From Rotaria socialis (Eukaryota), in assembly GCA_905331295.1 (NCBI GenBank), contig CAJNYD010000173.1, forward strand, positions 1 to 57,252: DNA of 57,252 nucleotides. The letters are read 5' to 3'. The notes beneath the pieces were generated by a model. The model was not told where the DNA came from. It saw only the letters and a list, made by a program, of their open reading frames with translations, and made no database searches. A program made the position numbers and the translations under genes. Positions within the stretch are counted from its first letter, which is position 1. Each line of letters opens with the position of its first letter. Of the stretch, positions 1 to 57,252 are shown one piece after another.

Positions 1-1122
1 TCTGAGAAAAAAAGTTTTTTTTTGAAAACTCCCTGTACTCCCCCTCAGGGATGGTCTGATCAAAAATGACAATTTTTTCGATAACTCAACCATTTCTTGA
101 CGGATCCTTTTCATCTTCGAACTCGACCTAGATATTGACAAGAGAATTCTGTGCATAAAATTTCAGCTCAATCGAATGTAATTGTGAAGAGTTATCGAAT
201 AAACGGCCGGACACACTGACCGATTCTATAGTGTACTCTTTTTTTTCTCACTTGTATCATTTCATATTCATCAACATGTCGATATGCTAACAGTTCGTTG
301 GCCTACGCAGGGTAAAGACCATGTGATAGAGGATATCGATGGCGACTCAGATCGAACCTGAGACGAACTGAAGTAATTTTTAAAAATTTTTCATAAATTG
401 TACGAAACGCGTTCCTGGTGAAACATTCGAAGCGTTCAGACACGTTTTTATTTCAAAACGTGTTTGTCCTTGATTTTGCAAACAGCCGCGTCTGAGTGAG
501 ATTTTACCTCCAACCGCGTTTAAACGCTTCGTTTGTTTCACTGGGGACGCGTTTAGACGCGTTGCCTTTGTGCGTTTCGCACGCAAATGCAACGTGTTTC
601 AGACGCATTTCGAGGCAAAAAATATTTGCATGAGAAGGGTTTAAATATTTTTATCAATCTATACGACTATTCAATTAATCATTAATATATCGATGATAAA
701 ATGTAACTGATTATTGTCAGCAATAGGATTAATTAATTCATGAACTAAATGAAACGATCCGAGTTTACTGCAAGCGTAAGTTTTTGTTCTCCTTATTTTA
801 TTATGGCTTTCTTCGGTAACAGTTGATTCTTTTTAAACAAATACATTCTTCAGACATAATGTTATGATATAGTGATTCATTTTTCTCTCTTCACCTTTGC
901 TTAATTTTTCCTTTTTTTCTTTTTTTTCTCTTCCTTTTTCTACACGCGGTTTCTACCAACAATATTTGGAAAATTCCAACACATCATATTATTTATATTT
1001 GCAGGCAAGTACCTTTCAGTTTTATTGTTTGTAGTCATTTTTATCCAATGACACAGAAATATTTCGAACTTTTGCATAAACAGTTCACATTGATCCTTTT
1101 TTAGAAAATTTTCTATTCAATA

Positions 1123-2058
1123 ATGACGTTTCCTGCACGCTTTCAAACAGACTCAGACTTGCTAACTGCTGCATTTTCAGCAATTATGGGTTTAGATCTG
1201 AGTACAAATGTTTCCAATTCTGATCATGTAGAGAAGGTTTCTCTGTTTGATCATCATAAAACAACATATTCATATGGTCGCGTTGGTAACACCCATGCTA
1301 CTTCAACAGCGGCAAATCAATGTTTATTATTTATTAAGATGCTGGGTGATGTAACAATTGAATGTGAAGTAAAGACAAATGCTACGATTCAAGAAATTAA
1401 AGCACGCATTTATGAATTGGAAGGAATATCACCTGATAAACAACGTCTTATATTTGGCGGAAAGCAGTTAGAGGACGGTAAAACTATGTCTGAATATGGC
1501 ATGTCCTTGGAACCTACACTTCATCTCGTAGCAAGATTACATGATACCAACCCAGTTATTCTGGATCCATCAACCTTAGATCCAATACATAATTATGACT
1601 TTACGAATATAAACGATGGTCAAAATACATTTATACGAGGTGGTGCGAGATATATTCGTCCTTGTGGGTTCAAACGATTTGCACTCAACGTATCCGATAA
1701 ATTTGAAAATTTGCAATGGCTAGGATGTAATGATAGTGAGGGTGAATGGCCTGTTTCATATCATGGAACTAGTGCTCATAATAATAAAACAATTGCGCAG
1801 GATGGGTATGCTTTAACACAAGAAAGACAATTGGCATTTACTCGTGGCGTCTATTCGACTCCAGATATACAGCTAGCGACAAAATACGCAAAAAGATTTA
1901 CCTATAACAATGAGCAGTATCTAGTTGTCTTTCAAAATCGTGTGAATCCTGCAAATGTAGTAAAATTTAAATCTGTTTCGCCAGGAACTGAAGACTATTG
2001 GGTTAGTCCAAGCGACACAGATGTGCGTCCATATGGTATTTGTATTCGAAAAGTATAA
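1123..2058 (+). CDS. Ubiquitin-like domain + C-terminal ADP-ribosyltransferase-fold (NEURL4/PARP-like, H-Y clade) protein, 311 aa, intronless CDS
   Basis: Residues ~68-140 are ubiquitin-like (LFIKML...[39 protein letters not shown]...TLHLVARL) but lack the terminal GG. The C-terminal part has [25 protein letters not shown] and VRPYGICI motifs typical of NEURL4-like ART folds. Confidence 0.75.
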
Positions 2059-2378
2059 AATGAAACTGTTTATTGGCAAAGAAAAGATGAACGATATGAT
2101 ACTATCTAGTGTAGAATTCAAATCAAATAAATATTGAGTGAGACAATAATACAGAGTCTATGGGGTATTCCATTTCAAACTGAATTCAAAACGAAGAAAG
2201 TCACCTCCAATTTTCAGAACTATCAGGGTTTAGGGAGTCCGAATCAAACACAACACTGTTGTCACCGAATTCACAGAAGCGACCTTCGTCCCGTAATAAA
2301 CTGCCTATATTATTTGCACTTCACAACAAGACAAACCCTAACTAGGCAAAAAAACACTATTTCACTTGAATTCTGAAT

Positions 2379-2432
2379 TGGGGTGCGGGGGTTTGTATAG
2401 CGACGAGGCGCACCCACACCCTCACACCCTCA
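2379..2432. repeat. Telomere-like inverted site A: GGGGTGCGGGGG-spacer-CACCCACACCCTCACACCCTCA
   Basis: G-rich arm, ~20-nt unique spacer, C-rich arm; read directly. Confidence 0.7.
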
Positions 2433-3749
2433 AGATATTCATTGTTTAGTTTATTTGAAAAATACAATATAAATTCTTTTCATTTAAAAAGAGCAAAAAC
2501 AAATGCCGTGAACATGAGCCATGGAATTTGATTAATTAAATCTGACAATATGACTATTATAAAAGCCACCATCAACAAATAAGGAATCAGTTTGTCGGTA
2601 ACACTTTTTAATGCGGTGTGAAGCACACTGTTCATGTAGTTCGTCGCGAGTTTTCTTTTTTACTTACTCGACGTATGTATCTAACAAGTCACTTTGTGAG
2701 CTGATGATCTCGACATTCGAGAAGCTGCAATTTTTTGAAAAGAGCTAACTTCGAGATAATTAAAATGAATATTCCAAGAAAAGATAGGCGCGAATCTTTT
2801 TTTCTTCAATATAAAACACTGTGAACGCAGCTGATTATAGATAATGACTAATCTATCATGTCTGACTTTTTCAATTGCTTTTTTTTGTTGAAAATAGCTC
2901 TTTCAGGAAAACGTGATTTTTGGATTTCTGCGAACCAAAAAAGCTTATTTGTCTAAAGCGATAATATCGTTTTGAGTTCAAAAATAGATCAAACCTATGT
3001 TACAAGTAATTATTTCAACGATTTTAGTTTTATAAAGTTTTGTGGCATAATAAAAATATCAAATAATGATTGGTGTGATAAGTAGGCATATGTATTGTTA
3101 TGAATCGTCAATCTTCTTTTATAAATTACAACAAATTTTCTCTTTATATGAAAGCGTTTCTATGAAAAAAGAACCTGAGATCAATCACTTAATATCTATC
3201 TCTCATATTTATAGCCAATAACGAAAGATTTCAGTAGTCAGTTTACGTGCTTACACTTATTAAGATATTTTTCTTTTATCTTGGCTGATCAAACTTCAGC
3301 AATCTCAAGACATGTACTAATTATTGAATTAGTTCTGTGAAAAGATGAACCGAATGCTACATAAGATAAAGAATTTCAAAAGCTTTAATTTATCTAACCT
3401 AAAAAAATTTCAAATAATATCATGCCATTCTAAAAGGATTTATTACACTTATAAATGATCTAAACTTGGCTTAGTGGTGACTAATCAATGATATGTAAAA
3501 TCTTCTTCGACAAATACATATTGTAAAACGAAGATCATGTCGTGTTCTCAAATAACAAGAACTTTGATATGAGATGTTCTCATATTTCGTCCTTAACGAG
3601 CATCTAGCAAATAAGTGAACCCACAAGGTTTTGAGGAAACTTTTTTCATTTCACGATAGAATGCTCTCTTAGCTACATATCTTGTGAAGAAATTCATTGA
3701 TTTTCCTGATCCATTCGCCCTCACTGCCTTGACGTGTTAAAATTAATGA

Positions 3750-3837
3750 AGGGTATGGGTGTGGATCTCTTGATTGCGACATTCATACCCCACACACGAA
3801 CAATGGAAACATTCACACGTGCGCATTCATACCCTCA
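3750..3837. repeat. Telomere-like inverted site B (degenerate): GGGTATGGGTGTGG...ATACCCCACACAC...CATACCCTCA
   Basis: Degenerate G-rich then C-rich arms; read directly. Confidence 0.55.
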
Positions 3838-4054
3838 TTTTACTGTCAAGTGCTCTTGCTTAATAGAATTCGAAATTATTTCTGATTTCTGATTTCTATC
3901 AGTTCAAAGTTAAACTCAGTCTCCACCGCATCAGTTGCTTATGTGAACGATATAATCTCCAATAAAATATTCTAGTTCTTTCTAAGTCAGATATATTGAA
4001 AGTCACTTTAAAATTCAACTTCTGAAAAGAGTTTATCGTCACTAATACTATCCA

Positions 4055-6125
4055 TTAAAAGTCAATCACTAATTTGGCGTTTTTCTTCGCAGTTTCCATC
4101 ATATGTTGTGTGGCTTCATCGATTCCATTGTTGCTGAGTGAGAGTGCGGTGAGTGTCTGTGAGAAAAAAACGTAGAGAAAATACAAAAGATGAAGAGAGC
4201 AGGATATTCACTGTGTTATTTTGTAAAGCATCAGCAAGATATTGGGCCCCTTCATTTCCGATTTTACATCCATATAAGTAGAGTTGACTGAGTGTCTGTA
4301 TGAAAAAGCAAAAATGGATATGATAAAGATGAAAAGAGGCAGATATTCACTGTGTTTTCCCGTAATGCATCAGCGAGATATTGGGCTCCTTCGCTTCCGA
4401 TTTCATTTCCATAGAGATTGAGATCAATAAGCGCCTGTTTGAAAAAAGGGACGAGACAAATGCGAGAGATAAACAAAGAAAAATGTTTACAGTGTTACGT
4501 CTTAAAGCATCAGCTAGTTGTTGAGTCCCTGTGGCTACGATCGAATTATATGAGAGGTCGAGCGTGGTTAAAGTCTGTGTGAAAAAGTAAACATGAAAAT
4601 GATAAAGATAGAAAAAGGAAAGTAGTTCACCTTGCTATTCCGTAAAATATCAGCTAGACCTTGAACCGCTTTGTCTCCGAGTAAATCATACGATAGATCA
4701 AGTTGGGCGAGGGTCTGGATGAAATGGTGAAGATGTAAATGAGAGGCACGAAGAGAGAACGTTGTTCACCTTATTATTTCGTAAAGCATCAACTACATGC
4801 TGAGCTCCTTCGACTCCAATTCGATTGGCACGAAGGTGAAAATTTGTGAGCGTCTATGTGACAAAAAAACGATGATAAACATGAAAGATATGAATGAAGA
4901 GAAAGGTTAACTGTATTATTGCGTAAAGCATTAGCCAGGTCTTGAGCTCGTCCTTCGCTTTCGATTTCGTTTTTCCAGAGATCGAGTTCGCTGAGTGTCT
5001 GTTAGAGGACAAGAAAATGGAAATGCGAAAGATAAAGAAATAAAGTCTTCTACAGTGTTATTTCGTATAATATTAGCTATATCTTCAGCCGCTTTATCGC
5101 CGATATCTACACCGCCGATTATCAGTGTTTCAAGTGTCTGTGTGATCAAATCAAGATATAAACGAGAAAAACGAAAAGAAAAGGAGACTTGCCGTATTAT
5201 TTCGCAAAGCATCGGTTAGAGACTGAACACCTTCGTCTTCAATTGTATTGCTCACGAAGCTGAGCCTGGTAAGTGTCTATTTGGAAAAATGAAGATAGAA
5301 ATAAGAGAAAGGAAGAGACAAGGAGACCTACAGTGTTATTTCGTAGAGCGTCAGCCAAATGTTGAGCGCCTTCGTTCTGAAATTCACTGTTTGTGAGTTT
5401 AAGTGTAGTGAGTGCCTACAAGAAAAGCAAAGATGGAAATGTGAATAATGAAGAAAACAAGAGGTTCACTTTGTTATTTCGTAAAATTTGAAACAGATGT
5501 TGGGCCACTTTGTCTCCGATTTCCATACCACTGAGCTGGAGTGTGCTAAGTGTCTGCATAATAGAGTGAAAGATAGGAATGAGAAAGATGAAGAGAAGAA
5601 GAGGTCTACCGTGTTATTTTGTAAAGTATCAGCCAGATATTGAACATTTTCTGCACCGATTTCATTGCCACTGAAGCTGAATGTGGCGAGCGTCTGTATG
5701 AACAAGTAAAAACATAAGTTGGAGGTATAAAGATGGGAAGAGATTCACTGTATTGTTTTGTAAAGCGTCAATCAAATGCTTCATCCCTGCATCTCTCATT
5801 GTATTACCAGAGAGACCGAGTTCGGTGAGCGTCTGTATGAAAATATTAAGATAGGTAATATAGCTAATTATATGAGAAGTATGAAGGAAAAAATTAATTC
5901 ACTGTGTTATTTCCTAAAGCGTCAGCTAGGTGTTTTGCCGCTTCGTCCGTGATTGTATTGTACATCAGGTTAATTTTGCTGAGTTTCTGTTTGAAAAAGT
6001 GAAGAGAGATATGAGAATTATGAAGAGAAGAAGAGATTCACTCTGTTATTTTGAAAAGCATCAGCAAGGTGTTTACCAGCGTCGTTGCCTATTTGACTTG
6101 ACATGAGTGTGACGTCGATGAGTAT
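4055..6125 (-). CDS. RI-like (NLRC3/LRR_6-type) leucine-rich-repeat protein, one 28-aa LRR per exon; 5' end unresolved (possible first exon ~6176-6303)
   Basis: Phase-0 exons 6042-6125, 5903-5986, 5749-5832, 5610-5693, 5470-5553, 5332-5415, 5193-5276, 5054-5137, 4912-4998 (87 nt), 4770-4853, 4631-4714, 4491-4574, 4351-4434, 4212-4295, plus terminal exon 4055-4156 ending in TAA. Each reads TLxxLxLxxNxIGxxGAxxLAxALxNNT with no stops. All introns are GT-AG except one GC-AG. Confidence 0.88.
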
Positions 6126-6850
6126 CTGTGTGAAAAAGTAAATATAGAAATGTGAGAAATGCATATAGGTAACACTTGGGTAATGATGAAACAAAGGAGC
6201 TGGCAATGGTACAATGCGCTGAATGGACAACAACTCTTGTGTAGGCGTGGAGTATTTTCGTCTTCGTGAGTTTTCATATACTGAACTATCATGGAAAGTA
6301 TCATTTTTGGCCAACTGATTGCCCACAAAACATAAAGCAATGCCTATTAAATTTCTGACCTGTATCTAATGTGGATTTTTTCTGCAAAATTTCTTTCAAC
6401 TAGTTAAAAATAGCTTTTAAAAGAGTTTTTGATGAATGAAATTGAAACGAACATAAAAAGTTATTCAATCTTCGCATAGCCTCAAAATACGAAGGCATTT
6501 TTATCTTACTTTTAAAATTCTAGATAAATGTTTTAAATTGTGGTCATAATTCAAAGAAGATTTTGTATGCATATATACCTCCAGTGTTGCCGATGCCAAA
6601 ACTCACTGCGTGGCAAGAATGAATTTAGTTGTGATTTATGTTATGCTAACTAACACGTACAGTTACTAAGTTATCTTCCTGTCAGATTCTTATTAGAATA
6701 TTGGTCTTATTGACTAAAAACAGTTGACTAAATCCTAGTCCCATGGTTCAAAAACATTCACTGTAACGCGTATCAAAAATGACATTACAAGATAGTAGGT
6801 CATACAGATGTGTTAAATTTTATATTTTCTTCTTCTCAATATTCAAAATT

Positions 6851-7087
6851 TATTCGCTTACTTCGCTATTTTGTAGTTTATTGGCAGCAATAATCATGTC
6901 TTGTTCAGATAATTCTAACAATATCAATTCCGGCGAATCACCATTTTCAGCAAAAATCTGGTCAACGTCGACTTTGGGACATTCTGAGTTATCCTTTGAT
7001 TCTTGTTCTTGCTCTAAAATGCGCACATGTTTAAGAAATCCTTTGTGTAAGAAACAACGAGGAGGAAGAGATAAACTAATTGTTTCT
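6851..7087 (-). other. Possible terminal coding exon or relic of an unidentified gene (..SLPPRCFLHKGFLKHVRILEQEQESKDNSECPKVDVDQIFAENGDSPELILLELSEQDMIIAANKLQNSEVSE*)
   Basis: Open, protein-like acidic frame after a TTTGCCAG acceptor; upstream exons could not be assembled. Confidence 0.3.
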
Positions 7088-9143
7088 CTGGCAAATGTAT
7101 ATATGATCGATTATAAGTTCTTAAAAAATAGACTCCAATAAATCCATAGCTTTCGTTTGACAAACGTTTCAGAAAGTGCGTTAGATAAGTCTTTGCATAT
7201 TAGAGAAAGACCAAGCATTCAACTCTACACTCAGCAATACAATGTTGCTTCTCAATAATACGTCTAATACGTGAAATGGTTACTCAAACTGTATGTACAT
7301 ATGACTTTCACTTCTGTGACGCCCACTAAAGTATACCTGAAGACATTTCTTGGGACACAAATTTTGATATCTGAAAAATGCATATTTATACGTATATATA
7401 ATATGAAATTGATTAGTTCTCGTCGTTCCCAATAATCAGGAATAATTTGACACAAGATGAAGACCGAGGAAATGATTATAAACTGAATCTGAAATGAACA
7501 AAGAATTCACAAACAATCATCCACAAGTATCATACAATAAAAAACAAAAAGAACTAGAAGAACTAGAAGAAAATCACAGTATCTCTGTCACGCCCATGCT
7601 TAGATGCAGACTAAATCAGGAGCAACATAAACGACTGCGAAGGAAACATTAAAGATTCGTAAATATTTGTATTGAAGCGGTAATTGTTGCATACAAGCAT
7701 TTGATCATCACCATGCTAGTTTATATGCCCATAACAGAGGTATGAGCACCAGTACTCTGGTTTTCAGAAGTTAATGTACAATTGAAAATGAAAGGAGGGT
7801 AACCATTTTGCTTTTTATAAAAGAAAAGGATGAGGATGTATAAAATCCTACTTTTGTTCAATGAAATTTTCTCTCATATTATCTAATGAAACCAAATATA
7901 AATTAAAAGAGGGTAATTTCGTGAGTATTTTGATACTAACGTAAGTTCAAGCCATATTTACCAACATTTTCGAATATAGCATCATTTAACAACTGAACGA
8001 TGTCGCTGCATATCTAGGCATATTGTGGTCTATTTTCGTCACGCAATGAGAATATCATAAAATGTTAGACCGCGTGCGATAGTTCTTTCCATCTGGTACA
8101 AAACCATCTTAACAGTGAAATGAAAAAACATGGCCACATAGTGGAAAACATGGGTAAACTCTCTATATAACATGACTTATTACTGTATTATATATGTATC
8201 AGTATCCGAAACTGTGGTTCATCATTTGATACAACTAAGACTGCTGCTTCTATTCATTTGTATTATCGAATGTATCTGATACCGAGCGTAAGTCGTTCAG
8301 ACAAAGCTCATTGACAACCTATCAGATGTCTGCACTAGTATATTGACACTAAATAAGGCATACGAGTTAAATATTTTACCATGTATAGAGCTGTACTGAA
8401 TTTACTTTTTACGTAGATAACAGCCATGATAAAAAAAAGGAGTAACACTTTTTTAAACCGTTTTTGCAGAGACTCATGCAAATGTTGTTTATATAGCATA
8501 TGTAAAAAATGACAAGATCAGTAATTATCGGTGGAACACAGATGTTTGTGACTTAAGCGGATAGGAGCCCAAAATGTTGTATACGAAACATTTCTTGGGC
8601 TATGAAGTTGAAATAGTTTTCGCACAGAATTATTTTGTGAAACTTCTCAATCGATGCTTTTCTTTATACAACATGAGATTGGAAACAATGATGAATGCAC
8701 ATTCACATGAAAAATAAAAACGTTGAATCGATATTTACCTGCGCCATTTACTCTCGTGGCAACTGTATGTGTTTCGATAGTGATTTATTCAGGTATTTAT
8801 ACCTGGAGCTCGTCAGTCACTCAAGTTGCACAACATGCTCACAATATTTTACTTTGCTATCGTCAAAACAGGGCAAATATTTATAATTTATTTTTCTTGT
8901 TATTTTCTTTCGCTTTCTGTTTTTGACGATGAAAACAAGTTTCATTCAATTTGCTAAATTAAGACCAACAAATAGATGAAGCGACCATCGTTTGATATTC
9001 TGTGAACTTGATAAATTCCATGCAATAGTGAGATCATTATTGTGATCATAAAGCAGAGCCCACGACGTTAATCCATGATATAGAAGAAGCACAGCCTAGA
9101 AAATAATGTAAAACGCTATTTATGACTACTGTATACTTGAAAT

Positions 9144-9516
9144 ATAGGGTGTTGGGCATAGTTTTCGCTAGTGAATACATATTCAATATTATGATTTGAA
9201 ACCATCTAAATAATCAAAAATCATGGCATAAAGATTTTAAAATAGATAGACAATATGTTACACGAGAGCTTAGAAAGCGATAAAATACCTTTGGTATAGA
9301 CTCGTTTCAACACATTTCCCCTCATAATACAAAAAACAGCCCAATTTTTACAACTAAAGATTTTACCACTCAGTTCTACTGTTGAGAAGTGATGGTTATT
9401 TTATGGACTTCATCTTATATGAAGAATCGCAACCAGATCATTTTGAATATTTGGGTCTCATCTTTTATGGCTTATTCATAACCAGAGAACGTTACCTGCA
9501 ACAAAGAACACCCTGT
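9144..9516. mobile_element. Degenerate Tc1/mariner-like MITE
   Basis: Short inverted ends TATAGGGTGTT ... AACACCCTGT resembling CAGGGTG-type termini; non-coding interior. Confidence 0.35.
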
Positions 9517-10969
9517 CCTTAATAGAAGCCAGAAAATAACTCATCTAGTTGACCATAGTATTTTGTTTATTTGCCAAATATCAATTACTGTCCCTCTTAT
9601 CGATGCTTTCTTTCACTCTAACTTCACTAACAGGTGAATACATATATTTACATTTCACGGTTGTTTTGCTTATTCATCACAAAAAAACCATTACTTCGAG
9701 CGAAGGCCATCACGTTCTGAAGGGAAAAAAGTATCGAATACTACAATATTAAGAAGGCCGGCTACGAATTATCAAAGAAACACATCATACTAGATCCGCA
9801 CGACGAATATTTTTCTTGGTGCGACTTTACAAAATCGATAATAAGCAAAAAACTATTACGTGTTTGATGAAAAAAAGCAAGAAATATCATCCTTTGTAAT
9901 AAAAAGGTCAATTTTTTCACGCATGCCAATACAAGAAATATTATTAATTGATATTTCGGTTTTGTTGAAATAATTGTAGTTCCGTGACACCATTAACTGT
10001 TTTTGATGCGATTCAAATGAAAAAGAAAGTCATTTTCTATAATGAAACGATCGTTATATTTAATATATTTTAAAGCAATGTTTGATATTTGACATTTTTA
10101 TGTTCTCAAAATTATATCTCCACGAGAGTCAATATGTGAAACTGATTACAGACCAAAATTGTTACTTTTTTATGATCTAAGACATTTCTAGAGTTTTTAA
10201 CTGGAGTTTTCGAAAGCCATACTAGCTCTGATAAGTTTATAAAATCTGTATCCATTTTTAATTAAAAATAATTGACATATTTAAGTTGATGAGATATGTT
10301 ATGAAAAAAGTAGGATAGAGAATGTTGTTTTACAATCGATTAAATATAGAATTCTTGTATTTACAAAGGTTTCTTTTAAATTTTTAACCAGGGAATCTTC
10401 GATCTTACACGAACACTTTCAAGTATAAACCATGACTTTCATCCATTTTACTTCAATTGAAGATCTTCACTATGCATCGCTCAATTCAATATATACGTAT
10501 TGTACAGAAAAGAGTTTTGCGAACTATAAAACAGTAAGTTTTGAAAAATATTGAATTTTCGAGTTGGTATGAATGGACAAATCTAGAATACTAAACTATT
10601 CAGTTAGTATCACTTATTCAATATATGCTAAAATTCACATGTTAGAGAACGTCGATAACTCATAGTTTGCGATTGAAATACGATAGCCATCTGTAGTTTT
10701 TACTAATAGAATAAAGAAATTGTCATAAGAACTAGTTAACTCAGTATATACTATTTATTTTGATATAATTCTTTTTTTATTATAAGCATGAATTAGCACT
10801 ATGATTATGACAGTTCTAACGAAACAGTACAATGAATGAGTAAGAAATGGCTGGAAAAAAACAAACAAGTAAAACAGGGAAAAGAGCGAAAAACGTTTAT
10901 TCTCTGCCTCTCTCTTATACTTTTTCTTTTCTTTTTGTTATTGTAAACTTGGAAATGTATTTTTTCGAA

Positions 10970-10986
10970 GGGTGGGTGTGGGTGTG
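10970..10986. repeat. One-sided telomere-like tract C (GGGTGGGTGTGGGTGTG)
   Basis: Direct reading; no clear C-rich partner. Confidence 0.55.
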
Positions 10987-12427
10987 AATGAATAGATGTA
11001 TTTCGAACACATAATGCGAAAAAAAACTAGTTCATCATTGATTGTTGAAGATGATTGCAGATATTCATACCGCTGGATAGTTGTTGCAAAAATTTCACTA
11101 TTGAAATTTTTTTATTAAACAACCAAGAACGGATGTAGCAATGTTCAACAGAATTGATACCGATAGAGTTTTTTAATGCTCTACTCTTTGTTAAAATTTA
11201 ATTCATATATTGAGAAATTCAAAGTTTTGCAAGTTGCAAGATTTTGTTTTACAGATATTTGATTTTTCGCTTTTCCTCCTTGTCAGATTTGTCCTGAACA
11301 CTTGTACGATACTATAGAGAAATTTACCAAATATCAAACATCACCATCTTTTTCATTTTTCACGTTCTTTCTTTTGAAGAGCATCTTTCATAAAATATTG
11401 TTCACAGACTCGCTTGAGTCCTTCATGTACCGTCTTCCATTCTATAACAACTTATCACCCCACTGAAACGTGATGAATTTTCAGTCATATCACATCTCCG
11501 GGCACGATAACAAAATGCAAACGAGCGTTTTATAAATTAATGATAACTTCGGTCATTTGAAAAGCTGATAGCAATACCCAATTCTATAGGGACGACCTCA
11601 TATACCATAAATAATGTATCAAAAATGCCTTAGTTTCAACGTTCAAGCCTAGCAATAGAAACGATCACTCACGAAAAAAATTCCGTCACGCCTACAGTAA
11701 AACCTCTCGTTCCGGCCTCATTCTCATTCTTTCAGATACCGCCCATTAAATAGTAGTACGACGTTAGACATAATAATCGTATATTCAAAAAAAGTTGTGC
11801 ACCGCACGCTACCCGCCATGAATTGTCAACAGCATTTTTCACACAAAGCCTAGCTTTATTCTCATTGATTTCTATATTCTCTGATTTGGGACTCACATGC
11901 AATTTAAGTAGAATTATTCGTGCTGTGTAGATGAAATGCATTTTTGACCTGAACTACATTTTTCCGCTCAAATTATTCCTTTATTGCACCGATCAATTCT
12001 TTGTCTAATCCTTTGATGATAACATGGAAACAAACGTTGGTATAAAGAAAAACAGAAAAAATTGACAACTTTAATATAATTCTTCTCGTAAAGTTCATGG
12101 AAATCGATATTGAAACAAATATTTTTTTTGTGTGGCTGAAAATAAATCCTGTAGTGAATTCGATAGATGTTGTCTGCATATTGACGCTTTATTTTTGTAG
12201 AGAACTTCAAAAACAAGGTACGTTTTGAAAAGCCAGGCATCTGAATAGAAACATGCAATACGCGCAAAATCTGTTAGAAAAGTATCATTCGATTGTTTAA
12301 AAACTTATGTCTTCAAGATCACACAAAAATCTAAATACAATTTTGTATTCTGATGTTTTGATTTTGAAAATTTTGACTTAAAACTAATAAAACTGACTGC
12401 ATTAAAAAGTATACTCAATACTAAAAA

Positions 12428-12482
12428 GTGTGTGTGGGTGTGGGTGTGGCTTAAGAGAGGACCCACGCCCACATCCACCCTC
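12428..12482. repeat. Telomere-like inverted site D: GTGTGTGTGGGTGTGGGTGTGG-CTTAAGAGAGG-ACCCACGCCCACATCCACCCTC
   Basis: Direct reading; abuts the 5' end of the TPR fragment. Confidence 0.8.
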
Positions 12483-12991
12483 AAGATTATCTTTAATTCA
12501 TACGACAAGAAACAGAAGAACTGAGTGTTTCTATTGCATTTAGTAGATTATTATGTGATTTGAGCGAGTACGATAAATCACAGAAATATTTTTGGAACAA
12601 TTATTAAATGATTTGCAAAATGAAGATCATCCTTGGATCGAATATAATATTGATCGAATTCTTGCTTACAAGGGTGAATGGGATGAGGCTCGAAAAATAT
12701 TATGATCGTGCATATGATCGAGTGGCGAAAACTGAACCACCGCGAGCCAAGAATTCTTCTTTGGTCCTCCAAAATATTGGCGTTATTCTCTACCAACAAG
12801 TAAAATACGACGAAGTTCTCGAGTATTACCTAACAGCATTGAAAATAAAGAAGGGATTTTATCCATCTGGCCATAAAAATATTGCTACGAGCCTGAACGC
12901 CATTGGCAATGTTTTCCAAAAACAAAGAAAGTTCGATAAAGTTCTCGCTTATTATCCGAGAGCATTAAAAATTCAACAATAATTTTATCGA
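12483..12991 (+). pseudogene. Truncated, frameshifted fragment of an ART-TPR family gene (TPR region only)
   Basis: Aligns by eye to the gene at 13391-15313 from ~14619 onward (e.g. CAAGAAACAGAAGA, TATTATGATCGTGCATATGATCGA). It has an early in-frame TAA, +1 insertions at TATTTTTGG and CGAAAAATAT, and no start codon or ART domain. Confidence 0.85.
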
Positions 12992-13026
12992 TGGGTGTGG
13001 GTAAGAATAAATCTCCACCCACACCC
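12992..13026. repeat. Telomere-like inverted site E: TGGGTGTGGGT-AAGAATAAATCT-CCACCCACACCC
   Basis: Direct reading; abuts the 3' end of the TPR fragment. Confidence 0.8.
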
Positions 13027-13390
13027 TTTTGATTATCTGAAAGAATGATTACAACAAGAAAAACAAATTTAATCAGCTGCAAATAGATTTCTAAACGTGT
13101 TTTTTCTCAGTTACATTCAATTTAAGAAGTGTCTTACAAAAAGTTTTCGTAGTCAACTTATCTCTATGATACGTCTTTTGATTTCACTTGAGAGACTCTG
13201 TTTACTCGGTAAAAGAAACTAGACTTTGTTATCAGCAAAGAAAAAAAGATACAGAATAAAACTCACCCAACAATAATCTATTTAACTAAAACAAAAAAGA
13301 CACATTCAGAGATTTCAACACTAGATATCTCTTGTTTTTATTCTAAGTTACAATTGCAGCGGCGAGGAAATTTTCTCGTAGTAAGTAATT

Positions 13391-15313
13391 ATGGTAGAAG
13401 CACTTGTAGAAGCATCACCGAAGAAAAATAGATTAAAAGAGAGTATATCATTGCGTCAATTATCTTCAAGAACAGATGACAATGATAATAAAGAAAGTAC
13501 AACTCTTATTTGGTTTGATCCTAACATTGGATCACATGAAGATACAAAAAATACGAAACAACAACTTCGACTTATCAACGATTTTGTTATTTTCATGACT
13601 GATCTTGATCATTGTGTTTCATTTATTCAATCGATTAACAAAGAAAAGATCTTCTTAATTACATCTGGGTCAAAAGCATCACTACTTCTATCACGAATTT
13701 CTTCTTGTCAACAAATTGATTCAGTTTTCATTTTTTGTATACAACAAGAACGATATGAATATTTACTAAATGAATACTCGAAAATCATCGGTGTTTATGT
13801 TGATCTGGATGATTTATGTCAATCAATTAAGAAGCAAGTTGATTTAGTGAATAAACAAATTCAAACATTTTCTTTTTTTGATCAAAAAGAAAAATCAACA
13901 AAAGACTTATCCAAAGAATCTGCATCGTTTCTTTGGTTTCAATTGTTTAATTATGTCATTGCGCGTCTTCCAAGAAATCAACAAGCAAAGCAACAAATGA
14001 TCGACATCTGCAAAGATTATTATCGTGGAAACAAAAGAGAGATGAGAGCAATCGAAGAATTCGAAGAAACCTATCGGCCTGAAGTTGCTATAAACTGGTA
14101 TTCGAAAGAGTCATTTGTCTACAAGTTAATCAATAAAGCATTGCGAACAGAAGATATTGATCTTCTTTACAAGTTTCGTTTTTTCATTGGCGATCTTTCG
14201 AAAAATCTTCAACAAGCACATGAAAAACTTTTATCATCAAAAGAAAAAATTGTCAATGTTTATCGTGGAGTTCAACTCGGGAAAGCAGAGTTTGAGAAAT
14301 TGAAACAAAACCAAGGAAAACTGATTTCAACCAACGGGTATTTATCAACGAGCCGAAGAAAATCGTCAGCAGTACGTTTCTCAAGAGTACCAAATAGGAG
14401 AATGGATGTAGTACCTATTCTTTTTCATATCCAATGTGATATTGAACACATTAATAAGAATATTATTTTTGCTGACATTAGCCAATTCAGTGAATTTCCA
14501 GAAGAACAAGAAGTTTTATTCGACATGAATGCTTGTTTTCTTATCGAGTCGATTCAAGAAAAGGATTCATTGCAAATCATCAAGATGAATCTTTCAAATG
14601 AAGGATACAAAATTACAAAAGATTATCTTAAATTAACACGCCAAGAAACAGAAGAGCTGAGTGCTTCTATTGTGTTTGGTAGATTATTACATCATTTAGG
14701 TGATTATGATAAATCACAAAAATATTTTGAGCAATTGCTGAACGATTCAGAAAATGAAGATCGTGCTTGGATTGAATTTAATCTTGGGCGAGCTGCTTAC
14801 TCTAAAGGTGAATGGGGTGAAGCTCGAAAATATTATGATCGTGCATATGATCGAATGATGAAAAGTGAACCGCCACGAACCAAAGATTCTGCTTGGGTTC
14901 TCAATGATATTGGTAATGTCCTCTATACACAACAAAAGTACGATGAAGCCCTCGATTATCATCAACGAGCATTGATAATCCGAGAGAAATTTCATGCATC
15001 TGACCATGGAGATACGGCTACGAGCCTAAACAACATTGGTAATACTCTCGGTGCACAAGGAAAGTACGGTGAAGCCCTTGATTATCATCATAGAGCATTG
15101 AAAATTCGAGAGAAATTTCATCCATCAGGTCATACCTATATTGCTGTGAGTCTGAATAATATTGGCCTTTGTTATGAACATCAGAACAAGCAAAGCATGG
15201 CACTTGAATACTATCGCCGTTCATTGAGTATATATGAGAAGTTTCTTCCTGCTGACCATCCACAAATACAGAGAGCACAAAAGAATATTGATCGACTTTT
15301 TGGAAAAAACTGA
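13391..15313 (+). CDS. ADP-ribosyltransferase (R-S-E clade) + TPR repeat protein, 640 aa, intronless
   Basis: N-terminal LIWFDPN...IFLITSG domain. ART motifs WYSKESFVYKLINKALR, VYRG, GYLSTS and EEQEVLF. About 5 kinesin-light-chain-like TPRs (ATSLNNIG...EALDYHHRALKIREK). Confidence 0.9.
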   Translation: MVEALVEASPKKNRLKESISLRQLSSRTDDNDNKESTTLIWFDPNIGSHEDTKNTKQQLRLINDFVIFMTDLDHCVSFIQSINKEKIFLITSGSKASLLLSRISSCQQIDSVFIFCIQQERYEYLLNEYSKIIGVYVDLDDLCQSIKKQVDLVNKQIQTFSFFDQKEKSTKDLSKESASFLWFQLFNYVIARLPRNQQAKQQMIDICKDYYRGNKREMRAIEEFEETYRPEVAINWYSKESFVYKLINKALRTEDIDLLYKFRFFIGDLSKNLQQAHEKLLSSKEKIVNVYRGVQLGKAEFEKLKQNQGKLISTNGYLSTSRRKSSAVRFSRVPNRRMDVVPILFHIQCDIEHINKNIIFADISQFSEFPEEQEVLFDMNACFLIESIQEKDSLQIIKMNLSNEGYKITKDYLKLTRQETEELSASIVFGRLLHHLGDYDKSQKYFEQLLNDSENEDRAWIEFNLGRAAYSKGEWGEARKYYDRAYDRMMKSEPPRTKDSAWVLNDIGNVLYTQQKYDEALDYHQRALIIREKFHASDHGDTATSLNNIGNTLGAQGKYGEALDYHHRALKIREKFHPSGHTYIAVSLNNIGLCYEHQNKQSMALEYYRRSLSIYEKFLPADHPQIQRAQKNIDRLFGKN

Positions 15314-15584
15314 AATCATCCAATGATAGGTCAAAGATGCTGATTACATGAAACACTTGATGAGTTTTTAATTGTGCTCGAATCTTTTTTTTTGAACAGT
15401 GTTTGTTTTGAATAAATTGTAATGAAAAATAATTCAACCCTAATAGTTCATTTTCGAGAACGAATTCTTGTGTTTTTTTGTATTTATTATAAATAGATAT
15501 GAGTTAATAATGATGATCAAACAATGAAAAGCATAATGAACAGTAATTCACGACAAAAAATAATGAATGTCTCTAAAAAGTATC

Positions 15585-16646
15585 TTATCCAACAAGAGTC
15601 AGAACAGCCGATGCATAACTAACACTTGAATCGTTTGATTTTTTCACACGACTCGATTGAGCATATTTGACAAATTGCATAGAGAATTTTGGCAATTGAC
15701 TTGACGGGACGACCTTTTTACTTTGTTCAATTGCCTAAAATGAACGAGATAGAAATAATATTTCAGTCGGGATTCGATGTAAAACATACAGCTAGTAAAA
15801 GACTTATTGGATATCGGCCACATATTGTATTATCAGTTGAACGGAGATACGAATGAAAATCAGGTAAGCTCAATTTTTCTATTAATTCCATTCCTTTATG
15901 ATCTAATTTTTCGATATATTGCCAGATTTCACCATCTTCAGGATTATGTGGAGTATAGGAAAATCGTCGGCCTAAAAGCAAAACATTGATTTTGAAGAAA
16001 ACTAAAATATCTCAATTACCCCAATGACAAAAATCCGATGAGATAACAAATAAATTTCTTGGGTCACATAAATACGGTGCTAGTAATTGCCCATATTTTT
16101 CTAATTTTGATGAATCAAGGGAACCAACCAGGATTGGAATTAATTGAAAGTCTTTGCCTTTTCTGAAGCAAAAAAATAGAATTTTTCATCAAGCAATTGA
16201 AATTCTTACTTTTCAAAAACTTTTGCGATATATGGTAAATGCATTTCCAATGAATGTTCATCGGAATCTTGTTGTTTGTTCATAAGCGAGAAGAGGCCTG
16301 TCTTATGAAGTTCACCTGATATTTGCGCATCAATTTTAATATTATACAAGGGCGTTTCATAGAATGCATGGGTAGTTAATGCGCACGTATTTAAGCTATA
16401 ATGATGCGATGGACCAAGAAGAAATACACGATCGATATCTGTCGGATCAATTGATTTATACGCATATGCAGCTGTTGGTCCACTATAAGTATATCCGGCA
16501 TGTGGTGCAATGATAGCACGAGCTTTTAGTCGACTATTTGTACTGCCGTTAGCTTCTGTAAGCCATGCTGATAATTGTTGATCGAGACAGTTTCCATCAG
16601 ATTCATACCAACTTCCAGCATGTGATGCTTCACGGATCGAACTCAT
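15585..16646 (-). CDS. MEMO1: Protein MEMO1 (4 exons)
   Basis: [50 protein letters not shown] and SSVSYAS motifs; exons 16210-16646, 16020-16162, 15790-15971, 15585-15734. Confidence 0.95.
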
Positions 16647-16727
16647 TGAAATCTGAAAAATTGAAAATTTTATTTAATGAATTTTAGAAAATTTTCATTC
16701 TTGAAAAACGAAGGAATACATAGACAA

Positions 16728-17341
16728 TCACGCTTTATTTGTTTGCGAAAAAATCGATAAGTTACTTATAAATTCATCTAATTTTTCAATAAATATCTCT
16801 TGTTCATTAGTTATTACATCCGACGCCGAAGAACGAGGATTTTTAAGAATATAATTGACGTATATCTATTTAAAAGAAAAAAAGAATACGGCGAAAATTT
16901 GTCTTGTTTATCATCCGTTCGACTATGCTTACTGTACTGTATAATTGGTGTAAAATATCACGAATATTGCCAACATTGCTATCTGTATTTAAAATAAATT
17001 TCAATCCCGTTAGCGTTTCATAATAATGCAGCTTATAACAATTTGTTTTATAACTTAGAAAGCCATCTTTGCTGAAAAAATAATATAATGAGTTTATTGA
17101 GAAACCATAAAAATCTACATACAAATCTGTAGGTGATAGGCGTTGCACAAAAGATTTCACCGAATATATAAAACCGTTCATTAATTTAAATTCCTAATAA
17201 AAAAAATAGAATTGAGCGATTGTACAATTTAAAATAACTCACTTCATCTTGTGTCATATTCGTTTGTTGTCTTCGCAGCCATTCACGATAGAACAAACAT
17301 TGCCCGGTTCGGCTGAAGATGTATAAATTATAAACAACCAT
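16728..17341 (-). CDS. TRAPPC1: Trafficking protein particle complex subunit 1 (BET5/sybindin-like), 3 exons
   Basis: [58 protein letters not shown]; exons 17243-17341, 16933-17193, 16728-16865. Confidence 0.93.
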
Positions 17342-17518
17342 CTGAAAAATGTGGGAACTTTCTGGTTTTCTTTTAAAAGAAGAATGATGTCAACACATGA
17401 ATTTCTGCTGTCTTTCTTAAATCACGCAATAAATAAATGTTGAACAAAACAGAAAACGAAAAAACATGCAAGAATACTTTCGAGTACAAAGTGAAAAAAA
17501 ATAAACTACAAGTTATGC

Positions 17519-19617
<2,099 letters not shown>

Positions 19618-20100
19618 GTTCAATATGGTTTATTTATTTATTTCGGTCTTGTGCTTTTCAGTCTTGCACTGCACTCACACACACTTTCCCAACTAATATA
19701 AAGGCCAATAAAAAATTCTTCATTGCCTTTGCCAAGAAGTTTTTGCTAGATGTCTCTAGAGTAGTTTCGTTTTTATATGCAAATAATAAACTGAATCATC
19801 AAATAGGACACAAATAATAATTGTTCGATCGTACCAACATCGAAAGACAAAGAACGAAGTAGAATGTTTGCGAACAATCATTATCTACCTATCAGCATTT
19901 AACTGTTCTCTAAAGTGTATGCGCATCAACTTTGGACTCGCACTCACAAAAAGAAAGATGAGTTCGAGGGTAATTTAATCGTTCTTAGCGGTATAGAAGA
20001 CGTGTTGATATAAGACGCAATGTTGTATAATATTATAAAATGTCAGTCTTTTTTAGATTTTCTACTAGATTTTTAAATATTAGAATAAGAAGAAAAGCCG

Positions 20101-22387
20101 ATGGGGCAATATATAACAACTCATGCTTTTTATCATTCATATACCGATGAACCACATGCCACACGTCGAAAAGAAATGCTTCGTAAGCTAATCGGATTTA
20201 GTTTAAAAGACGTCTATTTACCTAATCTTGTTATTTAGAAAAATATCCTGAAATAAAACAACTAATGGGACCCGATTGGCGTATGGCAATACAAGTTGTT
20301 ATATCTGTAATAATACAAATAACTGTGGGAATACTTCTCAAAGATGCATCTTGGTCAACATTACTTTTTGTTGCTTACGTTGTTGGTGGTACAATAAATC
20401 ATACATTGTCATTAGCTTTACATGAATTAACGCATAATTTAGCATTTGGTCATTCATGGCCAATATCTAATCGTCTATTAGGTTTTTTTGCTAATATTCC
20501 ATTAGGTGTACCAGCATCGATTACATTTAAAAAATATCATCTTGATCATCATAGGTAAACATAATAAAAAAAACAAAGTTCATTTTTTTTTGTGTTATCT
20601 GATAATATTCTTTAGATTTCAAGGTGACGAAGTATATGATACGGATATTCCAACACGTCTTGAAGTGTTTTTATTTTCATCACGTATAGGAAAATTTTTC
20701 TTCTTAATCATAATGCCATTTCTTTATTCTTTACGACCTGTATTCGTTTTTCCAAAACCAATACACGTATTGGAATTAGTTAACATTATGATTATGATAG
20801 TATTTAATGGAATAATGTACTATTATTTTGGTCATAAAACAGCATCATATTTCGTTCTGGGTACTATACTCGGCCTTTCGATTCATCCTATTTCGGGACA
20901 TTTCATTGCTGAACATTATGTCTTCAAAGAAGGATTTGAAACTTATTCATATTATGGACCATTAAATGCTATTACCTATAATGTTGGATATCATAACGAA
21001 CGTAAAGAAATTACTGGATAATTTAGTTTAATTTTCATGTCAATCGTCTTTGTTTAGATCATGATTTTCCATATATCGCGGGTAGAAATCTACCTAAAGT
21101 ACGCAAAATTGCTCCTGAATATTATGATAATCTTCCATCTTACACAAGGTAAGTGTTTACTCAATGAAGTTGAAAAAGAAAAAACTCATTTCAAGACATT
21201 TATTCTCTTTGTTTGCAAGAGAATGAATATCAGAATTTTGAGTTTATCTGTGATCAATGAGCTTAAAGAGGACTTTCGTCATTTTGTGACTGTAAGTTTT
21301 GGTTGGTTGTGGTCTAAATATGCTTTCAACTAACTGCTAACAGCTAAATATATTCTCAGATTTGATAGAATCTCACTAATTTGTTTTATAGATATTAAAA
21401 AACATAAAGCACAATTTAGCTATGTTTGCCAAATTTTGAATCACTTCATTTCTCACGTAATTTTATGTCGAATCAAGCTGTTACTGATTATTGACAAAAT
21501 ATCTACTGTTATGAGAGGGTCTTAGTTACACGGCTCGAGGGATTAGGAAAGGTTAAATTTTAACCTTTTCGATATCTATCTGTTAAAAGCATTTAGAAAT
21601 AAGTAACATTTACTCGCCTGATAAAGATTTGTATAACACGAAAATTTTCACATGGATTATTCAGTCGACGAATTGAGAACGAAGGTGTCATGTTTTACTC
21701 TCCCTAGGTTATATGCAGTTAGGAAAAGCATCGATTGAAATTCGTTCCCTCGGGATTTTTGTATTATGTAAAGCTTTTCCCAACTTATAGTTACCTGCGT
21801 AAAACTTAGTCACCCATTTTGCTTTTCCAAACCTGGAAATCCCAATGATGATTCAAGCTTCAAGAATTGAAAATGAAAATTTTGCTTAATTGAATGTCAC
21901 ATACTAACATAGATATCTATTAACCATTGAAAGACCGTAGATAGATGATACCCAGGTTGAAAAATCTGACACAATATCTTGAAATACGAGCGAAATCTTA
22001 CAAGAATCTGACAAAAAATCGTAGTTATACGATCTTTCAAGAATCTGATTGTATGAATTGACCTCAAATCTCAGGAACTACGATTTTTTGTCAGATTTTC
22101 GTATGATCGTGCAAGATCTTATCAGATCTTACAATATGATTGTTCGACCTGGGTATTCTTCTTTTTTTCAAATTTGATTAAAACTATTTTAAAACAGATG
22201 TCTTACTATTTTTTAATTATTGTCTAGTTGGGTTAAAGTACTCTACGATTTTGTCATGAATGATAATGTTGGTCCTTGGGCACGTGTAGTTCGACCTACA
22301 AAACTCGGCGTTGAACCAGTCGTAAGCCAACAAGAATATGAACAAAAATTGAAAACAATTGTGAAAGAAGCTCACAAGCGTGATTAA
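20101..22387 (+). CDS. DEGS1: Sphingolipid delta(4)-desaturase, paralog 1 (5 exons)
   Basis: [20 protein letters not shown]; His boxes HELTH, HLDHH, HNEHH; exons 20101-20182, 20239-20554, 20616-21001, 21058-21148, 22228-22387. Confidence 0.93.
21951..22153. mobile_element. MITE in the last intron of desaturase paralog 1
   Basis: Ends CCCAGG...CCTGGG flanked by TA on both sides; internal inverted repeat AATCTGACAAAAAATCGTAGTT / AACTACGATTTTTTGTCAGATT. Confidence 0.75.
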
Positions 22388-23527
22388 CTAGAGAAACTAC
22401 TACAGCAACAAATATTCAAATCGTCGTTTTTTGTTTCTCTTAAATTGACAGTCATGAAAATCTGATTGATTTATGATAACTGATATATCATGGTGTTTTC
22501 AGCATAGATGGTATTTTTGATGCTTGCATGATAGTCGATGTTTGATTATAATATCTTTCCTTCTGTTGTGTCAGATTCTTTTTTGTTCATCTTGCATTCA
22601 TTTTAAAACATCTCTCGAAACTTCTTCTTTCTGTTTCTCATCTCTTCTTTGAGAAAATCAATCACAAACACAAAGTGGCATCTTTTTTTTTATTATCCTT
22701 AACTTGTGCTTTATTTTGTGTCGTGCGCGTTGTTCTGTTATGTCATCTGTGCGGCATAACTTTCAAACTCTGTCCATGTATCAAGTCTTCCACCTATTTG
22801 ATTTGTTGCTCTAGTCTTCCTTTGTTATTTATACGGTTGAGTAGCAAAAAATAAAAATCTATACACTAATTGTGCTACGAGTGAATTAAAAGAAAGAAGC
22901 AATTAAATTTGTGAACAAATCTTTATTGGCACAATAACAAAGATAATTCTAAGACATTAAGAAAAAAACACAATACACTCGTATACGGACGGAAAAGTAT
23001 GACAAATTGACACGGAAAAAAAATATATAAAGAACGCAGTTGTACTTAGTTTTATATTTTTATTTTGGCTTCTAAGAATTTCTCATCCAATGGAATGTAA
23101 GATAGACACCTTAGAAAGTTTTTCTTCAGATATCTCAGAGAAAAACAATCAATCATGTATGTAAAGGACAATATTAACTTTTTTTTATTCTATTTATTGA
23201 GGCCTACTTAAAAAAATTAACATAATATTGAGAATATTCGCTGACATGAGTAGTCATGTGGTGAAATTTAATAAAAATTGACTTTAAAAAATTTTAATAA
23301 ATACCAATGAATTGACTTTAAAAATGGGACATAAATTTAAATTGTCGTAGGAAATGTTTTCTACTGGTCGAAAAGATATTGTCCTTTACATAAAAAAATA
23401 TAATCTCTGAGATTTCTTCATTACCAGCGAAAAACATGCGGTGTTTTAGAACAAGAAAATTGCAAGTGCACACAACAAAAACATAAAAACACATGCGTTT
23501 AGGTGCTTTTTTCTTATATGCAGAGTA

Positions 23528-25091
23528 TTATTCAGTTTTTGGATGATCTCCATTCGTGTTGACTGTCGATGTTTGTTCGATATTTGAAGATGTTCCTGTT
23601 TGTTTTTTACCCGAATGCTTTTTAACATAAAGTAATTTTCTTTCTTCTTTCGATAGGTGTGGCAATGAATGAGTATTGTTGTTATTGTCGATAACATCAT
23701 GAAGGACTTCGTTTACTTTCGATTTGTTTTTTAAGTCAATAGCATTATTTAATTTTAATGCATCTGAACGTACTGAACGACGAATACGAGATTGTGGTCC
23801 TAATCGTGGATCAACTATAAAATTGTATAGCACTCGAATCCATGAATAGTGACATGGCAAATTATCGTAATAGTCCGGAGCAATTTTCTTCAACTATTAA
23901 AATAAAAAAAAGCAAAGAGATTAATTGAGAATAATCATCGAAATGCTTACTTTTGGTAATGCATAACCAGGAATATTAGGAAAATCATGATCTATAAACA
24001 AACGAAGAAATTATTGCGAATCGAAATTCATATAAAAGAATATTCGTACGTTCATTATGATAACCAACATTATATGTCAAATAATTTAGTGGCCCATAGT
24101 ACGAATAAGTTTCATAGCCTTCGACAAATGTATAGTGTTCTAGAAGAAAGAAAAAAAAACGAAGAGAATGAAATATTAAGATTATAATATAAAAGTAATT
24201 AATCTAACCAGATAAAAAGTGTCCAGATATTGGATGAAAACCAAGGCCAAGTACAGTACCAAAAAATAAATAAACCAATGATTTATATCCCAGAAAGTAA
24301 AAAATAGTTGCATCAAAAATCAATTCAATAACAAGATTGATTGCTTCAAGTAATGTTACTGGCTTTGGTACACGAAGAAGTGGTCGTACAGAATAGAGTA
24401 TTGGTTGTGCGACAATATAGAAAAATTTACCAATAGGCGATCGAAACAGCCATACTTCAAAATATGTTGGTAGATCTGGATCTAGTAAATCATCGCCTTG
24501 AAATCTAATGGGAAAACATATTTTCTCTGAATTGAAATTTACGAAATTTACTTGTGATGATCGATGTGATATTTTTTAAATGTAACAGATGACGGAATAC
24601 ACAATGGTAAATTAGCTATATATCCAAGTATTCGATTAGCCGTAGGTTTAAGATTACCAAAAGCTAAGTTATGACCAACTAAAAGAAGAAGAAGAAGAAG
24701 AAAAGCAATTATGTTAGAGTACTCTTGTTTTTATTTTCTCCTAATTATTTCATACTTTCATGAAAGCTAATCGAAAGTGAATGATTAAGTGTACCACTAA
24801 TGATATATGTTAACAGCCATACATATTTCCAGTCTAGATCTCGAACTAGAATGGCCATTATGATCTGAATAAATACAGTGACAACAACTTGAGCAGCAAT
24901 ACGCCAATCATGTCCCATAAGTTGTTTGATTTGGGGATATTTTTCTATAAAAAAAAACAAAAAAACAAACGAATATTATTCAAAATAAGACTTGCAAATG
25001 AATACATACGTAGCATTTCTCTTCGACGGGTTGTATGTGGCTCATCGTTATATACCCAGTGAAAGTCGGAATGAGTTAGACTACCACCCAT
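23528..25091 (-). CDS. Sphingolipid delta(4)-desaturase/C4-hydroxylase family, paralog 2 (multi-exon)
   Basis: [58 protein letters not shown] and [10 protein letters not shown] motifs; extended low-complexity C-terminus. Confidence 0.92.
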
Positions 25092-28000
25092 AACAATAAT
25101 AGAATTTAGATAAGTTACAAAAACTAAAACTAAAATGAAAAAGAGATATAAAATTGGCAAATATTTATTTGAATTAAATGATTCATTATGTGTACACAGT
25201 AAGTAAAGATAACTCCTATCTTATATTCATTTCAGACGCACTACGATCTTGTAATTCATATGATAAAAAAAATTTCTATCTTAACGACCCAATATCACAA
25301 TTTTTTTTCTTTCTAATCACATTTGGCTACTCATGCACAAAAGAAAAAGAGAGAAAAAACACTCGTCTGTCCGACAGGTTCATTCAACTGGAACAGAGGG
25401 CATCTTTCTATAAATGCATTTTGTTATAATAAGGTATGCAAGAAAAAGTTACTAGAGGCTTCTGTTACGAAATTAAAGACGGAATATTCTTAATCATGCA
25501 ATAGTTGTGGGTGGGGTGCAATCGATTTGAAGAGACTTTTTCAAACAAAAAAAAAGAAAAAAAATCAACTTCACTTTGCCCTTTATATCAATAAAATAAT
25601 AGGGCTCGACCGTTTGTTGCTTTATTACATCCTCCGTTTTTTTTCTTCTATTAAAGATGAAGAACATAAAAGACTGTGCCATCCTATGCGCTTTTTTTCT
25701 TTCTTTCCTCTAAAATGCTTCAGTAAGTCATGTCTATTACAATGGCTTTCATGTAAAAATTAAAAAACTCAGTCCATGCATTTTTTTAACCTTTACATAC
25801 ATTTCAAAGCCTGTTGAGCTTTATGTCATTTGCATACTTTTTCTAAATCCTTCATTATGCGTAACTCAACATACACGACCTATAATCCGACTCGATTTTT
25901 TTATTCAAAAAAGAAAAATAATATATCGTCGGTAAAATCGTATTACTAATATTATAAAGGAAAGGTTCACTCACATATTTATATATGTATCTCAATAGTG
26001 TAAAGGAATGACGCATCGTATTGACCGCATTCTATAGTATGAATCAGGATAAATGCCTTATCTCTCTCTATCGCTAGCAAGATTCTCATTTGCTTTTTAT
26101 AAGACTCGTAATCTTTATCGTCGTTGCCTTGTTGTTGTTTGACTATTCCGTTACACATTATACAACTTTTGTTACCTGATACAATTTGGCAAAACAAGAG
26201 AGAGAGAGAAAGTCAAACTCGAGTCATAAAATGGCGACAACTCAAAATTATATCTATATATATATATATATATATCTTTTTTTTTCCTTTCCTTTTTTTT
26301 CTTCTTTACTTTGTTTAGTGTCGTTCGTGACGAACATTATGGTTACATGTCGTCATGACAAATGTTGATTGTTTAACTATGGTTTCTATTTGTCATCCCT
26401 AGTAGTTGATGACAACTAACGGGCATCACTTAGTTTTGCATATTGTTTTCTTTTTACATCAGAACGAAGAAGACGAAGAAGAAAAAAGAAGCGCAAAAAA
26501 GGACAGAAAAACAAATGTATACCAAGGACAGTTCTGTCGGAGCGTGTATCATCGCATATTCAAGGCGATGAACTGGCTAATAAATCATCACAGCTGTTAG
26601 ATACTTGTCAAAAGGAAGACGAAAAAATAGATACTAAACGGTTTATCAATATATTTCTTTCATTAATGCGACAGCTCGCATCAAAAACACTGTAATAGCG
26701 TCAGACCATTTTGATCTTTCTTTGTTTTCTTTTCTATTTCAGACACACAAAACCAAATGTATTCGTCAGATATTATTTATCTAAATCGTTCTAATTGAAA
26801 TATGATTATATTTTTGAATATTTGTGTCTGATCGAAGATAAACGAATAAATTACGCACATGATACATGCATAAAGTGTACGTCAATATTTGTAGTTTTAA
26901 AAGAAGTCATTTGCGTTCTGCAGGTAAATATATGCTCAGCAAATCAGTATACGTAGTATGTAACCGATTGATAATGTTTCAAATTCGATATACAGTCACT
27001 AGCAACAGGAAGCATTAGTAAAATAAATTACGTACATGATGAGTAATTCTTTTTCTTTTCGATTGGTGTTACTCATTGATTTTTTTATGAAGTATTACGA
27101 AGTGAGCTGGATACACTTTTATTTTGTGAAGGATTGTTTTTTCATTGATTTCAATGCGATTGGATAGGCTACGCTGAGGTGATCATAAGCAGATAGTTTC
27201 GATTTTGAATTGATGATTGTCAAGGTCAACAACGGATGCTGTTTTGTGTAGGCAAGCGATGAAAGAGAAACACCGAACTTTTGGAGTTTCACTGGAAGAG
27301 AATAATAATTTCTTTAAATCAATAGCTAGTTCAAATAGAAAAACAAGACTAGGATTTGATTCATTAGTAAGTACGTATGAATCGAGTTTTTTTTTCTAGA
27401 GGCACGAGTAAATTTCAATGCTGCTGATGTTGTAAACTACTATCAAACCCTCAATAAGCGCCAAAGTATTTATATTTTATCGTGATTGTAAACCTAGTTG
27501 AGATTTACAACTTTAGATAAATGAAAATGCTGTGGCAGAATTGTAATCCTTCAAATTACCCGTTTACTATCTTCAAGGTTTTGTTCTCAGTATTAATTCT
27601 ATAAAAGAAAAACTAATATTAACATCCTCGGCCATCGTTATTGAGCGTCAACAGAACAATAAACCTCTTCACATAAATTTCACTAAAATATAATTTCTAC
27701 CAAAAAAATCCTTTTGATCTTATTTATATTTGAACGTTCTTTGAGCCTATTGAGAGCCGAGAAAATTTTCTCGATTCTACTTCTTTATCGAATATGATGC
27801 AATGTTTTTAGAGTATGCTCAAATAGGTAACAAGTTAAGTGCAATTGCAGTTTAAAATTTGACGTGGAAGAAAAATATTAACTTATATGCATGAATGCTA
27901 ACGTTTCAGCCAAAAATAACTCTAATTTCCATGGAGCATATGCATTCATGATTAACAAATCAAGTTTGAGCCAGTAATAACAACAGCACTTCACTCGTAT

Positions 28001-29556
28001 AAAGCAAATATTCGTATCATGCTTCAGTATATAGAAAAATAACTTCATTAAAAGATTAGTTTTGATTGACAAGAATTACAAAGTGAAGTATAGTAATCAC
28101 TATCGTGTAGTCACTTGCAGACAGCAAGGTATCAGAGATAAGAGAAGTCTGAAGCATCGTTTGTTATCTTTTCTTTGTTTTATTCAGCGAAAACGAAAAG
28201 AAACGTTTTTTTAGGCAGAATAAAAATCTATTGCATAATACGCAAGCGTTTTACGACAAGAGTCTCTTATCAGATATTTTACTGGTAAGACGGCCATCGA
28301 TTTTTCTATCGAAACCGAAAGATCGATTTATTGTCACTCGATGGTAAAATCTAAATCATATAATACAATTCATTTTTGATTGTATAGAACGGCATAGACG
28401 TAACATGCTATTGTTGCTTTCAATGAAGAAAAGATCGTTCATTGGGTCAAGGAGATAGAAGCGATATCGTAAAAACATCAAATAGTATAGATTTCATTAT
28501 GATTGAAAACTGGCTTCTCCTTCTCTTTGCAGTAGAACATAGAACTACCAATCTTTTTGTTAGATCAAAAAAGCGGCATTAATTATAGACCGGAAGACTT
28601 GTATGAAGAACAAATCGTAAATGATATAAAAGCTATTTAATGTTTAATAATTCAAATATTGAAGTAATTCTCAACTAACATTCTTATATTATTTAAACAC
28701 TGGATAGAATCTTGTTGTTTTATTCAAAGTAGGTTAATAAAATAAAAAAGTTCTTAATTACTTAAAAGGCATGGCATTAACTAGATCATATGCCATAGAC
28801 AAATGAAAAGAAATGGAAAAAAAATACATCAGCAGAGATGATTTTTCATGTCTTGAATAAATTCAACTATGAAGATGAAATATAAATATGACTTTTTTAA
28901 CAAAAGCACAGCGAGAACGGTAGAAAAGAGCATCGCTTTGAACGAAATCTATGACAAATAGACGACCTATCAAAGAATATTAATTCCGATTGTTATAATT
29001 TAACGATTCTTTTTCTTATGGATTTGCACCAAACAAATGGCATGTGTGTATGACATCGATTATTAAACAACTACAATTGAATTTTTAGACAAAAGAACCC
29101 ATCATTAAATCATGTAAAAATTTTACTGGCGACAAAATATACTTTTATTATCAGAGCCCATTTCGAAGTTCTATTGAACAATTTTTTCCTACTTTCTGTG
29201 CATGAAGGTGTAATTTATATCAATTTGATATTCTAGACAAGCCAAGGTTAAAGATGTGAATCAGGGTTACCAAATTCAAATTTTAGAAATCAGGAAATTG
29301 TCTTCCTAAATCAGAAGAAAAATCAGGAGTGTTTTTTTTTACATTGAACAGTCATTCGATGATTTTCATCTGATAACTGCCGATTGTTCACTAATAGATG
29401 CATTAACCTCCCATTCCTATAATGGGATTGATGTTGAAAATTTTCCTTATAGACGATGTAAATTGAAAATAGAATGCTGATTCCATAAGGTTTATTTAAA
29501 TAGATAATTAAAACGTGTTCATTAGAATACATGGAAAAACTGCTTAGCCAACTTAC

Positions 29557-29995
29557 CAAGGGGGGAACAGCAGACTCCGTCTGACTCCAAGAAGATGGAG
29601 TCTCTCATTTCCTTCTTGACAGTATGACTCAGTACCCGGAAGTTGAATTTCCATTACAGAATAAACAGTTCAGCTTTGGGAAGTCTACTTCCGGGTACTG
29701 AGTAATATTGTTCTGTTATGGGACGTTTTTTTGGACAATTTCCGACAAAGAAGGAGACTAATAACTATTTTATATAATGATACATATGGCAGAAAAAAGT
29801 AAAAATGTATCAGTTTCCCATTTCTATAATAATTTTTTCGAGATCAACAGTGATTTTGCGATACTTACTGTGGCTCCTCGTGTTTAGGCATGGCTCCCTG
29901 GGATCCTATGTGATTCTATGCAACCAGCTGACTCCATGTGATTCCGGATGACTCCACCTGACTCCGAGGAGTTGGAGTCTGCTGTTTTCCCCTTG
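29557..29995. mobile_element. MITE-like element
   Basis: TIR CAAGGGGGGAACAGCAGACTCC / GGAGTCTGCTGTTTTCCCCTTG; GACTCC subrepeats; internal inverted repeat ACTCAGTACCCGGAAGT / ACTTCCGGGTACTGAGT. Confidence 0.75.
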
Positions 29996-31295
29996 CAATT
30001 TATTCAGCAATTCGTGGCACTTTTGCGACGTGACTCTACTTAAATCTAGCAATCGAATACATGTTTCGAAAGATCTGGTTCATTTAACAGATGATCACCG
30101 AGTTCTTGTCAAGTAAAATAGGCAGTGTTGCCAGATCCACACATCTTGTGAAAAAATTCCAGATTTCGAAAGTTTTACTGAATTTTCAAAGTTTTTCTCG
30201 ATTTTTTTCTCAATTTCGAAAAACAAATTCCGGAACTTTTTGGATTTTCCAGTAGTGTCAAACCTGAAATCAGTTGAAAATTGAAATTTTCAACCATACA
30301 GTGCCAAATCTTAAACTGTTACTAATTTTAGAATAAGTGTGTCAGAATTTTCTCAATTTCAAATTTTCAAAGCGTAAAAGTTTGAAAAATTCTGCGAATC
30401 GGAAATCGACATTAAATTTAGCGAATTCCACTAGAATCTAGAACCCTATAATTTCAAATTCTCAGCAGATACCAGACATCAGATATTTACTTTGTACGTA
30501 TGATTTCAAATTCTCAACATATACAGCATGCTTACTTCGTACCTACAGTTTCAAATTCTCAGGGGATATCATATATTTATCTTTGTGCATCATTTCAAAT
30601 GCAGCAAAAAGCGAATAGCAAACATTTACGTACTGTTTCTATTACAAGTAACCGCCGTAGTCAAACATTTTCATTCATGCACTTGTCAAGACTTGAGCTC
30701 AAGATATGTTCATAGTGCATGACTTTCTTGATCAAGAAGGTCAAGAATTGCATGCGCTTGCAAAAAAGAAGTTCGACTATAGCAGAAAACCAGATATCAC
30801 ATATTTATCTACCATCTCTATTGAAGCTAACCACAAGATTAGAATCAAGTATCCAATGTCATCTCGATTAAAAGTGATTGCACCATCCAGCGTCAAATAT
30901 CTAATATTTTCTCTTCGCTTAATATAATAGATTCTAATAAAATTATAACACCGCTTCAATTATGAATACTTGAAATTCGTTTTTACTAACCCCTTGTTTG
31001 ATTTAGATTAATTAAAAAAACGATTTTCTTTTTCAAAAACACAATAAAGATCGCAATTATGAATGTTTTTTCACTATTTTTAACAGGCCCTTTACTAACG
31101 AGGGAAGGTCCTTGAGTGTGTCCGGCCGATTTTAACGAAATCTACAGAGGTTAGTTAGGTTCACTGTTAGTATCTCATCTATGCAGATTTCAGCTGCCCA
31201 GACTCAACCGGTGAAGCCTTGGAAGCAAAATGTTTTTCCATGTCAAACCCTGAGGATGACCACAGGCACTTTTTCGACCAAAACAAAATCACAAA

Positions 31296-31364
31296 GAGTG
31301 TGGGTGTGAGTGTGGCAAGGTGGTTTTACTTTTCTCTTTATCCACACCCACACCCACACCCCAC
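31296..31364. repeat. Telomere-like inverted site F: GAGTGTGGGTGTGAGTGTGG-spacer-CCACACCCACACCCACACCCCAC
   Basis: Direct reading. Confidence 0.8.
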
Positions 31365-31699
31365 GCAGAATTTTCGAAATCAACTAATGACCCTATATAA
31401 ATTTACTTTTCCGTTAATGCTTTGCATATTCCCCAATGTGTTTTGTTCCCTAATCAAATCATGTTTGTAAGAAAATATAAACACAATGTTTACTGCTATC
31501 GTTATAATTTGCTGCTGAACTCGATGGTGTGACGAAGAGGTATCCACAGGGCTGAGTGCGCATTGTTTCCGTTAGCGAATTTAACCATAGGAAGCCTACT
31601 CGAGCTATGAGCTAACTTTCATTGGAGAGATCTGCTTATTTAATTGAATTACTTCGGTGTGCCTAAATTGTGTTTTTTTTTATTGAAAGCAAACAAAAG

Positions 31700-32124
31700 C
31701 AATACTTGTAACAAAAATAAAAAAAATAGGGGTAGCGATGGAATGAATGAAACAAAGTATCTAGTCAAGAATAATGATGGTTCTCTTGCTGATTTCATAC
31801 ATCCAGACGAGAAAGATACAATCAGCCGAGGTAAAGCTAAAATAACCAATAATATAGAATTAATAATCAGATTTTTATGTTTAAGAAACTGTTCCTGTAA
31901 ACTCTTTGCATACGATTATTTTTTTTATGCACTGTTTCCCGTTTCTCAGCAATACAAAGAATGATACCAACAGTTGAGATAAGTTTAAGCCCGAACGGAA
32001 CAATGAAATGAAAAATATTGATGAATAAATTGTAGTTTTCAATACTTGATGTTAACCGAATCAAGCAGCATGTTCGTTTTACTTCTTCATCATTAATCAG
32101 GCCTCGATAAATAGGATCGTGCAC
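31700..32124 (-). pseudogene. 5'-truncated, frameshifted fragment of a rhodopsin-like GPCR (ECL2 to TM7 region); 3' boundary approximate
   Basis: HDPIYRGLINDEEVKRTCC..INIFHFIVPF.. then, after a frameshift near the poly-A at ~31920, LQEQFLKHKNLII..LVILALPRLIVSFSSGCMKSAREP..YFVSFIPS. I recognise this as resembling the C-terminus of rotifer-expanded GPCRs. Confidence 0.75.
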
Positions 32125-32125
32125 A

Positions 32126-32165
32126 GGGTGCGGATCCCAAGCGAAGACCCGCACCCACACCCTCA
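32126..32165. repeat. Telomere-like inverted site G: GGGTGCGG-ATCCCAAGCGAAG-ACCCGCACCCACACCCTCA
   Basis: Direct reading; coincides with the truncation point of the GPCR fragment. Confidence 0.75.
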
Positions 32166-32320
32166 GCGACAAACTATTCACATCAGTATATTCGATAGTA
32201 GCCGAAACATGGCGTCATCTGTCTAGAGAATGAAACATTCGTTAGCTTTATCATCGTATGCAAGTAAGGGTACTTTGATTGATTTAATTTTTCGTCAAAT
32301 TTCCGTTAAAAAAAGAATTC

Positions 32321-33694
32321 ATGGCTCAATCTTCTAAAAAATCTGAAGACCATTCGACTACAAAATATTGTTGTGTTACTTGTGGTACTGCCACTGATGA
32401 ACTTTCACACCATTATAAAGAAGGTGTTATAAAAATTATTCATTGTGTAAGACAAAATAATCGGTTGAAGACCAACAAATTGTTTACTTAATTATAGAAA
32501 CAATGCCAGAATCCTGTTGATCCTTATATTGAACTAGATGATTTACTTGTATTTATTGATTTTGTATTACTTAAACTACGAGCACATCGACATGTCCTAT
32601 TTAATATTGATAAAATCAAATATAACGTAACGAAACATTTCCAACTAAAGTATTTTTTTTTATAAAAACGAATTCATTTTTCTCTGCAGCACATTATCAA
32701 ATTATGTTTTGCATTTATTCTGGCTAATGCTTATATTAAGTGGTTCCATCTAAAAAATGATCAATATCAATCGATTATTAATCATGATCACAATATTTTC
32801 TTTGCGCTTGAATATGGTTTTTATGTGAAACTGATAGAATCATTTCTTGGTAAAACAATTCCTTTTTTTTGTGCCGTAAGATGTCATTTTTTCTCTCTAT
32901 AGAATATGCAGTACGATTTGGTTTTATATTAATTATATCAATGCTTGAATATAGACAAGATTGGACGAAAGAAAAGTGCGTACACTAAATATAGAAAATT
33001 ACAAAAAAATGAACCTTTGTTCCTACGAGAAACGTTTAATTTTTCGGCATATAAGTATCTGTCTAAGGCATAAAGGGAGTTTGAAATATAAAAAAAACAG
33101 TTTTCGGAAACAAATTGAGATAAAGAACATTTTAAAGGATTTCAACTATCAAAACACTCCTGTTCTAACAGAAATCATGAAAAAAAGCTTCTCATTATCT
33201 GCAACGTGATCACGAGTATTGACGAAGAAATTCTACAACATTTTTTCTCTAAATGGACACAGGCAGTAGAATTATCGGGGCAAAAAAAAGTGGTCTGGCG
33301 TATCTCTTAACGTGACTATAATCGGATTCTTTATTCATTTAGTTTCTCATGATGACATAATCTCTATTTCGCTAGATCAATTCTTCTCTTTCGTGCACTT
33401 GTCCTTTCAAGTATTGGCCAATTATTTATCTTGCCATTGCTCATATGGAGTCCAGATCATCGTGATTATTACGATATTCTAATTTCTTATATATTTACAA
33501 CTCTTTGCCATGCACAAGTACTTAATGGTAAATAGATTTTGCTAATTTATTGTTTATCTATAAAAGAAATCGTTTGTTTAGCATCTCGATTATTATCACC
33601 ATTGATCTCGTTTCTGTCATCAACAACAGCTATACTGTTATCAAAATTTTTTGTTTTATTTTTTCCAACAAATTATTTTTTAACAAATGTCTAA
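32321..33694 (+). CDS. ARV1: Protein ARV1 (multi-exon)
   Basis: YCCVTCG..IKIIHC|KQCQNPVDPYIELD..FIDFVLLK.RAHRHVLFN Zn-finger/ARV1 homology domain followed by hydrophobic segments; internal exon borders approximate. Confidence 0.88.
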
Positions 33695-33717
33695 CATAGA
33701 AAAAATATCCTCAAGTA

Positions 33718-35580
<1,863 letters not shown>

Positions 35581-35826
35581 TTAATGTATCATGGAGTCGA
35601 TATGATGAATCACCATAACAACGACTCAATCGTTAATTGATATTGCAGAGGGCAAAAAGATTGTAGATGTCGCAATGTGCCTGTGATCAGTTTTCTTTTA
35701 CTGATTAGCATTTCATTCAACTCACAAGAGAGAAAATTTATTGTGATGCATGCGAAACATAAGTGTTTATACACAAAAATAGTTTATTGTTTTGCTTTTC
35801 GATACATGTTTGTTTTTTTATTTTAT

Positions 35827-36739
35827 TTATTTGACAAAACAATCTTTGCCAGCAGCGCAAATACAGTTGTTGAGATCAAGATGAATACGATTTTGCCAAC
35901 CAAGCTGACGAATTAAGTGAAGAATCCACGTGGCACAAAATTCGCCTACTTCTTTACGATCTTTCGATGCAAGAGCAGGTTTCGCGTGCTCATCAACTAA
36001 GCCTGTTAATAAATAGGTCACATAGTTAGGACAAAAATTTTCACGACATGCTTCAGCTTCGTCATTGCTGCTCACTGAGCCACAACTTGTTTGACAAGTA
36101 TCAAGATAGAGTTCTTGACGGTCGTTCATTGACGGTGCTGCCATACTACTAATAACTAAAGAAGAAGAAGAAGAAGAAATACGTTACATAGATTTGGGTG
36201 TGGGTGCGGGTACTCGGGGTGATGCCTGAGTTGTATACCTTGGGGTGTGAGTGTGGTTGTAGGGGTATAAATGTATTCATATGTCGCATATATCGGAACG
36301 TTAAAGTAAAACTAAATCTATTCCTAGATTTAGTTTTAGTTTAACTTTTTCTTTCCTCCATTTATATTCGAACTCGAATTAGACAGCTACTCGTCTATAA
36401 AGATTCCTTTGACAAAAGAAAAAAAATCGGATGTATGATAAATGTAAAAGGCCATTTCTTTTTCCGTTTGTCAATATCGTAATAATGAGCTTATTCACCA
36501 GAGAATTTTATTCGCGTTCAAGACAAATAACAATTTTCTCAATGGTTTGTTAACAGATCAAGATGACGAGTTAACCGATGGAAGTAGTTATGAATGAAAA
36601 TGTTATTAGGAATCATTTAACGGAAATCATTCGTACGCGAACAAAAGAAACAACTAATCGCCGGAAAACGGAAAGGCTCTAAAAACATTTGTTTGTACTT
36701 ACCAAACATGCCCAAAATAAGAAGACTAATTGGAACCAT
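35827..36739 (-). CDS. Small secreted cysteine-rich protein (~121 aa, 2 exons), unknown family
   Basis: Exon 1 36703-36739 (MVPISLLILGMF, donor GTAAGT) splices in frame to exon 2 35827-36155, giving a signal peptide and a mature region with 8 Cys. Confidence 0.75.
36195..36266. repeat. Telomere-like site H, two G-rich tracts in the same orientation, intronic
   Basis: TGGGTGTGGGTGCGGGT ... TGGGGTGTGAGTGTGGTTGTAGGGGT. Confidence 0.65.
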
Positions 36740-38972
36740 GATTGAAAAAATGTTTTTGGATGCAAATATTGCGGATATTGTAAATAAACCAGTGTTATTA
36801 GATTGCTATCTGAAATAATTTATATTGAATTCAAAAATAAATAGCCAACCTAAAGTATTTCTTTTGATTATTCTCATCCTACGAAAGATACTTTCTCATT
36901 TTTCCGTTACTGAAAAACCTTTGCGATAAAGAAATTAGCATAAATTGATCATCTCTATTCTTATGAGTAAAGCAAAATAAAAATATGCGACTCGATTGCA
37001 CGAAAGAAAGAAAAAAAAAGCAGCGGGAAACATTCCTTACTATCATGTTAGCTTTCATTTATGCATCATGAGCATTGTTAAAAAGTGAGACGGATTAGTC
37101 GGGAAACGAGAGAAAAATTGACTAGATCCTTCTCTCTCTCTCTCTCTCAGTTCTTATTGTTCGTAGAAATAGCTTTGTTTTTTCATCAATGAAAGCTAAC
37201 ATGAACTAAATAAATTTAATAAAAAGTAACTCAGAGAAGCAATACTAATACACAGTTTAATTACATTTATAACATGTTGCATGATATATAAATAGCAGAA
37301 AAAAGTGTCAAATTATTAAATGATTAAATCTGTAAGCATAAAAACGCAACCTGTCAGTAATAAAAATGCGACCATAGAATATGATAACATTCTAATATAA
37401 GAAGATCTTTTTTCTTTTAATTTTGATAGACATAAGTATAAGCATGACAACAGATTTTCAAGGCAGTCAATAAACGATTTTTTACTGCACGAAGAAATTC
37501 GCTTGCACCTGCTTCGTGTCTGATTTAATTTTAATTTAGGATTTTTTCAGTATTTTTTATCAATTTTTCTAATTGTCTACCCTAATGATTCGCATCCTAG
37601 TGGGACGATACGCTAATTCCCTAATGAATATTGGTTTGTTCAATGGCAAAGACTTTCTTCTTTTGGCTATTTTCATGCGAGTCAAATATTTGAAAATAAT
37701 AATTCATCATTTTTTCGAAATATTAGTATCTTTGAAAATACTGAGACCGATTGGAAGATTAACAATATATGAACCAAAATATATCTTCGACCGATAAGCC
37801 AGTAGTATCAATAAGATGATGGTCATTTATTTCGTACTCGGTATAATTAGTCCTTGTCGTTTAATGGTCAACAAGAAAATAAAATTTCCGACATGAAAAG
37901 TATAACCACTCATATAGAGAATTTAGAGCTGACAGGTAATCAAATCTCGGCAAACGGATCTGAAATCATGCACTGACTAATTCCTAACACAACAGATATA
38001 ACCAATGATTATTTTTGTTGGTGTTAAAAAAGTATCTAAAAATCTATTACTATGGCTCAGAATCGTTGATATAAATGTTTTGATGTAAATTCACAGTATC
38101 CATAATTTTTACTAGGAGAATTTGTAATTCATCGTTTTATTTAGTTTTCAATATTTTCAAATTATCATAATTAAAAATTTTTTACGATTACTTTACTTTC
38201 GTATCAATGATGACAAAATATCATATTCGTCCGTTCATTTATCAAAGCGAATGAAAGCAGAAAAACGATTAGCCAATAAAATCAGTAAGACAATACAATA
38301 GATCAGTCTATTTGTTGACTTTTCTCGTAGACATGCTGTAATTCGATAGCACTCATAATAAGCTGTATTGAGTTAAGCGCTAGAATTGCTTGTTATTGAA
38401 TCACGAAATATGAGTTTAAAAAAGGAATTCTGATAACGGGAATGTGTAGGCTCATGTGATTGAACGTCAACGATTCTATTGAGAAGATAAGGCACTCTTA
38501 AAGAAACGAAAGGTTATTGCATGCATTAAATCAATCATTTTTGAAATAAAAAAATTTATTTTAACAGAACGTAGCAATTGATATAAAAAAAACACACAAT
38601 TGAATCTCCGAAAATGTTTGACTATTTCATTCCGATCATCCAAAATATCGTCAATACGAGTAACACTAAATAACCAAATGCATTCTTTAATCATTTTTTT
38701 TCAACTTTTATTTCAACTTTACTATATCGTTTATGTATAATGAGATTTAATCATCAATCTCTTATTCTCTTGACATATTTATATCAAGGCTAGAAGGTAC
38801 AAATCCGTCTCTATTTATTGCATCGTTCGATTATCATTTATGTCGTCTTTTACTGATATGCAAATACGAAATGACTCAAATATCATCGTAACGAAATAAT
38901 TCTACGGCCATTGTTTTTCTTTTTTGTTGTTTCTCTCTTCAGTTCAATTATCAACAGACTTAACTTGCAATC

Positions 38973-39875
38973 ATGTACATCCATCTATTCGCCATTTTGA
39001 TTGGTAGTAATCTTTTATTACTGTCAACATGTTTAATAATTCATAAACATCGTGTAAAAGATAGCGAAGAAACGTGTCTCGACAATTATTTTCGATCAAT
39101 AACTACAAATTATCTACGACCATGCTATATAGATAACTATCGAGATCGTTCTATATTTGTTTGGTTTACAATCGAACAATCACTCTTTCATATATTTCGT
39201 GGATATCGTTTTGTATTACGATCTATCGATGAAATATCCCTATCGACTATTAATGTACATATCCTAACTAATTTTACGCAATTAATTGATGCAAACAATA
39301 GTCTACATATCTTAAATCTTGATCCTGGCCTATATGAAGTGTGTGTTGATTTTCAATCGTATTCAACGTCTTATATTTATTCGCCACGTAATGGTTGTGT
39401 ATTTATTCGTCGAACTGAATTATTAAATAGTTCATTTAAACAAAATTCCACACAATTAGTTATGGCATCAATTGTTGGTATTATTCTTTTTCTAATTGTT
39501 ACTGTTTGCTTTCAACTGATAAAATTATCTCGAAGAGAAAAAGACGATTCCGAACAGCGAATTAAACGATCAATGATGCTTTCGTCAAAAAAACAACGTA
39601 ATCATCTACTAAGAAAATTATTTCGTCGTCATACAAACGATCAACCTGATAGTTCACGTTTACGACAATGGATACCTAATCGAGTTTTTCGCAAGTATTT
39701 TTCAATTAAAAAACTGTCAAGGCAAACCGAACAGATTTCAACAAAGAAGAAAGTTAGTTCACAGAAAAATCTTCCGTCACCAGTACCAACTTCGACGACA
39801 AATGATATTTACACAATTCCAATGAACAGATTTTCATTTTATTTAACTCCATCAGAAGAATTCGAATTTATTTAG
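38973..39875 (+). CDS. Single-pass membrane protein, 300 aa, possible FN3-like ectodomain
   Basis: Hydrophobic N-terminus, LDPGLYEVCV motif, TM segment (LVMASIVGIILFLIVTVCFQLI), basic cytoplasmic tail. Confidence 0.7.
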   Translation: MYIHLFAILIGSNLLLLSTCLIIHKHRVKDSEETCLDNYFRSITTNYLRPCYIDNYRDRSIFVWFTIEQSLFHIFRGYRFVLRSIDEISLSTINVHILTNFTQLIDANNSLHILNLDPGLYEVCVDFQSYSTSYIYSPRNGCVFIRRTELLNSSFKQNSTQLVMASIVGIILFLIVTVCFQLIKLSRREKDDSEQRIKRSMMLSSKKQRNHLLRKLFRRHTNDQPDSSRLRQWIPNRVFRKYFSIKKLSRQTEQISTKKKVSSQKNLPSPVPTSTTNDIYTIPMNRFSFYLTPSEEFEFI

Positions 39876-39912
39876 AATGATCTTTTCTTTTTTAGAAAAA
39901 AGAAATGTGTTT

Positions 39913-42186
39913 CTATTGAACTCCACTAAGAGCTCTATGATATTCACGCATTAACAAGGGATTAACACTACTTTGCATATATCGAAATGGCGAAATAAAC
40001 TCTTCATTTGTTGGCGTAACAGGACGCGTATTATTGTGAGATGCTTGAGCTTCACGGTTGTTTATTGATGGTGCAGGTGATTTAACCGATTGGGATACTT
40101 GTTCCGATGTTCCATAAATATTTGTTACGTATTCATTGACTTGTTCATTATTCAATGGTGGAAAATTCGATTGTTGTTGGTGTTCGATCCATGCTTGTTC
40201 GGATGCATGTTTCATCGGAGGCTGACGTTCGACATAATTAATTGATGGCCCAGCAGTTAACGTAGTATGACTTCGACGGCGCCGACGATAAGTGTCATTA
40301 TTTGAACTATTCGAATCTTGATAATCTTGTATATTTGATAATTCTAAATGATCAAATTTTGTTTGTACAGGATGATTTTTAGATTTACGTTTTCTTCCTT
40401 TGTATTCTCCAAAATATTCATCGACCATTTCTAACATATCGGATGTTGTCAAATATTTTTCGTCGGCACCAGTAGTTTTTCGTTGTTGTTGTTTAGCTTT
40501 TTTCTCGCTGATAATACTTTCAACAGCTTGAGCATCAAGAACAGGTATATGGCTGAATCGATGGCGATGTCGGCGATGTCGACGAGGACGAACTTTTGAT
40601 GTTTCATTAGATTTTGGTACTAAATCATTATCTGTCGGGTTTGCTTGAATAACATCCATAAATAAAATACGATTGCCTTCGCTCGTGATCTTTTCACCTC
40701 GCTCATTGATATAATAGGTATCGCACATTGAAGCATAGTCAGTATCTGGTTTTTGTATAGGTACAGAAGGATTGAATACTTGCTGGGGTTGTTGAAAGAC
40801 ATAGGTAGGAACTTGTTCAACCTGTTGGAAGCCATAATTTTGAGTTTGTTCAGCTTGCTGGAAGCCATAATTTTGAGTTTGTTCAGCTTGTTGAAAACCA
40901 TAGTTGGGAACTTGTTGAGGAATTGTCATCATGCGATTATTCGGTATAACTTTTTCAATAACAATCGGTGGTTTTTGAATTGTGTTGAACTGCACGTTAT
41001 ATTGTGGTGTTAACGATGGATCAAATGAGCTTGTTTGTGATTGTGGAACTAATGTATTAAATGGATCTGTTTCATGTTTACTCTGTTGTTGTTTGCTGCT
41101 AGGACGATGTCGATCGTATTGGTCCGATGCACTCGATGAACTCGAACAACTCGATGAAGTCGAACGATCTTCATCGTCCATATGAGATAGATGATGATGA
41201 ACTTCTTGTGTTAAATCATCATGATAAAGACCATGATGTAGACCAAATGGTGAAGCTGGAGGACGAGGACGAGATTCACTTACATCAGCATCGCCCCATA
41301 ATTCCCATTTTTCTATACTACTTGCGTTCGTACGATAGAAATACCCGTAAGATGATGGATCTAGCAAGCAATTCCGATCGGTCGAATGTTTAGAACTATT
41401 ACGATCTGTAATTTTTTTGGACCGAGCTTCATCATCATTATCGGGTGATATATAAATAATTCCAGTTGTTTCAGTAACTTTTCTTCCATAACGATCTAAC
41501 TGAAATCAAACAATTCAATGAAATTTTTAGAATATAAATCAGTACAAAAACTACAATTTAACCTGATAGAAAATGGGTGATTTGAAAGGTTTAACATTAT
41601 TTTTCAGGGTCGCATAAACTTCTGATATTGTTCGAACGAGTGCAAGTGCTGCATCATCACTTTTCGTTATAAAACAATGACATTCGTCGCCTGGTACGAT
41701 TTGTGTACGTTGTACGACAGCACAAAATAAAGGTGGATGATTACTTTGAATTTTAACGGTCGTGTCTAATGTTATAAAACGCCAATCAATCGGTGATATT
41801 TGATCAGATTCAACAATAGAAAAACGAAGACTTGCACAATAGAGAAGTGATGATATTGGGAAAAAAATTACTGTATGAGGTTGACGAGCAAATGCTAATT
41901 GCATGCCATTCTCATAAATAGATAGTACGGCATCAATACCTTTGAAAGAAAAACAATAATTTTCGTTATATGATTAAAGTAATAAAATACCTCGGACTGT
42001 ATTCGTTCCATCGACAGGATACCGATGTGCAAATGGTTCTTGAACTGAATCAAGCCCACGACGACCAGGACTTGGCAGTGCTGTGCCCAAATATAGAACA
42101 CCACATTGAACAATGGGCTCAATGACTTGCGCCTCAGGAATAATTGGTAATTGATCCGGCGATGTCATTGCAGCTTTTTTCGACAT
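39913..42186 (-). CDS. PTB/PH-like N-terminal domain protein with long low-complexity C-terminus (3 exons)
   Basis: Exons 41991-42186, 41563-41939, 39913-41499 join in frame; VLYLG..GLDSVQEP, FFPISSLLYCA, HPPLF and ECHCF..AALALV motifs; internal 33-nt tandem repeat (NYGFQQAEQTQ). Confidence 0.8.
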
Positions 42187-42874
42187 AATTGCTTAAATAG
42201 AAATGAAACGACGGGAAGAAGAAGAAGAGAGAAAAAAAAACGTGTCCTCAGCTCTTTATCTTTTTACGTGTGAACAGCTATCGAACAAGGTTGAGAGAAA
42301 AAGAATCGAACATTGCACATCCGAGTATATGGTTATGTATGTCGTCACATGATATGTATAATCGATGTATACACACAAGTAAAACATTATATGACTGTTA
42401 TACGACCTAACAAGCGCAGTCATGTGTGACTCTACGGTGGTTTTTACAAAGAAGAGATGCTTCGTTTTTCTTGAAAAATTTTCGAAAACAGTCATTCTTC
42501 TTTTTGAAGTTTGATACAATGAAATTTAAAATGATTGATATTATTCGTGATTATTTGTAGTTAGCTTTTATTAAAAAATATCATTAACATTATCAATGCA
42601 TCGGGCTTTATTTACGAAATTTTTCTATAAATATCGAGAACACGCGATTCCTATCGGCTATAAATACTTAATAATAAGAGAAAAAGCAATGCAATTATAC
42701 CAACCATTTACAATATTCTATCTTTTGTATGATCATACTATTTTACGAATATATCCCCTGAGAAATAGTACGATTATATTTTTTTGACTTTCGAGAAAAA
42801 ATCAAATTGAAAATAAACAGAAGCACGAAATATTTTTGTCGTTCTTTTTTTTATTTAATTTAAAATAGCAATAT

Positions 42875-43565
42875 CTATCGTCGTACAGATATTTCAACTC
42901 CATCACGCACGTTATCGTTATATTCAAGAGTAGATTCATACAATCTGGTTTTGTAATTTGGATTATTTCGAATGTAATGCAAATACTTCGGTGCACCAGG
43001 ATAGATAACATTATCAGCTACAATCATAGTGCCGGATTGAATCAAGCCGTACTGTTCTAATAGCTTAAGATCATGTAAATATGCTGAACCATCATGATCG
43101 ATAAAAATAAAATCAAACGCATTTATATGATACTTTTCAGTCAACTGAGGAATAACATTTTCAGTTGAACCAACGATAAGTTGTATTCGTTTTTCTACAC
43201 CCGCATGTTTATGAATAGTATGAGCTATTTCAGCTGATTGACGATTTCTTTCAATGGAAATAATAAATGCATCATCTGGCAATTGACTTGCCATTCTCAA
43301 TGAGCTATAACCAAGAAAAGTACCTACAAAAATCAATGGATCGCTTGTTAGTACAAAATAAAATAATCATACCCAGTTCTAAAACTGTTTTTGGTCTTCG
43401 TGTTCGAATAGCATCATCAAGAATTTGTCCTTTTCGATCGCCAATATTCATCAACCATTGTTTAGTCCAACCGAATCTATCGATAGTATCGATTACATGT
43501 TGTACATTGCCAGGCTGACTTTTTTGAAGAACATAATTCACCAATGATACATGTGAGGATTGCAT
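42875..43565 (-). CDS. COMT: Catechol O-methyltransferase family protein (2 exons)
   Basis: LMNIGDRKGQILD, VLELG|TFLGYS, FDFIFIDH, IVADNVIYPGAP and DGVEIS motifs; intron 43324-43372. Confidence 0.9.
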
Positions 43566-45778
43566 TGTCGGCAGCAGTAACGCTCGGAGTCATTTTTTTC
43601 TTACCAATTTATTTTAAATAGCTATTTGCATTGCTAGTATGACAGGGCAAAAAATTTTCTAGTAAATCATACAACATCATTTTCTTTCCGTTCTGTTGAC
43701 TCGAAATTTTTGACATGGTTTCCTCACCATGTAAACGATGATTAAGCATTTTTGCGTCCTGTTTTCAACGCGTATTGCTTCCTTTTTCTAAAGATAATAG
43801 AAATCATAGATGAATTCAAATGTACAATCAAAACAACTATCGATCTCTCCTTCAATGAACGTGATTGCTTTGCGTAAGAATATTTCGGATAGCGACTACT
43901 ATCGTCACGGAAGGACAACAGTGAACAATCATAAAGCAGATCTTTATTGGAACTTGAGCTTTTTTCTTTTGGTTAATACAATAGATAGTTGATTTTTCCA
44001 CTGAAATATTCACAGATAAGCCTTTTAAATTTTCAATAAAACCATACTTCTCTCAATGAGTCCGTATGTCGAGAAACCAGAGTTCGTTCGAACAGGAAAT
44101 TCTCTAGTGGCTCTACAGCTCTTTTTTTATGAAAAAATATCCATTCAGAAATATAATATCTGAATTTCTTCATTGGAAATTAAACTCTCGTTGGCACTTT
44201 CGTAACTGAAAGTAAATTTTGTGCAAAAATCAGTTCTTTGTCACAATTTAATGGCCATCAAAATATGCCGACATCCACTTAGGCAGATTTCATAAGAGAG
44301 ACATGCGTTCCACTTTCATCTATAAATGCTTTTTTGATTGATGAGTACTTAAAAAGACACCTTGCGTCTTTCTGACACTTACGTCTATATAAAACTCAGA
44401 CTTACATTCTTCTTTTTGACGGATTATGTACTTACCATTAATTCATTAGAGTCGATACGATAGAATTTATTTGATATTTTTAAGCAACATCGTCGCTCTC
44501 GTGTTTCAATTTTTTTTAAATTCGAATACAAAACAGCATTGGATTATATAGAATTAAGAGATATCTACTATTATTTATCAAGACAGAATTTTCCGAGACA
44601 CTACAGTGCTTTGAATCGATTTAACATATGTTGAAATGCTAACGAATATCTGATCTGGTTCGTCGTTAATGACTCATAATATACAAAATGTATGACGTGC
44701 TATAATTAAAAATCATCTTATTATTTTCTCATCTACAAAACGCATCTACTGACGTTTCCTTAATCATTTTCTATGACATACTTTTCATTGAACTAAGAAA
44801 GGCATATTCAACAAAGCCCGTCACTCATGATTAATAGTAATTACAAAACATTTTTCTTTTATTTTAAATTTTTTCATAACAATATTGAACTTTTCTCCAT
44901 AGTCACTTGTTGAATGTAAGAATACGATTTTTTTCCATGTAGCGAAGTATTTAAAAGATAGCCCAATACAATAGCCTGTTCACGGTGCTCAACCCAGGTT
45001 ATTTGTATTAAATCAAGTATTGATCGATTACCAATAATTAAATATCGTTCGCGTAAATGATTTAATTCTTTCATATTCGATAAACTAATCCGATAAACTA
45101 AAGGGCATTTTAGATTTTTAAATAATCTTTCATATGAAATATTTTTTTCGGCACAAAGTCGTTCAAGTTCATCGATAACTAAAGTTCGGGCTTTACACTA
45201 AAACAAAAAAAAACATACACAATTTTTATTCTTATTTCAAGTCGTTCTCGGATCATTAGTAGCATATTCAAAAGTTAAAGATTAAAGAGTCGGCGGTGCA
45301 TTGTATTCTACATGACTGAATATGGGCTTGAATTAATAGGGAAATTAGAAAATGTAAATCTGACGAGTGCTTATTCCTCAGAAAATCTCTCTTGATGTAG
45401 AAAAATCAGCATTACGATAAATCATTATTTTTTCATGCCAGATGCTTTCATTGAATGACAGCTATGAAAACAACAAAAGATCGAGTACTTGATATTTATA
45501 CTACAGTGAAACTGCGATATGTTGAAGTATTACTAATGATTCATTCCAGGCTTAAGATTTTTCTTTTTAACTAAGAAAAACTACAGACTAGATTGTTGAT
45601 GCTCAGTAAATTATCGCAACAGGTATCATGTCAGGATGCAACCTTTACATAATTATGTAGAACAGTTTAGGGTCTTTCCAGTTAGAATTATCCTAATTAA
45701 TCCTAGTGTTATGTTCTGTTCACAATTAGTGAAGTCTTACGTTTAGAAAACGAGAATGTCATTCTGATTTAAATAACA

Positions 45779-46374
45779 TCAATAAAAGTACAAACATTTC
45801 TGTGTTTGAGGAAATGAAACAATTCTTATGAATTTCAGGAAATTCAATGCTAATAGAAAAAGCCTTGAATTGAGCATATAGAATAGCAAGAGGTCTCGAT
45901 ATTTTAATATCAATAGCTCGTATTTTATTTCCTGTAATATATGTAAATAGATGAATTAGTATTTTATTGCTTTACCTGAACACAAAATCGAAATGGCTTT
46001 GAAAGCTGATTAAGTGATTGTATTTGAATATTACTTATTAAAAATTGTAACGTTTGTTGTTGATTATTTAGAATAATTCCAATGATTTTAATATCGAAAC
46101 TAATACGAAATCGCATGAAACGATAATCATGAGGTGTTGCATGGAAAACTAATTGAATACCATTATCGTGACATAGTAAACCTTGAAACGATTCATCTTG
46201 TGTTATGTCACATAAGATACGGATTTTCTGTCTAATTGTATCTTCATCGATAAAAATGTGATCATTTTGAAATTCTTCGATAAATGCCGTGGAAAACTTC
46301 AATGTTTTTAACAAATCCGTCAGCGTATTTTTATTAATAAGAAATTGCGTTGCGATTTGCGTAAAGATGTTCAT
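45779..46374 (-). CDS. Hypothetical protein (probably 2 exons)
   Basis: ATG-initiated 133-codon exon ending CAG|GTAAAG, 44-nt intron, second exon 45779-45931; no recognisable domain. Confidence 0.45.
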
Positions 46375-48724
46375 TGATATGAGACAAAATAACGATAGAA
46401 TATGAAGAGCATAGAGAAAAAAAACTAAAATGGCAAATCGCGTTCTGTGTCAATGAGCCAAGTGAAGAATAATGAGTAGGAGATAGAAGAAAAAAGAAAA
46501 GGAAAGAAATACAGAAATTTCTCTCTTTATCAAGAACTACACATTATCTATATTTTAATTCGTTAGTAATTTTCATTGGAAACAAGTAGCCAGTGACATA
46601 GCGAATTCTTATCGGTTAATCAAAATTCGTCAGTCAGAAAACAAAAATCCGTATGGGATTATCAACAGATACATGATAACGGGTAGAGAATGTTTATTAA
46701 AGATCGATGCGGAGAATTTTCAACATCTGATATTCAACTGGTAGTGTTAGAACGTTCTCATCATTTTTATGATACTGGTAACCCATAGGAAAATAACCTA
46801 CGACTGCACTTGTATATTTCATGTGGTGATTATGAACTTACTTTGAGGAAAAAGTTGTGATTCTTGCAAAAACATTAAGGTTTATGCGTGAAAGTATTCT
46901 TTCTTTTCATTTTTACATCAAGCATATCTTTGAATTTACATGGATTAACAAACAATCGAATGAGTTCTGCCGACGGAATATTGACAAATACTTATTTTTT
47001 TTTTCTAGACTAGTCTACAGCCTAGAATTAATGAATCAATTGAGAATAACTAAATTAACTCTTTACATATATATAGTTCATTTAACAATGTTTAGCTGTG
47101 CGAAAGAAAACACATTTTTTTTCTATATTTTCTTTCAAACACCATTTTATTAATCCCATGGTAATACGTATTTTGTTGGGGAAAAATAAAGCTATACCTG
47201 GAATTGTTTTACTACTGAGTCGGTAAGCTCTGCCTGGTGACAATCCACAGTTTTTCTTTTTTCTACAAAGAAAGACATGCGACTTGTTGTCGTTTTAGTT
47301 TTCGGATTAAATGTTGTTATTTTAAATTAACAATATGTTACATAGAAAATTCTCGCCAAACCTAAGTTCACACGTCAAAACACATTTCTTATGTATGGAC
47401 TTTCATGTCACATCGTCATATTAGCGACATGATATAGAATTAGAATGAAAGCATATGTACTAGCTACTTGAGTTCATTCTAATATTGCGAGTCATTTTTG
47501 AATTTGATATTCTACGTTTTTATCATAAGCACAACAAAATAGAATTGCTTTATGTGTTAAACAGACGCCTCGCTATCATAGATTTGTTGTGAAAATGTAT
47601 CAAGTTTCAATTTGATTAATTCTTAATTTAGTTTCTAATCAGAGTGCAATTGGAATTGCGTCTTAGTCGTCTTAAGAATGCACACATCTTTAATACCATC
47701 ATAATTCTGAAGAACGTAGTCTACATTTGATAACAATAGAAGCCAAGAATTAAAAGAAAATCTTCTTTTCTCCCTTGAGAACTTTAAATTCGAAGACTTT
47801 TCAAGTTAATACTGCTCAACACAATTCATTTCATTACGTTTATTATAAAGCAACTAGAAATAAATCAGTTTCAGATTGAAAATAATATTTTCCGTTCACC
47901 AAACGTCAATATCAATCAGAAAACATAATATTCAGTTACTCATCGTAGGGGATGGATAAAGATGTTGAACAGACAAGTCTGCCATCTGGAAATCGTGCAA
48001 ATGACATTGCTCACGTGTACGCTACGACAAAAATAGACGGGAAAAATTATTTAAGACGTTTTCCAGATGTAAAATTTGACTTTTCAACGCTCTCGTGAAT
48101 CGGATTTTTGACCAAATTAGTCAACTCACCGATGTCGTAAAACAAATTTTTAAAATAATCCAAGTGTCTCAACGTATTTTGATTACTTCACGATAAAGAT
48201 ACAAAAATAAAATGGAAAATAACTATGGTAATATTCAACAATAACCATCTACGAATGCAAGAGTTTTCGATTGATCTTCGGTCGAAATCATTTTCCCAGT
48301 AATAAAACACATACAATAATCAAAATGATACTATTTTTTTTTCAACATTCACATATTCACTTACTTTGATGATGAAAATAGGCAGTTTTGGACTGTTGAT
48401 CTTGACTGATTTTACTGTTGGTACCATATGAACAACGAAGAATGATATACTCATTGAGTATTTTAGTCTGTTGTTTTGATGTGTCATACTCCCGCACACT
48501 TATATTTGACGTCTAATTAAAGTCCTTTTCTTTTTCATTGATACCATGTGAAAATTTCCTGATGTCGTTATTTTTTTTGTCAAAACTAATATAAGGACTG
48601 AATGGATTATGAGAAAATATTAAATGCATTGTACTTTACTCAAGATTCGTTATATATCGCACGCGTTTTTGCATTATCACTCACAAGAAGCTAAAATTAC
48701 TAAGAAAACAGTAGTCCATTTCAG

Positions 48725-49051
48725 ATGACTGGTGTACCAATGAATATATTCGTTGTTCTTTTTCTTTGTTTGCTATTGATGGTGGTATCCTCGAAAAATG
48801 CGGAAACCATTCCACCACCAAATGCAGATATTATTTGTCCAGATGGTCTTTCAATATGCCCAGCGACTAGTACTTGTTGCATTTCAACAGATGGTGATTA
48901 TTCATGTTGTCCGATTCAAGATGGAGTGTGCTGTGCCGATCATAAACATTGCTGTCCAAAACATTATAAATGTGATTTAAAAATCTTTAAATGTGATCGT
49001 GTTTTTAGTGCAACCATGCTCGGTATGGAAGCACCGTTAAATAAAAATTGA
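48725..49051 (+). CDS. Secreted single-domain granulin
   Basis: Signal peptide plus one 12-Cys granulin motif C-C-CC-CC-CC-CC-C-C (CCADHKHCCP). Confidence 0.92.
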   Translation: MTGVPMNIFVVLFLCLLLMVVSSKNAETIPPPNADIICPDGLSICPATSTCCISTDGDYSCCPIQDGVCCADHKHCCPKHYKCDLKIFKCDRVFSATMLGMEAPLNKN

Positions 49052-50851
49052 TAATATATGTATGTTTGACAAGGATCTCTTTTTTTTCTCTTGGAAGAAA
49101 TCACTTGTAACTCGTGTTTGTTTCCGAAGAACACATTCTGTCTGGTCGCTATTGAAACATATTACGTACACAGGCCAAAAAAAACAATAATTCATCGAAA
49201 TTGGTAACCTTTTGAAAGAGTACTCGACGCCTATTTTTTATTGACCAATATTATAATGGTTTTTGTTTATCGATGGTAAAGTGGTTATAATAATTGAAAT
49301 ATTTTTCATATTCATATGCTTTTGATTGACATCAGCGTTTTTTGTTTTTGTTTTAAAAGAAAACACTTTACGAAGATACGATCGGACTTTAACCTGGTAT
49401 CTATTTATATCATTCGATTGTAATCTTTGATGTAATTGAAAAAATATGTTTGACATTGGTGTGAAGTACAACTAAGTCAATAGCCGATATGCGACTGATA
49501 GTTATACTTTTAGAAAATAAAAATACGCATATTCGTTGACAATTCAGAATTTATTTCTTGTGATAAAACAAAATTCCTGATAGAGATTTAGAAGTCGGTT
49601 TGAATAATATTGCTTTCTGATCATGACAATCGGAAATTCCGTGTACACGATTTACTGCCCATTGATTACTTCGAAGAAAATAAATTAATAAATGAGTAAT
49701 GGTCTTGACAGTCAATCCCGTTTCTGAAGAAAAAATTACACAAATGTTGAAAAACAAAAAAGTCATCGATGAGCGAACTATTGAATAAATTTTCAATTTA
49801 AAATGATGGATGCTCATCAAATTGAGGGGTAAGATAGTCATTAATATGGCAAAAAATTATAAAAAATATATATGAAGTCAAAGAACATAATTTTTTTTAT
49901 CATACTCTTGCTAAAAATGTCTGCTATATTTACTGAATCTACCCATGGTAACCGACAATTATGCTACCTCGATTATCGATATTCCTTTATTCTTAAAAGC
50001 TGCTGGACTTAGATATTTTCAGCGCCCACCAAAACGTTGAACGTCCATTCACCTTTTTTGGTTTATTTATTAATCAATTCCTTATTCACTTTGTTATTTC
50101 CTCATATATTTGCTCGAATTCTTTTTTTTTTCTAAATATACTTAGTTGATTGCGATAAATATTTTTCTGTTCATTTCTATTCTTCGAGGCTATCAACGGA
50201 CAGTAAATCCTCAGCAGCAAAATGTATACTTTCTGTAGAAAAAAAAACAATTTTCTAAGAAAAACAATCAATGGACAGTAAATCCTGTAAACCCGGGAAT
50301 TCACGAGAGAGAGTAGCAACCAATCGCTTATTGCTCCTCATCATCTCCAAATTTAGTCTTATCTTATTACTTGGTTCTTTGCAGGAAACAGTCTTTTCTC
50401 GTTCGTTCTTTATTTTATCAGTTTTGCAATGTGGCATTATCTCATATGTTGGTTTCATGGACATATGTTGTCCTTCTGCCAACGAGTAAGCAACCCGTAC
50501 ACGTGGCTCTTTTCATCTGTCTACAAGCATTTTTTCCGCATACAAATATAGTGTGACAACTTAGTTTTTTTTGTTTGAGATCAATACGTCAAAATGACAA
50601 TCCGTTGTCTAATTAAAGAATCAACCAGTAAAATAAGACGTAAATACTAGAATGTCACGGGATTGTTTTCCCTTTTTTTGTAACATTTTACATATCGATA
50701 ATAAACATTTTCTTTTACAATAGTTTATGTGAGAAAGTGACTTTTGAAAAATATTTTATTATCAAAATCATTTGTGTGCCATCAGCTAAATATTTTGTTT
50801 CATTAAAAAAAAACATCAATAGTGTAGATTAAAGCATTAAATAGTTTTTAT

Positions 50852-52020
50852 CTAAAATTGCGCAACACGTAAACCAGACGCGTTACTATTGGTTGATTGA
50901 CGTCGAGTTTGCGTTGTGTTTAAATCATTTTCATCATCATCATGCATAAATACTAGAAAAATGTAGTGACTATGACTTCTTCTTAAAGAAAACAAACGAA
51001 ATTAAACATACCTGGATTAGCTTGTTCGATGATAACAGGCTGATTAAGAGGTGCTACAGTTCCCGGTCGCTGAGATATACGACGTGTTGATTCGGTTTTC
51101 GGTGAACGATATCGATATTTATCAGCGAACATAATTAAACCGAAGCTGATAAAAACAGCTACAGAAATCAAATTATAGAATACATAACAGATTTAAATGT
51201 CAATGTTTACCTGCCATCGCAACAAGGCCACCGACAACCTATATTAATAATTCAAAAGAAAAACAAACAATACATTTAATTAATATCTTACATTAGGCCA
51301 ATACTCTAACCAAAGTGATTCAAATGGTGCACCGTGCAGATTTAACAACGATTTCGATACAATCCATTCGCTGTTGTTCAATTGAAAAAAATGATAAATT
51401 CCATTATCACTCGGTTGAATATCAATAATAGTTAATATCCCATTCAATGCAATTGAATATTTCGATGTTACACTGGAATTCAATGGATAATCTAGTCGAG
51501 TAAATTTATCAGGTAATCTCCAATAACACTGCGATTGACGAGTACACTCCGTGTAGTTAAAAAGTGGTTCGAGATTCACCGTACTTCCGTATGGTTGAAA
51601 GTACATCCACTTATATTGTGACATAACACCATGGGCATCTTTTACACATGAAATTAAGATGACAAGTGACACAATAGAAATCTAAATCATCAATTTAATT
51701 AAAAACAAAATCTAATCTATCAACTATATAATTTATTAATAATAAATTTTACTTATCAACGGTCTATCGCGAAGCGTAGATCTTGATTTAAATTAATTAC
51801 AAAGTATTTGTCATGTATTTCCGTATGCGAAAGAAAAATGTTTCGAGAATATATTTGTTCTATTTATCAGATCTGTTAAATGTATGATGCATAATATATT
51901 TAACTTGACATCTCGCTTTTCATCAACATTTCTCTTTATTTTCTTACTCATTCATACAAGTAGCATGTGCTTCCTACATTAAATCCACTCGACTTTACTC
52001 ACCTTAGAAAAGTTTTTCAT
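50852..52020 (-). CDS. Single Ig-like domain type I membrane protein (about 5 exons)
   Basis: MKNFSK|ISIVSLVILISC signal peptide, YWRLP, GILTIIDIQPSDNGIYH, TM segment VVGGLVAM..AVFISFGLIMF; cytoplasmic tail ends RVAQF*. Confidence 0.75.
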
Positions 52021-52905
52021 CAAAACAAACTTCTATTTGATCTCACTGATAAGATAAAACGAAGCAGATTTCACTGAAGTTATGATATTTAGTAGAATAA
52101 AAAGCGAGAAATACTTCATATTTTCTCTATTAGTGTCTTACGAAAGTAATTCATTTTTTTCTCACCTCAGGTTTTCCAGCTATTTTCATACTTCTTTTTA
52201 CCGTCGCTTGGATTATGCTTATATTACGATGATGTGTCTTATGCATTCGTCGATTTTTTTTTCATCGTATCTATTTATAATTATTTCACAAGAAAAAAAA
52301 GAACGAGAGAATTTTTGATATTTATCTATAAGGTAAGACGCTTGAAGAATGTAAAAGTAAAAGGTAAGGTTTGTTTCATATGAATACAATAGGGTAAATG
52401 TGAAAATAATAGAGCTTGCAAAATATACATCTCGTCTTTTCAATAAGTACGAATGATTCATACATTTTGTTTTGAAAGAACACAACCGAATATTTTCAAG
52501 TTCCGTTCTTCCCTATTTTTGTTGGTGATTGTTCGATTCGTCACATAGAGAAATTTATTTTTGTATTTGTGATCAGTACAAGTAATCCTACTTGGTAAAC
52601 GTATGACTTTCCTTTTGTTTTCCTTCGTCAATTGTTTCTTTTGAGTTTTTTTTGTGTTGACTTAAACAGTCGACATGTGCGAGCTAATAGAGAGGCTTAA
52701 CTGCATAAGACAGAACGACGGAAAGGGAAGTGGTATAGAATGAATATGTGCTTTTCTTGTTCAAATAAAATAAAAGCTGTGTGATATTGCCTATTAATAG
52801 GGGTGGTTCTCTGTGTAATGATCATTTTTGTATTTTCACACAAACACACACGCACGTACATATAATTTATACCTTTTCTGTTTCTTTCTTTTGAGATTAC
52901 ATATC

Positions 52906-53685
52906 ATGATCGTATTAGTTGTAAGTGTTTTATTGTTGATAATTCACCAAGGACAATGTGCAGTGCAAGCTACTGCTATCCTCTACGCTGATAATACAAA
53001 TAAATCCGCTGGTATACTGACTTTCACGCAAGACAATGCAGGCGCATCAGTCCGCATTAGTGGCTCGCTCTCCGGACTCAATATCACCAGTGCACATGTT
53101 TGTAGAATGCAATCGAAAAAAATTATTTTTGGATTATTATTTTTTTTACCAGGGTTTTCATGTTCATGAATTCGGAGTGTCAGAGACTGTACCTAATTGT
53201 ACAGCAGCTGGTGGACATTTTAATCCTTTGAGTAAACTTTCAAATCGTTGATTCAAGTAGACAATTTTTTATTATCTTTTCTTTCCTTCCATTAGAAACT
53301 TTACATGGCCCTCGTACGGCTAATATAACAAGTCGACATGTTGGCGATCTTGGAAATATAACAACCGATGATAAAGGTAATGCTAATATTAATATAGAAG
53401 ATTCGATAATCCAACTTTATAATGGGAACCGATCAATTGTGAATCTAACTATTGTTGTACATCGTATGCGTGATGATGGTGGTCAAGGAGGAGCGTCAAG
53501 TAGTAATACAACTGGGTATGATTTTATACTTGATAGGAAAATAATATTTTGATTTTGATTTACATAGAGATGCTGGTGCGCGAGTTCTATGCGGTCGTAT
53601 TCTATCATCAGACGCATTAATCATCAAACCAGCTATGTTTATCTACCACATAGCGATAATGACTGCTATTTTAATGTTTTATTAA
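52906..53685 (+). CDS. Extracellular Cu/Zn superoxide dismutase with hydrophobic C-terminal tail (4 exons)
   Basis: Signal peptide; HGFHVH, GGHFNP, LHG, RHVGDLGN, IVVH and GDAGARVLCG motifs; exons 52906-53097, 53153-53231, 53296-53515, 53568-53685. Confidence 0.93.
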
Positions 53686-54983
53686 TTTTATTGAAAAACA
53701 AAACAAACATTTCTTTGAAAATATATGGATAATGCAATTTAATTTTATTATTTCATCACTTATATTCTAGCATATAATCCGGTTTTGAATCTCATTAAAA
53801 TAATAAAAGTGTCACTGTTGTAATTTGAAAAAGAATTATTTTGTCTGAAGTAAAAACTTCATTGTTGTATACATTAACAGTCGATGTGTAAAATATGTAA
53901 CTTTACACTTACTATTTTTTCATCAAAATATTGTAGGAAAAAAACTGTTGAAATAAAAATACCTAAAAACAGTGTCAATAAAGTCAAGCCCAGTGCTTAA
54001 GTAAATAACATTAGATAACAAGCTGAAAAAATAATAAATAAGAGTTAATAATAAGCACACTAATGATAACTAAGATAAGCGTGAACCTATGTCAACACAA
54101 TTCTTTCGTGTAACACAATTTTACTTTCCAATCGTTGCACGAATATCGTCTTGTGTAAAATAAAAAATGCGCCAACTGATTCTATACATATCAAATTTCT
54201 GTCATAATATTATATTCTGAGTTTTTAAAGCCACTCAATATTACAAATATACAAAAGGTAGACTGCCTATCAATATATTTGTTATAACATCAATTCTTAT
54301 TTTTATGATAAATATAAAAATATTCCAAAAATAAACTGCTTATACTTCCTTCAGTGTTAAAGAATGATTTTCAAATCATTCAATTCATGTATCCTGAAGA
54401 ACTTCACTTGGTAAACTGTTTTGTCAACAATATCGAAAAACGCAGGCATTTTACAATATTAACGAGAAAGTGAAATCTAATTCAATCTAATTATTTTAGA
54501 AAATTATTGAAATCTTCGATAATAATAGAATTTCATCGATCAAGTATAAATACTTTAATCTATGTTGAGTCTCGTTCAGCAAGCATTTATCATAGTTTCT
54601 CGTCTAAATCTATCATTGAGTCGAAACTTAATTTGAACTATATCGTACTTCTTTGCATATAGCGTTGAGAAGAAAAAGAAAACTAAAGTAAATGTACTAT
54701 TTGTTTATAAACTAATACAAATCGCAATTGGTCACGCTAGTAGAATAAAATAAAAATGCAAAAATTGTCTAATCTTAATGTGATAAATTATAGAAAGAAA
54801 TAGATGCGTTTGTCCTCAGTATTTTCGACGAGCATCAAGGGATTACACACCTAGACCTAATAATGTATTATAGAAAGAACAGAAAGAAAAACTGCGCTCG
54901 GTTGTTTATTTACAATTATTTTTATTGCCTATTTCATTCTTAATGTTGTTTGTTGTCAGTTAGGAAAAATAATTCTTTATAAC

Positions 54984-55069
54984 GTGCGTGTGGGTGTGAA
55001 TCGAGCTCTGAGTCATGAATAGAGTGTACATCAACACAAGCCGCACCCACAAACCCACACCCACACCCC
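54984..55069. repeat. Telomere-like inverted site I: GTGCGTGTGGGTGTG-spacer-CCGCACCCACAAACCCACACCCACACCCC
   Basis: Direct reading. Confidence 0.78.
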
Positions 55070-55327
55070 AAATGAAAAAATGATGAATCATTTATCGAAG
55101 CAGTTGGAAGACAATTCGCTATATAGAATGATAATTTTGAATGAAGATCGTTAAAACATGATACTTCATTTAAACTAAATAACTAATAAAACTATCAAAC
55201 ATTCATAAAGGAAAAATAACATCAAATTCTCTCGTGTATATATTTATGTTTCACTATTTTCTTTATCTTACGAGGAAACATTCTCAACTGTGAGTCACTG
55301 ATTGAAGTGATATTTTGATCATATATA

Positions 55328-56221
55328 GCGGGTGGACCATAAATAATGGCGGTCTCATTATTTACTCAATATCTTTTTTGCTCTTCATTGATTTGAACTG
55401 ACCATTTTCCCAAAAGATTGAGCATTCAATTCTCCAGAAACTCATGTGTAAAAGATTTTTTAAAACTACAAAATGGCTTAGTACTAAAACGAAGAGAAAC
55501 GGTTAAAAAATCTTCAACTTTCAAGCTCAGCATTCATTAACATTTGGAGTATGTTTCGACAATTTATATGCAGGCTTAAGTTACGGGAGAAGCATGTTCT
55601 GGTATTTTCAAGTACGTTCTTTTCAATGTATTTGAAAAAGATTTCTTTAAAAGTGGTCTTCGCCTATTAAATCGATATTTTCTGAAAACTCGTCCATGAG
55701 GCCTGAATTTCGGTTTACAAGAAAGTCTACAGGGGTGTAATCGAGTATGTTGGCTTTGAAAGAAAACAAAAATCGTCAAAAAATAACACTTTTTAAGTGA
55801 ATGGCATGCGTTTTAGTGCAAGCATCAAAAACATGACATAACAGTTGTGTTTTTTTAGAAAAACCAAAAAAATTGATACAGAATTTTTTACTCATTTTGT
55901 AAGGAAAGAAAAATTCGAACACATGAATCTTGCCCAGAATCTGACGCTCTTTAACATGGTAGACTGAGTTTTTGTAGATCTTGACATGGAAAGCAAATTT
56001 TCAAAAAAAAACGGATTTAGTGCTGGAAAGTTGAAGATTTTTCGACCTTTTTTTCTTCGTTTTAGTAATTAACCATTTTGTTGTTTTAAAAAATCTTTTA
56101 CACATGAGTTTGTAGAGAATTAAATGCTCAATCTTTTGGGAAAATATTCAGTTCAAATCAATGACGAGCAAAAAAGATATTGAGTAAATAATGAGATCGC
56201 CATTATTTATGGGCCACCCGT
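55328..56221. mobile_element. Non-autonomous DNA transposon with ~200-bp TIRs, TA-flanked (Tc1/mariner-like)
   Basis: GCGGGTGGACCATAAAATAATGGCGGTCTCATTATTTACTCAATATCTTTTTTGCTC... is mirrored by ...GAGCAAAAAAGATATTGAGTAAATAATGAGATCGCCATTATTTATGGGCCACCCGT; no transposase ORF. Confidence 0.88.
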
Positions 56222-56389
56222 TAGATCTTATGATCTTCAGAATATTCTGAAAGTGTTTTAATCAAAACGGAAGAAACATGTTCATGTCACAAAAATGGAA
56301 TTTTCTTCAGCATTCAACATTTCAAAAAGAAACCATCAATCCTGATTGAGACTTTCAGGATGTTCTAAAGATCATAAGATCTATATATG
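56222..56389. mobile_element. Small palindromic MITE interrupted by the larger element
   Basis: TAGATCTTATGATCTTCAGAATATTCTGAAAGT / ACTTTCAGGATGTTCTAAAGATCATAAGATCTATATATGA. Confidence 0.7.
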
Positions 56390-56768
56390 AGCAATGCTTC
56401 AAATGAAGAAGAAAAATTTATGGGGAAGAATCTTTTTAGGTTTTATCTAGTCTCAATGAGTCATAATTATAGGCAAAATATGACTATAAAACAGACGTTT
56501 CGTTTTTTCTTTTATAACATATAGCATTACTATAAATTTTCTAGTCTTTCAATAATCTTTGTAATGCTTATTCTAAGAGTATATATGAGATTCTCTATAG
56601 GGTTAATAAAAGAAAACAATTCTCAAATGAACAAAAAAATAACAATTATATTGAAAAAATGGATGAGTGTTGCATGTTTGAATAAATGAATATTCACTCG
56701 GTTTTTCCATTGATTGTTGAAGATAATTGTTCTGAATTCTGCTTTATGGCGTCAAAATTAAAAATAAA

Positions 56769-56813
56769 GTGTGGGTGAGGTTGTAGGTCTCTGCTTGCCT
56801 ATCACCCAAACCC
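56769..56813. repeat. Telomere-like inverted site J (degenerate): GTGTGGGTGAGGTTGTAGG-spacer-ATCACCCAAACCC
   Basis: Direct reading. Confidence 0.55.
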
Positions 56814-56878
56814 TTCTTTGCCTTCAGTATTTATTTATTCGTTAAATTTGTGTTTATAAAGAATCAAATCTAATATGA

Positions 56879-57141
56879 CACTCTAAAAAATCAAGACACT
56901 TCGATAAAACACTTCTAGTGTCTATTATTCATTTATTTTGCTTGAGCGTCTAAAATCGGTCATCCGTTGACACTTGGCACGTCTAGCTGAGACATGTGAT
57001 GCGTCTTGTTTTTAGACGTACTATGCGTTTCAACTAGACGTACCAAGTGTCAACGGATGACCGATTTTAGATGCACACGCAAAATAAATGAAAAATAGAC
57101 ACTAGAAATGTCTTATCGAAGTGTCTTGATTTTTTAGAGGG
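56879..57141. mobile_element. Foldback MITE (near-complete palindrome, arms ~110 bp)
   Basis: CACTCTAAAAAATCAAGACACTTCGATAA...CGGTCATCCGTTGACACTTGG is mirrored by CCAAGTGTCAACGGATGACCG...TTATCGAAGTGTCTTGATTTTTTAGAGGG. Confidence 0.85.
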
Positions 57142-57252
57142 AATATTCCATATTATTCGTTCATTCGGCTCCACTATTTTACCTCCTGCCTCCATACATA
57201 ATAGTGTAATACGATATGTTTCATTCACTATTCTTTAGCTGTCGACACATTT

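What the first reader, a model, noticed from the sequence alone, without database searches (positions are those of the whole stretch)
2379..56813. Dispersed (TGTGGG)n-spacer-(CCCACA)n 'fused-telomere' micro-scars across the window
Seen: eight two-armed sites (2379-2432, 3750-3837, 12428-12482, 12992-13026, 31296-31364, 32126-32165, 54984-55069, 56769-56813) and two with G-rich tracts only (10970, 36195) in strongly AT-rich DNA. In all eight two-armed sites the G-rich arm comes first and the C-rich arm second. The roughly 11-45 nt spacers are unrelated to each other, which argues against a MITE family. Four C-arms end in ACCCTCA. None interrupts an intact CDS. Established (from memory): bdelloid telomeric repeats are TGTGGG/TGAGGG-type, bdelloids survive massive desiccation-induced double-strand breaks, and G-arm-then-C-arm is the geometry of two telomerase-extended ends joined together. 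Inference: these are footprints of a repair route in which both broken ends receive 1-4 degenerate telomeric repeats and are religated with a short filler. I am not aware of this being described at such density.
Basis: partly seen in the sequence, partly recalled or inferred. Interest (0 to 1): 0.88.

Follow-up and report, generated by a model that had tools for sequence, protein, structure and literature searches.

The report
Telomere-repeat seams around broken gene fragments
In this bdelloid rotifer DNA, eight short seams carry telomere-type repeats facing each other, three seam edges fall exactly where gene fragments are cut off, and the seams are likely scars of broken DNA ends that were given a few telomere repeats and then rejoined, which would be a way for loose DNA pieces to enter chromosomes.

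Summary
All eight two-armed sites exist, G-arm first (automated scan: 4-6 G-then-C pairs, 0-1 reverse, shuffles 0-0.03). The DNA is from a Rotaria bdelloid. New here: the sites mark breakpoints. A 510-bp frameshifted TPR gene piece starts at the last base of one C-arm and ends at the first base of the next G-arm; a GPCR piece is cut one base from another G-arm. The eight sites fall into four close pairs (p about 0.03), as if fragments capped at both ends were joined in. No target-site duplications, no spacer family. Best reading: telomere repeats added to broken ends, then end-joining with filler (0.6). Open: no empty homologous site was seen; the enzyme is unknown (one paper found no TERT in Adineta vaga); arms partly mirror each other, so fold-back copying is a real rival; the nearest named relative does not desiccate, so the desiccation link is unsupported. 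This scan noted the same geometry in four other bdelloid windows; eight literature searches found no description of it in bdelloids, but key older papers were not readable.

The parts
2379..2432 (.). two-armed seam 1 (G-arm variant GGGTGCGG, 16-nt spacer, C-arm ending ACCCTCA with an 8-nt stutter)
   Evidence: spanned by a contig of run X3
2433..3749 (+). 1.3-kb segment bracketed by seams 1 and 2; holds a possible decayed RasGEF N-terminal piece near 2600-2800 (weak)
   Evidence: Pfam RasGEF_N E 0.001 and 0.0064, below the curated cut-off; no PDB or Atlas support
3750..3837 (.). two-armed seam 2, long interior with further degenerate C-type units
   Evidence: spanned by a contig of run X3 with no differences
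10970..10987 (+). G-only tract, followed by ATGAATAGA, the 9-mer it shares with the spacer of seam 7
12428..12483 (.). two-armed seam 3; its last base is also the first base of the TPR fragment
12483..12992 (+). 510-bp frameshifted fragment of an ART-TPR family gene, cut at both ends exactly at the arms
   Evidence: 75% identical to 14619-15125; identity 26/30 inside vs 8/30 outside on the left, 23/30 vs 6/30 on the right; no other remnant of the gene in 1-13380; Pfam TPR
12992..13026 (.). two-armed seam 4; its first base is also the last base of the TPR fragment
   Evidence: spanned by contigs of runs X1 and X3
13391..15313 (+). intact ART-TPR gene used as the homology ruler (neighbour, not part of a seam)
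31296..31364 (.). two-armed seam 5
31365..32125 (-). 761-bp segment bracketed by seams 5 and 6; 32124-31712 is the frameshifted C-terminal part of a rhodopsin-family GPCR gene, cut one base from the G-arm of seam 6
   Evidence: Pfam 7tm_1; Rotaria homologs align from residue 134 of 314 and 515 of 680 starting at 32124, earlier residues match nowhere in the window
32126..32165 (.). two-armed seam 6, about 150 bp upstream of an ARV1 coding region
36195..36260 (+). two G-only tracts, 50-115 bp upstream of a minus-strand ORF start
54984..55069 (.). two-armed seam 7
55070..56768 (.). 1.7-kb segment bracketed by seams 7 and 8; no protein family found; contains a 919-bp element with 193-bp inverted ends
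56769..56813 (.). two-armed seam 8

Best explanation
The seams sit at DNA breakpoints and are likely scars of a repair route in which a telomere-repeat-adding reverse transcriptase (inferred; telomerase or an Athena-type enzyme) put one to four units on each broken 3' end before the ends were joined with a short filler. Shown: geometry, polarity, breakpoint position at three edges, absence of TSD and of a spacer family. Inferred: each broken end primes on about one base of match to the repeat; two G-rich tails cannot pair, so they are joined by end-joining with 12-60 nt of non-local filler; a loose fragment treated this way at both ends and joined into a break leaves two seams around it, which gives the close pairs. 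The first unit TGAGGG in 4 of 16 arms and the recurrent TGCGGG unit suggest one RNA template with fixed variant positions (inferred).
For: Polarity 4-6 vs 0-1, shuffles 0-0.03. Repeat unit equals the published bdelloid telomere units (PMC7943196 supplement 10). TPR fragment cut at both arms to the base, with one shared base at each edge. GPCR fragment cut one base from an arm. Four close pairs: gaps 1371, 8678, 564, 18304, 830, 22858, 1785; p = 0.029 scale-free, 0.0012 with a threshold chosen after the fact. TSD 0-3 nt per site, as in the null. Spacers have no local template longer than 11 nt in the window. Two other contigs of the same organism join a G-arm to a C-arm across different fillers of 23 and 19 nt (table 5c, 12 of 25 rows shown). 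Precedent: telomeric repeats at deletion breakpoints in A. vaga lines (PMC13564844); head-to-head tracts at a few vertebrate repair sites, explained by addition to both sides (PMC8537989).
Against: Only 3 of 16 arm edges could be mapped to a breakpoint; two searches at the left flank of seam 5 found no credible homolog. No empty homologous site was seen: contigs that differ from the window by SNPs still carry the seams, and none of the 15 joints shown (of 65) skips one. TERT was not found in A. vaga by one study (PMC5405514). The two arms of a site resemble each other more than arms of different sites in some tests (p = 0.001-0.14 in 8 alignment and folding tests; 0.23-0.34 in 4 variant-word tests), which independent addition does not predict. 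The pairing weakens to p = 0.016-0.14 if only 50-25% of the window can accept insertions, and two G-only sites were left out of that test. The nearest named relative is non-desiccating.
Confidence: 0.6

Rival explanations
1. One-ended addition with fold-back: only one broken end receives repeats plus filler; its 3' tail folds back, copies its own arm to make the C-arm on the same strand, and is then joined to the other end. Still a repair scar, but not a fusion of two capped ends.
For: Variant units occur in both arms of the same site (GGGTGCG at 2379 and 32126, GGGTATG at 3750, TGGGTGA at 56769). Own-pair folding of 17-nt arms beats cross pairs, p = 0.0011; longest-word tests p = 0.024-0.046. 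One filler seen has a 5-bp inner stem (GGTTC/GAACC).
Against: Variant-word tests p = 0.23-0.34, whole-half folding p = 0.10; n = 8 and boundaries were set by eye. C-arms do not run on into a copy of the left flank, arm lengths differ, and TGAGGG starts occur on one arm only in all 4 cases. Later hairpin-driven correction between arms would also give mirroring.
Confidence: 0.2
2. Footprints of Athena/Terminon retroelements: their reverse transcriptase or their telomere-complementary 3' ends leave the tracts, and the spacers are tiny element remnants.
For: These elements attach to G-rich ends through (ACACCC)n or (TCACCC)n stretches and are cut off by short telomeric tracts (PMC6431247); Athena fragments occur at A. 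vaga breakpoints; TERT may be absent.
Against: Spacers share no family word; no Rfam match, hammerhead included, at gathering score in the window; no RT ORF among the ORFs scanned. Head-to-tail element chains give tracts in one orientation (inference), not facing pairs.
Confidence: 0.08
3. Tiny non-autonomous DNA transposons or hairpin elements with telomere-like inverted ends.
For: Arms form 7-11 bp inverted repeats and fold as hairpins; TIR elements exist in the window.
Against: No TSD above the null, no conserved termini, no spacer family. Coding sequence does not resume on the far side of a seam, as it would after a simple insertion.
Confidence: 0.06
4. Regulatory elements: paired CACCC/GT boxes of the kind bound by KLF/Sp factors (motif recalled, no call).
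For: Seam 6 and the G-only tracts at 36195 lie 50-170 bp upstream of coding starts.
Against: Binding boxes would not need a fixed facing order and do not explain base-exact cuts in gene fragments. Most seams are not near a gene start.
Confidence: 0.04
5. Assembly chimeras or chance.
For: The window's assembly is unknown; five sites lack a read-level check.
Against: Five sites are spanned by contigs of other runs; shuffles give about 0 pairs.
Confidence: 0.02

Closest known systems
Short interstitial telomeric sequences (s-ITS) and TERC-ITS of vertebrates (PMC7215372, PMC8537989; passages read)
   Same: Few telomeric units at a repair site, bases in register with the repeat, added filler, no TSD as a rule; a few loci have head-to-head tracts attributed to addition on both sides.
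   Different: Head-to-head is the exception there and the rule here (8 of 10 sites); there about 229 loci of four or more units in a human genome, here 8 in 57 kb (thresholds differ, so not like for like); there proven by empty orthologous sites, here not; spacers here are not shown to come from telomerase RNA.
Fusion ITS and inward telomere fusions, (TTAGGG)n-(CCCTAA)n (human 2q13; cancer fusions, PMC11293586 passages)
   Same: Same facing geometry of two ends joined.
   Different: Those join chromosome ends with tens to hundreds of units; these have 1-4 units, a unique spacer, and bracket fragments of 0.5-1.7 kb among ordinary genes.
Neotelomeres at deletion breakpoints in Adineta vaga (PMC13564844, passages; fig. 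S25 not seen)
   Same: Same repeat, same group of animals, at break sites.
   Different: Described as one-sided caps that stabilise fragments and are later removed; no rejoined head-to-head seams in the passages read.
Short telomeric tracts among Athena/Terminon and Hebe elements in bdelloid subtelomeres (PMC6431247, PMC2861651 passages)
   Same: Short interstitial TGTGGG tracts marking former ends.
   Different: Tied to retroelements and chromosome ends; here no element is attached and the window is gene-rich.

Membership tests
short ITS inserted at a double-strand break | few units of the host telomere repeat at an internal site | tested here: met
   the repeat of this very species was not read from chromosome ends
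short ITS inserted at a double-strand break | position at a break, with deletion or added filler | tested here: met
   3 of 3 mappable edges, of 16
short ITS inserted at a double-strand break | empty homologous locus in an allele or sister species | tested here: inconclusive
   none among 15 of 65 joints shown for 1000-15500; runs may be one clonal line; one metagenome locus without seams was not orthologous in flanks
short ITS inserted at a double-strand break | bases in register with the repeat at the break | tested here: inconclusive
   one shared base at 2 of 3 mapped edges, a weaker one at the third; too few
TERC-ITS | flanking piece copied from telomerase RNA | not testable with these tools
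   no bdelloid telomerase RNA found in papers or Rfam; spacers share no significant word
fusion ITS | head-to-head G-then-C order | tested here: met
fusion ITS | flanks are former chromosome ends or subtelomeres | tested here: not met
   flanks are gene fragments and intergenic DNA among housekeeping genes
MITE | target-site duplication | tested here: not met
   0-3 nt at 8 of 8 sites, null mostly 2-4
MITE | family of copies with shared interior and ends | tested here: not met
   (window only)
Athena/Terminon footprint | hammerhead motif or RT sequence next to the reverse-complement tract | tested here: not met
   divergent hammerheads could be missed at gathering score

The most novel reading that the evidence does not exclude
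Bdelloids have a routine cap-and-fuse repair route: any loose DNA piece gets one to four telomere units on both ends and is stitched into a break treated the same way, leaving paired facing seams. At roughly one seam per 7 kb this would be a main engine of gene-fragment shuffling and the missing integration step for their horizontally acquired genes, readable in sequence, with arm starts and variants spelling out the still unknown RNA template, and working even in a lineage that no longer dries out.
Probability: 0.3. Interest if true: 0.85.

Novelty: new variant of a known kind. Interest (0 to 1): 0.63.

Why it matters
How bdelloids take up foreign DNA and mend shattered chromosomes is a long-standing question. 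These seams give a searchable mark: if recent foreign genes and gene fragments are bracketed by paired seams, the integration route is identified. The arms also predict the template of a bdelloid telomere-adding enzyme whose identity is unsettled. If the seams are as common in non-desiccating as in desiccating Rotaria, drying is not their cause.

Tried and rejected
No whole genome is held, so no genome-wide count. A metagenome scan with the ART-TPR protein confirmed 1 of 83 stretches; that 3.4-kb locus has no seam. Pattern scans returned 55 viral loci and 120 prokaryotic loci; none resembles the window by tblastx and they look like ordinary hairpins or chance. Homolog searches at the left flank of seam 5 in two frames gave nothing credible. 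Pfam scans of flanks and read-through frames gave only the weak RasGEF_N match, unsupported by PDB and Atlas. A codon-usage score of flanks was uninformative. My idea that spacers are read-through of one RNA template rests on a few short shared words and is not significant. A 5-nt repeat around pair 5-6 is within the null. A joint in run X1 with 39 other letters at the left edge of the 10970 tract, and a pond-metagenome contig 93% like the TPR fragment that does not cross a seam, could not be resolved. Papers not held: PMC5850863 and PMC6512322.
Full report
Observation. The ten sites are present as described. An automated arm scan paired G-arms and C-arms within 100 bp: G-then-C versus C-then-G was 4 vs 0, 6 vs 1 and 5 vs 0 at three stringencies, against means of 0-0.03 in 30 dinucleotide shuffles. 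Two of the eight sites (2379, 32126) have G-arms too short for that scan. Spacers are 12-62 nt, 42% G+C against 32% for the window, have no match longer than 11 nt elsewhere in the window, and share no more words than shuffles do (p = 0.07-0.19). Flanking direct repeats are 0-3 nt, as in the null. Contigs of runs X3 and X1 span sites 2379, 3750, 10970, 12428 and 12992; the other five sites have no read-level check.

Organism. Homologs of the protein at 38973-39872 are from Rotaria magnacalcarata (88%), other Rotaria (55-59%) and Adineta steineri (50%); the GPCR piece also hits Rotaria proteins. The telomere unit is TGTGGG in A. vaga and TGAGGG with TGTGGG as a variant in Philodina roseola (PMC7943196 supplement 10, read whole). 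The unit of this species was not read from chromosome ends. R. magnacalcarata, R. socialis and R. macrura are obligately aquatic and non-desiccating (PMC7943196 passages), so the window likely comes from that group (inference from one protein). The link to desiccation is therefore unsupported, although the seams are old enough to predate a loss of tolerance: the bracketed fragments are frameshifted.

The seams mark breakpoints. The stretch 12483-12992 is 75% identical to part of the intact ART-TPR gene at 13391-15313. Identity to that gene is 26/30 inside and 8/30 outside the left edge, 23/30 inside and 6/30 outside the right edge; the edges are the last base of the C-arm of seam 3 and the first base of the G-arm of seam 4, and no other remnant of the gene lies in 1-13380. 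On the minus strand a rhodopsin-family GPCR piece begins at 32124, one base from the G-arm of seam 6; homologs align from residue 134 of 314 and 515 of 680, and their earlier residues match nowhere in the window. So 3 of 3 edges that could be mapped are breaks; 13 of 16 edges had no usable homolog. The neighbour gene is a ruler, not a proven donor; its nearness and shared strand hint at a local origin.

Pairs. Gaps between successive two-armed sites are 1371, 8678, 564, 18304, 830, 22858 and 1785 bp. That the four short gaps alternate with and are all below the three long ones has p = 0.029; perfect pairing within 1785 bp has p = 0.0012 on the whole window and 0.016-0.14 if only half to a quarter of it is available; the two G-only sites were left out. 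Of the four bracketed segments, two hold clear gene fragments, one a weak RasGEF_N match below cut-off, one a TIR element. Each reads C-arm, fragment, G-arm: the layout of a piece capped at both ends.

Beyond the window. In one search, table 5c (12 of 25 rows shown) two contigs join a G-arm to a C-arm across new fillers of 23 and 19 nt, so the geometry recurs in this genome; no reverse join is among the rows shown. No joint shown (15 of 65) skips a seam, and contigs with SNPs still carry the seams, so no empty allele was seen; the runs may be one clonal line. Collection scans brought no further bdelloid seams. Four earlier notes of this scan report the same geometry in other bdelloid genomes; they are unchecked notes, and their claim of conserved spacers is not borne out here.

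Mechanism. Best reading (0.6): a repeat-adding reverse transcriptase extends broken 3' ends by one to four units, priming on about one matching base, and the ends are joined with filler. The enzyme step and the joining step are inferred. Four of 16 arms start TGAGGG and then run TGTGGG, and TGC units recur, which fits one template with variant positions. The enzyme is open: one survey found no TERT in A. vaga (PMC5405514 passages); I recall reports of bdelloid TERT but could not read them. The main rival (0.2) is one-ended addition with fold-back, because own arms match better than cross pairs in some tests: p = 0.022-0.139 in six alignment tests, 0.0011 and 0.098 in two folding tests and 0.23-0.34 in four variant-word tests. 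Athena/Terminon footprints (0.08), MITEs (0.06), regulatory boxes (0.04) and artefact (0.02) fit worse; no Rfam family matches the window.

Known or new. Short telomeric tracts inside bdelloid chromosomes are known (PMC2861651, PMC8494291, PMC6431247 passages), as are repeats at deletion breakpoints in A. vaga (PMC13564844 passages; its supplement held no usable text). In vertebrates short ITS arise at repair sites, and a few are head-to-head (PMC8537989, PMC7215372 passages); inward fusions are known in cancer (PMC11293586 passages). Also read in passages, adding background only: PMC3846280, PMC5537684, PMC8557442, PMC12133305. Eight searches found no description of dense, paired, spacer-containing head-to-head seams in bdelloids; Gladyshev and Arkhipova 2007 and 2010, Gladyshev et al. 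2008 and Arkhipova et al. 2017 were not read and may mention them, and nine supplement files of PMC7943196 were not searched. It works like a break-repair ITS; membership lacks the empty-site proof.

Verdict. Real feature, new variant of a known kind, interest 0.63. The bold reading, a routine cap-and-fuse route that captures loose and foreign DNA, has probability 0.3 and would deserve 0.85.

Noticed in passing
window 2154-2191: A stretch of about 38 bp where many contigs of runs X1 and X3 begin and end (13 and 12 loose ends on the left; bin depth several times the neighbours): a short repeated element just after the poly(A) site of the ubiquitin-domain gene.
   Followed up: no
window 55317-56235: 919-bp element with 193-bp inverted ends, 89% complementary; MITE-like, inside the segment between seams 7 and 8.
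   Followed up: partly
window 56858-57161: 300-bp palindrome (126-nt arms, 7-nt loop) starting 45 bp after seam 8.
   Followed up: no
window 20139-25053: Inverted pair of paralogous genes, 63-72% alike at DNA level; they look like sphingolipid desaturases (label recalled, no call).
   Followed up: no
window 1105-2058: Gene joining a ubiquitin domain (E 1e-20) to a weak PARP/ART-like region (E 0.02-0.05); covered by one contig of an RNA-type run.
   Followed up: no
window 4119-6155: Minus-strand leucine-rich-repeat-like gene (label from the look of the sequence) built of about 139-bp exon-intron units.
   Followed up: no
window 36195-36265, 31296-31316, 32144-32165, 56769-56787: Non-canonical words recur between arms of different sites: a 16-nt word in 32126R and 36195, a 14-nt word in 31296 and 36243, a 9-nt word in 56769 and 36256; the unit TGC makes 5 of 25 counted units against 14 TGT. 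Possible template variants.
   Followed up: partly
window 11035-11056 and 56708-56729: A 22-nt stretch with one mismatch shared by the flanks of the 10970 tract and seam 8.
   Followed up: no
window 13013: A base in the spacer of seam 4 is read differently by all covering contigs of runs X1 and X3.
   Followed up: no
window 29619-29711, 21995-22107, 36297-36348, 405-554: Several further short palindromes in intergenic DNA.
   Followed up: no

What the first reader, a model, noticed from the sequence alone, without database searches (positions are those of the whole stretch)
12428..13026. TPR gene fragment bounded exactly by telomere-like scars at both ends
Seen: similarity to the ART-TPR family begins at the first base after site D (ACCCTC|AAGATTATC, matching ~14619). 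It ends at the last base before site E (..TTTTATCGA|TGGGTGTGGG, compare TTTCATCCAT in the intact gene). The 509-bp piece is diverged from the neighbour, so it may derive from another paralog. Inference: either a loose DNA fragment was patched in with a telomeric-repeat linker at each junction, or a tandem paralog was trimmed by two healed breaks. The first reading would offer a mechanism for gene-fragment shuffling and perhaps foreign DNA capture in bdelloids.
Basis: partly seen in the sequence, partly recalled or inferred. Interest (0 to 1): 0.82.

Follow-up and report, generated by a model that had tools for sequence, protein, structure and literature searches.

The report
Telomere-stitched pseudogene piece in a rotifer
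In a bdelloid rotifer, a 510-base piece of a dead gene sits between two short back-to-back runs of the bdelloid telomere repeat, likely scars where broken DNA ends received a few telomere repeats and were rejoined, and the piece is more likely a trimmed local duplicate than captured foreign DNA.

Summary
In this Rotaria socialis-type DNA, a decayed ART-TPR piece (12483-12992, 75% identical to the intact neighbour) lies between two G-arm/spacer/C-arm palindromes of (TGTGGG)n. A contig from another run spans both junctions. Identity drops from 26/30 to 8/30 at D and from 23/30 to 6/30 at E. A second pseudogene in the window (a GPCR) also starts exactly at such a palindrome.

Three corrections. 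(1) The first 5-6 'gene' bases at D (AAGATT) are also a recurring arm-start motif, ATCTTGAGGG (5 of 32 arm ends), so that junction is a microhomology. (2) Weak in-register family similarity persists left of D (p 0.002-0.11), and a second haplotype has about 110 other bases there. (3) Nothing supports capture from afar: no empty allele, no close donor, and origin from the neighbour's lineage is not rejected (AU p 0.65).

Best reading: break ends seeded with 2-4 telomere units, then joined head to head through unique filler, trimming a local paralog. Spacers form no family and there are no target duplications, which argues against a mobile element. The scan reported such palindromes before in other bdelloid genomes.

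The parts
12428..12483 (.). Site D: G-arm 12428-12449 (GTGTGTGTGGGTGTGGGTGTGG), 13-nt spacer, C-arm 12463-12483 ending CCCTCA
12483..12488 (+). AAGATT overlap: matches the gene (neighbour 14619-14624) and the recurring arm-start motif (A)ATCTTGAGGG on the other strand; 5-6 nt microhomology
12429..12435 (.). Haplotype difference: a second allele has about 110 other bases in place of these 7 (bubble contig 305 vs 202 nt); its letters were not shown
   Evidence: tables 5 and 8 (runs X1, X6, X8; a matching partial contig in X3)
12483..12992 (+). ART-TPR pseudogene piece, equal to residues about 410-577 of the neighbour (linker plus TPR repeats, no ART domain); two frameshifts, in-frame stops
12992..13026 (.). 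Site E: G-arm 12992-13002, 12-nt spacer, C-arm 13015-13026; T12992 shared with the gene
12340..12427 (+). Left flank with weak, unresolved in-register resemblance to family residues about 391-410
13391..15313 (+). Intact 640-aa ART-TPR neighbour; identical to an R. socialis protein apart from a 13-residue repeat in that record; orthologue in R. magnacalcarata
31736..32124 (-). Second case: 5'-truncated 7TM GPCR pseudogene starting at residue 515 of 680 (P0149) or 134 of 314 (P0148); no upstream part anywhere in the window
32125..32164 (.). Palindrome abutting the GPCR truncation point
2380..2436 (.). Palindrome ending in the same CCCTCAAGAT motif as D
3751..3797 (.). Further, degenerate palindrome of the same type
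31298..31364 (.). Further palindrome of the same type
54986..55068 (.). Further palindrome of the same type
56769..56812 (.). Further, degenerate palindrome of the same type
10970..10986 (+). Lone G-arm (half site); others at 25504-25518 and 36193-36260

Best explanation
The 510-bp piece is a decayed ART-TPR coding fragment between two head-to-head telomere-repeat palindromes, and it is likely the remnant of an old local duplicate cut at two breaks, whose DNA ends each likely received 2-4 telomere units before being rejoined. Shown: the piece, its sharp ends, the head-to-head polarity, unique 11-41 nt spacers, no target duplication, and presence on both haplotypes. Inferred step 1: a telomerase-type reverse transcriptase added the units to each 3' end, primed on 1-6 nt of microhomology (AAGAT at D, T at E). 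Inferred step 2: two seeded ends were ligated nose to nose by end joining with filler, and the DNA between the breaks was lost (at least 1.2 kb with the ART domain at D, the last TPRs at E). Inferred step 3: the piece carries C-arm and G-arm in the orientation of a capped linear molecule, so the same scars result from two separate healed deletions or from local shattering and re-stitching. The palindromes are read as repair by-products with no function of their own.
For: Both ends lie inside a reading frame conserved across the family, so the palindromes must have arisen at these places. Of 129 tblastn hits starting left of 12520, 80 start at 12479-12482 and only 6 further left. Of 576 ending right of 12950, 492 end by 12994. 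A profile from 87 family members finds nothing else of the family in the window besides piece and neighbour. Independent case: the GPCR pseudogene begins at 32124, next to a palindrome; chance per end is about 0.002. Polarity: G-then-C 6, C-then-G 0 in the window. The 17 spacers form no family (best pair p 0.59) and flanking direct repeats are 0-4 nt, as in random sites. ATCTTGA precedes the first GGG at 5 of 32 arm ends and 5 of the 8 that end in TGA (binomial 3e-10; about 4e-8 by my arithmetic after dropping the defining case), and at D the gene itself supplies these bases. Local origin: adjacency and orientation, AU p 0.645, no close donor or empty allele among listed contigs. Telomeric repeats were seen at fresh deletion breakpoints in A. 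vaga (PMC13564844, passages).
Against: No pre-break allele or orthologous intact locus was seen, so the breaks are inferred. Weak in-register similarity left of D (p 0.002-0.11; 9 of 400 null sites as good in a gapped extension) could mean D is an insertion into a longer pseudogene. 84 of 576 tblastn hits run on past E to 13009-13066, though anchored tests show no continuation there. The neighbour ranks only 18th of 128 by BLAST score (59% vs 62-63% for paralogs of other Rotaria species), and free trees do not pair it with the piece. For the other 8 sites, 86 nearby ORFs gave only two weak Pfam hits, so I cannot show they are junctions. The GPCR's 3' end is not at a palindrome (3 of 4 mapped pseudogene ends are). 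Mean spacer similarity is slightly above shuffles (4.85 vs 4.62, p 0.016). The enzyme is not identified. The 9 metagenome loci used for the motif count were picked by eye and are not verified as bdelloid.
Confidence: 0.55

Rival explanations
1. A loose fragment from a paralog elsewhere was capped at both ends and patched into a break. The chemistry is the same but the origin differs.
For: Arms on the piece point outward as on a capped linear molecule. Paralogs from other Rotaria species match slightly better than the neighbour. No other remnant of the gene is detectable by profile search.
Against: Landing about 400 bp upstream of a same-subfamily gene in the same orientation is unlikely for a piece from afar (inference). 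No empty allele: depth over 13062-13350 comes from one contig in each of 4 runs, and the 12449-to-13016 joint has only short sides, so it is another palindrome elsewhere. No donor at >=80% along the piece among listed contigs. The sequence is native, not foreign.
Confidence: 0.15
2. D is a telomeric insertion at a break repaired in place (as for vertebrate short ITSs) inside a longer pseudogene whose upstream part has decayed or been replaced; only E is a deletion junction.
For: LKLIKLTA aligns in exact register with family LQIIKMNL (0 to 3 of 1500 null sites as good at 15-20 codons; shuffles p 0.002-0.007). AAG flanks D on both sides. Gapped identity is 16-17/30 for three blocks left of D vs 10-14/30 right of E.
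Against: The score is negative (-8.6 vs about +38 expected) in a region strongly conserved in the family. Neutral decay should be equal on both sides. A 3-nt repeat is expected at about half of random sites. The second haplotype has about 110 other bases at exactly this edge. Several correlated tests were tried.
Confidence: 0.17
3. The palindromes are a tiny mobile foldback element (MITE-like with ATCTTGAGGG terminal repeats, or abortive copies of an Athena/Terminon 3' end) that inserted in genes and later bounded deletions.
For: Shared end motif. An 18-nt degenerate arm tail shared by window 56769 and L088. Six to nine contigs per run match over D at >=80%. Athena elements carry reverse-complement telomeric stretches used for priming (PMC8557442, passages).
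Against: The motif is never at both ends of one element (0 of 17). Spacers and arm lengths differ. No TSD. No hammerhead or other RNA family near the sites (1 weak Rfam match, E 0.21). An Athena-type enzyme as the seeding agent remains possible and is not separable from telomerase here.
Confidence: 0.1
4. Chance microsatellites, regulatory CACCC-type boxes, or an assembly artefact.
For: Sites sit between intact genes, and the pattern also occurs in many non-rotifer contigs.
Against: 11 clusters vs 0.07 expected. Contigs bridge both junctions. Three mid-ORF truncations abut them.
Confidence: 0.03

Closest known systems
Short interstitial telomeric sequences and TERC-ITSs of vertebrates (PMC8537989, passages read; PMC2246262, listing only)
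   Same: A few telomere units at internal break sites, with short microhomology, deletions and random filler typical of end joining; one Xenopus locus is head to head.
   Different: There, one tract is usually inserted into an otherwise collinear site with small changes. Here both ends appear seeded, head to head is the rule (6 vs 0), the two flanks are unrelated, and no telomerase-RNA fragment is identified.
Neotelomeres at deletion breakpoints in Adineta vaga (PMC13564844, passages and methods section 37 read)
   Same: Same repeat (TGTGGG), added at broken ends in a bdelloid.
   Different: Those are described as transient caps on unrepaired ends. The paper passages I saw do not describe fixed head-to-head fusions with filler inside genes.
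Fusion ITSs and inward telomere fusions, (TTAGGG)n-(CCCTAA)n (PMC8537989; PMC11293586, one passage read)
   Same: Head-to-head polarity.
   Different: Those join true chromosome ends. Here arms are 2-4 units, occur about every 5 kb among housekeeping genes, and carry a non-telomeric spacer.
Athena/Terminon endonuclease-deficient Penelope-like elements (PMC8557442 and PMC3846280, passages read)
   Same: Reverse transcription primed at exposed DNA ends, including breaks, using telomere-complementary RNA stretches.
   Different: No pLTR, hammerhead, ORF or target duplication is seen. Penelope-mobilised host genes are framed by pLTRs and TSDs.

Membership tests
Short ITS from break repair | Few exact or near-exact units of the species' telomere repeat at an internal site | tested here: met
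   TGTGGG is given as the A. vaga repeat, supported in other rotifers; the R. socialis terminal repeat was not checked directly
Short ITS from break repair | Empty orthologous or allelic site showing sudden appearance | tested here: inconclusive
   no empty allele in 4 runs; no outgroup DNA obtainable; mid-ORF position is indirect evidence
Short ITS from break repair | Microhomology at the junction, filler or deletion | tested here: met
   AAGAT(T) at D, T at E, 12-13 nt spacers
TERC-ITS | Adjacent fragment matching the telomerase RNA | not testable with these tools
   no bdelloid telomerase RNA found in my search; spacers form no family
Telomere-telomere fusion ITS | Head-to-head polarity | tested here: met
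   6 G-then-C, 0 C-then-G
Telomere-telomere fusion ITS | Joins former chromosome ends, with subtelomeric flanks | tested here: not met
   flanks are mid-ORF; the window holds Memo, sybindin, MetAP, DES, TIP49 and SOD genes
MITE / DNA transposon | Target-site duplication | tested here: not met
   0-4 nt at 15 sites, within the random distribution
MITE / DNA transposon | Matched terminal inverted repeats and shared interior | tested here: not met
   end motif on one side only; best spacer pair p 0.59
Athena / Penelope-mobilised sequence | pLTR with hammerhead motif | tested here: not met
Bdelloid ART-TPR gene family (the piece itself) | Sequence membership | tested here: met
   Pfam TPR_12; falls in a 33-row clade (97/96) with the neighbour and Rotaria paralogs

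The most novel reading that the evidence does not exclude
Bdelloids routinely repair internal breaks by seeding both ends with a few telomere units and fusing them head to head, tiling even gene-rich regions with thousands of datable scars. The recurring ATCTTGAGGG start records where the broken end paired with the RNA template. It predicts an RNA containing 5'-CACCCUCAAGAU(U)-3', a direct handle on the bdelloid telomerase (or Athena) template, and the same route would stitch in loose or foreign DNA.
Probability: 0.3. Interest if true: 0.82.

Novelty: new variant of a known kind. Interest (0 to 1): 0.58.

Why it matters
How bdelloids rejoin broken chromosomes and take up foreign genes is an open question. 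Palindromes that sit at mapped truncation points give a sequence tag for counting, dating and comparing repair events across genomes already public. R. socialis is listed as non-desiccating (PMC7943196, passages), so the scars either predate loss of desiccation tolerance or do not need drying. The allelic difference at D suggests these sites still change. The conserved arm start gives a concrete query for the template RNA. This single piece does not by itself show gene-fragment shuffling from afar or foreign DNA capture.

Tried and rejected
No whole genome is held, so the donor search and genome-wide enrichment test could not be run. No RNA holder was listed as such; the one possible RNA run laid (X9) says nothing on expression. 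Pattern scan of viral contigs: 71 loci, none recognised as rotifer. Relatives of the neighbour in viral contigs: 3 candidates, 0 confirmed. The motif AATCTTGAGGGTGTGGG in prokaryote genomes gave 37 hits, of the order chance gives by my arithmetic (about 70); not inspected.

Metagenome scan: 119 loci from 15 of 64 parts. 26 had flank GC under 0.39, and I kept 9 by eye for the palindrome table. The other 110 were dropped as GC-rich, perfect hairpins, TG microsatellites or apparently bacterial. Five ORFs from the kept loci had no Pfam match and none matched the ART-TPR or GPCR proteins.

My early idea that spacers form a family failed the formal test. The idea that the DNA after E is a second piece starting at the same residue (DYLKE..) is weak and post hoc: 4 of 500 null sites as good, DNA p 0.02-0.12; left open. 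The 12449-to-13016 joint is not an empty allele. Hammerhead search negative.

Literature: bdelloid + 'inverted telomeric repeats' 0 papers; a five-term search 0; two searches listed nothing describing these palindromes (listings only). PMC5850863 (Terminons) is not held. Gladyshev and Arkhipova 2007 and Gladyshev et al. 2008 were not read; from recall they mention short interspersed telomeric stretches near foreign genes, so prior description cannot be excluded. Supplements (fig. S25 of PMC13564844, fig. S10 of PMC8494291) were not seen and may bear on novelty.

Full report
Organism and setting. The intact gene at 13391-15313 encodes a 640-aa protein with ART and TPR domains. Its 90% cluster holds a Rotaria socialis protein identical apart from a 13-residue repeat, and R. 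magnacalcarata orthologues. The window is therefore bdelloid, most likely R. socialis, which is listed as non-desiccating (PMC7943196, passages). It carries conserved genes (Memo, sybindin, MetAP, two DES, TIP49, SOD), so it does not look like a chromosome end. No whole genome was available.

The observation. 12483-12992 aligns to 14619-15125 at 75.2%, with two frameshifts and stops. D (12428-12483) and E (12992-13026) each read G-arm, 12-13 nt spacer, C-arm of TGTGGG, the repeat reported for A. vaga telomeres. Identity in register falls from 26/30 to 8/30 at D and from 23/30 to 6/30 at E. With 147 fetched proteins, 80 of 129 left-hand hit starts are at 12479-12482 and 6 lie further left. 492 of 576 right-hand ends are at or before 12994 and 84 run on to 13009-13066. 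One weak hit (E 0.002) lay elsewhere in 10000-13390. A profile of 87 members finds only the piece and the neighbour. The window has 11 clusters of at least 10 exact telomeric bases against a mean of 0.07 in 30 simulations.

Not an artefact, and not a fresh insertion. One contig of X2 spans 12116-13913 with one difference. In X1, X3, X6 and X8 both haplotypes carry the start of the piece and merge into one contig from 12538. Depth over 13062-13350 comes from a single contig in each run, so no empty allele is present among contigs, which can drop rare variants. X1 may be the source sample. The second haplotype has a 305-nt bubble against 202 nt: about 110 unseen bases replace 12429-12435, at the outer edge of D's G-arm (joint listed in X1, X6, X8). 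The shorter allele has TGTGTGT there, which looks like re-seeding after a further deletion (inference).

A second case. A 7TM GPCR pseudogene on the minus strand starts at 32124, residue 515 of 680 of its best full-length relative, directly against the palindrome at 32125-32164. None of its upstream part is in the window. The chance that a given end lies within 2 bp of an arm edge is about 0.002. Its 3' match ends at 31736, not at a palindrome, so 3 of 4 mapped pseudogene ends abut one, two of them being the finding itself. For the 8 other sites, 86 nearby ORFs gave two weak Pfam hits only, so their status is untested.

Anatomy of the palindromes. I tabulated 8 from the window and 9 from AT-rich metagenome contigs picked by eye from 119; their taxon is unverified. 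Polarity in the window is G-then-C 6, C-then-G 0. Spacers are 11-41 nt and form no family (best pair p 0.59; mean 4.85 vs 4.62, p 0.016). This disagrees with one earlier scan note reporting a conserved linker, at least for this small set. Flanking direct repeats are 0-4 nt, as at random sites. One feature is conserved: ATCTTGA precedes the first GGG at 5 of 32 arm ends (D, 2380 site, L087, L134, L182), that is 5 of the 8 ends in TGA (binomial 3e-10; about 4e-8 after dropping the defining case, my arithmetic). It is never at both ends of one element. At D these bases are also the gene's own (neighbour CAAAAGATTATC).

Evidence against 'exactly'. Left of D, LKLIKLTA aligns in frame and in register with the family's LQIIKMNL. 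Against window sites p is at most 0.002 for 15-20 codons. Against shuffles p is 0.002-0.11 for protein and 0.02-0.07 for DNA. A gapped extension reaches only two residues (9 of 400 null sites as good), and the 20-codon score is -8.6 where the piece's own rate predicts about +38. I give this roughly one chance in four or five of being a real remnant. Right of E nothing continues (p > 0.7). A resemblance of the DNA after E to the piece's start is weak and post hoc.

Origin of the piece. The neighbour ranks 18th of 128 by BLAST (59% vs 62-63% for paralogs of other Rotaria). In a 71-row tree (rows kept from 128 by coverage, identity of at least 48% and removal of duplicates) the piece sits unresolved in a 33-row clade, while neighbour plus R. 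magnacalcarata orthologue form a pair at 100/100 on a 0.32 stem. In a 29-row subset, holding piece and neighbour together is not rejected (AU p 0.645) and scored 4.57 lnL higher than the free search. The split is therefore older than the two species, and the donor is undecided by trees. Position decides more: same subfamily, same strand, about 400 bp apart, with the neighbour giving the longest non-self matches listed in the runs (110 and 87 nt). That favours an old tandem duplicate or local shattering over capture from afar. Nothing here is foreign DNA.

Mechanism. Shown: mid-ORF junctions, head-to-head telomeric arms, microhomology, unique filler, no TSD. Inferred: both ends of a break are extended by 2-4 units, by telomerase or an Athena-type reverse transcriptase, and ligated nose to nose with filler, with loss of the DNA between breaks. 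Confidence is 0.55 for this with local origin, 0.15 for capture from elsewhere, 0.17 for D as an in-place insertion, 0.10 for a mobile foldback element and 0.03 for chance or artefact. The first two share the same chemistry.

Comparison with what is known. It works like vertebrate short ITSs and TERC-ITSs inserted at breaks with microhomology, deletion and filler (PMC8537989, passages). It extends the neotelomeres seen at A. vaga deletion breakpoints (PMC13564844, passages and section 37). Polarity matches inward fusions (PMC11293586, one passage), but flanks are not chromosome ends. It fails MITE tests and shows no Athena or Penelope hallmarks. My searches found no paper describing these palindromes, but key subscription papers and supplements were not seen. 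Eight earlier scan notes report the same palindromes in other bdelloid genomes; they are leads, not support. What this locus adds is gene-level mapping of three junctions, the microhomology with a conserved arm start, and an allelic difference. Verdict: new variant of a known kind, interest 0.58.

Noticed in passing
window 10969-10973: One X3 contig has 39 other bases in place of GGG just outside this lone G-arm, and X8 contigs break here; possibly a second polymorphic site like D, but side lengths were not shown.
   Followed up: no
window 2154-2191: A 38-bp motif repeated many times in the genome (7-13 contigs per DNA run begin there); one X8 contig links it to a D-like G-arm.
   Followed up: no
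window 11520-12020: Contig depth about 3-6 times background in three runs, so a dispersed repeat lies about 400 bp upstream of D.
   Followed up: no
window 13027-13075: DNA after E weakly resembles the start of the piece (DYLKE*LQQE; best of all profile positions is residue 411); post hoc, p 0.008-0.12.
   Followed up: yes
window 56769-56786 and L088:285-305: An identical 18-nt degenerate arm tail, GTGGGTGAGGTTGTAGGT, in the window and a metagenome contig; may reflect a shared template.
   Followed up: no
window 20139-21105 and 23944-25053: Two sphingolipid desaturase paralogs in inverted orientation, 63-72% identical.
   Followed up: no
window 56858-57161; 55317-55526 with 56022-56235: A 304-bp foldback (83%) and a 214-bp inverted pair (89%), possibly MITE-like.
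   Followed up: no
window 4119-6155: Minus-strand gene with roughly 139-bp repeat units, apparently leucine-rich repeat exons (label from recall; no Pfam hit).
   Followed up: no
window 1105-2058: Single-ORF ubiquitin-like domain protein with an unannotated C-terminal part; transcript-like contig with a poly(A)-like loose end at 2147 in X9.
   Followed up: no
L095:185-1024: A 280-codon ORF runs through the palindrome at 211-257 of this metagenome locus; no Pfam match.
   Followed up: partly
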